The notes beneath the pieces are model-generated. The model was not told the DNA's origin. It saw nothing but the letters and a program-made list of their open reading frames with translations, and searched no databases. A stretch of 64,000 nt of DNA from an uncultured Pseudomonadota bacterium (lineage in GTDB: Bacteria > Oederibacteriota > Muellerivitia > Muellerivitales > Muellerivitaceae): assembly GCA_963836235.1 (NCBI GenBank), contig CAWIIP010000002.1:672001-736000 (forward strand), in the 5' to 3' direction. The position numbers and the translations under genes are program-made. Position 1 is the first letter of the stretch. Each line of letters begins with the position of its first letter. Shown here piece by piece: positions 1-64,000 of this stretch.

Positions 1-118
1 ACTTGGACTTTGATTTAGGGCCAATTAGGGAAAGAGCCTTTAAAGCTACTTCCCCGCCAATTCCCGCGGGATCACCAAGAGTTATGGCGATAAGTTTTTG
101 TTGAGCCGTCTTAGACAA
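1..118 (-). CDS. pdxA: 4-hydroxythreonine-4-phosphate dehydrogenase, 5' part (runs off the window)
   Basis: Manual translation from TTG at 118 gives (M)SKTAQQKLIAITLGDPAGIGGEVALKAL, the PdxA ITxGDPAGIG motif; AAAGGA RBS upstream; not in the ORF track. Confidence 0.85.
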   Translation of the reverse strand, partial: MSKTAQQKLIAITLGDPAGIGGEVALKALSLIGPKSKSK

Positions 119-133
119 GAATATCCTTTTAAT

Positions 134-1459
134 TTAAAGGGCTTTTGCGGCTAGCGCGGCCAATGGCGAACGCTCGCTCTTCGAGAGGGTGATATGCCCA
201 AACATTTCATTACCCTTGAAGCGCTCGGCTAAGTACACGATTCCATTGGAAGAAGCATCGAGGTAAGGGTTATCAATTTGGTAGGGGTCCCCGGTCAAAA
301 TAATTTTGGTGCCCACCCCGGCACGGGAAACGATGGTCTTGATCTCGTGAGGTGTCAAGTTTTGGGCCTCATCCACGATCATAAATTGCTTAGGAATGGA
401 CCGGCCCCGGATATAGGTCAGGGCTTCCATTTCCAATTTGTGGGAATCCAGAAGGTATTGGACCTTGTCATCCACCTCTTCCGTGTCGCTCTGCAAGTGT
501 CCCTTATCAAGAATAAATTCCAAGTTATCGAAGATAGGCTGCATCCAGTTCATCAGCTTCTCGTCCTTGGTGCCCGGCAGATAGCCGATATCCTTCCCCA
601 TCGGAACGATAGGCCGGGAAACCAACACGCGCCGGTATTTCTTCTCGTCCAGCGTCTTTAAAAGCCCGGCTGCCAAAGCCAAAAGGGTTTTGCCCGTGCC
701 CGCCGAGCCCACCAGGGTCACCATGGGAATACGATCGTTTAAAAGAAGGTTCAGCGCGAAAAGCTGTTCCCGGTTGAGGTGCCGGATACCCCAGGCTTCC
801 GGTTCCTTGAACCAAAGGGATTGCGCCTCTTTCGTTCCATCCCGATAAATCCCCAAAGCCGTTTTGCCCTCGTGGATGTCGCTTTTGAGGAGCAAAAACT
901 CGTTTTCGTAAAGGGGCCTCTCCGTAAAATCCTTAAGGGAAAGTTTTCCGCTTTTATAAAAATCGTCGATCTGTGAATCCCGAACGACAACCGTAGCCCA
1001 GCCGGGGTAAAGCTCATCGATGTTGATCTTATTGGTCTCGTAATCCTCCGAAACCACACCCAGCGCGTCAGCCTTGATGCGGACGTTGATGTCTTTGGTA
1101 ATGAACTTCACATTCTCGCCCTTTTCCTTCAGGGAAATGGCGATGCCGATAATATTGTTGTCGATCTTCATGTGGGAAAGGGCGGCGGGCAGGTGGCCGT
1201 TGGGCTGGCTGATGTCCACCCGCAAGACCCCCCCGTTCGGCAGGGGCACCCCCTCCTGTAGCTTGCCCTTGGCCCTCAAGGAATCCAGCATCCGGGCTAC
1301 TTCCCGAGCGTTACGGCCCCGCTCATCCTCGTATTTCTTGAAGGTGTCCAATTCCTCGATGACACCCAAGGGAATGACTACTGTATTGTCTTCGAAGGAT
1401 TCCAAGGCGTGGGGGCTGTGAATGAGCACGTTGGTATCCAGCACGAAAGTTTTCTTCAT
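134..1459 (-). CDS. PIN-PhoH family ATPase (YlaK/PhoH2-like)
   Basis: PIN start KKTFVLDTNVL, Walker A GSAGTGKT, GYLPG, RGRS, IVDEAQN; start moved to ATG 1459 (ATGA overlap with upstream gene). Confidence 0.93.
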   Translation of the reverse strand: MKKTFVLDTNVLIHSPHALESFEDNTVVIPLGVIEELDTFKKYEDERGRNAREVARMLDSLRAKGKLQEGVPLPNGGVLRVDISQPNGHLPAALSHMKIDNNIIGIAISLKEKGENVKFITKDINVRIKADALGVVSEDYETNKINIDELYPGWATVVVRDSQIDDFYKSGKLSLKDFTERPLYENEFLLLKSDIHEGKTALGIYRDGTKEAQSLWFKEPEAWGIRHLNREQLFALNLLLNDRIPMVTLVGSAGTGKTLLALAAGLLKTLDEKKYRRVLVSRPIVPMGKDIGYLPGTKDEKLMNWMQPIFDNLEFILDKGHLQSDTEEVDDKVQYLLDSHKLEMEALTYIRGRSIPKQFMIVDEAQNLTPHEIKTIVSRAGVGTKIILTGDPYQIDNPYLDASSNGIVYLAERFKGNEMFGHITLSKSERSPLAALAAKAL

Positions 1460-2175
1460 GTAGGGGTGCCCTCCGGGCGGAAGAGATGGAGTTTTAAGAA
1501 TTGAAACACCGATTGGGCGAGATACCAGGCCCATCGGAGAGTCTCGGAAAAAGCTAGCGGCAAAGGCAAAACCTGCGGCCAAACGAGGGAGAACAGGAGC
1601 ATTAGGACAATCATATTTCCGGCGAAAATGAAAATCAAGGAGAACACAACGCCCCCTTCCTTGAGATCGGGCTGGTGGTTCGACAGGGACCAAACCGTCA
1701 GGGCTAAATGGAAGGCATAGGTAAAACCGATGAGCCCCAGCAGGTAAATCTTGAAAGGCTGGGCCGCGATCACGTAGATCCCCAATGTAATCGCCGTGTA
1801 AAAAGGAAAGATATAAGGGGCTAAACTGATGAAGACGTGGGATTTGTTGACCACCGTCGTCCCCCCCGACCGGGAGGCTTGGATAGAAGTCACTTTTCCA
1901 CCCATGAGCATGGCCGCTAAGGCATGGGTCAGCTCATGAGCCATCACATGGCTCAACACAGGCTGGTAAAGGAGGAAATGGATGAGAAAATAGGCGGCGA
2001 AACAGACGAGAAAAACAATGGTTGCCAGTGATGTACAGGGCACCTTCAAGAAAGCCGGCCCCAGGACGCAGACCATAGCCACCGAGAACCAGACCATGAG
2101 GATGCTGAAAAGAATTTTGAGGAACAATCCGAGAAAGAATTTTTTAATTTTCAATGCCCCGATACCCGCCAACAT
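1456..2175 (-). CDS. M50B-like membrane metallopeptidase
   Basis: Several TM segments, HELTH zinc motif, ISLAPY motif. Confidence 0.7.
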   Translation of the reverse strand: MLAGIGALKIKKFFLGLFLKILFSILMVWFSVAMVCVLGPAFLKVPCTSLATIVFLVCFAAYFLIHFLLYQPVLSHVMAHELTHALAAMLMGGKVTSIQASRSGGTTVVNKSHVFISLAPYIFPFYTAITLGIYVIAAQPFKIYLLGLIGFTYAFHLALTVWSLSNHQPDLKEGGVVFSLIFIFAGNMIVLMLLFSLVWPQVLPLPLAFSETLRWAWYLAQSVFQFLKLHLFRPEGTPT

Positions 2176-2191
2176 GGAATGAACAAGATTC

Positions 2192-3121
2192 TTAGTCTAA
2201 TCCCTCATCCTGATCCATCGACTCTCCCAGGCCCATCTCTTCCCATTTGATCTGGGTGGCGATCTGGTATACCACTTCCCTCGGCAAGTCCCTCAGTTTG
2301 CAGACCGCCTTGACCGCTTCGGTCTTGGAGAGGCTCTGTTCCTTCATCAATTGGACAAGCTGGTCGGCGATGGAGACCCCGACCCATTTTTCCTGTAGCG
2401 AACGGTCCACATGCTCCGCTCCCTCCACCATCACCACGAATTCGCCCTTGGGTTCCACCGTCTTGAAATGCTTCCAAAGTTCCTGAAGGTTGCCCCGCAC
2501 GAATTCCTCATGCAATTTGGTCAGTTCCCTTCCCACCACCCCCTGGCGGTTGCCGAAAACGTTCATCATGTCCTTGAGGCTGTTCATGAGCCGGTGAGGG
2601 GATTCGAAAAAGACCAGGGTATGTTCTTGGGTTTTCAATTGCAGGAGGACCTTTTGCCGGTCCCCCGCCTTCGCGGGCAAAAACCCCGCGAAGGTAAAGG
2701 GCGTGGCGGGAAAACCGGAAGCGGGCAAGGCCGCCAAAAGCGCTGAGGCGCCGGGCACGGGTACCACCGAATAACCCTTCTCTACCACCGCCTTGACTAC
2801 CTGGAAACCGGGGTCCGAGATGCCCGGCATTCCCGCGTCCGTCACCAGGGCCACCGACCCGCCCTGGGATAGCGCGTTTAAAATCTCGTCCGTGCGTTTG
2901 ACTTCATTGTGCTCAAAACAGGAAATGAGTTTGGCGGGCTTGATCCCAAAATGAGTGAGAAGTTTGATCGTGTTGCGGGTATCTTCGGCGGCCACCAGGG
3001 TGGCTTCCTTCAACACCTTGAGCGCCCGGAAAGTCATGTCGTCCAGATTTCCGATGGGGGTGGCCACCAGGTAAAGGGTCGAAGGTTGGATGGCGTTCTT
3101 TTCAGCGCTTCTTTCGGGCAC
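2192..3121 (-). CDS. rsmI: 16S rRNA C1402 2'-O-methyltransferase
   Basis: LYLVATPIGNLDD, AEDTR, DAGMPGISDPG, FESPHR, RELTKLHEE. Confidence 0.96.
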   Translation of the reverse strand: MPERSAEKNAIQPSTLYLVATPIGNLDDMTFRALKVLKEATLVAAEDTRNTIKLLTHFGIKPAKLISCFEHNEVKRTDEILNALSQGGSVALVTDAGMPGISDPGFQVVKAVVEKGYSVVPVPGASALLAALPASGFPATPFTFAGFLPAKAGDRQKVLLQLKTQEHTLVFFESPHRLMNSLKDMMNVFGNRQGVVGRELTKLHEEFVRGNLQELWKHFKTVEPKGEFVVMVEGAEHVDRSLQEKWVGVSIADQLVQLMKEQSLSKTEAVKAVCKLRDLPREVVYQIATQIKWEEMGLGESMDQDEGLD

Positions 3122-3713
3122 TTTTTCGGGAACCTTTCGGGGAAACCGCCTGGGCGGGTTTGGCCTTATTTTGAAACAGCTTCCTCAGTTTTTCCATTCC
3201 ATACCACACCCCAAATCCGATCAGAAGGCCCATCATATACCCCCCCAAGACATCCGAAGGGTAATGAAGCCCCAGGTAAACCCGGGACAACCCGACCAAC
3301 AGGGCGATCAGGACAAAAAGCCCGCGCCAGGGCCTAAAAGCCATGGCCAGAAGAAACATGGAGGATCCCATATTGGCGGCATGGCTGGAGGGAAATGAAA
3401 AGGCCCCGCTTTTTCCCGCCGGGGTCAGCACTCCATCCAAAGCGTTGCAAGGCCGTACCCGCTCAATTAGACCTTTGATAACATGGCTCACGATCTGGTC
3501 TGACAGAAGCACGGCCAAAGCCAAGCTGAGGACGAGCCAACGGCCTTTTGCCCCGCCTTTCCAAACCCAATAAAGGAGCAAGGCCGCGATCAAAATCCAA
3601 AAATGGCGGATATCGGCAATGAAAGAGAAGAAACTGTCAAAGAAAGGAGAAGACCAGCCTTCATTAATCCAGCGAAAGACGGCCACGTCTATGGAGTAGA
3701 GGAAAGAAAGCAA
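3102..3713 (-). CDS. PAP2-family phosphatase (undecaprenyl-PP phosphatase-like)
   Basis: KxxxxRxRP, SFPSSH, SRVYLGLHYPSDV motifs. Confidence 0.9.
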   Translation of the reverse strand: MLSFLYSIDVAVFRWINEGWSSPFFDSFFSFIADIRHFWILIAALLLYWVWKGGAKGRWLVLSLALAVLLSDQIVSHVIKGLIERVRPCNALDGVLTPAGKSGAFSFPSSHAANMGSSMFLLAMAFRPWRGLFVLIALLVGLSRVYLGLHYPSDVLGGYMMGLLIGFGVWYGMEKLRKLFQNKAKPAQAVSPKGSRKSARKKR

Positions 3714-3717
3714 AGAG

Positions 3718-4836
3718 TCAGACCACCGCTGGGGCCGGATCTTCCTCCGGCATGTTCAGATAAATCTCCTCAAGGGTTTTCAAAACCCAGTCCGGATCGT
3801 CGGAGGTCAATAGTTTCTGCCGCATGTCCCGGGCGCCCTCAAACCCCTTAAAGTAATGGGTCAGGTGCTTTCGCATTTCCAAGAGGCCCATCCGGGGACC
3901 CTTTACTTCAATGGAGCATTTCAGTTGTTCCAGGGCCACACCAAAGCGGAACTTGAGGCTCGGCGTCTTCATGGGCTTTCCCGTTTCCAGGTAATGGTTG
4001 ATCTCCTCAAATATCCAGGGGGCGCCCATGCTTCCCCGGCCGATCATGATGCCGTCGCAGTTGGTTTGTTGGAACAGGCGGTAGGCGTCCTCGGCGGACT
4101 TCACGTCGCCGTTGCCGATGATGGGGATCCTGGCCTTTTCCTTCAGCCGGGCGATCACTTCCCAATTGGCCTTGCCCTCGAACATCTGGTTGCGCGTGCG
4201 GGCGTGAATGGCGAGAGCCGAAGCCCCGGCCTCTTCCACCGCCTGAAGTAACTCAAACACCGCGTTGTCCATGGCGTCATAACCCGCCCGGGTCTTGACC
4301 GTGATCGGCACCTTGCCGTCGGTGGCCTCGACCATGGCCTTCACGATCCAGCCGGCCCTTTGGGGCTCCTTCAAAACCGACGCGCCCGCGTCGCACTTAA
4401 GAATCTTGCCTACCGGACAGCCGAAATTGATGTCGATCACGTCAGGGTGGACATCCTCGACCACCTTCGCCGCCGCTTCCCCCATGATGGTCGGGTCGCC
4501 GCCGAAAAGCTGGACGCCCACTGGGCGCTCGGGCTCGGTGAATTCCATGAGATCGGCGGTCTTCTCGCTTCCCCCCGCCATAAGGGCCCGAGAACTCACC
4601 ATTTCAGTAACTACCATGGCCGCGCCATAACGTCGGGCCAGGCGGCGGAAAGCCGTATCGGTATAGCCCGCCATGGGGGCGAGGAAAACCCGCCCATTCA
4701 AGGTTAGGTCCCCCAGCTTCAATTCCCGGGCGCCCTTGCCCAAGGCCCCCAAAGGGGCCTCTTTCAGCTCGGAAGCCATAGAAACCTGGGAAGGCTTGTC
4801 GATGGATTGTTTGTCTTCTTTGGGCAATACGCTCAT
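3718..4836 (-). CDS. dusB: tRNA-dihydrouridine synthase
   Basis: LAPMAG, QLFG, INFGCP, HART, GNGDV, MIGRG. Confidence 0.93.
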   Translation of the reverse strand: MSVLPKEDKQSIDKPSQVSMASELKEAPLGALGKGARELKLGDLTLNGRVFLAPMAGYTDTAFRRLARRYGAAMVVTEMVSSRALMAGGSEKTADLMEFTEPERPVGVQLFGGDPTIMGEAAAKVVEDVHPDVIDINFGCPVGKILKCDAGASVLKEPQRAGWIVKAMVEATDGKVPITVKTRAGYDAMDNAVFELLQAVEEAGASALAIHARTRNQMFEGKANWEVIARLKEKARIPIIGNGDVKSAEDAYRLFQQTNCDGIMIGRGSMGAPWIFEEINHYLETGKPMKTPSLKFRFGVALEQLKCSIEVKGPRMGLLEMRKHLTHYFKGFEGARDMRQKLLTSDDPDWVLKTLEEIYLNMPEEDPAPAVV

Positions 4837-5513
4837 GAGTTGAACAAGACCTCTTTAACCCCGGGAATCTTTTCCACCTTCCGAGAAATGGATTTTCCCC
4901 AAGCCGCCGGAATGGGTTTGAAATGAATCACGATATATTTTTCCGAAGGGCTCACGACCTGTGTTTCCGCCCGGATAATCTTGATATTGTCGTCCCGCAA
5001 AACTTCCTTAACGTTTTCCGTTAAATGGCCGGTTATCTTAGCATGGACGGTCATGTTGTGATAAAGGTTGTCCACCAGGGTATCTTCCAGCAAATTCATC
5101 AAATAAAGCACCAACATGACCAAAGCCGTGGTCAGAAGGGCTCCCGAATAAAAACCGCATCCGGCGGCTAGACCGATGACCGCGGCCACCCAAAGAGTCG
5201 CGGCGGTGGTCAATCCCGAAACCAGTCCTTCTTTCAGGTGCAAAATAGTCCCCGCGCCCAAGAAACCGATGCCGGTCAAGACGTTTTGCGCTATACGGGG
5301 ATCCATTTGGTACTCCCCATTAACAACCGGCCCGGTCAGGATTGAAATTAGCATCGCCAAAGCTGAACCCAGCCCGACCAGGATATGGGTGCGCAATCCC
5401 GCAGGCTTGCGGAAACGTTCCCGGTCCCAGCCGATAACACCGGTTAGAACTACGGTCGCCAAAAGCCGCAGGATGATTGTGCCAAGGTAAAGATTAAAAG
5501 GAATATCTTGCAT
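4833..5513 (-). CDS. MgtC/SapB family membrane protein
   Basis: AGLRTH, GIGFLGAG, GLTTAATLW. Confidence 0.9.
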   Translation of the reverse strand: MQDIPFNLYLGTIILRLLATVVLTGVIGWDRERFRKPAGLRTHILVGLGSALAMLISILTGPVVNGEYQMDPRIAQNVLTGIGFLGAGTILHLKEGLVSGLTTAATLWVAAVIGLAAGCGFYSGALLTTALVMLVLYLMNLLEDTLVDNLYHNMTVHAKITGHLTENVKEVLRDDNIKIIRAETQVVSPSEKYIVIHFKPIPAAWGKSISRKVEKIPGVKEVLFNS

Positions 5514-5565
5514 GGATTTTATTGTAACAGGAAGGGCATGGCGCCGAAAGGGAGGCCAGCTTCGA

Positions 5566-6576
5566 CTAGCATAAAGTCGAGTAGGGCATCGCGGTGGCGG
5601 AAAGGGAGGCCACCTTGCCTTTGGAAATCTGCCAAGCGCCTAACCCAGCGATCATGGCCGCGTTGTCCGAGCAATACTTCGGAGGCGGGACCCGCAAAAC
5701 CACGCCGGATTTTTCCGCCAGGATTTTAAGGGCTTCCCGCAAGGCCTGGTTACAGGCCACCCCACCCCCCATCACCAGGCTTTTGGGCTTTAATTCCGCC
5801 AATGCCACCCCTACCCGCAAAGTGATCTCCTCGACCACCGTGTTTTGAAAACGGGCCGAAAGTTTTTCCCGGTCTTTGTCCGATACCGGAGGATTCTTTT
5901 TGATCTCCAGCATGACCGCCGTCTTTAACCCGCTGAAAGAAAAATCCTGGCTCTTATCTTTCATTTTGGAGAGCGAAAAAGTGCCGGTTGTTTCAGGGGA
6001 AAGCTTCGCCAGTTTTTCGACGATCGGGCCGCCTGGATATCCCAACCCCATCAATTTAGCCACTTTATCGAAAGCCTCCCCGGCCGCGTCGTCACGCGTA
6101 GAGGCCAAAAGCCGGTACTCCCCCCAACCCTCCATGTGGTAAAGCTCCGTATGCCCTCCCGAGACCACCAAACCCAGGGCGGGAAACTCAACCGCTGGGG
6201 CGTCCAATTGGGCCGCGTAAAGATGGGCCTCAATATGGTGAACCGTCGCCAGGGGCAAATGAAGGCGAAAAGCCAAACCCTTGGCCGCTGAAAGCCCGAC
6301 CAGAAGGGCTCCTATAAGTCCGGGAGCTGAGGTCACGGCGATTCCCGTTAAATCGTCAAAGGTCGTTTGAGATTGCTTGAGGACTTCCTGGACCAAAAAC
6401 GGCAGGCTCTCCAGGTGCTGGCGGGAAGCTACTTCCGGAACCACCCCACCGTAACGGCTATGGAGCTCCATTTGGGAAGCCACCTCATTGGCCAAAACCC
6501 GATGGCCGTCCATAACCACCGCCGCCGCGGTCTCATCGCAGGAGGATTCAATTCCTAAAATAATACTTTTTTCCAT
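5566..6576 (-). CDS. tsaD: tRNA t6A37 threonylcarbamoyltransferase
   Basis: GIESSCDET, HHIEAH, VSGGHT, DDAAGEAFDK, DNAAMIA. Confidence 0.96.
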   Translation of the reverse strand: MEKSIILGIESSCDETAAAVVMDGHRVLANEVASQMELHSRYGGVVPEVASRQHLESLPFLVQEVLKQSQTTFDDLTGIAVTSAPGLIGALLVGLSAAKGLAFRLHLPLATVHHIEAHLYAAQLDAPAVEFPALGLVVSGGHTELYHMEGWGEYRLLASTRDDAAGEAFDKVAKLMGLGYPGGPIVEKLAKLSPETTGTFSLSKMKDKSQDFSFSGLKTAVMLEIKKNPPVSDKDREKLSARFQNTVVEEITLRVGVALAELKPKSLVMGGGVACNQALREALKILAEKSGVVLRVPPPKYCSDNAAMIAGLGAWQISKGKVASLSATAMPYSTLC

Positions 6577-6582
6577 GAGTTA

Positions 6583-7740
6583 TTATTCCTTAACGGCTTC
6601 CGAGGCGTAAACAAATTGGAAACCTTGGTCCCTCAACTGGTGGACGGCTTCTTCCAAGGTTTTAAGCGTCACGACTTTAAAATGCCCGATAGCCACAACT
6701 TGGCCGTGCTTTTTGGCGTAAGCGGCGGCTTGACCCAACTGTTTCAAGATGGCACCCGGAGTTTCCACGTTGTCCAAAAAAACATTCCGGCTGGCGACGG
6801 GAACCCCTGTTTTTCGGGCCTCCTGCTCGACCACCGATTTGGCGGTCGTTCGGGAATCAATAATGAAAAGACCGCCGGGTTTCAGGGCCTCACAAACACC
6901 CAAGATGAGTTCCGGGTCCTCTGTCGCCACGCTTCCCATATGGTTGTTCAAGCCCCGGCAGTTAGGCAGGTCTTCGAGGGCTTCTTCCACGTCTTTTTTC
7001 GCGACGGAGGAATCCATTCCCTTTTTTAATAAGGCCTTATAATTCCCGCCGACCGTTCCCTTTTCATGCCCCTCCATGGGCATGTGGCACATCACTTCTA
7101 CCCCATGCGCCGGGAATTCCTCGGCCAGGCTTTTGGAGAATTCAACATCGGGGATAATCGATACCGTCACTGGCACCTTAAACCCGTAAAGATGCTCCAA
7201 CGCCTCACCCTTTTGATAACCGCCATCATCAATGATGAGACAGATGCGGGGTTTTTTAACTTCGTTAAAGGAAATCTCAACTGGCACCCATTCCGAACTA
7301 TAAGTAAATAAACAAGACCCGCTGTCGGACAATGTTTCCCGGGCCCCAAGGGGTTGGGCTGTGGATTCCAGTTGCGACGCCAATTCCCTGGCGGAATAGC
7401 GCCAAGGCAGCCGAAACTCTTCGAAATAAGTAGAGATGACTTTTCCCTGGACCGTCGCGGGCCTGGTTTCAACTTCCCGGTCGAGAAGCTTCAGCAGATC
7501 TAAGCTTTGGAGTTTGTCGTTCAAGGCTTTGAGAAGCTTATCCGTAGACTCGGCGGGATCGCCCCGGAAGAAATCGGATGTGCCGGGAGTGGAAAAAGGC
7601 TTGGCGGCGGAAACAGCCGAAGAACCTTTAAAATAACGCCACATCAAAAAAACGACGACCGCCAGGGATAAAAAGATGACCAAAAAGTTCGCCAAAAACC
7701 CCCGGATATTCCCTTTTTCACTTTTTCCGGGGAACCCCAA
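6583..7740 (-). CDS. Divergent polysaccharide deacetylase family protein (YibQ-like)
   Basis: N-terminal TM, IIDDGG, HMPME, NNHMGS, DSRT, FLDN, AIGH; start uncertain. Confidence 0.85.
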   Translation of the reverse strand: MGFPGKSEKGNIRGFLANFLVIFLSLAVVVFLMWRYFKGSSAVSAAKPFSTPGTSDFFRGDPAESTDKLLKALNDKLQSLDLLKLLDREVETRPATVQGKVISTYFEEFRLPWRYSARELASQLESTAQPLGARETLSDSGSCLFTYSSEWVPVEISFNEVKKPRICLIIDDGGYQKGEALEHLYGFKVPVTVSIIPDVEFSKSLAEEFPAHGVEVMCHMPMEGHEKGTVGGNYKALLKKGMDSSVAKKDVEEALEDLPNCRGLNNHMGSVATEDPELILGVCEALKPGGLFIIDSRTTAKSVVEQEARKTGVPVASRNVFLDNVETPGAILKQLGQAAAYAKKHGQVVAIGHFKVVTLKTLEEAVHQLRDQGFQFVYASEAVKE

Positions 7741-7748
7741 AGCGGCCC

Positions 7749-9305
7749 TTATTCCCCGTCGTCTTGCTTGTTTTTTCCACGTTCTTCCTCAAGTTTTTTC
7801 TCACCGGCTTTTTCGGTATCTTTTCGCTTGGGATATTCGGCATAAAGCTTCCGGCTGATATGTCCGCCGTTTTCGATGATATCTTCGGCCACCGCCACTT
7901 GGGGATCATGCAAGACCGCCAATTTTCGAGCGTCCGCCTCACCCAACTTGGCCCGGACCAGTTCCACATAGAGGCTGTCTTTTAGGTAATCCGTGTCTTT
8001 CTTCAGTTCATCCTTGTCGATCTTCTTGACGTTCTTCACGCAATAATCGACAAAACGATCCATGATAGCCGGGGTCAAATCGGTATCCGCCGAAACCACC
8101 ATGCCTTCCTTAACGAGGACTGCGGCGAATTTTTCCACCATCTGCTGGGTGTAAATCTTGAGAGTGGATTCGGACAAATCGTGGTCACGCAGATCAAGAT
8201 CGGGGTCAATCCCAATACCATGAATGCAAACACCCGAGGGGGTGTAATACTTGGCCATGGTAAGCCTCAGCGCGGCCCCATCGCTTCCTTCCAGGGGAAG
8301 GATGGTCTGAACCGACCCTTTTCCGAAGGTCTTCGAACCGATCAAGGTGGCCCGCTTCCAATCTTTCAGGGCGCCTGAAACGATCTCCGCCCCGGAGGCG
8401 CTGCCTTCATTTACCATCACGACAATGGGCCGGTTCTTATCGAACTTTTCCCCATCGGTAGCCCTATATTCTGAGGTTTGGTTTTCGCTTCTTCCTTTGG
8501 TGGAGACGATCATGTCGCCCTTCTTGCCAAAGAAATCGGAGACACCTATGGCTTCATTCAAAAGGCCTCCGGGATCGTTGCGCAAGTCGATCACCAGGCC
8601 TTTTAAAGTAGCCTGCTTTTCCAAATCGTTCACTGCCTTCACAAAATCGTCCGTCGTGTTGTCGATAAATTCGGTAATGCGGACATAGCCAATGTCGCGG
8701 GGAAGCATATAGGCATGAATACTTTCGATCTTGATGTTATCCCGAACCAGCGTCACATCGAAAGGCTCGCCCAATCCTTCCCGTAAAACGGTGATCGTCA
8801 CTTTCGTGCCTACTTTTCCGCGAAGACGCTTCACCGCGTCATTGATGGACATGGCGGCCGTGCTCTCATCCCCGATCTTAATGATCTTGTCCCCGGATTT
8901 GAGTCCTGCCTTGTCGGCGGGAGTCCCTTCAATGGGGGAGACAATCGTCAAGCGGTCATCTTTCAGGGCGATCTCAATGCCCAATCCCCCAAATTTTCCG
9001 GAAGTCTCGGTCTGCATATCCTTATATTCGTCGGGAGGCATGAACTGGCTGAAAGGGTCCAGAGTATTGACCATGCCGTTCAAGGCGCCATAAACCAGCG
9101 TTTTGGGATCCGTTTTGTCGACGTCCACGTATTTCTCCCGGATGATGGCCAGGGCATCGGCGAAAGGTTGGAGGTATTTATAGACATCCTCGTTGGTTTC
9201 TTTGGGCTGATTGGCTGATTGGGTAGCGGCTCCCGCGGCGAAGCTCACGGCGCAAAGGGCCAACAACAAAAAGGCCGTGGTGAGAATTGACGGGCGGCGT
9301 TCCAT
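7749..9305 (-). CDS. ctpA: S41 C-terminal processing peptidase with PDZ domain
   Basis: Signal peptide, GLGI PDZ, DLRNDPGG, SASGAEI, TFGKGSVQ; GGAGG RBS before ATG 9305. Confidence 0.93.
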   Translation of the reverse strand: MERRPSILTTAFLLLALCAVSFAAGAATQSANQPKETNEDVYKYLQPFADALAIIREKYVDVDKTDPKTLVYGALNGMVNTLDPFSQFMPPDEYKDMQTETSGKFGGLGIEIALKDDRLTIVSPIEGTPADKAGLKSGDKIIKIGDESTAAMSINDAVKRLRGKVGTKVTITVLREGLGEPFDVTLVRDNIKIESIHAYMLPRDIGYVRITEFIDNTTDDFVKAVNDLEKQATLKGLVIDLRNDPGGLLNEAIGVSDFFGKKGDMIVSTKGRSENQTSEYRATDGEKFDKNRPIVVMVNEGSASGAEIVSGALKDWKRATLIGSKTFGKGSVQTILPLEGSDGAALRLTMAKYYTPSGVCIHGIGIDPDLDLRDHDLSESTLKIYTQQMVEKFAAVLVKEGMVVSADTDLTPAIMDRFVDYCVKNVKKIDKDELKKDTDYLKDSLYVELVRAKLGEADARKLAVLHDPQVAVAEDIIENGGHISRKLYAEYPKRKDTEKAGEKKLEEERGKNKQDDGE

Positions 9306-9348
9306 AACTTCCTCCAAAAATATTTTTCGCTTTTAAGTTCTTGTTCTC

Positions 9349-9377
9349 AAAAGGCTTTTGATCTCCGATCAAAAGCC
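9349..9377 (-). terminator. Hairpin (possible terminator) between envC and ctpA
   Basis: Perfect 11-bp stem GGCTTTTGATC/GATCAAAAGCC, 3-nt loop, short T run on the minus strand. Confidence 0.5.
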
Positions 9378-9401
9378 CACAATCATTCAAAGCTTTTCAT
9401 G

Positions 9402-10652
9402 CTACGTTTGTCGTTTAAGCCAAAGAATGGGATCTTGCGGTATGCCGTTCTTTCGGATTTCGAAATAAAGACTGGTTCCCACCAGGGACCCTGTGTCCCC
9501 AACGGTTCCAAGGATTTCTCCCGCCAAAACCGTTTGGCCTTCCGTCACATTCAATTCGGCGGCTTGGGCGTAGAGAGAATAATACCCCTCCCCATGGTCT
9601 AAAATCACTAGTTTTCCATAACCCTTGAACCAATCGGCGAAACGCACCTTGCCGTCCGCCACAGCCTTAAAAGGCGTTCCTTCGGGGGCCTGGATCTGAA
9701 TACCGGTGTTATCCACCACTTCTTTAAATTGAGCGTTCTTGGACTTTCCGAAGAATTGGATGATCGTTCCCGAAACGGGCCAGGGAATTTTCCCGCGTTT
9801 TATTTTCAATCCCGTTCCAGCCGAAACCCAGGCCACCTGGGATTTTCTGGCTTCTTCGGCTTGCTTCAAAAACGAGGAAACTTTCTCTTGTAAGTTTTGA
9901 GCCGCCTGGCTCAACTCCTCAATCTTCTTTTCCTGCTCTACCTTTTGACGTTGAATCCTATCCAAAGAGATCGTCCGATTTTTATGCTTTTGGGAATAGT
10001 TGGCTTCTTGCCTCCCCAAAATCGACAAAAGTCTTTCTTTTCGCCGTTCCTCCTGGTTCCATTCGTCCGATTTCCGCTCAAATTGCTCTTCACTCTTGTA
10101 GGTCTGGGAAAGGAGCTTTTCATTGCCATGGGCAAGGATCATTTCAAATTTGAGTTTCCTCGCCAAGTCTCCGAAACTTTCCGAATCCAGGATTCCCCCC
10201 AAGAAAGGCTGTCGGAAAGACATTCGATAGAGGTCCTGGAGGCGTTGTTTTAACAATTGGCGGCTCTGGGCCAAGTCTTGTTGGTTCTCGGCTATATCGC
10301 TTCGCAACTCATCCAGACGGACGCGGGTTTCCTTCAAATCCTCTTCATTCGCTTCCTTTTCACGTCTCAAATTCCCGAGCTTCCGGTCCACTTGTCGAAG
10401 CTGGCCAAGAACTTTTTTTTCTTTCACATCCGCCAGTCGTTTTTGCTTCTTTTGCTCGGCTATTTTTTTCTCGATAACAGCCAAGTCTTTTTTGTTTTTG
10501 TGAAGGTCTGTCTTGATCTGTCCCGCATCGGATGCGGGAGTGTTTAAAGTTTCTTGGCACAAGGCGGGCATAACAACCAGGAATAATACCGCGAAAACGA
10601 AGGCAACCCGAAAGTTCTGGGTTCCTAGCTTTAAGTTCTCAGTTATCGACAT
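9402..10652 (-). CDS. envC: Murein hydrolase activator EnvC-like (coiled coil plus degenerate M23 domain)
   Basis: Long coiled coil, WPVSG, NTGIQI, GYGKLVILDH, LYFEIR; downstream of ftsEX; start uncertain. Confidence 0.88.
   Translation of the reverse strand: MSITENLKLGTQNFRVAFVFAVLFLVVMPALCQETLNTPASDAGQIKTDLHKNKKDLAVIEKKIAEQKKQKRLADVKEKKVLGQLRQVDRKLGNLRREKEANEEDLKETRVRLDELRSDIAENQQDLAQSRQLLKQRLQDLYRMSFRQPFLGGILDSESFGDLARKLKFEMILAHGNEKLLSQTYKSEEQFERKSDEWNQEERRKERLLSILGRQEANYSQKHKNRTISLDRIQRQKVEQEKKIEELSQAAQNLQEKVSSFLKQAEEARKSQVAWVSAGTGLKIKRGKIPWPVSGTIIQFFGKSKNAQFKEVVDNTGIQIQAPEGTPFKAVADGKVRFADWFKGYGKLVILDHGEGYYSLYAQAAELNVTEGQTVLAGEILGTVGDTGSLVGTSLYFEIRKNGIPQDPILWLKRQT
10613..10647. repeat. 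Degenerate 7-nt tandem repeat
   Basis: AGTTCTG GGTTCCT AGCTTTA AGTTCTC AGTTATC. Confidence 0.45.
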
Positions 10653-10712
10653 TTTCACTTCGTGAAGATCTTCGGAAATTTAATACTAAAAACTTAAAGC
10701 TTAAACATTTTC

Positions 10713-11612
10713 TCATCGGAGTTCTTTCACCCATTTTTTTCGCAGGGCTAAAAAAGCGCCCAGAAAACCCAGGATCATTCCCAAAAAAACCAGGGTCAGA
10801 TAAAGACTTCCCCATTCCGTCGCGGCGGAATTGATCAAAATGTCAAGACCCCCATATTTTTGAAGGGCCATTCCAGCCCAATGGCGAACGGCTTCGAAAA
10901 AGAACACAACGATCAGGGCACCGAGGAATCCCTGGAAAACTCCTTCCCATAAATAAGGTCCCGCCCTCATCCAAGTTGGGGCTCCCATTCGCGCCATCAG
11001 AATAAAATCCTCCCGGCGGGCCCAAAGGGCTAAGGTTAAGGTATTAGAAACAATGAAAAGTGCCGTTAAAAAAACGAAACCACCGAGGATGAAACCGCCC
11101 CATTGCACCAATCGTGTGAGATTGGTGACCGTTTCCCACTCATTTTTGCCGTAGTCCACTTCCTCGATTCGGGGGTCTTGTTTCAATTTTTCAACCATAT
11201 CCTCCAGTTTTTCTGAAGGATCATTTCGAAGGATGACCGTAAAAGAGTCCGTTAAGGGATTCTCACCTAAAGCTTGGAGCATCTGGTCGATTTCCGGGTC
11301 TTTTCGAAAATCCTGGACCGCTTCCTCTTTGGTCACGAGCCGGACAGACGCCACCCGGGAGTCGGATAATAAAAGTTCCTGTATTCTTTTACGATCGGAA
11401 TCGTCGGAAGCGGGCGTGAGGAAGACCGCCATTTGAAACTTTTCCCGAGCCGAACCCAGGGCCTGATCAAGTACTCTGGAAATTCCCAGAAAAAGGGAAA
11501 GCTGAAGCAGGGTGGAGGCCACGATCACCACCACTGCGATGGAAAGGCCGCGGGTCCTAAAAAGCTGCAAAAACCCTTCTTTAATAACAAAGAAAAAACG
11601 GGAAAGGTTCAC
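10713..11612 (-). CDS. ftsX: Cell division permease FtsX
   Basis: 4-TM layout, ENPL, VSNT...RREDF..M..MGA....I/M..PYLWEG. Confidence 0.9.
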   Translation of the reverse strand: MNLSRFFFVIKEGFLQLFRTRGLSIAVVVIVASTLLQLSLFLGISRVLDQALGSAREKFQMAVFLTPASDDSDRKRIQELLLSDSRVASVRLVTKEEAVQDFRKDPEIDQMLQALGENPLTDSFTVILRNDPSEKLEDMVEKLKQDPRIEEVDYGKNEWETVTNLTRLVQWGGFILGGFVFLTALFIVSNTLTLALWARREDFILMARMGAPTWMRAGPYLWEGVFQGFLGALIVVFFFEAVRHWAGMALQKYGGLDILINSAATEWGSLYLTLVFLGMILGFLGAFLALRKKWVKELR

Positions 11613-12304
11613 GGGGCCACTTCTTCCATAGGATAGAGTTTACCTTGGTCCAACTTCATCCATTGAATATGGGCTTCGGCTCCCGATTTTTTCGTTTCCT
11701 GCAAAAAAGACGTTTGCTGGGTGGATAGCACGATTGTGCTTCCGGACTTGTTCAATTCCAAGAAAAAGTGGAACAACAAGGAGGTGGCCTTACCATCCAA
11801 GCCTTGAAAGGGATCATCCGCTAAAAGCAACCGGGGTCGGAAAATCATGGCTCTAAGGGCCAAAACAATCCTTAGCTCGCCGGAGGAAAGATCCGCCGGC
11901 CTGGATTGCGCCTTTCCTTCCAACCCAGCCCTTGAAAGTAGTTTGATAATGGCTTCTTTTTCCCCTTCACCCGAAGCTTCCTTGACTTGGAGGATGAAAT
12001 GAAAGTTTTCATAAACGGTTTTATCGGAGAAAAGCTTCAGGTCGGGAAAAATCATGCCTACTTCGGAAAGCCATTGGCGTTTCTCCAAATCCGAAAGGCC
12101 GTAAATATCCTGATGATCGATCCTTAAAACACCCGAAGTGGGTTTTTCCTCGCCACCCAATATTTTGAGAAAAGTGCTTTTGCCGGTTCGGCTTTCGCCG
12201 ATGACAGCCATGAAGGACCCTTGAGAAGCGGAAAAATAAGCGTCATCGAGGACCTTGACGCCCGAGGAGTGGACCTTGGTCAGGTGGAAAGCTTGAATCA
12301 TCAT
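11609..12304 (-). CDS. ftsE: Cell division ATP-binding protein FtsE with degenerate catalytic motifs
   Basis: ABC fold, GESRTGKST, coupled to ftsX; Q-loop FPD, signature LSSGE, Walker B LLADDP, switch STQQ. Confidence 0.85.
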   Translation of the reverse strand: MMIQAFHLTKVHSSGVKVLDDAYFSASQGSFMAVIGESRTGKSTFLKILGGEEKPTSGVLRIDHQDIYGLSDLEKRQWLSEVGMIFPDLKLFSDKTVYENFHFILQVKEASGEGEKEAIIKLLSRAGLEGKAQSRPADLSSGELRIVLALRAMIFRPRLLLADDPFQGLDGKATSLLFHFFLELNKSGSTIVLSTQQTSFLQETKKSGAEAHIQWMKLDQGKLYPMEEVAP

Positions 12305-12305
12305 G

Positions 12306-12388
12306 TGCCGATTCTCCATTAAAACAAAAATACTGAAATCGGTACTATACCGACTTTTCCAATCGCCTAATGGAAAGTCGGCATGTAC
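12306..12388 (-). promoter_or_regulatory. Structured ftsE 5' leader with four related arms
   Basis: Four CCGA(C/T)TT-core copies in alternating orientation; the last contains the GGAG RBS. Confidence 0.5.
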
Positions 12389-12391
12389 TTT

Positions 12392-12420
12392 AAATTAAGG
12401 CAGGAGGCCCTGAACCGCAA
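12392..12420 (-). promoter_or_regulatory. Putative sigma70 promoter for ftsEX-envC
   Basis: TTGCGG-N17-TAATTT. Confidence 0.4.
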
Positions 12421-12430
12421 GGGAAATTGG

Positions 12431-13627
12431 CTAGTCTTTCAGGTGCCTTTCTTCGATCCGGGAAAACAACGACAACAATACCAAGCAGGCTCCTAAAACT
12501 ATCGCCGTATTTTGGAGTGACCCGAATGTTAAACCCAAACCCACCGTCAGCATGGATAAAAAAATGGCGAAAGTCCGGATCATCGAGGAGGTCGAAAGAA
12601 CCGTTGCCCTTTTATCCGAAGGGGTATATTTATTCATATAAGAACTAAATAGCGGCAACCGAGAAAGTCCGAAGGTGAACACCAACACAATGGCCGGAAT
12701 CACCAGCCACAAAGATTGAGCCCATCCCAATATAAGGTACCCAATGCCGGTGAGGATGCCTCCGGCGGTCAGCAATCCCCTTTTCGATCCAAACAATCGT
12801 TCCAAAAAACCGACGTGGGAAAGAACCAGGATTTGGCCAATGATGGACAAGGCCTGCACGGCCCCAAAATATTTTAAAGCAAGGCCGCTTTGCTGTAACA
12901 AGGGTTGGTTGAGCCAAATGATGCACCAAGCCAAAGCGTTGACGATAGCCGCTTCCAAGGTGAGAAGCCAAAGGACTTTGTGTCCCATGAAAAACCGGAC
13001 ACCATCCCTAAAAATGGTCCCATAGGAAACTCGCTTGCGTTTTTGGTTCCGCGCCCTCGGTTCTTTGATCCAAACAACAATGAAAAAAGAAAGAAAAATG
13101 GCGATGCCGGTAACCTTTAAAGGAGCGGTCAATCCCCATTGATCGGCGATAAACCCGCCGGTTAGGGAAGCGAATAAAATCCCTCCCAATTTAAACGACT
13201 CCATGCGGGATAATATTCTTTTGGAATCCTTCTGCTTTCCCATTACCTTCAGACTGTCATAAGCCAGAGCTTCATCGGCTCCGGATTGAAAAGTAAAAGC
13301 CAAGGCGAAAACAGCCTCTGCCACCAAGAAAACAGTTAAAAGCGGACGGCTGGTATAAAGAAACGCTGCGCTTCCTCCCAGAATCGATCCCAGAGCCAGC
13401 GAAGCCTTTCGACCCAGAAAATCCGCCGCGGCTCCTGTCGGCACTTCAAAAATAAAATTACAGAAAAAAAACCAGGCATTGAGGTAAAAAACCTGGGAAA
13501 GTTTCAATCCACCCCATTGGGTGAAGAAAGGTACGAGCACAGGCCCAAAAAAATGCATCCAAAAAAGCATTCGAATGCCGTTAAGTTTCCAAATATTGGA
13601 AGAAAAGGAAGCGCCGTTTTTATTCAT
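12431..13627 (-). CDS. MFS transporter
   Basis: About 12 TM segments, FEVPTGAAADFLGRK, SGADEALAYDSL, RATVLS. Confidence 0.9.
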   Translation of the reverse strand: MNKNGASFSSNIWKLNGIRMLFWMHFFGPVLVPFFTQWGGLKLSQVFYLNAWFFFCNFIFEVPTGAAADFLGRKASLALGSILGGSAAFLYTSRPLLTVFLVAEAVFALAFTFQSGADEALAYDSLKVMGKQKDSKRILSRMESFKLGGILFASLTGGFIADQWGLTAPLKVTGIAIFLSFFIVVWIKEPRARNQKRKRVSYGTIFRDGVRFFMGHKVLWLLTLEAAIVNALAWCIIWLNQPLLQQSGLALKYFGAVQALSIIGQILVLSHVGFLERLFGSKRGLLTAGGILTGIGYLILGWAQSLWLVIPAIVLVFTFGLSRLPLFSSYMNKYTPSDKRATVLSTSSMIRTFAIFLSMLTVGLGLTFGSLQNTAIVLGACLVLLSLFSRIEERHLKD

Positions 13628-14634
13628 GAAGCTGGTTTGGAATATCGCTTAGCCCTGCGGATTCTCTTGGCTTCATTGACGTTCTTTTGGTGTTCTTCAA
13701 ATGTTGTAGCGAATAGTTGGGAACCGTCTCCCTTGGCTACATAGTAAAGGTAAGGCACATCCGCCGGATCAAGCACTGCTTGGATAGAGGCCAATCCCGG
13801 ATTACAAATGGGCGTGGGTGGCAAGCCCCTGTGCTGGTAGGTGTTATAAGGCGATTGAGTATTAAGCTGGTCGTTGGTAAGCCATGCCCTTTTATTTTCC
13901 AGGACATAATTCAATGTGGCATTGACTTCAAGGCGCATTTTTTTATGGAGCCGGTTATACAGTATGCCAGCCACAATGGGCCTTTCATCTGCCTTTTGGG
14001 CCTCCCTTTCAACGATAGAGGCCAAGATGACCGCTTGATAGGGGGTCAGCCCCCTCTGGCGGCAACGGTCCTCAAAATCGCTTCCGACCGAATCAAAAAA
14101 TTGCCGCACCATCAGTTCCATCAGGTCCTGGGCGCTGGCTCCAACCGGAACCCGATAAGTTTCGGGAAAAAGGAACCCTTCCGCGCTTGGTCCCGGGATT
14201 CCCAAACTCTTCAAGGCTTGTTTGTCCTCAGCCGTTTTCATGAAATCTTCAACTGTCATCACCTTCATTTTTTCCAACTCCTGGGCAATCTGGACAGCCG
14301 TATAACCCTCCGGCACTTTCAGGGCCAGAAGTTCGCTTTTCCCTTCCGAGAGAGTCGTCAAGACATCCCATAAGCTCATGCCTGGATTTAAACGGTACAA
14401 ACCCGCTTTTAGTTTTCGGTCAGCATGGGTGAGCTTTGCCAAAACCTTAAAAGGGAGGACAAAATGAAGGATCCCCCTTTCTTTCAAGCTTCGGGCGATC
14501 TCACGGGCGGTGGTTTTGGAATAGACGGGCACATCGACATCCTGTCCGGAAAAGAAAAAAGTGGGGATAAAAATAAAGACGGAAAAAACAAAAATGGTTA
14601 AAAAAAAGTAGCCGTAAATTTTAAGGATTTTCAT
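13624..14634 (-). CDS. mltG: Endolytic transglycosylase
   Basis: EGFLFPETY, LASIVERE, SPYNTY, GLPPTPICNPG. Confidence 0.95.
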   Translation of the reverse strand: MKILKIYGYFFLTIFVFSVFIFIPTFFFSGQDVDVPVYSKTTAREIARSLKERGILHFVLPFKVLAKLTHADRKLKAGLYRLNPGMSLWDVLTTLSEGKSELLALKVPEGYTAVQIAQELEKMKVMTVEDFMKTAEDKQALKSLGIPGPSAEGFLFPETYRVPVGASAQDLMELMVRQFFDSVGSDFEDRCRQRGLTPYQAVILASIVEREAQKADERPIVAGILYNRLHKKMRLEVNATLNYVLENKRAWLTNDQLNTQSPYNTYQHRGLPPTPICNPGLASIQAVLDPADVPYLYYVAKGDGSQLFATTFEEHQKNVNEAKRIRRAKRYSKPAS

Positions 14635-15065
14635 GGTTTTTCCACCGGTATCAAACGGGCCCCCTCAAGGGCCGACTGGAGTATGAGGGCCGCCGCCACT
14701 TTATCAATTTTTTGGCGCCGGTCTTCCCTTCGGACATTTCCTTCGATCATCAGGCGTTCGGCTTGCTTGCTGGTCAAACGCTCGTCCACGTAATAAACCG
14801 GCACACTTAAGCGTTTTAAAAGTTTCTCGGTGAAATCCCTGACTTTTTGGGTTGTAGAGCTTTCGGTCCCGTCCATATTAAACGGGAGGCCCACAATAAC
14901 CTGAGTCACTTCATGCTCATTGACTAATTTTCCGATAGCGATGATGTCTTGTTGGGTTCCGGCGGACTTTAAGACGAGAAGGGGTTGAGCGATGAGCCCC
15001 AGGGAGTCGGATAACGCGACCCCAATCCTTACCTTCCCGAGGTCTAAGGACAGCCAGCGTTTCAA
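14631..15065 (-). CDS. ruvX: Pre-16S rRNA nuclease YqgF/RuvX
   Basis: LDLGKVRIGVA, VGLP, DERLTS, IDKVAAALILQ. Confidence 0.95.
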   Translation of the reverse strand: MKRWLSLDLGKVRIGVALSDSLGLIAQPLLVLKSAGTQQDIIAIGKLVNEHEVTQVIVGLPFNMDGTESSTTQKVRDFTEKLLKRLSVPVYYVDERLTSKQAERLMIEGNVRREDRRQKIDKVAAALILQSALEGARLIPVEKP

Positions 15066-17734
15066 GGAATCGCCTTCTCCACGATCTGCGGAACTTGCCG
15101 GAGCGCCTCATCCACTTTGGAAGCGTCCTTGCCGCCCGCCTGGGCTAAATCAGGCCGGCCCCCGCCGCCACCACCCGTGATCTTGGCCACTTCCTTTACG
15201 ATATCCCCGGCCTTCAACTTTCCCGTCAGGTCTTTGGTGACCCCCGCGATGAAGGTAATTTGATTTGGTTTGCCGCTGCCCAGGACAATGACACCGCTTC
15301 CCATCTTGGACTTCAGCGTGTCAATCAATTGGCGCATGCCCTCCGGGTCCAATTCGTCGGTTCGGGCGACGACCAAAGACACTCCCTTAACGTCCTTTTT
15401 CTGACCCAGGACTTCATCCACCAGGCTCCCGGCCAGCTTGGACTTGAGGGAGGAAAGTTCTTTTTCTTTTGCCTTCATTTCATCCAATAAAGCCTGGACC
15501 TTATTTTTCAATTCGTTGTTGGAACTTTTTAAAAGTTGGCTGACTTCCTTGAGGGTTTCCTCCTCTTGATGAACCTTGGATAAGGAACCTTCACCTGTCA
15601 CCGCCTCAATGCGCCGGACACCGGCGGCCACCGAGGATTCGCTTTCGATCTTGAACAGGCCGATGTCGCCCGTGCGGTTCACATGGGTCCCGCCGCAAAG
15701 CTCGGTCGAGAAACCGGGCACGTCGACGACCCGCACCCTTTCGCCGTATTTCTCGCTGAAGAAAGCAAGGGCTCCTTTTTTCTTAGCTTCATCGAACGAC
15801 ATTTCCTGCTTGGAAAGTTCTATGTTGTCCAGAATACGCTGATTGACCATAGTCTCAATCCGGCGCAATTGCTCGGGCTTAAGCCCTTCAAAGTGGGTAA
15901 AGTCGAACCGAAGCCGGTCCGGGCCCACATAACTTCCCGCCTGGCCCACGTGACTCCCTAAAACCAGTCGAAGGGCCGCGTGCAACAAGTGGGTGGCCGT
16001 ATGGTTGCGCATGGTAGCCCGTCGCACGCTTTCCTCCACCGTCGCCTCGACCTTTTGGCCCATCGTCAAATGGCCGCGTTTCATGAAGGACCAATGGCCA
16101 ACCAGCGTATCGGCCACCATTTGGGTATCCAGCACATCCACCCAGGAAACATTGGCTGAGTTGAAACCCTGAAGGACGCCCTTGTCCCCCACTTGTCCAC
16201 CCTTTTCCGCGTAAAAAGGCGTCTGATTCAAAATAACAAAACCATACTCACCCTCGTTGAGTTTCTCGACCGGCTCATGTTTCTTGTCCTTGACCCGAAC
16301 GATTTGAACGACCTGGCCCAGGTCCTTTGTTTTTTCATAACCCTTAAAAATGGTGGCCGGAATCTTCGCCGCCAGTTCTTTATAGAGGGGAGGGAAAACC
16401 GCGTCTCCACTGCCTTTCCATCCGGAACGGGCTTTTTCTTTTTGGCCTTCCATAGCCTTTTGAAAACCCGCCTCATCCACCGACAGGCCCTTTTCCTTGA
16501 GGATTTCCTTCGTGATATCCAAGGGAAATCCGAAGGTGTCATAAAGGGTAAAAGCTTCCTCGCCGGACAAGATTTTGATTTTGGATTTTTGAAGGCTTTC
16601 GATTTTTTCCATCAATCGTTCGGTACCGGAAGCCAGGGTTTCATAAAACCGTTCTTCCTCGGCCTTGACGACATTAACAATATGCTCTTTGCGGTCCTTC
16701 ACTTCAGGATAAATGGAACCCATAACCTTACCAACCTCCAGGGTCAGGGGCGACAGGAAAGGCTTATCAAATCCAAGCAGCTTGCCGTGACGGATGGCCC
16801 GCCGCAAAATACGCCGCAAAACATAACCCCGGCCCTCGTTGGAGGGGAGGACCCCATCGGCGATGAGGAAAGTCGTCGCCCGTAAATGGTCACTGATGAC
16901 CTTGAGAGAGGTGTAAGTCTGGGACCCATCCACTTTGAAAGGAATATTCCCCGCCTTGGCGACGGCGGTCATGAGAGGGGCGATCAAATCGGTCTCGAAG
17001 TTGGAGGGAACTTTTTGCATGATGCTGGCAACTCGCTCTAACCCCATGCCCGTGTCGATATTTGGTTTGGGAAGGGGTTTCAGGCTACCGTCTTCCTGGC
17101 GGTCGAATTGGGTAAAGACTAGGTTCCAAATTTCCAGGTACCTTCCCGCCTCCGCGTCTTCCTCAAAATTTTTCGTCTCACCTTTTTCCGGCGTCAGGTC
17201 CACATAGATTTCCGAGCAGGGACCGCAAGGGCCCGTGGGACCCATGGTCCAAAAATTGGATTCTTCTCCCATGCGAACGATACGCTCCGGCGGCAACCCG
17301 GCTGTTTTTTTCCAAAGCTCGATGGCTTCATCATCCTTCTCATAAACCGATACCCACAATCGGGCCTTATCTATCTGAAGCACTTTCGTCACGAACTCCC
17401 AACCCCATTCGATGGCTTCCTTCTTGAAGTAACCGCCAAAGGAGAAATTTCCGAGCATTTCGAAAAAGGTATGGTGCCGGGCTGTATAACCCACCCTTTC
17501 CAAATCACCGGTCCTGAAGCATTTTTGGCAGGAGACGGCGTAAGGAACCGTGTGGGGAAATGGTATGGTGCCTAGAAAATAGGACTTGAACTGGTTCATC
17601 CCGGCGTTGGACAAGAGGAGCGTGGGGTCGTTTTCGGGAACCAGGGAGGACGAGGGTACGACCTTATGGTTCTTGGACTTGAAAAAGTCCAGGTAGGCCT
17701 GCCTGATCTCGCTTCCGGTTGTGGGAACGCCCAT
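15062..17734 (-). CDS. alaS: Alanine--tRNA ligase
   Basis: NAGMNQFK, HHTFFEMLGNFS, GPCGPCSEI, NHTATH, ELCGGTH, GGGGGRP. Confidence 0.98.
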   Translation of the reverse strand: MGVPTTGSEIRQAYLDFFKSKNHKVVPSSSLVPENDPTLLLSNAGMNQFKSYFLGTIPFPHTVPYAVSCQKCFRTGDLERVGYTARHHTFFEMLGNFSFGGYFKKEAIEWGWEFVTKVLQIDKARLWVSVYEKDDEAIELWKKTAGLPPERIVRMGEESNFWTMGPTGPCGPCSEIYVDLTPEKGETKNFEEDAEAGRYLEIWNLVFTQFDRQEDGSLKPLPKPNIDTGMGLERVASIMQKVPSNFETDLIAPLMTAVAKAGNIPFKVDGSQTYTSLKVISDHLRATTFLIADGVLPSNEGRGYVLRRILRRAIRHGKLLGFDKPFLSPLTLEVGKVMGSIYPEVKDRKEHIVNVVKAEEERFYETLASGTERLMEKIESLQKSKIKILSGEEAFTLYDTFGFPLDITKEILKEKGLSVDEAGFQKAMEGQKEKARSGWKGSGDAVFPPLYKELAAKIPATIFKGYEKTKDLGQVVQIVRVKDKKHEPVEKLNEGEYGFVILNQTPFYAEKGGQVGDKGVLQGFNSANVSWVDVLDTQMVADTLVGHWSFMKRGHLTMGQKVEATVEESVRRATMRNHTATHLLHAALRLVLGSHVGQAGSYVGPDRLRFDFTHFEGLKPEQLRRIETMVNQRILDNIELSKQEMSFDEAKKKGALAFFSEKYGERVRVVDVPGFSTELCGGTHVNRTGDIGLFKIESESSVAAGVRRIEAVTGEGSLSKVHQEEETLKEVSQLLKSSNNELKNKVQALLDEMKAKEKELSSLKSKLAGSLVDEVLGQKKDVKGVSLVVARTDELDPEGMRQLIDTLKSKMGSGVIVLGSGKPNQITFIAGVTKDLTGKLKAGDIVKEVAKITGGGGGGRPDLAQAGGKDASKVDEALRQVPQIVEKAIP

Positions 17735-17745
17735 AAAATCCTCGG

Positions 17746-18261
17746 TTATTCTTGGTCGTTAAGAAGGTCGGAATTATAACTGAAAACATCCATTACGGCG
17801 AGCCGGGCCGCCTCTAAAGAATAGCCTTTGCGCGCCAGGAATTCGAAAGCCTTGCGCCGGGTATCCCCTTCTTTTTTCTCTTTTTTTCTCAAAAACCTTT
17901 GTTTTTGGCGGGAGAGTAATTCCTTGGCTTGTTCTTTTTCATCAGTAGACGGGAAAAAAAGAGCGGTTGCCTTTTCAATATCATCCGGTCGAATTTTTTT
18001 CAGATGGAGGGCCGCTTGGATCTTGCGGGGGCCCCAGTTCTGGGCTCTTTTGGAACGAACAAACCGTTCGGCAAATTCCCGGTCGTTGATGAACTTTTTG
18101 GCCTCTAATCGGGCCAAAATAGTTTCTTGAATTTCCGGAGACAGCGATCTGCGCCGGAACTTTTCTTTGAGTTCCCCGACGCTATGAGGCCTTCGGTTTA
18201 AAAGCCAAAGGGCATAGCGGAAAGCCTGGGGTTCCGAAAGAAGGGGTTTGGATTTGCGCAA
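17746..18261 (-). CDS. recX: Regulatory protein RecX
   Basis: ALWLLNRRPHS..EL..K, INDREFA, GPRKI, FLARKGY; directly upstream of alaS. Confidence 0.88.
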   Translation of the reverse strand: MRKSKPLLSEPQAFRYALWLLNRRPHSVGELKEKFRRRSLSPEIQETILARLEAKKFINDREFAERFVRSKRAQNWGPRKIQAALHLKKIRPDDIEKATALFFPSTDEKEQAKELLSRQKQRFLRKKEKKEGDTRRKAFEFLARKGYSLEAARLAVMDVFSYNSDLLNDQE

Positions 18262-18269
18262 AGGCGGAT

Positions 18270-18590
18270 TTATTGAGCGACGCTGACATTTCCCGTGGCG
18301 GGGTCATAAGCGATCCCTCCAGGAATATGGTCGATATAATTGGGCACCAAGTCCTGCAAGGTGGAGGGATAGGATTCTTTGTCTGATTTGTATTTTTCGA
18401 CCGCGCTTTTCACCACATCCAATTGGGCTCCCGCGGCGGCTGCTTGGGCTTTAACCTCGTCATTTTTCAAGGCGTTGGTATAACCGGGCAAGGTGGCCTC
18501 GGGAGGGGCTTGCTCTACTTTTCCCCAAAGAAAATAGCCAATGGCCCCGACAACCAATAACGCGATTAAAAAAACCGCCTTCCAGCTCAT
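18270..18590 (-). CDS. Small membrane-anchored pilin/pseudopilin-like protein lacking a prepilin cleavage site
   Basis: N-terminal TM; KSAVEKY..D..YPSTLQDLVPNYIDHIP..YDPATGNV resembles the head domain of the PilA in this window. Confidence 0.55.
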   Translation of the reverse strand: MSWKAVFLIALLVVGAIGYFLWGKVEQAPPEATLPGYTNALKNDEVKAQAAAAGAQLDVVKSAVEKYKSDKESYPSTLQDLVPNYIDHIPGGIAYDPATGNVSVAQ

Positions 18591-19333
18591 GAATGCCCCC
18601 TTAAACCACGGCTTGCCTTTTGAAGCAGTATCAACATTTCCCTTGTGGCTTTCTCTAATCCTACCATAGAAGCCCGTGCAACGATGTTATGCCCAATATT
18701 CAAGTCTTCGATTTCGGGCAGGGCCGCGATCGGAGTGACGTTTTGATAAGTCAATCCATGGCCCGCGTGAACTTTGAGGCCCAGGGAATGACCCAATCGG
18801 GCTCCCGCCACCAATACCAGGAGTTCTTTTTTGACATTCCCACCCAACCGGCATGCCCGGCTATAAGCGCCGGTGTGAAGTTCAATAAAGGTCGCCCCCA
18901 GCCGGGAAGAAAGTTGGATATCTTGCGGCCGGGGATCAATGAAAAGGGAAACGGGAATACCTTTCGCCTGGAGCTGGTTGATGGACTTTTCAAAACGGTT
19001 CAAGGAAGAAGAAAGAGCCAATCCACCCTCGGTAGTAAGCTCCTGGCGCTTTTCGGGGACCAAAGTAACTTGATCGGGTTTAATCCGGAGAGCGAACCTG
19101 ACCATTTCCACCGATGCCGCCATTTCCAGGTTTAGTTTAGTTTTGATGATTTTCCGTAACCCAATGACATCTTGGTCCTGGATGTGACGCCTGTCTTCCC
19201 TGAGATGGACGGTAATACCTTGGGCCCCGGCTTTTTCAACAAGCCTTGCCGCTTCCAGCGGATCAGGCTCCTCTTCCCGGCGAGCCTGCCGTAAAGTGGC
19301 GATGTGGTCAATGTTCACGCATAAAAAGGCCAT
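18587..19333 (-). CDS. pdxJ: Pyridoxine 5'-phosphate synthase
   Basis: VNIDHIATLRQAR, HLREDRRHI, TTEGGL, AGHGL, NIGH. Confidence 0.97.
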   Translation of the reverse strand: MAFLCVNIDHIATLRQARREEEPDPLEAARLVEKAGAQGITVHLREDRRHIQDQDVIGLRKIIKTKLNLEMAASVEMVRFALRIKPDQVTLVPEKRQELTTEGGLALSSSLNRFEKSINQLQAKGIPVSLFIDPRPQDIQLSSRLGATFIELHTGAYSRACRLGGNVKKELLVLVAGARLGHSLGLKVHAGHGLTYQNVTPIAALPEIEDLNIGHNIVARASMVGLEKATREMLILLQKASRGLRGHS

Positions 19334-19334
19334 A

Positions 19335-19736
19335 TTACTTTCCCGGTTTTTTCTTGGAGGTCTCCTGGGGTGTATCCAAAGGTATCAAGTGAACTTTCAA
19401 GTCATGGACACTGGCGGTTACACCCTCGGGCAGCTGTTCGATTTTGGGCCTGAGCACAACTTCTTGTTGGCCCGGCGGAATACCTTTCAAACTGGCGGTG
19501 GCGTCCAGGTCGTCCGCTTCCAGGTCCTTTACGTTTTTTCCGATTAACATCACCGAAACGGACGTCTTCACGGTTGGGTCAAGAGCCATCCCCGCCGGAA
19601 TATCGGTCAATTCCACGTAAAGGGTCAAATGCTTGTGGTCAAGGACCTGTTTTAGGTCCACGTAAGCCCAAAGAAGAGAGGCGATGAAAACCGCCAATAG
19701 TTTCAGGTTGAAGTTTTCAAAAATCCAGCGTTTCAT
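19335..19736 (-). CDS. cdaR: CdaR/YbbR-like regulator (single domain)
   Basis: NFNLKLLAVFIASLLWAYV TM motif, directly after cdaA. Confidence 0.75.
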   Translation of the reverse strand: MKRWIFENFNLKLLAVFIASLLWAYVDLKQVLDHKHLTLYVELTDIPAGMALDPTVKTSVSVMLIGKNVKDLEADDLDATASLKGIPPGQQEVVLRPKIEQLPEGVTASVHDLKVHLIPLDTPQETSKKKPGK

Positions 19737-19745
19737 CCAAACTCC

Positions 19746-20510
19746 TTAATCCACCTTGGTTCCATAAAGAGTCAGCATTTCCTCAAGCGTATTGCCGTCA
19801 ATTTCCGGCGTGATTTTCCCCGCCATGGCAAAAGCGATCGTATGGTTTTCTTCCGAAACGACGATGGCCAAAGCATCCGTCTCCTCCGTAATTCCGACTG
19901 CCGCGCGATGCCGGGTGCCATAGGATTTACTGAGGTTGAGATTCTGGCTTAAGGGCAGGATGCATCCCGCCGCCGCGATTTTTCCCCCGCGGATGATGAC
20001 GGCCCCGTCATGGAGGGGCGAATGGGGCACAAAAAGCGTGACCAACAGTTCGGCGGTGACATCAGCCTCAATTTTGGTACCGGATTCAAAAACACTTTGA
20101 AGGCTGTCATCTCGCTCAATGACAATGAGAGCCCCCCGACGGGTCTTGACCAGATCCCTAACTGCGGTGGTAATTTCCTTAAAAAGGGCCGCCTCACCCT
20201 GAAAAACACCACCCCAGAAACCTCCCCGCCCGATTTGAGTAATGATGCGGCGCAGGTCCGGTTGGAAAACCACCACGAAGGAAATGACGACAAAAGGGCC
20301 GACATTGCTCAAAAGCCAGTCCAGCGTTAAAAGGTGGAACTGGCTGGCGATGGCTGCCGCCATGAATAAAATCCCGAACCCGACTACGATGCGGGTGGCA
20401 TGAACCTCACGAATTAAGAGCAAAAGCTGATAAATCACGAAGGAAACAACCACGATATCCAAGGCGTCAACCAACCGAAAATTGGCAAAGAGGGCGATCA
20501 GGATATTCAT
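19746..20510 (-). CDS. cdaA: Diadenylate cyclase CdaA
   Basis: 3 TM segments, GALIVIER, LHDGA, GTRHRAA, VSEE. Confidence 0.95.
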   Translation of the reverse strand: MNILIALFANFRLVDALDIVVVSFVIYQLLLLIREVHATRIVVGFGILFMAAAIASQFHLLTLDWLLSNVGPFVVISFVVVFQPDLRRIITQIGRGGFWGGVFQGEAALFKEITTAVRDLVKTRRGALIVIERDDSLQSVFESGTKIEADVTAELLVTLFVPHSPLHDGAVIIRGGKIAAAGCILPLSQNLNLSKSYGTRHRAAVGITEETDALAIVVSEENHTIAFAMAGKITPEIDGNTLEEMLTLYGTKVD

Positions 20511-21679
20511 GGTCTGGACAATCCCCGGTCATAACGAATGGCGTCAGCTATTTTTACCACACGGCTCATGCTTTGAACATCATGAACTCGGACAAAATCG
20601 GCCCCCTTGAGAATGGACGCGGTAACTACGGCTCCCGTGGCTTCCACTCTTTCCTCGGGTGGAGCTCCCCCCAACAAGAATCCCAAAGTAGATTTACGGG
20701 AAGGGCCTGTCACGATAGGCCGGCCTAAAATTTTGAATTCCCAAATGCGCCGTGTAAGTTCCATGTTATGCCAAGGAGTCTTGCCAAAACCAAACCCTGG
20801 GTCGATCAGGAGTCGGTCCTCGGAAATACCACATCTAATGGCGTAAGCGATTCGGTCCCTAAAAAAAGCCAACACGTCACCCACCACATCTTGATAAATG
20901 GGATTCTTTTGCATAGTTCTGGGTTTTCCCAGCATGTGCATCAAGACCACAGGTACTTTTAAGCGTGCCACCAAATTTCCCATCAAAGGATCAAGCCTTA
21001 AGGCGCCGATATCGTTGATCATTTGCGCGCCCTCACCTACCGCCGCCCGAGCCACCTCGGATTTATAGGTGTCCACCGATACCGGTATCCGCAATGCTTT
21101 GGCGCAGGCTTTAAGGACCGGCAGGATTCGCTTTTTTTCCTCCGAAACCGATACCGATTTAGCCCCAGGGCGAGTGGATTCCCCTCCGATATCCACCCAA
21201 TCGGCCCCTTCTGTTTGCATTCGCAATGCTCTTTCTGCGGCTAGAATCGGATCAACATAACGGCCACCATCCGAAAAGGAATCAGGCGTAATATTAAGGA
21301 CTCCCATGATTTGGGTTTTACGGTCCCCTCTGAATCTTCGATTTCCGTGTCCTTTCAATTCCCATAAATTTTCAGATCCATAGGATTTGAAAGCCAAATC
21401 AATCTGACGAGACAACACCGGAAAATCCTTGAGTATTTTGGAAATGGTCGGGACATTGGACAATTGACAAGTCCAAATCACGTCGAAAGTTGAATTTTTT
21501 TTGAATTGGATATGCCCAATGAAAGGTAAAAAAGAGACCTTTTGTGCGAACTTGATGGCCGAAGATTTTGAGGAAAATTCAGCCGCACAAATAACTTCAA
21601 AGGACAAAGCGGAAAAAAGTGAGAACTCGAATGGATCAGGATGAAGAATTCGAAAAGAAACCCCGCCCAAGCGCGGCAT
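20507..21679 (-). CDS. folP: Dihydropteroate synthase with N-terminal extension
   Basis: MGVLNITPDSFSDGG, GGESTRPG, DPGFGFGK, SRKS, RVHDV. Confidence 0.95.
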   Translation of the reverse strand: MPRLGGVSFRILHPDPFEFSLFSALSFEVICAAEFSSKSSAIKFAQKVSFLPFIGHIQFKKNSTFDVIWTCQLSNVPTISKILKDFPVLSRQIDLAFKSYGSENLWELKGHGNRRFRGDRKTQIMGVLNITPDSFSDGGRYVDPILAAERALRMQTEGADWVDIGGESTRPGAKSVSVSEEKKRILPVLKACAKALRIPVSVDTYKSEVARAAVGEGAQMINDIGALRLDPLMGNLVARLKVPVVLMHMLGKPRTMQKNPIYQDVVGDVLAFFRDRIAYAIRCGISEDRLLIDPGFGFGKTPWHNMELTRRIWEFKILGRPIVTGPSRKSTLGFLLGGAPPEERVEATGAVVTASILKGADFVRVHDVQSMSRVVKIADAIRYDRGLSRP

Positions 21680-21683
21680 AAGC

Positions 21684-22253
21684 CTACTTCCCTATCAGTT
21701 GAAGGGCTTCCTTGCGAGTGATTTCGTTTTTTTGGAAAACACCTCGGACAGCGGAAGTGGTCATGCTGGAACCCGGCTTTTTGACGCCCCGCATGGTCAT
21801 GCAAAGATGCTCGGCTTCCACAATAACGAAAACTCCATGAGGCTTCAGTACCTTCATCAGGGTATCGGCGATTTGGGTAGTGATTCGCTCCTGGAGCTGG
21901 GGACGACGGGAGACTACCTCTACAACTCGGGCCAATTTGGAGAGCCCGGCCAATCGGTCCTTTCGGGGAATATAAGCCACGTGAGCCCTACCATTAAAGG
22001 GAAGCAAGTGGTGCTCGCACATTGAGTAAAAAGGAATATCCCGAAGAATGACCATTTCTTCGTGGCCTTCGGTTTCGAAGACGGTAATGATCTCCTTCGG
22101 ATCCATCGCCAACCCCGCAAAAACCTCTTCGTACATCTTGGCCACCCTCTTGGGGGTGTCTTTCAATCCCTCCCGATGGGGATTTTCACCAATAGCGATC
22201 AAGATTTCCCGGACGGCCTTCTCGATTCTGGCTTTATCCAATCCGTCCCCCAC
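21684..22253 (-). CDS. folE: GTP cyclohydrolase I
   Basis: [34 protein letters not shown]. Confidence 0.97.
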
Positions 22254-24165
22254 CCTGAATGGCCTGGGAGGGAGCGGTTTGAGGCTTTAATACCACATTG
22301 GGTGTTACCGGCGCCGGATTGGAAGGGGTGGGAGGAATCGTCGAATCCTTGGAAGGTGGTTTAGGCGCAATCTTCCTTCCCGCTAAAATATTATCCACAT
22401 CCGTGCTATCGAGAATTTCCCGCTCCAAGAGAGCTTCCGCCATGATTTTAAGGAATTTACGGTTCTTTTTGAGAATTTCCATAGCTTTCTTATGGCAGTC
22501 TTCCACAATGCGTTTTACCTCGGCATCGATCGTTTGAGCCGTTTGTTCGGAGTAGCTTTTTTCCTTCATCATGTCGCGACCGATGAAGACCATGTCGTCT
22601 TTCTTACCCAAGGTAATGGATCCTAATTTCTCGCTCATGCCATATTCACAAATCATGGCCCGAGCGATTTCGGTAGCCCGGTTCAAATCGTCCCCGGCCC
22701 CGGTCGTGACATCACCGAAGGTCAATTCCTCGGCGGTACGTCCACCCAAAAGGGCAGTTATGCGATGCAAGAGCTCAGTTTTTGAGGCTAGAAAACGCTC
22801 CTCGTTTGGAAGATACCAGGTAGCGCCCAAGGCTGCGTGCCCCCGGGGAATAATGGAAACCTTATGGACCGAATGAGACTTGTCGACCATTTTTCCCACA
22901 ATAGTGTGGCCTGACTCGTGATAAGCCACAATTTTCTTTTCCTCATCCGAAATGACACGGGTTCGTCGTTCCGGACCTGCCATGACCCTATCGATAGCTT
23001 CTTCCAGTTCTGGCATTTCAACGGCCTTTTTATTTCGGCGAGCGGCCAACAGCGCCGCTTCGTTGATAAGGTTTGCCAAGTCCGCGCCCGAAAAACCTGG
23101 AGTGCGCCGGGCGATCACCCCTAAATCCACTCCATCGATTAACTTCACATTTTTCGCGTGAACGCGGAGAATAGCTTCTCTTCCGGCCAAATCGGGGCGA
23201 TCCACTACTACTTGCCGATCAAATCGACCGGGGCGCAGCAAAGCTGGGTCCAGGACATCCATTCGATTCGTCGCAGCGATCAAAATAACTCCGGTATTGG
23301 TGTTGAAACCATCCATTTCTACCAGCATGGCATTTAAAGTTTGTTCCCGTTCATCGTGGCCCCCGCCTAGCCCAGCTCCCCTTTGGCGACCGACCGCGTC
23401 GATTTCGTCGATAAAGATAATGCAAGGAGCGTGTTTTTTGCCTTGTTCAAACAAGTCACGAACCCGGGCCGCGCCAACCCCAACGAACATTTCCACAAAA
23501 TCAGAACCCGAAATCGAGAAGAAAGGCACGCCCGCCTCGCCCGCTACCGCTTTAGCCAAAAGAGTTTTCCCGGTTCCCGGAGGGCCTAATAGGATGACAC
23601 CCTTAGGAATTTTTCCACCAAGCTGTTGATATTTTTTAGGGTCCTTCAGAAAGTCAACCACTTCCATTAACTCGGTCTTAGCTTCGTCCACGCCAGCCAC
23701 ATCCGCGAAAGTCACTTTTTGCTGGCCGGATGTCATCAAGCGAGCACGACTTTTTCCAAAAGCCAATGCTCCGCCGCTACCCGACTGGGCTTGGCGCATC
23801 ATGAAAACAAACCACCCAATGATCAGAAGGTAAGGTGCTAGGTTTAATACAATAGTCCAGAACATTCCTAACCGCATGGGTGACTCGACTTTTACCTGTA
23901 CATTTTTATCTAAAAGCATTTTGACCAAATTTGGATCGTCTGGTTCGAAGACTTTAAATTCCGTCTTGTCCTTTGTGATCCCGCTGATCAAATGGTCTTC
24001 GGAATGGATAGTCACGGACTGGGTGTCACCGGATTGGACCGAAGCCACAAATTGAGAATAATCCCATTCGTTTTGGGATTTTGTTTTGTTCGTTTGTTGA
24101 ATGAAATACATAACGACGACAAAGGCCAACAACCATCCGGCAATAATTTTAAAGGTCTGGTTCAA
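22234..24165 (-). CDS. ftsH: ATP-dependent zinc metalloprotease FtsH
   Basis: 2 TM segments, [28 protein letters not shown]; TTG start after GAGGAG. Confidence 0.97.
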
Positions 24166-24246
24166 AGAAGCACTCCTCACATGAAAGTAACCGCGGAAAC
24201 GTCAGGTTCAAGCTAGGAACATATCCTTAAAGAAGCAAGGAACCGT

Positions 24247-24276
24247 ATCATAACTGAGCCTCTTTTCGATTTGCAA
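24247..24276 (-). promoter_or_regulatory. Putative sigma70 promoter for the ftsH operon
   Basis: TTGCAA-N18-TATGAT. Confidence 0.5.
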
Positions 24277-24362
24277 GCAACGGGGAAAGGGTGCCACCGA
24301 AATATCGAATGTTCAAGGCTCCGCCCCAAAAGTATCCGCGCTTACTCCAGGGAAACCGGCCT

Positions 24363-25367
24363 TTATCCGCTCGCCAATCGCAAAAAAGCCTTGTTTCCAC
24401 TCTTTCCAGCGACTAACCCGAATCCTAGATCCCTTGGACCCTTTTCCTTTCCTTCCCACAACCGAATAACTTCCTCAATCCGATCAAAGGAAAATCCACG
24501 TGCATTGGCATTCAATTGCTCGCTAACAAAGCGGACCCATCTCCTCTGGAGGGCCAAAGGCGTTCTTTGGAAACTTTCGGCCCGGCAGGAATAAACCCCA
24601 CGCACCCAACGGCTTTTCACTTTCCGTTCAACTAAAACCAAAAAACCTTCCAAAACCTGATCTTCCGCGGAAGTGATCTCCCCTACTCGGGCCAGCGTTT
24701 GCGTAAGATTACTGTTCCAACGGGAGAGGAAAGGAAGAATCTCGTGACGAATTTGATTTCGGCGATAATCAGTTTTGCGGTTGGTTTTGTCCTCTCGCCA
24801 TTCGACGCCATTTTCTTTTAAATAATCTCGAATCTGTTCTTTCGAAAAGGATAAAAGAGGCCGCCAGACTTTCAAAGATCGGTTATTTTCAGAAAATTTT
24901 AACACTTGAACAGGCCTTAGACCCGAGAGACCCCGAGATCCTGCTCCCCTGAGTAACCTGTCCAAAACTGTTTCGGCTTGGTCTTCCTGGTGATGGGCCA
25001 CCGCCACACCCCAAGCGCCTTCCCTTTCAGCCAATTTTTGAAAAAAGGAATAACGAATTTCACGAGCCAAATCTTGAAGCGATTTTTTTTCGTTTTTCGT
25101 CCTTATTTTCAATCTTTTCACCCGCAACCATCGAAACGGAATGTTTTCTTTTAGACATAACTGTCTTACCTTTTCTTTATCCAAAAAGGAGTCCCGGCCC
25201 CTTAATCCGTAGTTAACATGGGCCACTACCAAGTGCCGTGCTGCCTGCGGCCATTGTTCTTTCAATAAAACCAGCAGGCCCAAAGAATCAGCGCCACCGG
25301 AAACACCTACGATAAGCCGGTTTCTTTTGGAAAAAGGAAAAGACGGCAACATCAAATGGGTTGGCAT
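24363..25367 (-). CDS. tilS: tRNA(Ile)-lysidine synthetase, short form
   Basis: SGGADS PP-loop, AREIRY, AHHQEDQAET, RPLL, RNQIR; upstream of ftsH. Confidence 0.93.
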   Translation of the reverse strand: MPTHLMLPSFPFSKRNRLIVGVSGGADSLGLLVLLKEQWPQAARHLVVAHVNYGLRGRDSFLDKEKVRQLCLKENIPFRWLRVKRLKIRTKNEKKSLQDLAREIRYSFFQKLAEREGAWGVAVAHHQEDQAETVLDRLLRGAGSRGLSGLRPVQVLKFSENNRSLKVWRPLLSFSKEQIRDYLKENGVEWREDKTNRKTDYRRNQIRHEILPFLSRWNSNLTQTLARVGEITSAEDQVLEGFLVLVERKVKSRWVRGVYSCRAESFQRTPLALQRRWVRFVSEQLNANARGFSFDRIEEVIRLWEGKEKGPRDLGFGLVAGKSGNKAFLRLASG

Positions 25368-25396
25368 GATGGACCTTCTTGGGATGGGTTTAAATA

Positions 25397-25473
25397 TGGT
25401 AGCGGGGGAGAGACTCGAACTCTCGACCTACGGATTATGAAACCGTTGCTCTGACCAACTGAGCTACCCCGCC
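25397..25473 (-). tRNA. tRNA-Met (CAT), elongator type
   Basis: GGCGGGGTAGCTCAG...TTCATAA...GTTCGAGT...CCCCGCTACCA, 77 nt, CCA encoded. Confidence 0.9.
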
Positions 25474-25586
25474 ATCCGGTGGGTTTGCCCTTCCCATCTT
25501 CCCTGAAAAGACGGAAAACCCGGATGGGCAAACAAAAATTGGACCGTTAGCTCGTCCTGCGAATTTTTGGAAGAGCCGGGTCAGTG

Positions 25587-25615
25587 AATATGCCAATCTT
25601 CCGGTTTGTTGTCAA
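25587..25615 (-). promoter_or_regulatory. Putative sigma70 promoter for tRNA-Met/tilS
   Basis: TTGACA-N17-CATATT with TG extension. Confidence 0.6.
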
Positions 25616-25631
25616 TTGTCTTAAAGGAAGG

Positions 25632-26066
25632 TTACTTGTTCTTTTCTTTGCGTTCGTAATAAGATTTTTTTAATTCTTGGGCGATAACCGGATTTTTCAT
25701 CAATATTTTATCAAAATCGTAGCGTTGAAGGATAAAGAGTTCGGTGACTTCCTCCGCCACGACCGTGGCATTACGGGGCTCGTTTGAAATAAGCGCCATT
25801 TCGCCAAAAAATTCATCAACGCCAAGAGTAGCCACTTGAGATTTTCGAAATCCCTTTTTCATCCAAATCGAAACTTTTCCGGAAGCGATCAAATAAAAAG
25901 CGTCTCCCGGATCACCTTGCTTAATAATTTCATAACCCTTTTGAACTCGTATCATCCGAAGATGACCGATTAATTCGTCCAGTTCATTTAATTTCAAGGA
26001 TTGGAAAAAATAGGTATTTTGTAAAACGTGTCGAAGACGGCTAAAAATAGATGCGGTATCAGTCAT
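25632..26066 (-). CDS. Stand-alone cyclic nucleotide-binding domain protein
   Basis: IIKQGDPGDAFYLIASG, FFGEMAL, PRNATV; no HTH. Confidence 0.9.
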   Translation of the reverse strand: MTDTASIFSRLRHVLQNTYFFQSLKLNELDELIGHLRMIRVQKGYEIIKQGDPGDAFYLIASGKVSIWMKKGFRKSQVATLGVDEFFGEMALISNEPRNATVVAEEVTELFILQRYDFDKILMKNPVIAQELKKSYYERKEKNK

Positions 26067-26217
26067 GGTCTTCTCCGTATTACAAAATCATTGATAATCA
26101 CGGAAGAAATTATATATCCGAAGAGGTTCCATTCAAAGGGGGAAAAGCTAAACAGATATTAGGGCCGAGCAAATACCAGTATTTTGCGAATCGTAACCAA
26201 AGAGCACGAGTTCGCTC

Positions 26218-27096
26218 TCAACCAAATACCAAACCTTTGTCGTTCAAATTTTTCAGAACGGCTTGAACGATTCGACTTTTGTTCAAAACATAAAAATGAA
26301 TGCCGGGAGCGCCGTTTCTTAAAAGTTCTTCGCATTGACGAGTAGCATATTCAATCCCGAATTGAATTACTTTTTCCTTATCGCCCTTGATCAATTCCAA
26401 ATATTTCACGATATCTTCGGGTAGTTTCGCGCCACAAAGATTACAGATTCTTTGGGTTTGCGCATAATCGGTTAAAAGCCAGATACCAGGTTGAATGGGG
26501 AGATTAATATCCATTTTCCTGAGACGCTCTACATATTTAAAGTAGTCCCGATTATCAAAATATAACTGAGTAATGATATATTGACCGCCAGCGTCGATTT
26601 TTCGTTTAAGATTTTCAATATCCGCTTCTAGGCTTTTCGCTTCTAAATGGCCCTCGGGGTAACCCGCAATCCCCAAACAAAAATCATAACCTTCAGATCT
26701 GATAAACTCGATGAGTTCATTGGCATAACGAAAACCATCAGGCGCGGGAACGAAGGAAGTCTCACCACGGGGAGGATCGCCCCGCAAAGCCAGTATATTT
26801 TCAATTCCGGCAGACTTTACCTGATCGAGTAAATCCTTAATTTCAAATCGCGAATGCCCGACGCAGGTGAAATGCATTAGAGGCAAAGCTCCAACTTCTT
26901 TCAACCTGACAGCAATTCCATAGGTCATATCCCGCGAAGACCCCCCCGCGCCATAAGTGATCGAAATATAATCCGGTTTTAATTCCTGTAATTCTTCGAC
27001 CGTTCGAAAAAGTCCATCGATATTTCCATCACGGGGAGCGGAAAGCTCGAAGGACAAAACTCTTTTTTTTTCGTCGAATAAATTTCGAATTTTCAT
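26218..27096 (-). CDS. metF: 5,10-methylenetetrahydrofolate reductase
   Basis: SFE, TYGAGGS, LALRGDPP, GYPEGH, ITQ, GIHFY; ATG 27096 overlaps the upstream stop. Confidence 0.95.
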   Translation of the reverse strand: MKIRNLFDEKKRVLSFELSAPRDGNIDGLFRTVEELQELKPDYISITYGAGGSSRDMTYGIAVRLKEVGALPLMHFTCVGHSRFEIKDLLDQVKSAGIENILALRGDPPRGETSFVPAPDGFRYANELIEFIRSEGYDFCLGIAGYPEGHLEAKSLEADIENLKRKIDAGGQYIITQLYFDNRDYFKYVERLRKMDINLPIQPGIWLLTDYAQTQRICNLCGAKLPEDIVKYLELIKGDKEKVIQFGIEYATRQCEELLRNGAPGIHFYVLNKSRIVQAVLKNLNDKGLVFG

Positions 27097-29429
27097 GGCA
27101 AAACTCTCATCTGAAATGATGAAGCTTTTATCAAACAGAATAAGACCACACCCAAATACAAAATACAAGAAAGAATGGAAACCCATTTACCAATCTCAAA
27201 TGCGGTTGGCCGATACTCCAGGATAAAATGATGCGCCCCTGCGCTAAGTGGAATGGCCCGTAAGAAGTAGTCCCCGGGAATGACGCGATAATCAGACTGG
27301 CCGCTTCCCGGAAGACCCACGGCCTTCCATCCGGAGCTATAATTGTCCGTGACCAATAATAAGGTCGGACCATTGGTTCGGACTCGCACTTCAATTTCAT
27401 CCGTAGAAAGATCTTTCCACTCCACCTTTCCTACCGCCCCCCCGTCCTGAACAGAAATAGGTTCCGGAGCAGTCTCTAAAAAAACTTTCCGGGTCGGATC
27501 AAAGGTAGGAATGAACATGGCATTCAATATTTTTTGCCCATCCGGAATTACTTCCCAATGATTCACAAGTTGCATACGTGGCAACGCCTTGAAGTTAAAC
27601 GGATAAATTCGAATAGGATTTTCATTCATTAATAACCGGTATTTGAGCCGCGTAATTCCCAATATGGGTGGAAATTTTTGAAAAATCGGCAAAATGGAAA
27701 ATAATTGATTTTCTGATAAACCTTGGCTTTTACAAACAAATCGACCATAACGTCCCAAAACCATCGGCTCATCTTCCCAAATATCGTCACCATCCGTAAC
27801 TAAAGAAGCGCTACCAGTTCCATATACTCGGTAATCCCCTGGATTTTTTGAATAAAAATCGCGAAGTACGCCGAACTGATATTGAAGCTTAGACAATTCA
27901 AACGTAGGTCGGTTGAGTCGAGCAAAGAAAAACAGTTCGATGATGGCCAAGGCTGCGATTGCGTAAATGCATTTCGGAATTAGTTTTTGAATTGTCAACA
28001 AAATTGCCAATAAAGTACAAGTTAATCCACCTACAAGCAGACTAAAAGCTGCGTGGAGGCCAGATTCTTCGGCATACTGGACTTTTACAGAAAAATTTAA
28101 TGAGTGAAGTGTATTCTTTAACCAGTGAACATTACAAAACCATTTTCCCCAATCACCACTTAAGCCCCCTTTAACCGAATTTAGGATTAAAAATTCCATT
28201 ACTAGAACAATAAATCCGAACACAATAACGATGAAGACTAGCCACCTTAATTTGCTTTTCGCCTTAATCAAATGATCTAAACCAATTCCAGCCAATAGCG
28301 CCAGGAACAAACTAACCAAAAAATCGAATTTACAGATACCGCGTAACCCTTTAAACCCCGGAAAAAAGTCATAAAAATACTTAAAAAGTGGGGTAAAAGC
28401 TCCTAAAGAAAAAATAAAGGCAATAACCGTTATCATCAAAATCCATCGTCTTTTTTGAGAATTGGACGAGAAGACCGCTAAAAGGACCAAGAAAAAAGCT
28501 GTTGTTCCAATGAATAAAGAAACTTCCCATAAAAACCAGCGGCCCCAATAATGCACCGCTACTAGGTTTCCAAAAAACTCAGGAAAAACAAGAGTCAACA
28601 AATTTTCAGGAGGAAAAGAAAAAGAACTCGCCGTATTGTATTCAAAAGAAATATTCCGAGCGCATTCCGAAATCGCTTCAAGTCCGGTCCACAATTGTGC
28701 TGCAGTTATTAAGGAAGCTCCGACATACAGGATGGAGAAACTTATTAAAATTTGAAGCTTGGCTTTTTTCCCTTTTAAATTTAAAAGAACATAAATGAGC
28801 GAAATGATCGCAGTAAAATACACATACTGGGGATGTCCCGCTAAGATTTGCATCGAAATTGTAAAAATACCAAGGAGAATCCAATTTATGGAATTTTTTT
28901 TTATTAACCCATCAATGGACAAAAATAGAAGTGGCGCCCACACCATCGTGCACAAATTTGGCAAATGGCCAGCATACAAGTGTAGGAAGTAAGCCCCACC
29001 AAACATAAAAACGGTGCCCGCCACAAAACTGGAAAGGAAATGAAGGCCCCGATAATTGGCCCATAAGTAGGTAAAGAATCCAGCTAAAAAAACATGAAGA
29101 ATAATTCCTAAATTAATGGCAAACGCCAAGGGAAAAGCAAGATAAAGCCAATTTGGCGGGTATAAAAGAGCCGACTCGAAATTACCCAAAAATGGGGTGC
29201 CACAAAGATAGTGAGGATTCCACAAAGCAAGATGGCCATTATGAAGTTGATCAAAAGCGAATTGGCGCCAAGCCACAAAATGGAGGAATAGATCGGCTTG
29301 CGAGCTTGATAATACTAAATGACTTCCGCTCCTTAGAAGATCACCAAAAAGGAGCAAATTTAAAAGGCAAAAACCGCTTGCTCCCAAAAGAAAGCTAGAA
29401 CGATAAAAGACTACTTTTGTTAAACCCAT
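27093..29429 (-). CDS. YfhO-like polytopic membrane protein (GT-C glycosyltransferase-like)
   Basis: LWNPHYLCGTPF, YPPN, AGHPQ, many TM segments, C-terminal DNYSSGW...LRAIPLSAGAH...EYRP. Confidence 0.8.
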   Translation of the reverse strand: MGLTKVVFYRSSFLLGASGFCLLNLLLFGDLLRSGSHLVLSSSQADLFLHFVAWRQFAFDQLHNGHLALWNPHYLCGTPFLGNFESALLYPPNWLYLAFPLAFAINLGIILHVFLAGFFTYLWANYRGLHFLSSFVAGTVFMFGGAYFLHLYAGHLPNLCTMVWAPLLFLSIDGLIKKNSINWILLGIFTISMQILAGHPQYVYFTAIISLIYVLLNLKGKKAKLQILISFSILYVGASLITAAQLWTGLEAISECARNISFEYNTASSFSFPPENLLTLVFPEFFGNLVAVHYWGRWFLWEVSLFIGTTAFFLVLLAVFSSNSQKRRWILMITVIAFIFSLGAFTPLFKYFYDFFPGFKGLRGICKFDFLVSLFLALLAGIGLDHLIKAKSKLRWLVFIVIVFGFIVLVMEFLILNSVKGGLSGDWGKWFCNVHWLKNTLHSLNFSVKVQYAEESGLHAAFSLLVGGLTCTLLAILLTIQKLIPKCIYAIAALAIIELFFFARLNRPTFELSKLQYQFGVLRDFYSKNPGDYRVYGTGSASLVTDGDDIWEDEPMVLGRYGRFVCKSQGLSENQLFSILPIFQKFPPILGITRLKYRLLMNENPIRIYPFNFKALPRMQLVNHWEVIPDGQKILNAMFIPTFDPTRKVFLETAPEPISVQDGGAVGKVEWKDLSTDEIEVRVRTNGPTLLLVTDNYSSGWKAVGLPGSGQSDYRVIPGDYFLRAIPLSAGAHHFILEYRPTAFEIGKWVSILSCILYLGVVLFCLIKASSFQMRVLP

Positions 29430-29569
29430 AAAGTCATGGAATCAAATGATAAGCAAGGCGTCAACTCATTTTTGTTAAAAGGAACTTTTTTCTGAACTCA
29501 TAACCAAATAAATTGTTTGGAATTGATTTTTTACAATAAGATTAAAGATAGTCCCGAGGGGGTTCTAAA

Positions 29570-30466
29570 TTGCTTCAAAAAGATTACATCATTTTGACCG
29601 GCCTGAAAGTACGTTGTATTATTGGCATATTTGATTGGGAACGGAAACAAAAACAAGATGTTCTGATCGATCTCAAATTTCCTTGTAATATCCACAAAGC
29701 AGCTTTGCAGGACCATATAACTCATACTTTTAATTACAAAAAAATTGCCAAAAGTATTGTTTCGTTTGTTGAAAAAAGCCAATACCATTTGATTGAAACA
29801 TTAGCGGACAAATTGGCAGATTCATTGTTAAAAGATTTCAAGCTTTCTGAGATTCATTTGTCTGTTTCAAAGCCAGGAGCTGTCCGAGGTTCTCAAAATG
29901 TCGGTGTTAAAATCTATCGTAAATGGTCCGATACTAAATCACCGAAACTGACATATTTAAGTTTAGGTTCAAATATCTATCCGAGGGAAAATCTTCACCT
30001 TGCGTTGAGCGAAATCAGTAAAAAATATTCCGTTCTTGGGCAGTCCCACGTGTATGAAACTTCGCCTGTCGGCTATATTCGGCAAAAACCTTTTTGGAAT
30101 TTAGTTGTGGCACTTGAGACTCGAGAGTCACCTGGCAAAATTCGAGATTGGGCTGAAATTCTAGAAAGAAGGGCGGGCCGGGTTCCAATTCATAATACTC
30201 TTGGGCCGCGATCCATGGATATTGATCTTATACTTTGGGGAAACTTTGTCAAAAAATATAACGAATTCACCTTGCCCCATCCCAACATTGAAACAAAAGC
30301 TTTTGTTCTTTTCCCTCTATTGGAAATCAATCCCAATTTAGTACATCCTCTTCTTAGAAAACCACTTATTGAACTGGCGTCAGAATTTAAAGATTCTTCC
30401 CAAAAAATTCGACAATTAGCTTCGAATACTTTTTTCGATTTTCTACCAAGAAAGCTCAATGAATAA
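29570..30466 (+). CDS. folB-folK: Fused dihydroneopterin aldolase / HPPK (FolB-FolK)
   Basis: IGIFDWER..Q, NY, LIETLA, KP; then YLSLGSN, YETSP, GPRSMDIDL, LPHP. Confidence 0.92.
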   Translation: MLQKDYIILTGLKVRCIIGIFDWERKQKQDVLIDLKFPCNIHKAALQDHITHTFNYKKIAKSIVSFVEKSQYHLIETLADKLADSLLKDFKLSEIHLSVSKPGAVRGSQNVGVKIYRKWSDTKSPKLTYLSLGSNIYPRENLHLALSEISKKYSVLGQSHVYETSPVGYIRQKPFWNLVVALETRESPGKIRDWAEILERRAGRVPIHNTLGPRSMDIDLILWGNFVKKYNEFTLPHPNIETKAFVLFPLLEINPNLVHPLLRKPLIELASEFKDSSQKIRQLASNTFFDFLPRKLNE

Positions 30467-31211
30467 ACCGTCCTCCATCTACTTTTATAATTTGCCCAGT
30501 AATAAAATTATTTTTAGCTAAAAACAAAACCGCACCCGCTATTTCCTCCGCTGTACCCTGTCGTCGTAGAGCAGATTTACGAATTAGCTTTTTTTTCTTT
30601 TTATTTCTATACCCTTCGGGAAAAGATATAGCTCCGGGCGAGACAGCGTTCACTCTTACTTTTGGAGCAAATTCCACTGCCAAATACTTCGTAAGAAATA
30701 TCAAGGCGGCTTTTGAAAGAGAATAGGCTGGATAATTCTTAAGAATTGGTAATTCGCCATAAATATCTGTGATATTAATAATATTTCCTTTGGATTTCTG
30801 AAGCCACGGAAATGCCGCTATTGCCAGTGCACAAGGAGAGAAAGTATTAACTTGAAAAATCTCTAACCATTTTTCCCAGTCTTTAACTGCCAATGGGCTT
30901 GATTGGAATAGTGAAGCGTTATTGATTAAGAGGTCTAATCTTCCAAATTTGAAAATAACTTGCCCGATAACCGACCTTAATTTAGAAGGTGTTCTCAAAT
31001 CAGCACTTAAGACAAGTGTTTCTATTCCAAAATAGTTCAATTTTTCTTGAAGCTTCAGAGTGTTTTTTTTTGATCTTCCAAAGTGAAGGGCAAGGCTTAT
31101 TCCATGTTTGGCCAACTTGAAACAAATGGCGGTGCCAAGAGGACTGGCGGCCCCTGTGACTAGCGCAACGGGTTTTGTGGTAGGAATCTTATCTTTTTTA
31201 TGTGGGATCAT
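30456..31211 (-). CDS. SDR oxidoreductase, FolM/pteridine reductase-like
   Basis: VTGAA, NNAS, IINITD, YSLSK, LAVEFAP.VRVNAVSPG, VDGGR. Confidence 0.8.
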   Translation of the reverse strand: MIPHKKDKIPTTKPVALVTGAASPLGTAICFKLAKHGISLALHFGRSKKNTLKLQEKLNYFGIETLVLSADLRTPSKLRSVIGQVIFKFGRLDLLINNASLFQSSPLAVKDWEKWLEIFQVNTFSPCALAIAAFPWLQKSKGNIINITDIYGELPILKNYPAYSLSKAALIFLTKYLAVEFAPKVRVNAVSPGAISFPEGYRNKKKKKLIRKSALRRQGTAEEIAGAVLFLAKNNFITGQIIKVDGGRFIH

Positions 31212-31247
31212 TAATTACATTCTAACAGGTTCACCAACCATCGTCGC

Positions 31248-32051
31248 TTAGGATTCGGAATCTTTTTGCTTTGTTAAAAAACGTATCGCGCTTGGAAGAA
31301 ATTTCCAATACCATTTGGTTAATGTAACTATTTTTGATCCCGAATATCTTTCCAAATATAATTTTTGGGCTGAGTCCCAGATAATCGATCCCGGGCCATT
31401 TTCTTTCAAAAGCTGAAGGAATTCTTGAACCAGTCCTGAAGGACGGATTTCTAAAAAGTCATTCAGCGCCTCTTCTTGTAACTCATCATGCGAAACCAAT
31501 AGATCCAAAATAATTAAAAGATTTCGGGCTGATTCATAAATTTTAAGCGAATTCAAAAATCGACCGGTGCCTAATTGTAAACCTTTATCTAGAATAAACC
31601 GACCCACCTGAGGTAGAAGTACTTCATAATGGACACCTAGATAAGAAACATCAACAAAATGCGGATTTTCTAGGAGAATCGAAAACCGTTTATCAGGAAA
31701 AGCTGCCAAACCATGGGTTGAAACTTTTTGGTTAACACGAACACGCGGACAGAAAAATTGAATAATTCCTAAATCCTCTCGAGAATAGCACGGGTACATA
31801 GCTTGACTTAAATTTGTTCTTTTGGTTAACCGATAAAAACCTTGTTTCAAAAGATGATCATGTAGTTTTTGTTTTGAACGTCCGCCAGTTTCTACCCCAA
31901 AAACAGCTTCTCCCGACCGATGGGCAGAGACCGGCTTTTCGATGAGAGAAAGATGATAAAGCTCCGCTGCTTTTTCTTCCAAAATAACGAGGGTTGGAAG
32001 AAAATCTTTTAATAATGGAAGCCACGGCGATATTGAAGCAGAAACACGCAA
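31248..32051 (-). CDS. Nucleotidyltransferase-fold protein (GSU2403/AbiEii-like), catalytic motifs apparently lost
   Basis: Resemblance by eye: GLAAFP...ILLENP, LPQVGRFILDKGL, ARNLLIILDLL; no GG.A or DxD motif. Confidence 0.5.
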   Translation of the reverse strand: MRVSASISPWLPLLKDFLPTLVILEEKAAELYHLSLIEKPVSAHRSGEAVFGVETGGRSKQKLHDHLLKQGFYRLTKRTNLSQAMYPCYSREDLGIIQFFCPRVRVNQKVSTHGLAAFPDKRFSILLENPHFVDVSYLGVHYEVLLPQVGRFILDKGLQLGTGRFLNSLKIYESARNLLIILDLLVSHDELQEEALNDFLEIRPSGLVQEFLQLLKENGPGSIIWDSAQKLYLERYSGSKIVTLTKWYWKFLPSAIRFLTKQKDSES

Positions 32052-32106
32052 GCGAACCTAACCTTGCATCAATTTGCAAAGGTTTGTCAAAACCCTCTTT
32101 ATCAAA

Positions 32107-32310
32107 TCAAAAAATCTTGCTTTTGACAAACCTCAATGTCTTTTTTCGGAAATATCCCCGAATCTCAACTATTTTGACCGCTTGACCAGTCCAAAATTCA
32201 ATCTATTTTTCTGGCCAATTCTTCTGTTGAAATTTGGTGCTCGCAAAACCTTCAACAATCGTAACGGTTTTACCCCGATGACTCTTTTTCGAAGATATCA
32301 GTTTTATAAA
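32107..32310 (-). pseudogene. yciH: Decayed translation initiation factor SUI1/YciH gene
   Basis: KKSHRGKTVTIVEGF, frameshifted EELARKI, in-frame TAG, then TGQAVKIVEIRGYFRKK...KIF*. Confidence 0.75.
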
Positions 32311-32322
32311 AAAACCTAAAAT

Positions 32323-32351
32323 AAAAAAAGCCGCCCCATGGAGCGACTTTT
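32323..32351 (-). terminator. Rho-independent terminator after the tRNA pair
   Basis: AAGTCGCTC-CATG-GGGCGGCTT followed by a T run. Confidence 0.7.
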
Positions 32352-32358
32352 ATAACAG

Positions 32359-32435
<77 letters not shown>

Positions 32436-32485
32436 TCTTTTTGGCGCACAAAAGCGCCTCGCTTTTACATGACAATACTGATCAA

Positions 32486-32573
32486 TGGTGCCGAGACCCG
32501 GAATCGAACCGGGACGAGCTTTAGGCCCGAGGGATTTTAAGTCCCTTGCGTCTGCCAGTTCCGCCATCTCGGC
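32486..32573 (-). tRNA. tRNA-Leu (TAA)
   Basis: GCCGAGATGGCGGAA...CTTAAAA, long variable arm, 88 nt, CCA. Confidence 0.96.
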
Positions 32574-32672
32574 AAAAAACTACCCGATCACTAGTTCCTA
32601 ACCGAAATAAAATTAAAATTCGATTCTTTTAAAAAAACCGACGCCGATTTTAAGGTGCGATAAAGGACGGTT

Positions 32673-32701
32673 AGAATAACGGCCAGTAGAAGTGAAGTCA
32701 A
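32673..32701 (-). promoter_or_regulatory. Putative sigma70 promoter for tRNA-Leu/fMet
   Basis: TTGACT-N17-TATTCT. Confidence 0.6.
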
Positions 32702-32718
32702 CAACGATTCCGAGCTAA

Positions 32719-33003
32719 TTATTTACCATCATTTTTTGAAAACTTGTAAACCAATTCTCCCGGCTTCACAAGATTCAATTCTTCCCGGGCTTGTTTTTCA
32801 AAAATCGAAGCACTTTTAGAAAAAAATTGATACTCCAATTGGTAGTGCCTAATTTGGTTGTTCAATATAAAAACTTGTTCAGACAAACTCTTTTTTTCTT
32901 GCTGGAGTTTATATAAATTCCACAAACCACGATTTCCGCTGAAGAGAAGATATCCAGTCGCAAAAAAGATAAGCCCATTTGCCCATTTTTTTGTTGCCGT
33001 CAT
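32719..33003 (-). CDS. ftsB: Septum formation initiator FtsB/DivIC
   Basis: TM, coiled coil, EKQAREELNLVKPGE. Confidence 0.88.
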   Translation of the reverse strand: MTATKKWANGLIFFATGYLLFSGNRGLWNLYKLQQEKKSLSEQVFILNNQIRHYQLEYQFFSKSASIFEKQAREELNLVKPGELVYKFSKNDGK

Positions 33004-33836
33004 TTATTCTCCCAGGGCTTGAATAATTCATGCCAGCCCCTTTGTTGTTCACATTTCAGGATATCCAAAAGAAGCTCTAACGGCTTATTTTCGTAAGTTA
33101 TTTTATATCTTAATAGATATTTTTCAAGGACAACACACTGAATCGAAAACAAAAAAACAGCTCCAAAAAAGAACCAAAACGGCCAAATAATGCAAAATAA
33201 TAATATAAAAGAAAAACAAATAAATAATATCAAAATGGAAGTAACCCAATTCCCAAAAACCAGGAGAAAGGATTTATAAAAAATTTTTAAAAAAGGAGGA
33301 TTTTGAAAAAATAATATTGGCCACTGATACATTGACGCCAGAAGCCAGAAAATTAAAATCCAAAAAATGGCTCCCGCTAATAAATAATCAATAAACCGAT
33401 GGGAACTATTAAAATAAAAACAGACCCGAATGTTAAAAACAGCAAGAGCGATAACAAAACCCGAGACTATCGCAACTCCCGTTGCTTTAAGTACATACTT
33501 CTTGATCCCGAACAAAACATCTTTTAAACTACCTTGGCCCTCAATAAAAACTTTAAATATAAGGTGGGCCCAGCCAAGCGAAACTATAGTTTCAGCAATG
33601 AAAATCAAAAAATAATTGAAAGGGTAGATTTTCCTTGAAATAGGAATAAAATTGAACTGCACAAAAAACCAACCCACCCCAAAACAAGAAAATGCCCAAC
33701 AAAAATTGTAAAAAACGAGATAAAAAAGATGGTCAAAATAACGCCAAAACCAGGATTTAAAAATTTCTATGGGGCGCAAATGAACCGAGAGTTCATGCGA
33801 TGGATAAACCGGTGGTACTTTTAATCGAAACCTCAA
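33000..33836 (-). CDS. Hypothetical integral membrane protein (DUF624-like)
   Basis: About 5-6 hydrophobic segments, in operon with ftsB. Confidence 0.6.
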   Translation of the reverse strand: MRFRLKVPPVYPSHELSVHLRPIEIFKSWFWRYFDHLFYLVFYNFCWAFSCFGVGWFFVQFNFIPISRKIYPFNYFLIFIAETIVSLGWAHLIFKVFIEGQGSLKDVLFGIKKYVLKATGVAIVSGFVIALAVFNIRVCFYFNSSHRFIDYLLAGAIFWILIFWLLASMYQWPILFFQNPPFLKIFYKSFLLVFGNWVTSILILFICFSFILLFCIIWPFWFFFGAVFLFSIQCVVLEKYLLRYKITYENKPLELLLDILKCEQQRGWHELFKPWENK

Positions 33837-33840
33837 GAGA

Positions 33841-34200
33841 TCAGGTCAACTCTTTTTCAAACTTTGGAATAGCCTTTTTTAGTTCCAAGCGGCCTCTTCC
33901 TAGATTTCCATCAAGATTAATGGCAAGCGTCACAAAATAACTTTGACCAACCATCATCATGATCATCGTAGCTTTATCGGTAGTTATCAAAATTTCAGCC
34001 GTATTTCCTAGTCCAAAATTAGAGGAAGCTCGCATTGCATTTTTGATAATACTGGAATATTCGGCACCAACTGCGTTGATATCGAAGGTTGAATTATGAG
34101 AAATCTGATCAATAACGATTCCATCCATTCCAACCAATCCTGCTCCTAGCGCCCCTTCAACATTTGAAAGGGTTTCTTCTAATATTTTTTTGAAATCCAT
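33841..34200 (-). CDS. Roadblock/LC7 protein, MglC-like
   Basis: VEGALG..LVGMDGI, EY, YF..LA...DGNLGRGR..L....PK...EL; matches the recalled Myxococcus MglC pattern and position near pil genes. Confidence 0.8.
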   Translation of the reverse strand: MDFKKILEETLSNVEGALGAGLVGMDGIVIDQISHNSTFDINAVGAEYSSIIKNAMRASSNFGLGNTAEILITTDKATMIMMMVGQSYFVTLAINLDGNLGRGRLELKKAIPKFEKELT

Positions 34201-34272
34201 TAGGTAATCCTGCCTGAAATTCTATTAAAGTCCATTAAGGCAGATCAATATAGTTTTTTTTAAATTGGAAAA

Positions 34273-35565
34273 CTATAATATTCTATCAAGTTTTTTGATA
34301 GAAGAATCCAGGGCAAGCCTTAATAACCCTAAATTAATCTTGCTATTAGCCAAAACAATCAGAATATATTTAGCAAACGCAACCAGCAATATATGCCCAG
34401 AATTGGCCGTAATTAAAACCTGATTCAATTTCCCTTGATTAAGTTGCTCAACAGATTTATGGGTACTGTTAAAAATAATAGCGGCTTGTTTTCCTAACTC
34501 AGTATTATCGTTGCTATCTCCGAGAGAAACAATGTTAATTCCATTACCTTCCGTTATAAAGCATCGCATTATTCCATCCATAGACTCAAGCTCAGCTAAT
34601 ATCACTTTTAGGCCACTCGTTTGTTCCGAAGACAAATAAACATCTGCCTTTGTTTCGTTGCCTCTTATTTTAGCATTCAGAACTGATTCATTTTTTTTAA
34701 ACCCGAGCTGATTCTTTTTCCCCTCTAGTACAGCATCATCTCTTTCCCCATGCCGCATTACCTGTAAAATGTCATCTCTCGTAAATTTAGAATCATCTTC
34801 TTTTTTCCCCTTTCCAGGATTTTTCAAATCAACACGAGTTTCTTCTAGGAGATCACCTTTATGATCCGGAGGTTGAATAAATTCATTCTTCTTTAATTTT
34901 ACCGTAGCAGTATTAACTGCAGAATCCTTTTGTTGGCGATCAACAACTTCCGTTAATTTTTGACGCAATAATAGATTTTGAGGATCGTTGGCTAAAAGTT
35001 CCTGAAATACTTCGATGGCCTTATCAAAATGACCCTGTTTCAAATAAAGTTCAGCAATGGTTAATGAGGCCGTACTTTCTTTTGACGGATTCCGTTTTTC
35101 AGCAGCCAACAACTCTTTTTTAGGTTCTCTACTGGGTTTTTGCTCTTCCGCAGCTTTTTCAATAGCTTGTTTTAGGGCCTCTTGCGTCTCTTCATCGTCT
35201 GGATTCAAAGTCAGTATCTTTTGATACTCTTCTATTGCAGATTGACAGTCGCCTTGTCCAACAAAAATTGACCCGAGAAGTGAATGAGCCATTAAGTTTT
35301 CCGGATCCGTTTCCAAAACCTTTTTGAATTCACTCGCCGCCTGTTCGATTTTTTTCTGTTCTTGATAGATTCGACCTAGAACAACTCTAGCACTGGTATA
35401 GTTTGGATGTTTTTCTAAGCCTTTCTTGCAAATCTTAACGGCCTCTTCCAATCCACCTTGCTTTCGATAAGCATCTGCAAGGGGAGCAAAAACAAGCGAG
35501 TCAGGATTTTCTTCCAACTTTTTTTTCAACTCAGTTATTTCAGACGTAATGGGATCCTTCGTCAT
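34273..35565 (-). CDS. TPR protein with C-terminal roadblock/LC7 domain
   Basis: FAPLADAYRKQG TPRs, TIAELYLKQG, C-terminal GKLNQVLITANSG...NLGLLRL. Confidence 0.8.
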   Translation of the reverse strand: MTKDPITSEITELKKKLEENPDSLVFAPLADAYRKQGGLEEAVKICKKGLEKHPNYTSARVVLGRIYQEQKKIEQAASEFKKVLETDPENLMAHSLLGSIFVGQGDCQSAIEEYQKILTLNPDDEETQEALKQAIEKAAEEQKPSREPKKELLAAEKRNPSKESTASLTIAELYLKQGHFDKAIEVFQELLANDPQNLLLRQKLTEVVDRQQKDSAVNTATVKLKKNEFIQPPDHKGDLLEETRVDLKNPGKGKKEDDSKFTRDDILQVMRHGERDDAVLEGKKNQLGFKKNESVLNAKIRGNETKADVYLSSEQTSGLKVILAELESMDGIMRCFITEGNGINIVSLGDSNDNTELGKQAAIIFNSTHKSVEQLNQGKLNQVLITANSGHILLVAFAKYILIVLANSKINLGLLRLALDSSIKKLDRIL

Positions 35566-35569
35566 AAGC

Positions 35570-36676
35570 TTATGATAACTCACTTGCCTCAATTTGAAGT
35601 TGAGTTAAAACAGAAAGAATTATAGATTTTGGTATATTTTTTTGAATGGTAACAAGACCTATTTTTCTTGTCAATATAAATTGGACTTGTCCATTGCGCG
35701 CTTTCTTATCTAAAAACATCTTAAGATAAACTTTTTGCGGATCAAAGTAAGGGAGTTTATGAAGTAATTCAGCTTTTTTAAATAGCTCGATTTGCCTTTT
35801 CAAAACATTTCGCGAGCAAAAACCAAGCCGTAAAGAAAGCAAAGCCGCAAACCACATCCCATAAGTTATTGCTTCTCCATGGGTTAAAATTTGGTAATCG
35901 TAATAAGACTCAAGTGCATGTCCTAAGGTATGTCCATAATTTAACCATGCACGTTTACCTTGCTCTCCTTCGTCACGTGAAACAATATTAGCTTTGATTT
36001 CACAAGATTTCAAAATTAAATAATTCAATATTTTTTGATCTTTATTCAAAATTTTTTCGATTTTGTTTTCTATAAACCGGAACATATTTTCATCTTGAAT
36101 AACACTATATTTAATAACTTCGGCAAGACCCGTCTTAAATTGACGTTTGTCCAAAGTTGTAAGTACTGTTGGATCAATTAGCACAAGTCGAGGCTGATAA
36201 AATGTTCCTATTAAATTTTTTATGCCTTCAAAATCAATTGCTGTTTTCCCCCCTATACCAGCATCAACTTGGGCCAAAAAGGTTGTAGGACATTGTATAA
36301 AATCAATGCCTCTCATATAAATAGAGGCCGCCAAACCACCCAGATCACCAATCACACCTCCGCCCAATGCAAGCAAACAAGAATCTCTTTGAAAACCATT
36401 ATGTGCCAAAGTTTTTAAAATATAAAATAGCGAATTCTCATTTTTATACTGTTCTCCATCTGAAATACAAATTGGCACTGCTTGCAACCCAACCTTTTTA
36501 AAGCTTTCAATAAATATTTTCCCTTTGCTTTTAATCACAAAAGGATTTGATAATATTGCAATTTTTTTTGATCGAACAATTTTTTTAACTGCCAGTCCAC
36601 ATTTATTCAAAATATTATTTTGAATAACGACCTCGTAACTTCTACTGCCTAAGTTTACCTTAATTATCTTGCGCAA
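35570..36676 (-). CDS. aroB: 3-dehydroquinate synthase
   Basis: DGEQYK, GGGVIGD, PTT, GGKT, LNYGHTLGHALE, HGEA. Confidence 0.95.
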   Translation of the reverse strand: MRKIIKVNLGSRSYEVVIQNNILNKCGLAVKKIVRSKKIAILSNPFVIKSKGKIFIESFKKVGLQAVPICISDGEQYKNENSLFYILKTLAHNGFQRDSCLLALGGGVIGDLGGLAASIYMRGIDFIQCPTTFLAQVDAGIGGKTAIDFEGIKNLIGTFYQPRLVLIDPTVLTTLDKRQFKTGLAEVIKYSVIQDENMFRFIENKIEKILNKDQKILNYLILKSCEIKANIVSRDEGEQGKRAWLNYGHTLGHALESYYDYQILTHGEAITYGMWFAALLSLRLGFCSRNVLKRQIELFKKAELLHKLPYFDPQKVYLKMFLDKKARNGQVQFILTRKIGLVTIQKNIPKSIILSVLTQLQIEASELS

Positions 36677-37268
36677 TATTTGTATCCATTTTTCTTGAAT
36701 GAATTTTTCGATGCCAAAAAAGGTTCTTCTTGTCAGATAACGTCTTTTTAAAATTAAAGGTTTAATTTTCAACTCTTAATTAATACGGAAACCTCAAGAA
36801 ACTGTCTGATTGATTTTGAAGTACCACGCTCAAGGCTAAGGTAAATAGCTGAATTTTTACCCGGATATTATTTGCAACAATACCTTGTGTAATTGATTCA
36901 AAACCTTTTTGCAATCCAGCTGCCAATTTTAAAAACAACAAAATTATTTTTACTAAGAATACATCTCGCTTCCATTTCAAAAGTATTTGAAATTGTGTCG
37001 ATCTCGGATTTTCGAAACAACGTTTACGTTCTATTCGGCTACGGAGATCTCAGTAAAAACGGTTAAACGAAATCAAAAAGAATTAAAGATAAATCCTACT
37101 TGATAAATTTTAAAACAATTTTATATCTACAGAAAGCCAAAGTTTCATTTGTTTCCTTCAACGTCTAGCTTTTACACTCTGATGCTCATACTGTATTAAT
37201 CTCAAAATTTTGTTTCCTTACCCCGGAACGCTTTTGTCTCATTTTGGGAAACGAGATTTAAGAGCTTT

Positions 37269-37817
37269 TCAAAAATCACTGCATAAATTAAAGGGACAAT
37301 CTTTTTTTAAAACATCAATAATTTCAATAGCAATATCTTTTGGATTCTTGCGATTCGTATCAAAACTAGCTTGAGCGAGTGAATAAAACGGGATTCTCTC
37401 TTTTAACAAAATATCTAAATATTCAATCGGATTTTTCGACTTTGACAACAACGGCCTTTTCTCTAAATGACTTGAAACTCTTTGCCATATATTTTCAGGA
37501 GAAACTTTAAGCCAAATACACCAACCTAATTTCAAGAGACTTTCTCGATTATTTTTATCAACCCAAGTTCCGCCACCCGTCGAAACGACATATTTTTTTT
37601 TTCCAATAAGCCACTTAATGGCATCTTCTTCTTGTTGGCGAAAAAACTCTTCTCCTTTCTTTTCGAAAATTTCAGGTATCTTTTCCCCATTTTTTTCTTC
37701 TATCCAACTGTCAACATCCCAAAAATCGTAATTTAAAATTTTCGACAATTCTTTTCCCGTTGATGTTTTGCCGGATCCCATAAAACCAACAAGAACAATA
37801 TTTGGAGGTAACGCCAT
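37269..37817 (-). CDS. aroK: Shikimate kinase
   Basis: GFMGSGKTS, GEEFFR, STGGG, RPLL. Confidence 0.95.
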   Translation of the reverse strand: MALPPNIVLVGFMGSGKTSTGKELSKILNYDFWDVDSWIEEKNGEKIPEIFEKKGEEFFRQQEEDAIKWLIGKKKYVVSTGGGTWVDKNNRESLLKLGWCIWLKVSPENIWQRVSSHLEKRPLLSKSKNPIEYLDILLKERIPFYSLAQASFDTNRKNPKDIAIEIIDVLKKDCPFNLCSDF

Positions 37818-37824
37818 TTGGGGA

Positions 37825-38988
37825 TTAATACGTTTTAATGTGTTTCAAATACATGTTATACCGTTCCCTGATTTCTTTCATGAAATCGCCACCTATTTTT
37901 TCCAAAAAAGCTTCCAAAATCACCCAAGCGCAAAGCGCCTCTCCAATTACTGCGGCTGCCGGCAGAGCACAAACATCCGAACGTTCATATGCAGCCTTAA
38001 TTTCTTTTTTTGTTTCAATGTTAACAGAGCGAAGCGGTTTTCGAAGGGTCGATATTGGTTTTTTTGCCACCCGCACAATAATAGGTTCCCCATTACTCAT
38101 CCCTCCCTCAATTCCTCCGGCCTTATTTGATAAATGAAAAAAACCTTTAGTCTTGTTATAGGCAATTTCATCATGTACTTCTGATCCGAATAAACCCGAA
38201 TTTCGAAAACCTTCTCCAATTTCAACACCTTTGATTGCTTGTAAACTCAATAAGGAATGCGCTAATCGCCCATCTAGTTTCCTGTCCCACTGAACGTGGC
38301 TTCCGAGTCCGATGGGTACTCCAGTTACAATTACTTCAAAGATTCCCCCTAAAGTATCGCCTTTTAGCTTCGCTGCTTCAATAAGCGCCATTGCCTTTTT
38401 TTCGGCTTTTTTTTCTAACATTCGAACTGGGGATTTATCTGCCTCTTTATTGAGATTGTCATAGTTTAAAATTTTATGGTTTGATGAGGAAGAGCCTAAT
38501 TGCCTAACATGACTTTGAACAAAGATATTGAAGGAAGTCAAAAATATTTTAGCAACTGCACCCCCAGCAACCCTAGCCGTTGTTTCCCTTGCACTTGCTC
38601 TTTCCAATATGTTCCTCAAATCCCTTTGATTATATTTAATTCCACCTGGTAAGTCTGCGTGACCAGGTCGCGGCCGTTGAAGAGGATTTCCTTTTTTCTC
38701 GTTCGAAAAATCAGGTGACATAACTCTTTCCCAATTTTCATAATCCTTATTTTTTATGAAAAGGGCGATGGGTGATCCTAAAGTTTCTCCATTTCGAATT
38801 CCGGAGACAATTTCCACCTGATCATTTTCAATAAGCATACGGCCTCCCCGACCATATCCTCGCTGTCGTCGGGCCAATTCCGTATTAATTTCAGCGGCTG
38901 ATATGATCAATCCAGCGGGAAAACCTTCCAAAATAACCACTATCCCTTTTCCGTGCGACTCACCCGCCGTCAGAAAACGTATACTCAC
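37825..38988 (-). CDS. aroC: Chorismate synthase
   Basis: TAGESHG, RPGHAD, ERASARET, GGMSNG, ERSD. Confidence 0.97.
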   Translation of the reverse strand: MSIRFLTAGESHGKGIVVILEGFPAGLIISAAEINTELARRQRGYGRGGRMLIENDQVEIVSGIRNGETLGSPIALFIKNKDYENWERVMSPDFSNEKKGNPLQRPRPGHADLPGGIKYNQRDLRNILERASARETTARVAGGAVAKIFLTSFNIFVQSHVRQLGSSSSNHKILNYDNLNKEADKSPVRMLEKKAEKKAMALIEAAKLKGDTLGGIFEVIVTGVPIGLGSHVQWDRKLDGRLAHSLLSLQAIKGVEIGEGFRNSGLFGSEVHDEIAYNKTKGFFHLSNKAGGIEGGMSNGEPIIVRVAKKPISTLRKPLRSVNIETKKEIKAAYERSDVCALPAAAVIGEALCAWVILEAFLEKIGGDFMKEIRERYNMYLKHIKTY

Positions 38989-39071
38989 TGTTGAATACTC
39001 CAATTAGGTTGGATTGTTTATTGATACATTTTTAAAAAAGGCCTTTAAAAAGTACCTTTTAAATTTAATTT

Positions 39072-41450
39072 TTAATCTTCTAACAAGGTGGGCGTAACAA
39101 AAATAACAAGTTCTTCATGTTGATCACTCTTGGAATGCACTTGAAAAAGGCTTCCAATGATAGGCAGACTTGATAAAAGGGGCAAACCATCCACTTCCTC
39201 TTGCACAACCTCTCTGACAAGACCACCAATTACGATTGTTTCTCCATTCTTCGTCGTAATGGTTGTTGTCGCCGTTTGAACATTTGTAGGAGGTGGTGCA
39301 CCCGGCGCAGCGGGTCCGGATGGAGTTGTAATAGAAGCTGAAATCACCGTAGTTATTTTTCCATCATCAGTTATGCGTGGAAGCACTTTAAGATCAATCG
39401 GAAGCGCCACTTGAAGATATGTGGTTGTTGTTTGAAAACCCACATTAGGAACAGCGATCTCAGTTGTCGATGGAACAATAACATTTTCAGTTTCATTTAT
39501 TTCCGCTGCAATTCCACTCTGAGTAGAAACTCGGGGTCGTGAAATTACCTTTCCTTTTTTATGAGTGATTAAAGCTTGAATACTAGCCGAAATGTCCATG
39601 CCACTTCTGACCGTCCCAAAACTTAATACTCCAGGAGCCCCATTTGTTCCTGTCGGCGGAAGATCAAGACCGGCAGAAAATGTAGGGTCTCCAGTCCCCC
39701 TATTAGCAGACCAAATAACACCCATAGCCGAATCATTCTCATCATCAATTTCAACGATATTGGATTCAATCAAAACCTGTTCTGGCTTAATATCTAACTC
39801 ATTAATTAATTCTAAGAGAACACCCATATTAGTTGCGGTTTCCCAAATAATTAATTGCTGCTTATCTGCTTTCACTTGAATCTTTCCAACAGGCGTCAGG
39901 TAAGGTGTTAATATCGGGCTCATTTGTGCTGCCGTGGCATAGTTCAACTTTACCACCCTGATAATCCGATCACCACTTGAGCCAACATCCAGCTTTAAAT
40001 CCTTTATTGCCATTTTATATTCTTCGATATCCGAAGTCGTCCCAGTCAAGACAATAACATTTCGAGTGGTATCAAAAAAAGTGCTTGAAGCGTTGGATGC
40101 CGGAAGAATAGACCTCACTAAAGTATCAAATTGGTTTGGTAACATACCATTTGAGGGAGTTATGATTTCAGTGATGTGCGGCAAAATTAATTTTGTGCTT
40201 TTGAGGGTGGCTTGTGGACCAACTCGAAGAGTATTCCCTTGTAAATCATAATCATAATTACCCGAAACCAATAAATCAGAAAGTGCAGTTTTGAAGGGAA
40301 TGTCTTTAAATTTTTCTGAAACAGTACCTGTTAAAGGCCCTCCAACAAAATTCACCTCAAAACCAGCTTCCCCCGCAAGAGTTTTAATCACCGCATTAAG
40401 GTCAGCACTTTCAAGGTCAAGTGAAATAAGTTGGTTGAGATTTCCCTTTTTTGTTTCCTGTTTTTGAATAACTGGCGGAGCCGACAACGTCAGTACCACT
40501 TGATTCAAATCACGATCTATTTGGTTAACGGTCCCAGGAAGAAGAGTCAGCAAAACCTCTGAAATTGGAGAAAAAACAGGGCCAATTTGTCGACACTCCA
40601 GGGAAAGTAACCCACTTTTTTGTATTCCAATTTCATCCATTCTTAACTTTTTCACCTTGTCTTCGATTTCCAATTTAGTGTTTTGAAACCGAATCACTAA
40701 TTTTTCAGGTTGAGATAATTTTCTAATTGTGTATTTTGAGGGGCCATCAGAGGTCAAAACCACTTTAATACAATTTCCAAGCGGCTTTAACGAAACATCA
40801 ACAAGCCTGGAAAATAGCCCCTTTTCATCGGTGGCATTAGTCACCGGTAAAACCGTTCCAGAAGCATTTTGATTACTTTGGCTTGATTCCGGATTTAACA
40901 ATAAGGTAAAACCAAGGTCTGATTTTTCTAAAACAAAATTTTTGATGCCTTTGCCATCAAAAACAAGCCATGCAGTTCCTTCATGGATTGACGAGCGAAC
41001 GTCCGTCACAAAAAAAATAGCCCCCCTTATTTTGGGCGGAATATTTAACTTTGTTTTTAAAAACTTTAACAAGATTTTCCCGCTCGATATTTTTTGAGCA
41101 AGCGGTTTTGGAAGGTCATCTCCTTCAATTGAAACCTTAGCCCCCTGCCCCTCTTTCGAAAAGTTCACTCCATTAATTACGCTCGAACCAGCTTTTCTTG
41201 TTTTCTCAGAAGTTTTCGTTTCAACTATCCCTGACCCATTAATCGAGCTGATCGCCGAAGTTATTCCATTTTCACTTGTTGCGTTTTTAGAGTTCGATAA
41301 ATTCTTTTCGGAAGAAATACCGTTTGTGGTTGTTGCCGCACCGGCGCTCAAATCAATATCGATGTCGTCAGCCTGTGAAATACAATTGCTTAATAACAAT
41401 ATTCCGAATCCCAAAAAGCATCTGTTCAAGTGCGAACAAAATCGTCGCAT
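39072..41450 (-). CDS. pilQ: Type IV pilus secretin with AMIN-like N-terminal domains
   Basis: Signal peptide, QVLIESNIVE, GETIVIGGL, PLLSSLPIIGSLF, LVIFVTP; follows pilMNOP. Confidence 0.9.
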   Translation of the reverse strand: MRRFCSHLNRCFLGFGILLLSNCISQADDIDIDLSAGAATTTNGISSEKNLSNSKNATSENGITSAISSINGSGIVETKTSEKTRKAGSSVINGVNFSKEGQGAKVSIEGDDLPKPLAQKISSGKILLKFLKTKLNIPPKIRGAIFFVTDVRSSIHEGTAWLVFDGKGIKNFVLEKSDLGFTLLLNPESSQSNQNASGTVLPVTNATDEKGLFSRLVDVSLKPLGNCIKVVLTSDGPSKYTIRKLSQPEKLVIRFQNTKLEIEDKVKKLRMDEIGIQKSGLLSLECRQIGPVFSPISEVLLTLLPGTVNQIDRDLNQVVLTLSAPPVIQKQETKKGNLNQLISLDLESADLNAVIKTLAGEAGFEVNFVGGPLTGTVSEKFKDIPFKTALSDLLVSGNYDYDLQGNTLRVGPQATLKSTKLILPHITEIITPSNGMLPNQFDTLVRSILPASNASSTFFDTTRNVIVLTGTTSDIEEYKMAIKDLKLDVGSSGDRIIRVVKLNYATAAQMSPILTPYLTPVGKIQVKADKQQLIIWETATNMGVLLELINELDIKPEQVLIESNIVEIDDENDSAMGVIWSANRGTGDPTFSAGLDLPPTGTNGAPGVLSFGTVRSGMDISASIQALITHKKGKVISRPRVSTQSGIAAEINETENVIVPSTTEIAVPNVGFQTTTTYLQVALPIDLKVLPRITDDGKITTVISASITTPSGPAAPGAPPPTNVQTATTTITTKNGETIVIGGLVREVVQEEVDGLPLLSSLPIIGSLFQVHSKSDQHEELVIFVTPTLLED

Positions 41451-41466
41451 CTTAAAATCTCCTTTT

Positions 41467-41889
41467 TTATTTTCGCGGATAAACAATTTTTTGGTCACCT
41501 TGAATCAACGTTAATTCGATATCAGAAACGTCCCCTACCACGCCGTCGATTTCCACACCAGCATCGCTATACAATTTTCTATACTTTAAAGTGTACCGAA
41601 CGGCCTGATTTCCGCGCCAAGTGAATAAGCCCATCGGATTACCTTCCATGACTATAACACCATGATACTCTAAATCAGAAATCGAAATTTGCGGAGACCG
41701 ATTTACGTTGTCTAAAGGCCTAAACGGATCACGCCCATGATAAACCGGAATATAAGGTGGTTGAATAGAAAAATTGACAAAAACAGGTTCTGGCACGTCC
41801 TGTTGTTGAGCAAGATTAACAGAGGGAATAAAAATAAAAAATATAAAAAAAACATATTCAATATAAACTTTATTGCATTTTATTTTCAT
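41467..41889 (-). CDS. pilP: PilP-like pilus assembly protein
   Basis: RDPF motif; position between pilO and pilQ. Confidence 0.65.
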   Translation of the reverse strand: MKIKCNKVYIEYVFFIFFIFIPSVNLAQQQDVPEPVFVNFSIQPPYIPVYHGRDPFRPLDNVNRSPQISISDLEYHGVIVMEGNPMGLFTWRGNQAVRYTLKYRKLYSDAGVEIDGVVGDVSDIELTLIQGDQKIVYPRK

Positions 41890-42440
41890 TATTTAGCTTG
41901 AACTCCACTAACAATAATTTGAGTCGATAAAGATAAAGTTGGATCGTCTGAAGTTGTTGGCGTATACGGAGTTACTTTTAACCCGTGGGCCGTCATCAAT
42001 AAATTCGAAGTGCTAATTTGATAAAGAAAATTTATAAGCCCCTTAAAATCAGAATGAAATTGTATATTAATTGGTATTTCAGTATATGAATCTTTAGAGG
42101 ATGGAGGATTAATGGTAAAACTTGTCAGCATAACATTGGACCGACTTTGCAAAAAACTAATAGCTTCAATTAATTTTGTTCTTTCGATCGATTTTGGAAT
42201 TCTATTCTGAATCCATTCGAGTTCCCGCTGAATTGAATCCTCTCTTTTTTTAAATTCCACATATTTAGCCACGATCATTTTCGCTTCTTCTAAGTCTTTT
42301 TTTTCCCCATCCAGCTTGGTTTGAAGGACCGATATTTTATTATTAATGGGTTTTAACAAAAATTGATAATAAAGAAAAGCAAGGCCAAAAAAAGCGAATA
42401 TCCCCAAAATAATGTATTGCTGGAGCGGTGTTATTTTCAT
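41889..42440 (-). CDS. pilO: Type IV pilus assembly protein PilO
   Basis: TM, coiled coil, IP, YTEIPINI, F..LINFL. Confidence 0.85.
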   Translation of the reverse strand: MKITPLQQYIILGIFAFFGLAFLYYQFLLKPINNKISVLQTKLDGEKKDLEEAKMIVAKYVEFKKREDSIQRELEWIQNRIPKSIERTKLIEAISFLQSRSNVMLTSFTINPPSSKDSYTEIPINIQFHSDFKGLINFLYQISTSNLLMTAHGLKVTPYTPTTSDDPTLSLSTQIIVSGVQAK

Positions 42441-43000
42441 GCGCCTTGATCCGCCACTTTGAAATTAATCTGAAATTGATGGATCTTATTTTTTCCTACT
42501 GTCGCCATTGAACTTTTCGGGTCCACCGTCACTTCTTTAAGCAAACCACTTGGTCTCTGTAAATTTGAAACGTAGTTTTGAATTTTTTCTTCCGCAAAAG
42601 AATATCCTTGAACAGAAAATTCATTCGCATCTTTTCCCGATCCCTGAATGATATTAGTTAACCAGATTCCTTCGGGCAAATTAAGAGCCATTTGATCGAG
42701 CGCAACAAGAATTTCTCTTTGTGTTTCGGAGATACTTTTGATAGTTTTCTTAAAGGCATCCACACTCGCCTGTTTATTCTCCAAATCCTTAACTTCGTTT
42801 ATTTTGTCTTGATAACCCTCTGATTCTTTTTCAACTTCCTCTATTTTTTTGTTTAAATTGCCAGCAACACTCAATCTTTGCGCATATATGTAAGCCATTA
42901 TCAAAATGGCAACCGCAAATACAGTCGCCACAGAAAAAATAATTAAAATTTCTTTTCGCTTTTTTCTCTCTTTTACAGGAACCAAATTAATGGTGATCAT
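42437..43000 (-). CDS. pilN: Type IV pilus assembly protein PilN
   Basis: INLVP motif, TM, LPEGIWL. Confidence 0.9.
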   Translation of the reverse strand: MITINLVPVKERKKRKEILIIFSVATVFAVAILIMAYIYAQRLSVAGNLNKKIEEVEKESEGYQDKINEVKDLENKQASVDAFKKTIKSISETQREILVALDQMALNLPEGIWLTNIIQGSGKDANEFSVQGYSFAEEKIQNYVSNLQRPSGLLKEVTVDPKSSMATVGKNKIHQFQINFKVADQGA

Positions 43001-43003
43001 TCT

Positions 43004-44107
43004 TTAAGATTCCACTTGGCGTAAAGCCAATCCCAAACAAACTCCCATGTGATATTCTTTTTCAGTTAGTTGTTCTAAATCAATACCCTTTTGAGACTCA
43101 ACATTTCGAAAAGTTGAAAAGTATTCAACAGGAATGCCCAATTTATTAGCCAAAAATCGATTGACATTTTTCAGCCTCGCACTTCCTCCCAAAAGAATCA
43201 CTCTTTCAACCGTTTTTTTACGCGCCTGAGTCTCATAGTAATCAAATGATCGGCGAATCTCCCCCAAAAGTTTGTTCAGTACCGGGGTTATAACATCGGA
43301 CATCCTTAAAACCCGGTCATCTTTTTGAGAAACAGAAGATAGATTAAAATCATCCTCTTCCATGGAAATAGCCCCATGGGATTTTTTCAATTCTTCTGCT
43401 TCAGAAAACTTCAGATTAAACTCTTTTTGAATTTCTTTCGTAAAATCATTCCCGGCCACAGGGATATCTCTGGTAAATCTGGTATTGTTACCTTCGAGAA
43501 TATTTATAGTCGTTAAAGAAGCTCCCATGTTAAGCAAGGCTACAGTTTCTTCACTTGGTTCCAAACGATTAATTTCAAAAGCATTTTGCAATGCAAAAGC
43601 GTCTATGTCTATTACTGCCGGGGTCAGACCAGCCGACTTAAGCATTAGGATATGTTGATCTACCACGTCAACTTTCGCCGCCACTAACAAGACGTCCAAT
43701 TTTCGTTGTCCATCTTCTTGTGTTTCACCCAAAATTTGAAAATCAAGCACAACTTGATCGATGTTTAGTGGAATATATTGCTCCGCCTCTTTGGAAATTG
43801 CACTCCGAAGTTCTTCGACCGTCATAAAAGGAAGTTTTACATAACGAATAATAACCGAATCACCAGAAAGTGACGTTACTACTCTTTTATTTTTTATTCC
43901 GCTTTCCTTATACACACGCTTTATAGTTTCAATGATTACAGAACGTTGGACCTCTGAGTTTTTAAGTTCCAATGACTCTTTGTTTGGCATCTCCGACATT
44001 CCAATAGCTACCAACTGCCATTGTTTTCCGGAAAATTTAAGCTGAACAATTTTAACGCTGGATGTTCCTACATCTAAACCCACAATTGTTTTTGAAAAAA
44101 GACTCAT
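43004..44107 (-). CDS. pilM: Type IV pilus assembly protein PilM
   Basis: GLDVGTSSVK, EAEQYIP, VLLVAAK, GGSA, GLALR. Confidence 0.94.
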   Translation of the reverse strand: MSLFSKTIVGLDVGTSSVKIVQLKFSGKQWQLVAIGMSEMPNKESLELKNSEVQRSVIIETIKRVYKESGIKNKRVVTSLSGDSVIIRYVKLPFMTVEELRSAISKEAEQYIPLNIDQVVLDFQILGETQEDGQRKLDVLLVAAKVDVVDQHILMLKSAGLTPAVIDIDAFALQNAFEINRLEPSEETVALLNMGASLTTINILEGNNTRFTRDIPVAGNDFTKEIQKEFNLKFSEAEELKKSHGAISMEEDDFNLSSVSQKDDRVLRMSDVITPVLNKLLGEIRRSFDYYETQARKKTVERVILLGGSARLKNVNRFLANKLGIPVEYFSTFRNVESQKGIDLEQLTEKEYHMGVCLGLALRQVES

Positions 44108-44451
44108 GAAATCATTCTCACTGAGTTAATTTTGGATAAAAGTAAACGATCGAATTTTCTTTGGTCAAAAGGATCTAAAATTGGCGTTAATGATTTGATT
44201 ATCAAAGTTTCATCAAGGATATTTAAGAATAGAAATCCCGCAATCGAAATACTTGCAGTCTCGAAGAAAAAAAATTTGAGTGTTTTTAAATGACTTAATG
44301 GTTTTCTTGCCAAGAAGAAGCGAAAAAAAATTGGAATTCTATCTGTCCAACATAACAAAAACACATTCAAAAAATCATAAAGACAAAAAGCCATTGCAAT
44401 AGGAAGGAACAAAATTATCAGAGCGTAGATAAAATCACCCCAAAATTTTAT

Positions 44452-44494
44452 AAAAAAAATAAACAATGGGTGTAATAGCCACCCATTGTTTATT
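44452..44494 (-). terminator. Rho-independent terminator after pilA
   Basis: Perfect 15-bp stem AATAAACAATGGGTG/CACCCATTGTTTATT plus T run. Confidence 0.8.
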
Positions 44495-44511
44495 AAGCTT
44501 TTAAATTTTAC

Positions 44512-44967
44512 TTATTCAAACCCATAGAATGAATAAGGAATGCTCTTGGAATCCTGCACAGTGCTGTTCACATACACACTTCCAAAATTACTGTCATACA
44601 ACCACCCAGTATTACTGTCTATTGGAACCCCACTCATAACCGTCATACTGACTAAAGCTCCAGCCGGGCTGGAAGCTCCAGCAACGAAGGCTCCTGTTAC
44701 CTTAACCGGAGAGATATTGTCCAAATAGCGACTGAACGCATACCCGCTAAACGACTGTAAAGTCGTCGGCCAAATCCCTTGTTGGTCCCCATAATAAATA
44801 GAAGCTGCTGATTTCAAGCTTCCCAAGTTACCTTTGGTCGCCCCTTCTCTCGATTTTTCCAACATTTGGGCAAATCGGGGAATAGCAATGGCAGCCAAAA
44901 TACCGATAATCGCGACAACGATCATCAGTTCAATCAATGTAAAACCTTTTGCTTTCAAACGAATCAT
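44512..44967 (-). CDS. pilA: Major type IV pilin
   Basis: KG|FTLIELMIVVAIIGILAAIAIP class III signal; own promoter, GGGAGG RBS and terminator. Confidence 0.9.
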   Translation of the reverse strand: MIRLKAKGFTLIELMIVVAIIGILAAIAIPRFAQMLEKSREGATKGNLGSLKSAASIYYGDQQGIWPTTLQSFSGYAFSRYLDNISPVKVTGAFVAGASSPAGALVSMTVMSGVPIDSNTGWLYDSNFGSVYVNSTVQDSKSIPYSFYGFE

Positions 44968-45031
44968 AAAAACCTCCCTTTGAGTTGAGCTCAGTCTTAA
45001 ACTGCAAGACCCTTTGACTTAGCTCTTAGTC

Positions 45032-45060
45032 ATTTTATCGTTTTAAAAAGACCCTGTCAA
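45032..45060 (-). promoter_or_regulatory. sigma70 promoter for pilA
   Basis: TTGACA-N17-TAAAAT. Confidence 0.75.
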
Positions 45061-45079
45061 CTTATCCAAACTCAAAACC

Positions 45080-46297
45080 TCAACCAACAGCATTGCCAAT
45101 TTCAAACATTGGCATAAACATAGCCACAACAATAAAACCAATCGTTACACCTAAAAAAACAATCAAAATAGGCTCAATAATTGATGTCAAACCCTCAACA
45201 GCAGCATCAACTTCATCCTCGTAAAAATCGGCTATTTTGCTCAACATTGTGTCTAAAGCTCCGGTTTCTTCTCCAACATTGATCATTTGGGTTACCATTG
45301 GGGGAAAAACTTTACTTTCTTTCAACGGTTGCGTTAAGGTCTTACCTTCTCTGACAGAATCACGAGCATTTAATACGGCTTTTTCCAAAACAAGATTACC
45401 AGAGGTTTTAGCAACTGTTTCTAACGCATCCATGATAGGCACACCCGACTTGATTAGAGTTCCCAAGGTTCGGGCAAACTTTGCCACAGCAGCTTTTTGA
45501 ACCAAAACTCCAAAAACCGGAAGACTCAAAATCATTTTGTCCCAATTATAAGCTCCTACCTTAGTTTTGCGATACAAGGTTAAAGCAATCCAAGCCGCAA
45601 ATAAGAAGACAACAATAAGGAGCGATTTCTTACTCGCCAAAAAATCGCTGACATCAATAAGGAACTGGGTTGGAGCAGGTAACTTCGCTCCGAAAGACGC
45701 AAAAACATCACGAAAAGTAGGAACTACTTTTACCATGAGAAAAATAACAACTAAACAAGCCACCGACATAACAACTACAGGATACATCATTGCCGATTTC
45801 ACTTTTCTCGACACGCCTTCTGCTTTTTCTAAATACTCCGAAAGTCGCTCAAAAATCACATCTAAAATACCACCCTGTTCGCCAGCCTTGACCATATTGA
45901 CATAAAGTGTCGTAAAAACTTTAGGATATTTGGCCATCGCATCTGAAAGTGGTACACCATTGGAGATGTCGTCTCGGACTTTCGTCATAACTGCTCGAAA
46001 GTCTGGATTTTCCGCTTGCTCCGCCACGATCGTCAAGCCTTGGAGAATCGGCAACCCCGCGTTCACCATCGTAGAGAACTGGCGGCTAAAAATCACAACG
46101 TCTTTCGTCGTTACCTTCCCTCCTTTTTTATTCAGTGCGGCCCAAATTGAACCTAACCCACCCGCCTGGGAAGTCGAAACAAGCTCCAATCTCTTTTGTC
46201 GAAGTGCAGACGCTACACCAGCTTCGTTTTCAGCAATAATAGTTCCTTCTATAACTTTGCCCATATTATTTCGGGCCTTATATTTAAAGTTTGGCAT
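45080..46297 (-). CDS. pilC: Type IV pilus platform protein
   Basis: FSRQFSTMVNAGLP, AGEQGG, AMMYP, VGEETG, IEP, MFMPMF. Confidence 0.95.
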   Translation of the reverse strand: MPNFKYKARNNMGKVIEGTIIAENEAGVASALRQKRLELVSTSQAGGLGSIWAALNKKGGKVTTKDVVIFSRQFSTMVNAGLPILQGLTIVAEQAENPDFRAVMTKVRDDISNGVPLSDAMAKYPKVFTTLYVNMVKAGEQGGILDVIFERLSEYLEKAEGVSRKVKSAMMYPVVVMSVACLVVIFLMVKVVPTFRDVFASFGAKLPAPTQFLIDVSDFLASKKSLLIVVFLFAAWIALTLYRKTKVGAYNWDKMILSLPVFGVLVQKAAVAKFARTLGTLIKSGVPIMDALETVAKTSGNLVLEKAVLNARDSVREGKTLTQPLKESKVFPPMVTQMINVGEETGALDTMLSKIADFYEDEVDAAVEGLTSIIEPILIVFLGVTIGFIVVAMFMPMFEIGNAVG

Positions 46298-46333
46298 TTT
46301 TAAGCCTTTCCAAGTCAAGGAACCCGAATGAAA

Positions 46334-47398
46334 TTAAATCACGCCTTTTACCATCCGTTGCAATTCTTTCGGATCCAATGTCCGGGAGAAAATTTCGTTA
46401 TAACTTACAAGTTGTTTTTGATAAAGCTCAAACAAAGATTGATTCATGGTCTGCATTCCATACTCAGTTCCCGTTTGCATGGACGAATAAATTTGGTGAA
46501 TTTTTTCCTCGCGAATGAGATTTCGAATTGCCGCAGTCGGGATGAGCACTTCCAATGCAAGGCACCGGCCGGATCCATAGGCCTTCGGTAATAGTTGCTG
46601 GGAGAGCACAGCTTGAAGGACAAAGGATATCTGTGCCCGAATCTGTTGTTGCTGGCCCGCGGGAAAAACATCAATGATACGGTTTATGGTTTGGATCGCA
46701 TCGACCGTATGCAATGTGGCGAAAACCAAGTGACCCGTTTCAGCGATAGTCAAAGCGGCATTCACGGTTTCCAAATCACGCATTTCACCAATGAGGATGA
46801 CATCCGGATCCTGACGCAAAGCATATTTTAGAGCAGATGTAAAAGTATGTGTATCCGTCCCAACCTCTCTTTGATTAACAATGCAGGATTTGTGAGTGTG
46901 CACATACTCAATGGGATCTTCTATAGTGATAATATGGTGTTGTTGATTTGTATTAATCCAATCCAGCATAGCCGCTAGGGTCGTTGATTTGCCTGACCCC
47001 GTTGGCCCCGTAACCAAAACTAATCCTTTCGGTAATTTCACGATGTCTAGCGCAATAGGAGGAAGTTTCAAGTCTTCGAATGTGCGAATGGATGTTGGAA
47101 TATTCCGTAAGGCCGCCGCTACCGCACCCCGTTGTTGATAAACATTCATACGAACACGGCCTACACCTTCAACCCCAAAAGAAACGTCAAGCTCGTTATC
47201 TTTCTCAAACTTCTCTTTTTGCTCATCCGTTAAAATGCTGTAAATAAGCTGCTGGGTTGTTTCTGGCCTTAGTTTTTCATATTCGGTTGCCGTCATAACG
47301 CCGTCAATCCGAAGCATTGGAGGGGCTCCAGCGGTGATATGAAGATCAGAAGCTCCTCTTTCAAACATAAGCCTTAAAAGCGTATCAATATTGACCAT
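46334..47398 (-). CDS. pilT: Pilus retraction ATPase
   Basis: GPTGSGKSTT, EDPIE, LRQDPD, AIRNLIRE, GMQT. Confidence 0.97.
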   Translation of the reverse strand: MVNIDTLLRLMFERGASDLHITAGAPPMLRIDGVMTATEYEKLRPETTQQLIYSILTDEQKEKFEKDNELDVSFGVEGVGRVRMNVYQQRGAVAAALRNIPTSIRTFEDLKLPPIALDIVKLPKGLVLVTGPTGSGKSTTLAAMLDWINTNQQHHIITIEDPIEYVHTHKSCIVNQREVGTDTHTFTSALKYALRQDPDVILIGEMRDLETVNAALTIAETGHLVFATLHTVDAIQTINRIIDVFPAGQQQQIRAQISFVLQAVLSQQLLPKAYGSGRCLALEVLIPTAAIRNLIREEKIHQIYSSMQTGTEYGMQTMNQSLFELYQKQLVSYNEIFSRTLDPKELQRMVKGVI

Positions 47399-47431
47399 GG
47401 GATATTTGTGTCTCCTTTACGAGATAATGCT

Positions 47432-49204
47432 TTATTCTTCGTTCGAATCAGCGTGAGCTACACGCAAGAGTTCTTCAACCGACGTCATTCCCTTTAAAAC
47501 TTTCTTCACGCCACATTCCCTAAGTGTCTGCATTCCCCCGGCTCTGGCAATTTTTTTAAGATCAGAAGCGGTTTTTCTTTGCAGAACGCCTTTTTTGAAA
47601 TCTTCGCTTAAAATCATGACTTCATGAATCGCCATACGCCCTTTGTAGCCCGTGTTAGAACAAGTGGCGCATCCCACTCCCCGATGCAAAGTCACCCTTT
47701 CACCCGCATTGGGATTAATTCCCATCTCTTCCAGAACTTCGTCGGGCGCCTCATAGGCTTCCTTACAATCTTTACAAATACGACGGAGTAAACGCTGAGC
47801 AACCACGCAGTGTACAGTGGAGGTAATAAGAAATGGCTCAACTCCCATGTTTCCCATGCGAGTAACTGCCCCTGGAGCGTCATTCGTATGCAGGGTTGAG
47901 AACACTAAGTGCCCCGTTAAAGCAGCGTTAATTGCAATTTCAGCCGTTTCCTTATCGCGAATTTCTCCAACCATGATCACATCCGGATCTTGGCGTAAGA
48001 AGGAGCGCAATCCTGCGGCAAAAGTTAACCCAATTCCCGCTTTGGCATTAACTTGGTTAATGCCTGGAAGGTTATATTCCACTGGATCCTCAATGGTAGA
48101 AATATTTGTATCAGGATTATTGATGTAGTGGAGTGCCGAATAGAGAGTTGTCGACTTACCGGAACCCGTTGGCCCGGTCACTAGAACTAACCCATAGGGC
48201 TCTACGATGGCCTTTTCAAATTTGGGCAAAATATCGTCTTCGAAACCAAGCTTCGGCAGATCCAAAGATAAGTTGGACGAATCCAAAATACGCATAACTA
48301 TCTTCTCACCAAATTGAACGGGGCAAATAGAAACACGAAGGTCGATTTCTTTTCCCAAAACCTTAATTTTAATACGTCCATCCTGTGGCAATCGCCGCTC
48401 CGCAATATCCAACGAGGACATGATCTTTAAACGGGAAGAAATAGCGGCGGACAATGACTTTGGAGGTGATTGAACCTCATGGAGGACGCCATCAATCCGA
48501 TAACGGCACCGAAGGCTTTTTTCATAAGGTTCAATATGGATATCACTGGCTCCCGCCCTTACGGCTTCCGTCAAAACAAGGTTGACCAATCGGACGACAG
48601 GTGCGTCTTCTCCAGCCGCCTCCAACTTAGAAATATCAATTTCCTCATTCTTTTCTTCCATAACTTCTAAGTTCTCGCCACCGCCCATGGAATTGATAAT
48701 TTCCTGCATATCGCCGCCGACTTCACCTCCACCACCGCCGCCACTTGAACCAGAACCACCCGCGGCAGCCCCATAATATTTGGCGTGCATGGCCTTAATT
48801 TCGGTTTCACTGGCAATCGCGGGTTCCACCTCAAAGCCTGTCATCATTTTGATGTCATCAATGGCAAAAACATTGAGCGGATCCGCCATGGCAACGGTAA
48901 GTTTCTTATCTTTTTTAACAATCGGGATCAAACAATGATTGAGGGCGATGGATTCGGGGACCGAGAAAACAACATCATTGGGAATATCCCCGATTTCGAT
49001 GAGGCTTACATGGGGAATACCAAGTTGGGTTCCCACAAAAGCCATAATCACGTCTTGGGTGACGTAACCCTGGCTAATAAGGATTTTTTCGAGACGCCCT
49101 CCCTTGATTTTCTGTTCGTGGAGCGCCTCTTGAAGCTGTTCTTCCGAGATAATCCCTTCATCCACCAACATTTCGCCCAGGCGTTTCTTCATGGATTCAG
49201 GCAT
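47432..49204 (-). CDS. pilB: Pilus extension ATPase with MshEN-type N-terminus
   Basis: RLGEMLVDEG, ASDIHIEP, RLPQDG, GPTGSGKST, tetra-Cys motif. Confidence 0.96.
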   Translation of the reverse strand: MPESMKKRLGEMLVDEGIISEEQLQEALHEQKIKGGRLEKILISQGYVTQDVIMAFVGTQLGIPHVSLIEIGDIPNDVVFSVPESIALNHCLIPIVKKDKKLTVAMADPLNVFAIDDIKMMTGFEVEPAIASETEIKAMHAKYYGAAAGGSGSSGGGGGGEVGGDMQEIINSMGGGENLEVMEEKNEEIDISKLEAAGEDAPVVRLVNLVLTEAVRAGASDIHIEPYEKSLRCRYRIDGVLHEVQSPPKSLSAAISSRLKIMSSLDIAERRLPQDGRIKIKVLGKEIDLRVSICPVQFGEKIVMRILDSSNLSLDLPKLGFEDDILPKFEKAIVEPYGLVLVTGPTGSGKSTTLYSALHYINNPDTNISTIEDPVEYNLPGINQVNAKAGIGLTFAAGLRSFLRQDPDVIMVGEIRDKETAEIAINAALTGHLVFSTLHTNDAPGAVTRMGNMGVEPFLITSTVHCVVAQRLLRRICKDCKEAYEAPDEVLEEMGINPNAGERVTLHRGVGCATCSNTGYKGRMAIHEVMILSEDFKKGVLQRKTASDLKKIARAGGMQTLRECGVKKVLKGMTSVEELLRVAHADSNEE

Positions 49205-49254
49205 TGGAAACCTCGGATGGGTAGAAAATGGACCAGAACCAGCACCAAGAAAGA

Positions 49255-49283
49255 AGTATAGAATCGAAAAAAATCGAAGTCAA
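49255..49283 (-). promoter_or_regulatory. sigma70 promoter for pilB-pilT-pilC
   Basis: TTGACT-N17-TATACT. Confidence 0.7.
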
Positions 49284-49312
49284 CGTTTGTCACCGAAAGC
49301 CAGGTAAAATGG

Positions 49313-50191
49313 TTAATGGGATACCAAACGGTCCAGCAAAACCTTTCGCATCACCGGCAAGGGGGCCTTTTCTCCAGTCCAATACTCGAAGGAAAGGCCG
49401 CCTTGATGCAAAAGCATTCCTATCCCGCCCAAGTTTGACAACCGGCGACGGCGGGCTTCTTTCAAGAAAGCTGTCTCCCGATGATAAATAAGGTCCACTG
49501 CGAAGATTGTTTTTCGAGCGTCCTTAAGAGAAATGGGCGAAGGATCTCCCTCTTTTAACCCCATGGTCGTCGCTTGAACCACCCAGTCACAACGAACCAG
49601 AAGTCTTTCCCCTTCACTCGACGAAACGGAACCAATTCGAAGACGGGGATAGTTTTTTAAAAGCAATCGGACCAATTGTTCAGCCCTTTCCGGGGATCGG
49701 TTGGCGATATAAAGTTCCTTAACACCTGATCGAGCTAAAGCCCCCGCGACCGCTTTGGCCGCGCCCCCAGCACCTATCAACAGGCCCCTTGAACCTCTCA
49801 GCTTTTTTCGCCAAACACCCAAGGATCTTAAAAAACCCTCGCCATCCGTAGAAGTTCCAAAAATTTTTTTCTCCCTGCGATAAATTGTGTTTACCGATCC
49901 TAACCATTGAGCATCTTTTTCCACATGGTCAAGGTAAGGAATGACTGTTTCTTTATAGGGAATGGTAACATTGGCGCCATAAACATTAGGAGAACGGAGG
50001 GCATCTACTCCTTTTTCTAATTCACTGAAAGGAATCTCCAAAGGCGCGTAAGTCCAAGGTAGCTCCATCGTCCAAAAGGCTGCGTTATGCATGGAAGGAG
50101 AAAGAGTGTGTCCTAAGGGATGACCAAGAATAAAAACTAAATGATCGGCACTCTGTAGATTGGGGTCTCGTATTGGTTTAAAAAATTTCAT
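49313..50191 (-). CDS. aroE: Shikimate dehydrogenase
   Basis: HTLSP.MHN, GANVTIPYK, VNT, GAGGAA, DLIY, GMLLHQ. Confidence 0.93.
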   Translation of the reverse strand: MKFFKPIRDPNLQSADHLVFILGHPLGHTLSPSMHNAAFWTMELPWTYAPLEIPFSELEKGVDALRSPNVYGANVTIPYKETVIPYLDHVEKDAQWLGSVNTIYRREKKIFGTSTDGEGFLRSLGVWRKKLRGSRGLLIGAGGAAKAVAGALARSGVKELYIANRSPERAEQLVRLLLKNYPRLRIGSVSSSEGERLLVRCDWVVQATTMGLKEGDPSPISLKDARKTIFAVDLIYHRETAFLKEARRRRLSNLGGIGMLLHQGGLSFEYWTGEKAPLPVMRKVLLDRLVSH

Positions 50192-50953
50192 TTAGATAGA
50201 GCCATCCGGTGTTGAACCATAAAAAAATTGAACCATGGAAACAATAACGATGCCTGCGGTTTCAGTCCTAAGAATAGGGGTCGGTAAATGGACTGGAGCC
50301 GCCCCTCTTTCCTCGGCTTCAAACACTTCTTCCGTAGTCCAGCCTCCTTCAGGCCCTATTAACACCAAAATTTTCTTCGAAGAGGAATTTGATTCTAACA
50401 TCGTTTTTAAGGTGGGCGCCTCTTTTTCATAAGGCAGTAAAACCTGGTCAAATTCGCCAAACAAATTCAAAGCTTGTTCCCAATTCAAAACCGGATCTAA
50501 TTGAGGTACTTCATTTCGTCCACATTGACGGCTAGCTTCTACTAAAATTTTTTTCCACCGGTCACCTTTGTGGTCGTACTGGGAGACATCCGGACGGGAG
50601 ATGCTTCTCTGGGTTACAAAAGGAATAAAACGGTGGACACCCGCTTCGGTAGCTTGCCGAAGGATTAAATCCATTTTTGCGGCCTTGGGCAAGCTTTGTC
50701 CTAATGCGAGAAAGATATTTTTATCATCCGGGTTTTTCTTATGACGAATTAAGACGGATACCATGCTTTGCCTGGCATCCGCTTTTTTCAACGCCAATTC
50801 ATACTGTTGGCCCTGGGAATCGAACCCCTTAAAAGTTGAACCTTCGGTCAACCGGAGTACCTTGACCAAATATCGTGAAGCGGATTCATCCAAAGTAATT
50901 TCCTGTTGGTTTTCGGGGACCGAGGACAAGAAAAGCCTTGGGATAAAGCTCAT
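50192..50953 (-). CDS. rsmE: 16S rRNA m3U1498 methyltransferase
   Basis: KVLRL, ATEAGV, EASRQCGR, IGPEGG, ILRTETA. Confidence 0.95.
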   Translation of the reverse strand: MSFIPRLFLSSVPENQQEITLDESASRYLVKVLRLTEGSTFKGFDSQGQQYELALKKADARQSMVSVLIRHKKNPDDKNIFLALGQSLPKAAKMDLILRQATEAGVHRFIPFVTQRSISRPDVSQYDHKGDRWKKILVEASRQCGRNEVPQLDPVLNWEQALNLFGEFDQVLLPYEKEAPTLKTMLESNSSSKKILVLIGPEGGWTTEEVFEAEERGAAPVHLPTPILRTETAGIVIVSMVQFFYGSTPDGSI

Positions 50954-50998
50954 GGCTTCACGCCTTTTTTCATATTCGAAAATTCAATCTTATCCGAA

Positions 50999-52159
50999 CT
51001 ACTTTTTCCGGGCAAAAAGGTTTTTCATCCTGCCCATAAATTTTGAAATTTGGGGGGTATTGTTTTCGTTCGAAATAACTTCAAATTCTTCGAGCAATTT
51101 TTTTTGTTTGGAATTCAGGTCCGTTGGCGTTTCAACGGTCACTACCACCAATAAGTCGCCAACGTCCGAGCTTTGCGGACTTTTGAGGCCCTTCTCTTTT
51201 AAACGAAAAACCTTTCCCGTTTGGGTACCCGCCGGAATCTTCATCTTAACCGGGCCTTCCAGCGTGGGCACCTCGATTTCGGTTCCCAGCGAAGCCTGAA
51301 CAAAAGAGATGGGAATTTCACAATGCAGGTCGTTTCCTTCCCGTTCAAAAAAATCATGGGCTTCCACGTGCAGAAAAACATAAAGGTCTCCCCCTGCGCC
51401 CCCATTCAACCCCGCTTCACCTTCACCCCTCAAGCGCAACCGGGAACCTTCGTCCACTCCGGCGGGGACCTTAACGGAAATGACCTTTTCTTTTTCCACC
51501 CGGCCATGTCCATGGCAAGTGGGGCAGGGGCTGCCCGGCATTTCACCTTGGCCGCCGCAACGGGTACAGGTTCGGGCGATGGTGAAAAAACCTTGGGTGG
51601 ACCGGATCTGGCCAACCCCTTTGCACGTGGGACAAACCACCCTTCCCGAACCGGGCTTCGCCCCCGAACCATGACAGGACTCGCAGGTGGATAATTTTTG
51701 AACTTTGATTTCCTTGGTTGTTCCGAAGGCCGCTTCCTCAAAAGTGAGGTTTAAGTCAAATCGAAGATCGTCACCTTCCTGGGCTTGTGTCCGGCCACGC
51801 CCTCCCCGACCCGGCTGGCCGCCACCGAAGAAATTACTGAAAACGTCGCCGAAAATGTCTTCAAAGTCGGCGGCATTCCCAAAATCCTGGGGTCGGAATC
51901 CCCCACCCCCGAATCCTCCGGGCCCACCCGCCCCCACTCCCGCATGGCCAAATTGGTCATAGGCCGCTTTCTTTTGGGAATCGGACAAGACCTCATAGGC
52001 CTCGTTGATTTCCTTAAACTTTTCCTCGGATTCTTTATTGTTGGGATTGGCGTCCGGATGGTACTTTTTGGCCATGTTTCGATAGGCCTTTTTCAGGTCC
52101 TCTGCCGATGCCGTTTTGGACACGCCCAGTAAGTCGTAATAATCTTTTTTGTTAGCCAT
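50999..52159 (-). CDS. dnaJ: Chaperone DnaJ
   Basis: DYY, HPD, G/F region, four CxxCxGxG repeats. Confidence 0.98.
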
Positions 52160-52463
52160 GTTTTCTTTCATTAGGACTAGCCTTTGGTTTGATTGAAAAA
52201 TTTAAGGCCGGCCCGGCAAGGTTTCAATCGGTCGCGACTCGGTTATAACTGATCCAATCCTGAAAGGTTTCTCTGAAACCTCTTTCGACTCCCTCAAACT
52301 ACCATTCTGTTAAAGTCCCGTAAAGACCCCATTTACGCCCAAAAAAATCAAAAATGGTCTTGCGAAAGAAAGCTTCTCTCTTCTAAACTAACCAAGTTTT
52401 TCCTGCATCAGAAGGCGCAAACTCCTCCCGAGAATGGGAGAGTGAATATCGAAGGAGGAAGTC

Positions 52464-52781
52464 ATGCCGTATGTCATTACTGAGAAGTGCTTAGGTGAAG
52501 TTTACGCGCAATGCGTCGATGTATGTCCCGTGAATTGCATTCATCCCGGGGATTACAAGGGCCAGCCTTTCATGATCATCAATCCCGAGGAGTGCACCGA
52601 ATGCACCAGTTGCTATTCGGCCTGCCCTATCGGCGCCATCGTGGAAGACGCGAGCAAGGATCCTGAATATGCCAAGATCAATGCCGAATTGGCTCCCACC
52701 TTTAAGAATAATGCCCCAGTGGCTACCCGCCCGGCTAATGACCCGCCGAAGCGCCCAGATGCGAACAAGCTGGTCAACTAA
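52464..52781 (+). CDS. 7Fe-type ([3Fe-4S][4Fe-4S]) ferredoxin
   Basis: C-x7-C-x3-CP-x2-C and CxxCxxCxxxCP; AAGGAGG RBS. Confidence 0.9.
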   Translation: MPYVITEKCLGEVYAQCVDVCPVNCIHPGDYKGQPFMIINPEECTECTSCYSACPIGAIVEDASKDPEYAKINAELAPTFKNNAPVATRPANDPPKRPDANKLVN

Positions 52782-52793
52782 GTTTTTAGAAAC

Positions 52794-52830
52794 AAAAAGG
52801 CTGCTTCCTCTAAAGGGAGCAGCCTTTTTT
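52794..52830. terminator. Bidirectional terminator
   Basis: AAAAAGGCTGCTTCC-loop-GGGAGCAGCCTTTTTT between convergent genes. Confidence 0.85.
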
Positions 52831-52842
52831 ATTGCCTAAATC

Positions 52843-52863
52843 CTACCTAACGTTTTTTTTGAT
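52843..52863 (-). other. Orphaned native 3' end (IKKNVR*) of the IS-interrupted hydrolase
   Basis: Removing the IS and one TSD copy restores ...EVNEF-IKKNVR-TAG in frame. Confidence 0.75.
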
Positions 52864-52866
52864 AAA

Positions 52867-53918
52867 GCTGAATTCAACCAGTAAGTGCAACACCTAGACG
52901 AAAGACCTGCTCCGGCGTTTTGAAGCGAAGGCACTTGCGTGGACGGCTGTTGAGAGCCCGCTCCACACGTCGCACGTTCGCTGGAGTTATGGTAGCAAAA
53001 TCGGTTTTCTTTGGATAGAAGCGCCGCACCAAACCATTAGTGTTTTCGACGGTTCCCTTTTCCCAACTGTGGAAAGGAAGACAGAAAAAGGAACGGGTTC
53101 CTAAGAGATTGTTAACTTGAAGATGCTCGATGTTTTCAGAGCCGTTGTCGTAAGTAATGGTCCGGCGTAACCCCTTCGGAAAGAGGGTGAGCCGTCGATT
53201 GATAGCTGCTCGTGTTTTCGAAGCGGACTTTTGAGGCAACCAGGCGAGTTTCACGAGGCGGCTTTTTCGTTCGACCATCACCAAAAGGGAGGCTTTACTT
53301 TTTCTGGAGATGATGGTGTCCGCTTCCCAGTGACCAAATTGACGCCGCGTCTGCACGATGGCGGGTCGTTGAGTGATCGGAGTTCGTTCTGGAATATGGC
53401 TTTTTCGATGTTTGTGCGAATGCCATCGGCGAAGCCGCTTTCGATGGGAACGAGCCAAGAGAGGGATGAGGTTTCGGGCTTCGGAATAAATGAACTGGTA
53501 GACGGCCTCGTGGGAAATGAATAGTTTGGAGTTCTCAAGGCGAAGCTGACCAGCAATTTGTTCGGGAGAAAACCCCTGATGAAGCTTACGCAAAACATGT
53601 TGTCGGATCCCTGGTTTTTTGAGACGCAGATGGGTCCGAGAGAGTTGGTTACGCTGGGTAGATCGCAGGTGAGCCCGAGCTGGTAGATAACGGCCAGGAC
53701 GTAAAGGTGGTGCGTTACGCTTCAACTCTCGGGAAACACTGGACACATCACGTTCGAGGCGTCGGGCGATTTCTCGTATGGAGAGGCCTTCTGCCTTCCA
53801 AACTGCGATTTCTTCACGTTCGGCCAACGACAGGTGCTTGTAGGATTGTTTCATAAAACTTAGGATAACCCCCGGATTCTGCCGGGGCTAAGTGTTGCAC
53901 TTCGCTATTGAACTGGGG
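52867..53918 (-). mobile_element. IS30-family insertion sequence, 1052 bp, 3-bp TSD (AAA)
   Basis: Imperfect IRs TTCAA-n5-AAGTGCAACAC-n-TAG at both ends; AAA at 52864-52866 and 53919-53921. Confidence 0.9.
52874..53854 (-). CDS. IS30-family DDE transposase
   Basis: HTH, GHWEADT, TYDNGSE, WEKGTVENTNGL, NSRPRK. Confidence 0.96.
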   Translation of the reverse strand: MKQSYKHLSLAEREEIAVWKAEGLSIREIARRLERDVSSVSRELKRNAPPLRPGRYLPARAHLRSTQRNQLSRTHLRLKKPGIRQHVLRKLHQGFSPEQIAGQLRLENSKLFISHEAVYQFIYSEARNLIPLLARSHRKRLRRWHSHKHRKSHIPERTPITQRPAIVQTRRQFGHWEADTIISRKSKASLLVMVERKSRLVKLAWLPQKSASKTRAAINRRLTLFPKGLRRTITYDNGSENIEHLQVNNLLGTRSFFCLPFHSWEKGTVENTNGLVRRFYPKKTDFATITPANVRRVERALNSRPRKCLRFKTPEQVFRLGVALTG

Positions 53919-54548
53919 AAATTCATTAACTTCTTTTGAATGAGTTAAATTTATCAAGTGCCCGCCACCTCTTATACACTGATCCGGCTCAACATTTCGA
54001 ACAGGAATGAGATGGTCACACTCCCCATGAATGTGATGAACTCTTAGTCGATCACTCTTAAATCCTTCCCAACCTAAAATCGCGTGAAGGGTCCATCGAA
54101 GAAATGAATCGGGTGTTTCCAATAACATTTGAATCAATAAATCCTGTTGTCTTTTTGTTTTGGAACCCAAAAATCGTCCGCTTCTCTTAGGGAAAATTTT
54201 AGCGAGAGTTTTACTAATAAGAGGCCAAGATGGAATATGACCTGACATTCTTAAATACCATGGGATGGCCGAAGGATTTCGGCAACTCGATATCAACAAA
54301 ACGGCCTTGGGTTTTACCCACTTTGCCATTTCAAGAGCTAACATCCCCCCAAAAGAAACACCGATAAGATAGCCACCCGGCTTTAGTTTTAAGTGTCCGG
54401 ACCAACGCTGAGCATAGTGAGAAAGGGATTCGTATTTTTGAGGCAGTAGCCAAGAAGGAGTAAGCGCCTGTTTGAACGCCCTTTTTTGATGGCGAAAAAG
54501 TCGTTTATCGGCTCCCAAACCTGGAATTAAAACCAAAGGAGATTTCAT
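53814..54548 (-). CDS. Alpha/beta hydrolase with C-terminus replaced by IS-derived sequence
   Basis: IPGLGAD, GVSFGG nucleophile elbow, IHGECD, GGGH; start ATG 54548. Confidence 0.85.
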   Translation of the reverse strand: MKSPLVLIPGLGADKRLFRHQKRAFKQALTPSWLLPQKYESLSHYAQRWSGHLKLKPGGYLIGVSFGGMLALEMAKWVKPKAVLLISSCRNPSAIPWYLRMSGHIPSWPLISKTLAKIFPKRSGRFLGSKTKRQQDLLIQMLLETPDSFLRWTLHAILGWEGFKSDRLRVHHIHGECDHLIPVRNVEPDQCIRGGGHLINLTHSKEVNEFPQFNSEVQHLAPAESGGYPKFYETILQAPVVGRT

Positions 54549-54565
54549 GAATTCCGCGATCAGAT

Positions 54566-56425
<1,860 letters not shown>

Positions 56426-56464
56426 TTATTTGGATTGAGTTGAAGTTAAGCGATGTGAAAAACT

Positions 56465-56493
56465 AGCATACCGGGGGTTCCAAGGGATTGCAA
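56465..56493 (-). promoter_or_regulatory. sigma70 promoter for thiC
   Basis: TTGCAA-N17-TATGCT. Confidence 0.6.
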
Positions 56494-56504
56494 CTAATCA
56501 GCCT

Positions 56505-56924
56505 TTAGTCGAATTCTTCCTCGATCTTATAGCATTCGTACCGAAGCTTCTTGAAGCGGACGGATGCGGGATGCTTCAAAAGTTTTGAAAACTCCTCCAA
56601 AGACCTCAAAGCTTCCTGGGTCCGCTTAAGATTCGCCTTTAAAAGATCCTGGGGAGTGGATCGTATCTTTTCGCTTTTTTCTTTGTTTCCGCGGCCCAAG
56701 TCCTTCTCTACGTCTCGGGCAGACTGACGGATTTCATTAGATTGAAACAGGGATTTCTCAGCGCTGGTGACTCCATGGCGGAGTTTCTTCAAACGGGCCA
56801 AAAGCTTGGAATCATCCAAGACAAAGCGGGCTACATCCTCGGCAACGCGAAAACCCTCACGGGCCCGGTTACAATTAGCGTCAAGAGCCCTGAAGACCCC
56901 TCGGTTCGCAAACTGGAACTTCAT
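56505..56924 (-). CDS. Stand-alone ThiD2-domain protein
   Basis: RALDANCNRAREGFRVAED, KKLRH, RDVEKD, NLKRTQEALRSLEE, RY..Y. Confidence 0.85.
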   Translation of the reverse strand: MKFQFANRGVFRALDANCNRAREGFRVAEDVARFVLDDSKLLARLKKLRHGVTSAEKSLFQSNEIRQSARDVEKDLGRGNKEKSEKIRSTPQDLLKANLKRTQEALRSLEEFSKLLKHPASVRFKKLRYECYKIEEEFD

Positions 56925-56963
56925 GAAAACCGCCTCAGGTGGACGCCGGCTCTTTGCCGTCGA

Positions 56964-58067
56964 TTAACGTTCTTTTCGGATCATCTTGACCGGAGCGTTT
57001 GCAACGGTCTTCTTGCTGAACATGGGCTTGGGGACTTTCTTGGGTTTTACCACTGCGCCCTTGACTTCGGCTTTTTTGGGAGCCGAAGTGGTTTTATCGT
57101 TTTTCTTATCCGTTTTTTCGCCTTTTTTATCGGCGTGCTTTTTCTCGTCACCCTTTTTATCTTCGTGCTTCTTTCCATCCTGTCCTTGAACGCCCTTTTT
57201 GGCCCCTTTATCCGCTCCAGGCACCGGGTGCTCAGGATTTTTAGGAAAGAGTGGCGCGGTAATCTTGATGGATTTGCCCTTTTGCGGCGCAGTGGGCTTT
57301 TTGGCGTCTTCTAACCATTTCCGCTTTGGGGTGTCTTCCTTTAAAAACAAATCGTCCTTCAAGTATGGAACGGCGGAAGTACGGCTGACCTTGGCGGCAA
57401 AATCCAGGTCTTTGGCGTAACCTTTTTGCGTAAGGGACTTTCCCTCGGGGGATTCCCTCAAAAGTTCGATGATCCTCCCTTGCCAAGGCTTATAAAGAGC
57501 CACAGCTTCTTTGGCGCTTTCGGCCAATAGAATGGGTGTGGAACTCAAAGTGTTCTGCAGGAAATCGGAAAGCATCCCGGCGAAAGCCGAATCTTCCGGG
57601 CCTCCGGCGCAAACGATCACCACATCCCGCTTCCCTCGAAGGCAGGAATCGTAAACATCATCCAAATTGACGAAAGAACCCATCACCACATGCTTGGCAT
57701 TTTTCAAAACTTTCAACGCGGTAGGGGTGCTAAAGGCAACAATGCGGTCTTTCACTTTTTCGCGGCTGGAATCCAAAGGTGAGCCGCCTAAATGGAAACC
57801 CGGGATCTTTTCCCAGTCCCTTTCCCCGGCCAAAAGGCCTTCCCCGCGCTTTTGCTTTTCAAATATTTTTTTGGCCGTCCCAGGATCAGGGCAAAGGGCC
57901 ACGCCCGCGGCACCGTGATAAAGATAAACCGCTATGGTGGTGGAAGCTCGCAGAACGTCCGCCAATACCACTGTCGCGTTTTGAACAACCGTCGGCTTTA
58001 CGTCTTTGGGATCGAAATACACGGTAATCTTCAATTTTTTCTCCAGACTTAACTTTTCTTTATCCAT
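56964..58067 (-). CDS. ComB-like (2-phosphosulfolactate phosphatase fold) protein with Lys-rich tail
   Basis: DVLRASTTI, AGER, GFHLGGSP, VCAG, ED; about 120-aa low-complexity C-terminal tail. Confidence 0.8.
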   Translation of the reverse strand: MDKEKLSLEKKLKITVYFDPKDVKPTVVQNATVVLADVLRASTTIAVYLYHGAAGVALCPDPGTAKKIFEKQKRGEGLLAGERDWEKIPGFHLGGSPLDSSREKVKDRIVAFSTPTALKVLKNAKHVVMGSFVNLDDVYDSCLRGKRDVVIVCAGGPEDSAFAGMLSDFLQNTLSSTPILLAESAKEAVALYKPWQGRIIELLRESPEGKSLTQKGYAKDLDFAAKVSRTSAVPYLKDDLFLKEDTPKRKWLEDAKKPTAPQKGKSIKITAPLFPKNPEHPVPGADKGAKKGVQGQDGKKHEDKKGDEKKHADKKGEKTDKKNDKTTSAPKKAEVKGAVVKPKKVPKPMFSKKTVANAPVKMIRKER

Positions 58068-58107
58068 AACATAAATTCGCCCATCATCGGCGGTAAGTTA
58101 CCAGCTC

Positions 58108-59478
58108 TTATTTTTTATCCTCGCCTTTATCCTTCTTGTTCTTCATGAATTTTTCCACAAAGTGGGTAGAGTAATTTCCCCTTTTGAAGGACTCGCTTTC
58201 CAAAATGACCTTCAAGAAATCCGTGGTGGTATGGATACCCTCTACCACCAGTTCGTCCAAAGCCCTCACCATCCGCCGAATGGCTTGGGGACGGTCGGGA
58301 GCATGGACAATAATTTTGGCCAGCATCGAATCGTAATAAGGCGGCACTTTGTATCCCTGATAGAGATGGGTATCCACCCTCACTCCCGGCCCACCGGGAA
58401 CGTGATAGGTCGTCACCGTACCTGGCGAGGGGCGAAAGTTATCATCCGGATTTTCGGCGTTAATGCGGCATTCGATGGCGTGTCCCCGGGGCTCCAGGAT
58501 ATCCTTGCCCATTGAAAGTTTTTCACCCGCCGCGATTTTGATTTGTTCTTTAATAATATCAACCCCGGTGGTCAATTCGGTAACGGGATGCTCCACCTGC
58601 ACGCGGGTGTTCATTTCCATGAAGAAGAAATCACCGTGCTTATCCATAAGAAACTCGATGGTTCCCGCGGAGGTATATTTCACTTCTTTCGCCAATTTGA
58701 GGGCGTATTTTCCCACCTTCTTGCGTTGCCTAGCCGTCAAAACGGGCGAAGGGGCTTCCTCGATCAGTTTCTGGTGAGACCTTTGAATCGTGCAATCCCG
58801 CTCACCCAAGTGCATTACATGGCCATATTCGTCGCCCAGGATCTGAACCTCGATATGCCTGGGTTCCTCGATGTATTTCTCGATATAAACTTCAGGATTT
58901 CCAAAGGCAGCTTCGGCCTCAGCCCTGGCTGTCTGGAAAGCTTGAGTCAGGGAAATATCCGTGTGGGCTACCCGCATACCCTTACCACCACCACCCGCGG
59001 AAGCCTTGATGATGACGGGATACTTGATGATTTTGGCCACCGCGAGAGCTTGCTTCTCATCCTTTACTGGACCGTCGCTTCCGGGCGTAGTTGGGGTTCC
59101 GGCTTTCTTGGCAGTACGGATGGCCGCCACTTTATCCCCCATCAGCCGCATGACTTCGGGCTTGGGACCGATAAATTTAATCTGGCAGCTGGCGCAGACT
59201 TCGGCGAAGTGGGCGTTCTCGGCCAGAAAACCATAACCGGGATGGATGGCCTCAGCATCGGTGATTTCCGCCGCGCTGATAAGCGCGGGGATATTGAGAT
59301 AACTTTCTTTGCTGGCAGGCTTCCCAATGCAGACACTTTCGTCCGCTAAGTGAACGTGTAATGAATCGGCGTCGGCTTGAGAATAAACCGCAACCGTCTT
59401 GATTCCTAATTCTTTGCAAGCCCTAATGATGCGGAGGGCGATTTCCCCCCGGTTGGCGATGAGAATCTTATTGAACAC
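58108..59478 (-). CDS. accC: Biotin carboxylase
   Basis: [37 protein letters not shown]. Confidence 0.98.
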
Positions 59479-59506
59479 TAGCTTTCCTTAAATAAAAAAG
59501 TTTTTC

Positions 59507-59550
59507 GCTGTCAGCTTTTGCTATCAGCCAACAGCTATCCGCTAAGGGCT
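59507..59550. repeat. Degenerate 7-nt tandem repeat between accB and accC
   Basis: GCTGTCA GCTTTT GCTATCA GCCAACA GCTATCC GCTAAGG GCT. Confidence 0.5.
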
Positions 59551-59554
59551 TTGT

Positions 59555-60127
59555 TTAACTGGGATCAACAACAATCAAGGGCTGGTTAAACTCGACGGCC
59601 TGGCCATTCTGGACGAGGATTTTGACGACCTTGCCGGCCACTTCGGACTTCACTTCGTTCATGAGCTTCATGGCCTCAATAATGCAATAAACTTGGCCCA
59701 CCGCGATCTTGTCGCCTTCTTCTATGAAAACTTTTGCCTCGGGCGATGGAGCGCGGTAAAAGGTTCCCACCATGGGAGAATTCAACGTGGCCCCAGCGTC
59801 CCCTGCTGATACGGGCGCTCCTGCCGCCGGAGTGGCGGCCGAGGAACCAGCAGCGGGAGTGGCGGAAGTCGCGATTACTGGCGCAGCCGCAACCACGGCG
59901 GGAGCCATGCCCGCGACAAAGGGAATCCCCGGTCCTCGTCGAAGATGGACCTTAACGTCCCCCTGTTCAAAACTGAGTTCGGTAATATCCGCGTCATTCA
60001 TGAGGGCGATAACGTCCTGCACGATAGACAGTTTGGAACTGACTTTGATTTTCTTGGTTGGGACGGATTCGCTTTTTTTCTTCTTTTCCGGCTTGGACCC
60101 TTCGTTCTTTTCCGGGCTAGTCGACAT
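59555..60127 (-). CDS. accB: Biotin carboxyl carrier protein
   Basis: SPMVGTFY, EAMKLMN, Ala/Pro linker. Confidence 0.96.
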   Translation of the reverse strand: MSTSPEKNEGSKPEKKKKSESVPTKKIKVSSKLSIVQDVIALMNDADITELSFEQGDVKVHLRRGPGIPFVAGMAPAVVAAAPVIATSATPAAGSSAATPAAGAPVSAGDAGATLNSPMVGTFYRAPSPEAKVFIEEGDKIAVGQVYCIIEAMKLMNEVKSEVAGKVVKILVQNGQAVEFNQPLIVVDPS

Positions 60128-60173
60128 TCAATGTCTCCTTTCTAACGCAACGGCTGAACAACGGATGGGGGAA

Positions 60174-60731
60174 TCAAACTCTTTCTAAATATTCCCCGGT
60201 TCTGGTATCGACCTTGATAACGTCCCCTTCTTTCACGAAAAGGGGTACTTGAATGGTAGCTCCGCTCTCGAGGGTGGCGGGCTTGCTAGCTCCCGAAACC
60301 CTGTCGCCCTTGATGCCGGGCTCCGAGGAGGTAATCTTTAAATTAACAGTAATAGGCAACTTCACGCTGATAGGACGTTCTTTATAAAAGAGGACTTCAA
60401 TGGCCATTTCGTCCTTCAGCCATTGGTACCCTTCCCCAACTTCTTCTTCGGTCAGCTCCAATTGCTCGTAGGTTTCGGTATCCATAAAAATGAATTTCTC
60501 GCCCTGCTTGTACATGTACTGCATTTCTTTTTCTTCGACCGCCGGCTCGGGTACTTTTTCCCAGCTATCCAGGGTCTTATCGGTCACCGTGCCCAACTCC
60601 ACGTTTTTAAGCTTCAGACGGACAAACCCGCCACCCTTACCTGGCTTCACATGCTGGTAGGCAGTGACCCGGTAAAGGACCCCGTCAAATTCGCAAAGAT
60701 TCCCAGCCCGCAGGTCCATAACAGTAAGCAT
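60174..60731 (-). CDS. efp: Elongation factor P
   Basis: HVKPGKG, FMD, KPATLE, VPLF, DTRTGEY. Confidence 0.97.
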   Translation of the reverse strand: MLTVMDLRAGNLCEFDGVLYRVTAYQHVKPGKGGGFVRLKLKNVELGTVTDKTLDSWEKVPEPAVEEKEMQYMYKQGEKFIFMDTETYEQLELTEEEVGEGYQWLKDEMAIEVLFYKERPISVKLPITVNLKITSSEPGIKGDRVSGASKPATLESGATIQVPLFVKEGDVIKVDTRTGEYLERV

Positions 60732-60840
60732 TTCAAAGCCTCCAAAGGAGTAGGGGAAAAACCCTTATTTAATAGGCACATTTAGGCCAAAAGACGTAAA
60801 AAACCTTATTTTTAATGGTTTTTGAGCCAAAAGAGGCGGC

Positions 60841-60869
60841 ATTTTACAGGAAAGTTAGCCATCCGTCAA
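60841..60869 (-). promoter_or_regulatory. sigma70 promoter for efp-accB-accC
   Basis: TTGACG-N17-TAAAAT. Confidence 0.7.
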
Positions 60870-61035
60870 ACTACCCTTGGCTGACCCCTCAAAATTAATT
60901 AGAAACCCCCAATTTCTGAGGCTTTTTAAGAATCTCTGGGAAGAGGCGAGCGGACTCAGTTAGGCCTATACCTGACAAGTAAAGCCGGAACCGGTTCATG
61001 AACCTAGCCTGAGCTACCCTAAATCCAGGCAGAAG

Positions 61036-61416
61036 CTAGCGGGCTTTCTTGGCGCTGAAAACCTCTTTAGCGGCATACATGGCGTTCATGGCCGCTGGGA
61101 ACCCGGCATAGACCGCCATCTGAAGGATGGCCTCGATGATCTCTTGCTTGGTACATCCCACGTTGAGGGCGCCCTTGATATGGGACTTCAACTGAAGAGG
61201 GGCATTTCCAAGGGTGACTAAGGAGGCAATGGTCAAAAGCTGGCGGGTCTTCAAGTCCAATTCCGGACGAGAATAGATATCCCCAAAGGCAAACTCTGTG
61301 ACGAACTTTCCCAACTCGGGACTAATGTCCTTTAGGCTGTTGACTGTAGCTTTCGCCACCGGCCCGTGGATTTCTTGGAATTTTTTCCAACCTTTTTCGT
61401 AACGATCGGTTGTCAT
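61036..61416 (-). CDS. Carboxymuconolactone decarboxylase family protein
   Basis: EFAFGDIYSR, R.L.TIA.L, H..GALNVG, YAGFP. Confidence 0.9.
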   Translation of the reverse strand: MTTDRYEKGWKKFQEIHGPVAKATVNSLKDISPELGKFVTEFAFGDIYSRPELDLKTRQLLTIASLVTLGNAPLQLKSHIKGALNVGCTKQEIIEAILQMAVYAGFPAAMNAMYAAKEVFSAKKAR

Positions 61417-61440
61417 TTTCAATTCTCTTCTATCTTTTCA

Positions 61441-62472
61441 TTAAAGACTTTTCTTCAATTGATCAATTTTCGTTCTTTCTTCATTATCTTCGGCTTTACA
61501 CTCTTTCAAAAAACACTCGAACCAAGCTTTGACTTGATTATCACCATTTGCCGAAACTTTTTTCAAATCCAGAAAATACGTTTTCAAAAATTTTTCAGGT
61601 TCTTCCATTAAATAAATAGCAGTCGAAGGCGAGTCTATTTCATTACCTATTTCAAATTTCGGTTTGAATTTATTTTCTTTTTCGTCCCAAAAATATCTGA
61701 AATCGTAATCTTTTGAAAATATTTTTTTACTTTCAACCTCATACTTTTCATCACCACAACGCCCAAAATAATAATTTATGGTTAAATTCTGCTCCAAGTA
61801 ATTTGGCGTTTGGTTTTTTTGGACCTCGAGATTCGTTTCGTGAAAATCCGCATCATAAGGTAATCCCCAAGTACTCCGTTGACCTTCCGAAGGATAATCC
61901 AAAACATCTTTCAGTTTATTTTCATTCAACCAATAAACATGATATTCGGAAGTCCAAACACCCGTTCCGCCTTCAGAATCTCTCAATGAAATAAAATCCC
62001 TATTCTCAAAGCGGAAGTAGATTGGATTCGGTTCATAATAATGTTCATTTGTTTGCAATATATCTCCAAGAGTCCATATCCCACGATCATTTTTGCTGAA
62101 AAAGATAAAATAAACGTCGTATGAAGTCGGAATATTCATTTGAACAAAAAGCGATTTAAAATCCCCATTTTTATCAACAATTGAGTACTTTCGTGCGTCA
62201 AAATATTTCCGAAGATTTTCTTCCGAAAAAATTTCAGGAACATACTCCTTCAGGACCTCTTTTTTTATTCGCCACAAAAAATATTCAACTTTATTTTTAT
62301 CCGGATCAATCGAAGATAAAACTTCTCTTATTTTCGAGCTTTTACCTTCAATTAAATGGTATTCGGAACTTACTTCTTGAGCTTCGACTCCAATAGCCAT
62401 GTGTGGAAAAATAATTGCTGATATCCAGCAGGAAATCAAAATAATTAAGATCAAATGTTTTTGACAACTCAT
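61441..62472 (-). CDS. Hypothetical exported protein, AT-rich
   Basis: 343-aa ORF with a hydrophobic N-terminus; family not recognised. Confidence 0.6.
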   Translation of the reverse strand: MSCQKHLILIILISCWISAIIFPHMAIGVEAQEVSSEYHLIEGKSSKIREVLSSIDPDKNKVEYFLWRIKKEVLKEYVPEIFSEENLRKYFDARKYSIVDKNGDFKSLFVQMNIPTSYDVYFIFFSKNDRGIWTLGDILQTNEHYYEPNPIYFRFENRDFISLRDSEGGTGVWTSEYHVYWLNENKLKDVLDYPSEGQRSTWGLPYDADFHETNLEVQKNQTPNYLEQNLTINYYFGRCGDEKYEVESKKIFSKDYDFRYFWDEKENKFKPKFEIGNEIDSPSTAIYLMEEPEKFLKTYFLDLKKVSANGDNQVKAWFECFLKECKAEDNEERTKIDQLKKSL

Positions 62473-62501
62473 TACTTATGCTCCAACTTTTCGAAATTCA
62501 T

Positions 62502-64000
62502 TTACTCATCAATAAACCTTCTGTGCCACATCTCGACCAACAGCAGCCCATACAAAAGCAGGTGATGGTCTTTCTTACCCGAAAGGTGCTCCTGAAGAAT
62601 CTGCTCGGTCTTGGTGATGTTGAAATAGCCCCGCTTCTGGAATTTCTCGGAATGAAGGATATCAACCAACAAGGATTTTAATTCCTTGCGAAACCAAGGG
62701 CCCAGGGGCACGGCGAAACCCTTCTTTTGGCGGTTGATAATTTCGTTGGGAAGGTATTTCTGGGCGGCCTTTTTCAAAATATATTTTCCCGTTCTCCCCT
62801 TGAGCTTTAGCGAAGACGGGAGGGAAAAGGCGAATTCCACCAGCCGGTGGTCCAGATAAGGCACCCGGGCTTCCAGCGAGGCCGCCATGCTCATGCGGTC
62901 GACCTTGTTCAAGAGGTCGTCGGGCAACCAGGTCTTCAAGTCCATATAGAGCATCAGGTTCAGGTTGTCGAAACCATAGGGCTCGGCCCCTTCGAAAATC
63001 CGCTCCAGGGATTCCTCGACCTTGGAATGTTCCATTTCATACAACAGCTTCTCCCCCGCCAGACCTTGCAGGGTTTCTTCCAGGCAAAGCCGGGACCAGG
63101 CCATGTGCCGTTTCACCAAATCCTCTTTATTCAAGGCATGCCAGGCCTGTTTGTAAGGGTCCTTCATCCCGCCCGTCACGAAAGGCACGAGCGATTTCAT
63201 CCAACCGGGAATCAACTTTATCCCGCTCGAAAGCTGGTCATAGGAGTAGCGCCGGTAGCCCCCAAAAAGTTCGTCGGCACCTTCCCCGGTAAGGACCACC
63301 TTCACTTCCTGCCGGGCGAAAAGGGAGACCACGAAGGTGGGCAATATAGCGGGGTCGATAACCGGGTCGTCCTGGTATTTCACCAGCTTCGGGATAAGGT
63401 CGTTGAGCATCTCGGCATTGACCATGATTTCCCGGTGCTGGCTTTTGAGGGATTTGGAGACCTTCTGGGCGAATTTGAGTTCGTTAAAGTCATGCTGGTT
63501 CTCGAAACCTACCGAGTAAGTCTTGACCGACTGGCGGGTTTGCTGGGTCATCGCCGCCACGACAAAGGAAGAATCCAGCCCGCCGGAAAGAAATGCCCCC
63601 AGGGGCACATCCGACATCAGTTGTTCCTTCACGCTGGCGAAAAACTTGGAGCGTAGCTCCTCGACCAGGTTTTTCTCCTGGGCCGAATCCACATCCTCGC
63701 CGATGGTCGTGGAGATCTTGGGAAGTTCCCAATAAGGCCGCACCATCATCTTGCCGCTCTGGCACACCAAGTAATGGCCGGCAGGCAGTTTGCGGATGCC
63801 CTTGAACAAAGTGTCCGGCGTCGGAACGTATTGGAGAGTCATGAGCGTAAGGATTTGCTTGGAATCCACTTGCCGCGGCACCGTATCCAACGCGAGTAAA
63901 GCCTTGATTTCAGAGCCAAAGACCAGCGACCCATCGGCGGTGGTGTAATAAAGAGGCTTCACCCCCACATGGTCCCGGGCCAGGATGAGTTTTTGGAAAG
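62502..64000 (-). CDS. asnB: Asparagine synthase (glutamine-hydrolysing) family, 5' end outside the window
   Basis: RDHVGVKPLYY, SDVPLGAFLSGGLDSS, GEGADELFGGY, KVDRMSM, RVPYLD. Confidence 0.93.
   Translation of the reverse strand, partial: FQKLILARDHVGVKPLYYTTADGSLVFGSEIKALLALDTVPRQVDSKQILTLMTLQYVPTPDTLFKGIRKLPAGHYLVCQSGKMMVRPYWELPKISTTIGEDVDSAQEKNLVEELRSKFFASVKEQLMSDVPLGAFLSGGLDSSFVVAAMTQQTRQSVKTYSVGFENQHDFNELKFAQKVSKSLKSQHREIMVNAEMLNDLIPKLVKYQDDPVIDPAILPTFVVSLFARQEVKVVLTGEGADELFGGYRRYSYDQLSSGIKLIPGWMKSLVPFVTGGMKDPYKQAWHALNKEDLVKRHMAWSRLCLEETLQGLAGEKLLYEMEHSKVEESLERIFEGAEPYGFDNLNLMLYMDLKTWLPDDLLNKVDRMSMAASLEARVPYLDHRLVEFAFSLPSSLKLKGRTGKYILKKAAQKYLPNEIINRQKKGFAVPLGPWFRKELKSLLVDILHSEKFQKRGYFNITKTEQILQEHLSGKKDHHLLLYGLLLVEMWHRRFIDE

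Follow-up and report, generated by a model that had tools for sequence, protein, structure and literature searches.

A smooth, flat-bottomed AT-rich trough in native core genes of a bacterial chromosome

Why bacterial genomes stay GC-richer than mutation predicts is an open question, with biased conversion, selection and repair among the possible answers, and core genes of one genome are known to differ only slightly in composition (by 2% GC at the terminus of E. coli). GC3 structuring was reportedly described by Daubin and Perriere in 2003. The stretch of 64,000 nucleotides analyzed here (the window) raises the question at a single locus: over 11 kb the GC3 of native core genes, all in the same cell with the same tRNAs and repair genes, covers nearly all values between 0.6 and a floor of about 0.3. 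The original prediction had described this as a gradual AT-rich trough of ~20-25 kb in housekeeping genes and had attributed it to a position-dependent mutational or repair bias, such as a protein-coated domain spreading from a central site.

Along the window, GC3 falls from ~0.6 to 0.23-0.33 and climbs back up. The spot counts behind the prediction (34/60 and 10/60) were exact, but its GC of about 30% over 33-44 kb overstated the depth; total GC there is 36.8%, against 38.2% for 25.6-47 kb as a whole and 50.5% for the flanks, and the lowest 1-kb segment (36.5-37.5 kb) reaches 30.5%. Left of 24.3 kb single genes have a GC3 of 0.47-0.76; the values are 0.24-0.34 for genes in 29.5-44.5 kb and return to 0.55-0.72 for core genes right of 51 kb, excepting two single AT-rich genes and an IS30. 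The lag-1 autocorrelation of gene GC3, 0.68, was equalled in none of 100,000 permutations. Intergenic GC is 31% inside the trough vs 41-49% in flank spacers without tRNAs, and the expected enrichment of the proteins in I/K/F/N was found as an F/Y/M/I/N/K fraction of 0.24-0.42 inside and mostly 0.19-0.29 outside.

The trough is a real, smooth, flat-bottomed AT dip in core genes, and its predicted lack of sharp edges was borne out by model fitting. Over 9.4-61.4 kb a trapezoid (BIC 19073) ranked ahead of a Gaussian (19088), a sharp peak (19125) and a box (19159); over the whole window a Gaussian (24158) beat three segments (24291) and was tied by seven free steps (24154). The best fit has a level floor flanked by straight ramps of ~11 kb each, rather than a peak or a box; it is centered at 36.55 kb, on aroB-aroK (35.1-37.2 kb), with a half-floor of 6.05 kb. 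A trough does lie where it was predicted, but its ramps reach outward to ~19.7 and ~53.4 kb, making it wider (~30 kb). Both shoulders are steeper than in any of 42 comparison loci. The GC3 gradient within genes is modest (slope -2.3 +/- 1.0), with neither shoulder significant alone. In the whole-window fit the Gaussian is as good as the trapezoid, so the flat floor depends on the flanks chosen.

Gene identities were assigned with NCBIfam and Pfam and tRNAs with tRNA searches, which confirmed the housekeeping genes that had been named, and three tRNAs. The features, in window coordinates, are:

19700..30500, no strand: left ramp, GC3 about 0.6 falling to 0.31; cdaA, folP, folE, ftsH, tilS, cNMP protein, metF, YfhO-like protein, folB-folK fusion
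25397..25473, minus: tRNA with CAT anticodon in the left ramp, adjoining tilS
30500..42600, no strand: flat floor from the trapezoid fit, GC3 about 0.23-0.37 per 150 codons; folM-like SDR, ftsB-like, roadblock, TPR-roadblock, aroB, aroK, aroC, pilQ, pilP, pilO
32359..32573, minus: tRNA-Met(CAT) and tRNA-Leu(TAA), within the floor
35570..36676, minus: aroB, 3-dehydroquinate synthase, with the lowest GC3 (0.24) and an intact frame; clusters with the clade's own AroB
35969..35984, no strand: candidate parS-like site inside aroB, three mismatches to the 16-bp consensus, one half perfect
36677..37268, minus: aroK-aroB spacer, GC 31%, at the fitted center
37269..39003, minus: aroK and aroC, GC3 0.27 and 0.33
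39072..44107, minus: pilQ-P-O-N-M, type IV pilus assembly, GC3 0.28-0.33
42600..53400, no strand: right ramp, GC3 0.32 rising to 0.63, present in L002 and not in L003 (relatives described below); pilN, pilM, pilA, pilC, pilT, pilB, aroE, rsmE, dnaJ, ferredoxin
44104..44466, minus: probable decayed pilD (prepilin peptidase), at the position of an intact pilD in L003
44512..49204, minus: pilA, pilC, pilT and pilB, GC3 0.44, 0.37, 0.42 and 0.46
52.9-53.9 kb: IS30 at the outer trough edge, beside GC-rich genes

The original prediction held that this is not a transferred island, and our results agree. Neither an integrase nor phage or plasmid genes were found among the window genes (NCBIfam, Pfam), nor long exact repeats bounding the trough, nor an att duplication or integrase around the tRNA-Met/tRNA-Leu pair. 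Cumulative GC skew does not reverse within the trough, and of the 63 genes called, 61 are on the minus strand, in line with the absence of a strand switch. Phage matches to 34.1-42 kb were not found, and the best 10 of 458 plasmid records cover only the tRNA pair. The oligonucleotide and dinucleotide signature is unchanged in the trough, native rather than foreign. Trees placed AroB (support 99), AroC and PilC inside the clade, and AroC in 113/113 main-clade proteins is more AT-type than in all 7/7 sister-clade proteins. In the trees 1/14 paired genomes switches group, and deep branches are not resolved. The trough genes are, as judged from synteny, trees and signature, evidently native and vertically inherited. 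Composition-based island finders can mislabel such vertically inherited core genes.

A genome scan returned at least 599 stretches, from which 80 loci were taken; three are in-clade (L001, L002 and L003), none of them reaching the left ramp. The host clade is putatively FCPU426-related, a taxonomy drawn from one PilC tree. The compared genes keep their order in all three relatives, and no gene missing from them or of foreign origin was found in this comparison, outside of which the left-ramp DNA lies. L002 repeats the right-hand GC3 gradient, and the more distant L003 has the same order without the trough. Window and L002 proteins of pilA, pilC, pilT and pilB are 88-95% conserved with fourfold sites near saturation, and fourfold distance rises from 0.64-1.0 (thiC, fdx, dnaJ; flank values on few sites, 40-148) to 1.5-2.0 (rsmE to pilA). 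Because L002 shares the gradient even though its synonymous sites are nearly saturated relative to the window, the AT bias is apparently still acting and not the relic of a donor; the position dependence that had been proposed is upheld. Fourfold identity to L001 is at or near chance. We rejected L001 as a second, independent trough: its 11 genes comparable with L003 are all uniformly low and its AlaS is AT-shifted, which suggests that L001 may be AT-rich genome-wide.

Decayed sequence had been predicted; at two positions where L003 carries an intact gene, the window has a decayed one or none. At the aroK-aroB spacer L003 has an intact gene for a 238-aa TPR/zinc-ribbon-like membrane protein, and the window and L001 are non-coding; tblastn of the spacer for this gene gave no significant remnant, the equivalence being by position only. 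The pilD remnant has weak collinear similarity to pilD (E about 0.1). In the nearest relative, whose proteins were putatively paired to one genome, AlaS (flank), PilC (ramp) and AroC (floor) differ by 2.0%, 5.6% and 14.2%, and the AroC/AlaS distance ratio is about 7.5 in this nearest pair vs 1.0-2.7 in the 7 other pairs computed. Faster protein evolution throughout the trough was considered and dropped, the relative-rate tests on conserved residues against L003 being flat (AroB 18:17, PilC 14:12, PilM 14:13).

The explanation we favor, tentatively and at a little less than an even chance, is a recombination desert, narrow and of long standing, within the core chromosome, where the GC-favoring force would have lapsed and composition would sit at the mutational floor. 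The genes are vertically inherited, and the position-dependent bias on them still acts. A force linked to homologous recombination, be it GC-biased gene conversion or more efficient selection, would ordinarily keep GC3 above the equilibrium of AT-biased mutation, a link established elsewhere that we infer here. In a core of ~12 kb, incoming alleles would rarely be fixed, the force would lapse and fourfold GC would settle at about 0.35; imports near the core would have to avoid it, so that the effective import rate would recover over about one tract length, giving the ramps of ~11 kb. Weaker selection would let dispensable genes decay, and close relatives would remain more divergent inside the trough than outside. 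The barrier might be a DNA-bound protein domain, or hybrid alleles might be selected against where genes are co-adapted (pilM-Q and neighbors).

Several observations are consistent with a recombination desert. Lower GC3 and lower intergenic GC in native core genes, the signs of a recombination-cold region, are both present. The fourfold composition of the floor (coding strand A.26, C.14, G.21, T.38) is matched by two lone AT-rich genes elsewhere in the window (A.23, C.15, G.21, T.41), and L001's genes from pilN to aroB come close to it, which a shared equilibrium would predict; the high AroC/AlaS ratio of the nearest pair alone is expected if only close relatives still homogenize their flanks. 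Elsewhere, recombining genes have higher GC3 in 11/14 groups (PMC4450053, excerpt), and the E. coli terminus domain is AT-richer and twice as diverged, with low gene conversion (PMC2617782, excerpt), whereas PMC13548323 (excerpt) argues against a purely mechanistic link between recombination and GC. A GC-favoring force that has lapsed where recombination is locally low explains the data no worse than the mutational or protein-domain idea, and the two are not exclusive, as a protein domain could itself block recombination.

Other observations run against a recombination desert. A simple model predicts a rise in synonymous distance of 1.1-1.9-fold for the desert and 2.1-fold for extra mutagenesis; the observed rise equals or exceeds the upper end of the former range and fits extra mutagenesis too. 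Fourfold ln(G/C) changes from -0.23 in the flanks to +0.2/+0.6 in the trough, which a strand-symmetric force alone cannot produce; relaxed preference for C-ending codons is needed as well. As to a barrier at the pil genes, pilA is conserved (79-88% in protein to L001 and L002) and the trough is centered on aro genes.

The mechanism originally proposed is possible but on balance doubtful: around a fixed site, DNA that is coated by protein (a nucleoid filament or a ParB-like clamp) or repeatedly single-stranded would mutate from G:C to A:T about four times as often, its repair blocked or its cytosines exposed. The trough is symmetric about 36.5 kb, and its width is similar to the distances over which ParB is reported to spread (~10 kb in B. 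subtilis from one parS, ~2 kb in Caulobacter; PMC5815017, excerpt); the coding strand loses C more than G; the predicted 2.1-fold rise is close to the observed fourfold distances; bound nucleoid proteins can impair repair, though the known effects are described as minor (PMC3527292, excerpt); and breaks create 2-60 kb mutation zones (PMC3607216, excerpt). The parS-like site, the only one in 64 kb, falls within the 95% interval of the center and arises in 1.1% of 3000 synonymous recodings of aroB, but all three mismatches are in one half, 25/100 shuffles yield a match somewhere in the window, parS was one among four motif families searched, and the site is lacking in L001, with other codons there in its aroB, and in L003. 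Sites with ≤2 mismatches were absent from the window and the 80 loci, and weak parS sites have little enrichment in vivo (PMC5815017, excerpt); we treat this one as a weak lead. Other parS/NBS variants and palindromes were searched and rejected, the aroK-aroB spacers of the window and L001 hold no common motif above chance (score 31 vs null mean 28), and promoter and terminator counts at 31.5-45.5 kb are at or below shuffles.

Against spreading from a central site, the bottom is flat, a peaked profile being the worst of the smooth shapes; conserved residues are not accelerated against L003; and the trough carries no context-specific deamination or methylation footprint (of 136 tetranucleotide classes none exceeds |z| 2.6; CG odds 1.00 vs 0.98). 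Break resection would leave a strand asymmetry between left and right, but none is significant: the skew difference seen at codon level (z 3.9) was lost when genes were permuted (p 0.26, 22 genes). Transversion-only damage was rejected, twofold sites shifting almost as much as fourfold sites. In a bolder version, which we consider unlikely, a DNA-binding protein that slides or spreads from aroB-aroK (possibly ParB on the parS-like site) would set up a heritable architecture domain of ~30 kb, from which recombination or repair would have been excluded while the FCPU426-related clade radiated. If true, it would be a bacterial counterpart of centromeric recombination suppression and an isochore-like scar on essential genes.

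That the trough is a replication terminus region, its skew masked by gene strand bias, is improbable. An AT-rich, diverged syndrome is known at termini, and G exceeds C more in the right floor (+0.57) than in the left (+0.21), the direction a terminus predicts; but this inner asymmetry is not significant, fourfold skew is the same in the two flanks (-0.23, -0.24), 61/63 genes share one strand, and L003 has the gene order and no trough. Neither a sign switch in GC skew nor dif with converging KOPS was found in the window. The dif site is located near the skew switch (PMC3025954, excerpt); dif-like sequences with ≤3 mismatches number 19 vs 12 expected, none convincing, none has <2 mismatches, and both 2-mismatch sites are outside the trough. 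KOPS-like motifs are at chance (13 vs 13.2 expected) with no switch in orientation. Both motifs are those of other phyla, and a divergent dif could escape. A replication origin is likewise not indicated, six DnaA boxes (6.4 expected) being scattered with no skew switch.

That homologous alleles from an AT-rich relative replaced these core genes, long ago or repeatedly, and that later recombination wore down the edges, seems quite improbable. The one of 14 paired genomes that changes group (contig 143382) does so between the AlaS tree and the AroC and PilC trees, AlaS and AroC distances correlate poorly (Spearman 0.08), the window AroC is unexpectedly far from that of its nearest relative, and L001 may be AT-rich genome-wide. 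Yet donor composition would be overwritten at fourfold sites near chance (L001) or saturation (L002); the window groups with the GC-richer L002 rather than L001 in the PilC tree and outside L001's group in the AroC tree; and the AT-type AroC of the whole main clade and the native signature speak against it as well.

Ordinary background (many such dips, genes under weak expression or weak constraint, a niche around an IS, a chimeric assembly) is very improbable: left-flank GC3 itself varies, two outside genes are equally AT-rich and AT-rich surroundings of up to ~100 kb have been described for IS elements (PMC13548323, excerpt), but pilT, pilB and pilC are highly conserved genes, AT-rich here, with a GC3 of 0.88-0.90 in L003, no comparison locus has so steep a gradient, the IS30 adjoins GC-rich genes at the outer edge, and a chimera is countered by the right-ramp order matched in L002 and L003 and by AlaS and AroC putatively paired in 13 other records. 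A recombination desert remains our preferred reading, and the trough is a natural experiment: L002 repeats the gradient, L003 lacks it, and population SNP spectra can separate mutation from fixation bias.

The B compartment of Sulfolobus is said to carry a higher mutation load. Coalescin-bound, it resembles the trough as a chromosome-architecture domain proposed to shape local evolution, and differs in being archaeal, far larger and enriched in non-essential genes (PMC12361140, excerpt). The literature searched, with few subscription papers, held no such trough, no ParB compositional footprint and no such feature in FCPU426. Genomic islands and IS-associated AT niches (PMC13548323, excerpt) share AT enrichment over tens of kb at all codon positions but are variable accessory regions, unlike a syntenic core whose sole IS lies at the outer edge. 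Break-centered hotspots (Shee 2012, PMC3607216, excerpt) are regional and position-dependent over tens of kb but peaked and stress-induced, and wave-like mutation-rate patterns (Kivisaar review, PMC7023495, excerpt) are regional but on a scale of hundreds of kb; the trough is flat-bottomed and fixed across a clade. ParB-parS domains (PMC5815017, PMC7383237, excerpts) likewise have a symmetric kb-scale footprint round a site, and a parS-like sequence lies at the trough center, but it is imperfect and not conserved, and the window has no parA/parB. In GC-biased gene conversion (Lassalle 2015, PMC4450053), GC3 tracks recombination, most strongly at synonymous sites and reaching intergenic DNA, as here; it is reported gene by gene, and a discrete, clade-conserved cold domain this deep was not found in the excerpted text or in the literature searched. 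The Ter macrodomain of E. coli (Touchon 2009, PMC2617782, excerpt) also combines core genes, positional AT enrichment and raised divergence, with loss of biased conversion or of selection efficacy proposed; it spans about 1 Mb, has 2% lower GC and lies at the replication terminus, whereas the trough spans about 30 kb, with 13 points lower GC and at least 30 points lower GC3, and has neither skew switch nor dif. By this analogy the trough would resemble the E. coli terminus domain without terminus signs, far narrower and deeper.

The trough is a real and unusual compositional domain in core genes. Across 1-kb windows, GC fell from 50-59% to 30-41% and returned to about 50%. The signal was strongest at synonymous sites: GC at fourfold sites dropped from 0.62-0.72 left of 24 kb to 0.35 at 29.5-44.5 kb and was back at 0.66 over 51-61 kb, and the autocorrelation of third-position GC (GC3) along gene order (0.68) was reached in 0 of 100,000 permutations. 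When we fitted GC3, leaving out an IS30 gene, a hydrolase, and a 343-aa orphan (in later fits also a pilD remnant), a Gaussian with four parameters (centre 36.3 kb, sigma 10.8 kb) performed better than a box and level with seven free steps; a gene bootstrap placed the centre at 35.1-37.2 kb. The best model over 9.4-61.4 kb was a trapezoid whose floor spans 30.5-42.6 kb, with ramps of 10.8 kb. The slope persists inside genes (-2.3 ± 1.0 with gene fixed effects), and each shoulder (1.7 logit per 20 kb, rho about 0.9) is steeper than in 42/42 comparison loci, these being the loci of at least 16 kb, with crude gene calls, out of 80 fetched from the matches listed (maximum 1.32, rho 0.54). The smooth fall and recovery of the original prediction is borne out by the preference for a Gaussian over a box and by the autocorrelation; the predicted dip also exists, but GC at 33-44 kb averages 36.8% (flanks, 50.5%) rather than about 30%. 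At both window ends (1-9000 and 62500-64000), GC3 reaches 0.7 or more, compared with 0.5-0.6 over 9-24 kb; the trough may thus sit on a broader wave.

The trough contains ftsH, tilS, metF, folB-folK, an ftsB-like gene, genes for a roadblock and a TPR-roadblock protein, aroB, aroK, aroC, pilQ-M, pilA, pilC, pilT, pilB, aroE, rsmE, dnaJ, and three tRNAs; the minus strand holds 61 of the 63 genes called in the window. Individual features, inside and outside the trough, are as follows.

17746-18590: recX region, before alaS (outside)
29570-30466, plus strand: folB-folK fusion gene; only one other gene lies on this strand
31248-32051: floor protein of 267 aa
33000-33836: floor protein of 278 aa
33841-35565: TPR protein whose tail looks roadblock-like by eye, then a stand-alone roadblock protein, adjoining the pilus cluster
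36603-36627: AT-rich palindrome, 12-base arms, near the aroB start
44443-44509: terminator-like inverted repeat, 30-base arms, after pilA
44512-44967: pilA
52874-53854: intact-looking IS30 transposase gene, inserted at the 3' end of the hydrolase gene (outer edge)
53814-54545: alpha/beta hydrolase gene, GC3 0.36 (outside)
61441-62472: 343-aa gene, GC3 0.29 (outside)

The two floor proteins and the 343-aa protein gave no match in Pfam, NCBIfam, or PHROG. The folB-folK gene converges on a pteridine-reductase-like SDR gene, and the TPR-roadblock and roadblock pair is suggestive of MglB-type polarity modules. The usual gene order is recA-recX-alaS; upstream of recX we found no recA, its place being taken by a 106-aa protein that weakly matches a pseudopilin (T2SSG).

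The trough genes are native. Three in-clade loci from relatives (L001, L002, and L003), which together run from the right side of the trough into its floor, keep the gene order of the window over stretches that start at thiC or pilT and end at pilA, aroB, or the TPR gene; the AroB tree groups the window with L001 and L003 (support 99), and di- and tetranucleotide odds do not differ inside versus outside the trough. No integrase or bounding repeat was found for it, nor any phage match for 34.1-42 kb, and the original view that it is not a transferred island, and lacks integrase and att repeats, is supported. A pilD gene and a TPR/zinc-ribbon-like membrane gene are intact in L003; the window and L001 have either lost them or carry decayed versions. 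In the PilC tree the organism groups with L001-L003, and their sister is a candidate division FCPU426 genome (support 91); we infer the phylum from this tree. Four loci titled Ignavibacteria, Marinifilum, Bifidobacteriaceae, or Clostridia (L023, L038, L056, L074) encode PilC 47-53% identical to that of the window, L023 and L074 fall near Elusimicrobiota, and some of the four may be misbinned. The trees of AlaS (flank) and AroC (floor) share three shallow groups, with deep branches unresolved; given one discordant genome and poorly correlated pairwise distances, their concordance is only partial.

The AT bias is positional and ongoing. GC3 in L002 declines between thiC (0.86) and pilC (0.58), with a slope of -1.5 ± 0.32 versus -2.0 for the same genes in the window, whereas L003 stays at 0.70-0.90 over these genes and slopes only faintly (-0.44 ± 0.15); compared gene by gene, L002 against L003 gives -2.5 ± 1.1 (8 genes; exceptions aroE and pilA). 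Fourfold identity between the window and L002 in pilB, pilT, and pilC is 33-35%, close to chance (about 25%), so the gradient survived or re-formed through turnover. GC3 in L001 is 0.27-0.38 from pilM to the TPR gene, although its own genomic baseline may also be low. For AroC, 113/113 main-clade proteins are more AT-type than all 7 sister-clade proteins (median ln GARP/FYMINK 0.02 versus 0.63), a larger gap than that of AlaS (0.01 versus 0.37; 50 and 11 proteins), which indirectly suggests from protein composition that the trough is clade-wide; it is probably conserved in the clade. The GC3 of pilA exceeds that of its neighbours in three loci (window 0.44, L001 0.52, L002 0.70), suggesting that, within the ramp, highly expressed genes are still under codon selection.

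Two families of mechanism fit the trough. If a GC-favouring force is off there, one expects a floor, a 1.1-1.9-fold rise in synonymous rate, no mutation signature of its own, and extra divergence chiefly between close relatives. If instead G:C to A:T mutation is raised about fourfold, the expectation is a peak unless the effect saturates, a 2.1-fold synonymous rate, and lasting acceleration. The evidence moderately favours loss of the GC-favouring force: floor composition matches that of isolated AT-rich genes, no context mutation signature was found, the closest pair (putatively same-genome proteins) differs by 14.2% in AroC, 5.6% in PilC (ramp), and 2.0% in AlaS, and conserved residues show no excess of changes. 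The isolated genes are the hydrolase and the 343-aa gene, whose fourfold composition equals that of the floor; L002 has the hydrolase at the syntenic place, without the IS30, yet at only 58% identity where its neighbours are at 90%. Fourfold distance is up about 1.5-3-fold (noisy), and AroC/AlaS distance ratios are 1.0-2.7 in 7 other pairs. Chromosome regions are said, after Retchless and Lawrence in 2007, to diverge at different times during speciation, some earlier. Extra mutation gains from a coding strand that loses C more strongly than G, and from a single parS-like site, which lies 370 bases away from the fitted centre and arises in 1.1% of recodings, but this imperfect site was noticed only in retrospect and is missing from L001; an architectural protein domain is an unlikely cause. 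Of the position-dependent mutational bias spreading from a central protein site in the original prediction, the positional part stands, since L002 repeats the gradient despite its divergence, and the mutational part yields moderately to loss of the GC-favouring force. A replication terminus is disfavoured because skew is equal in both flanks and no good dif is present in the window, and a donor relic because synonymous sites are near-saturated and the gene trees oppose it.

Genomic-island hallmarks, among those tested, were all absent from the trough. As interpreted in PMC2617782, the E. coli Ter domain works alike, but the trough is about 30-fold narrower and sixfold deeper in GC, and shows neither a skew switch nor a good dif. 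It also works like the recombination-GC3 link in PMC4450053, and in S. aureus reduced homoplasy goes with GC-poor regions (PMC4036114, in excerpt). Set against ParB domains as excerpted from PMC7383237 and PMC5815017, the trough has a single imperfect parS-like site that L001 lacks. Such a trough is not described in the accessible portions of PMC7023495, PMC3527292, PMC3607216, PMC3025954, PMC13548323, PMC6429543, or PMC12361140, and our literature searches found no report of one. What appears new here is a narrow, deep compositional domain in core genes, related phenomena being already known.
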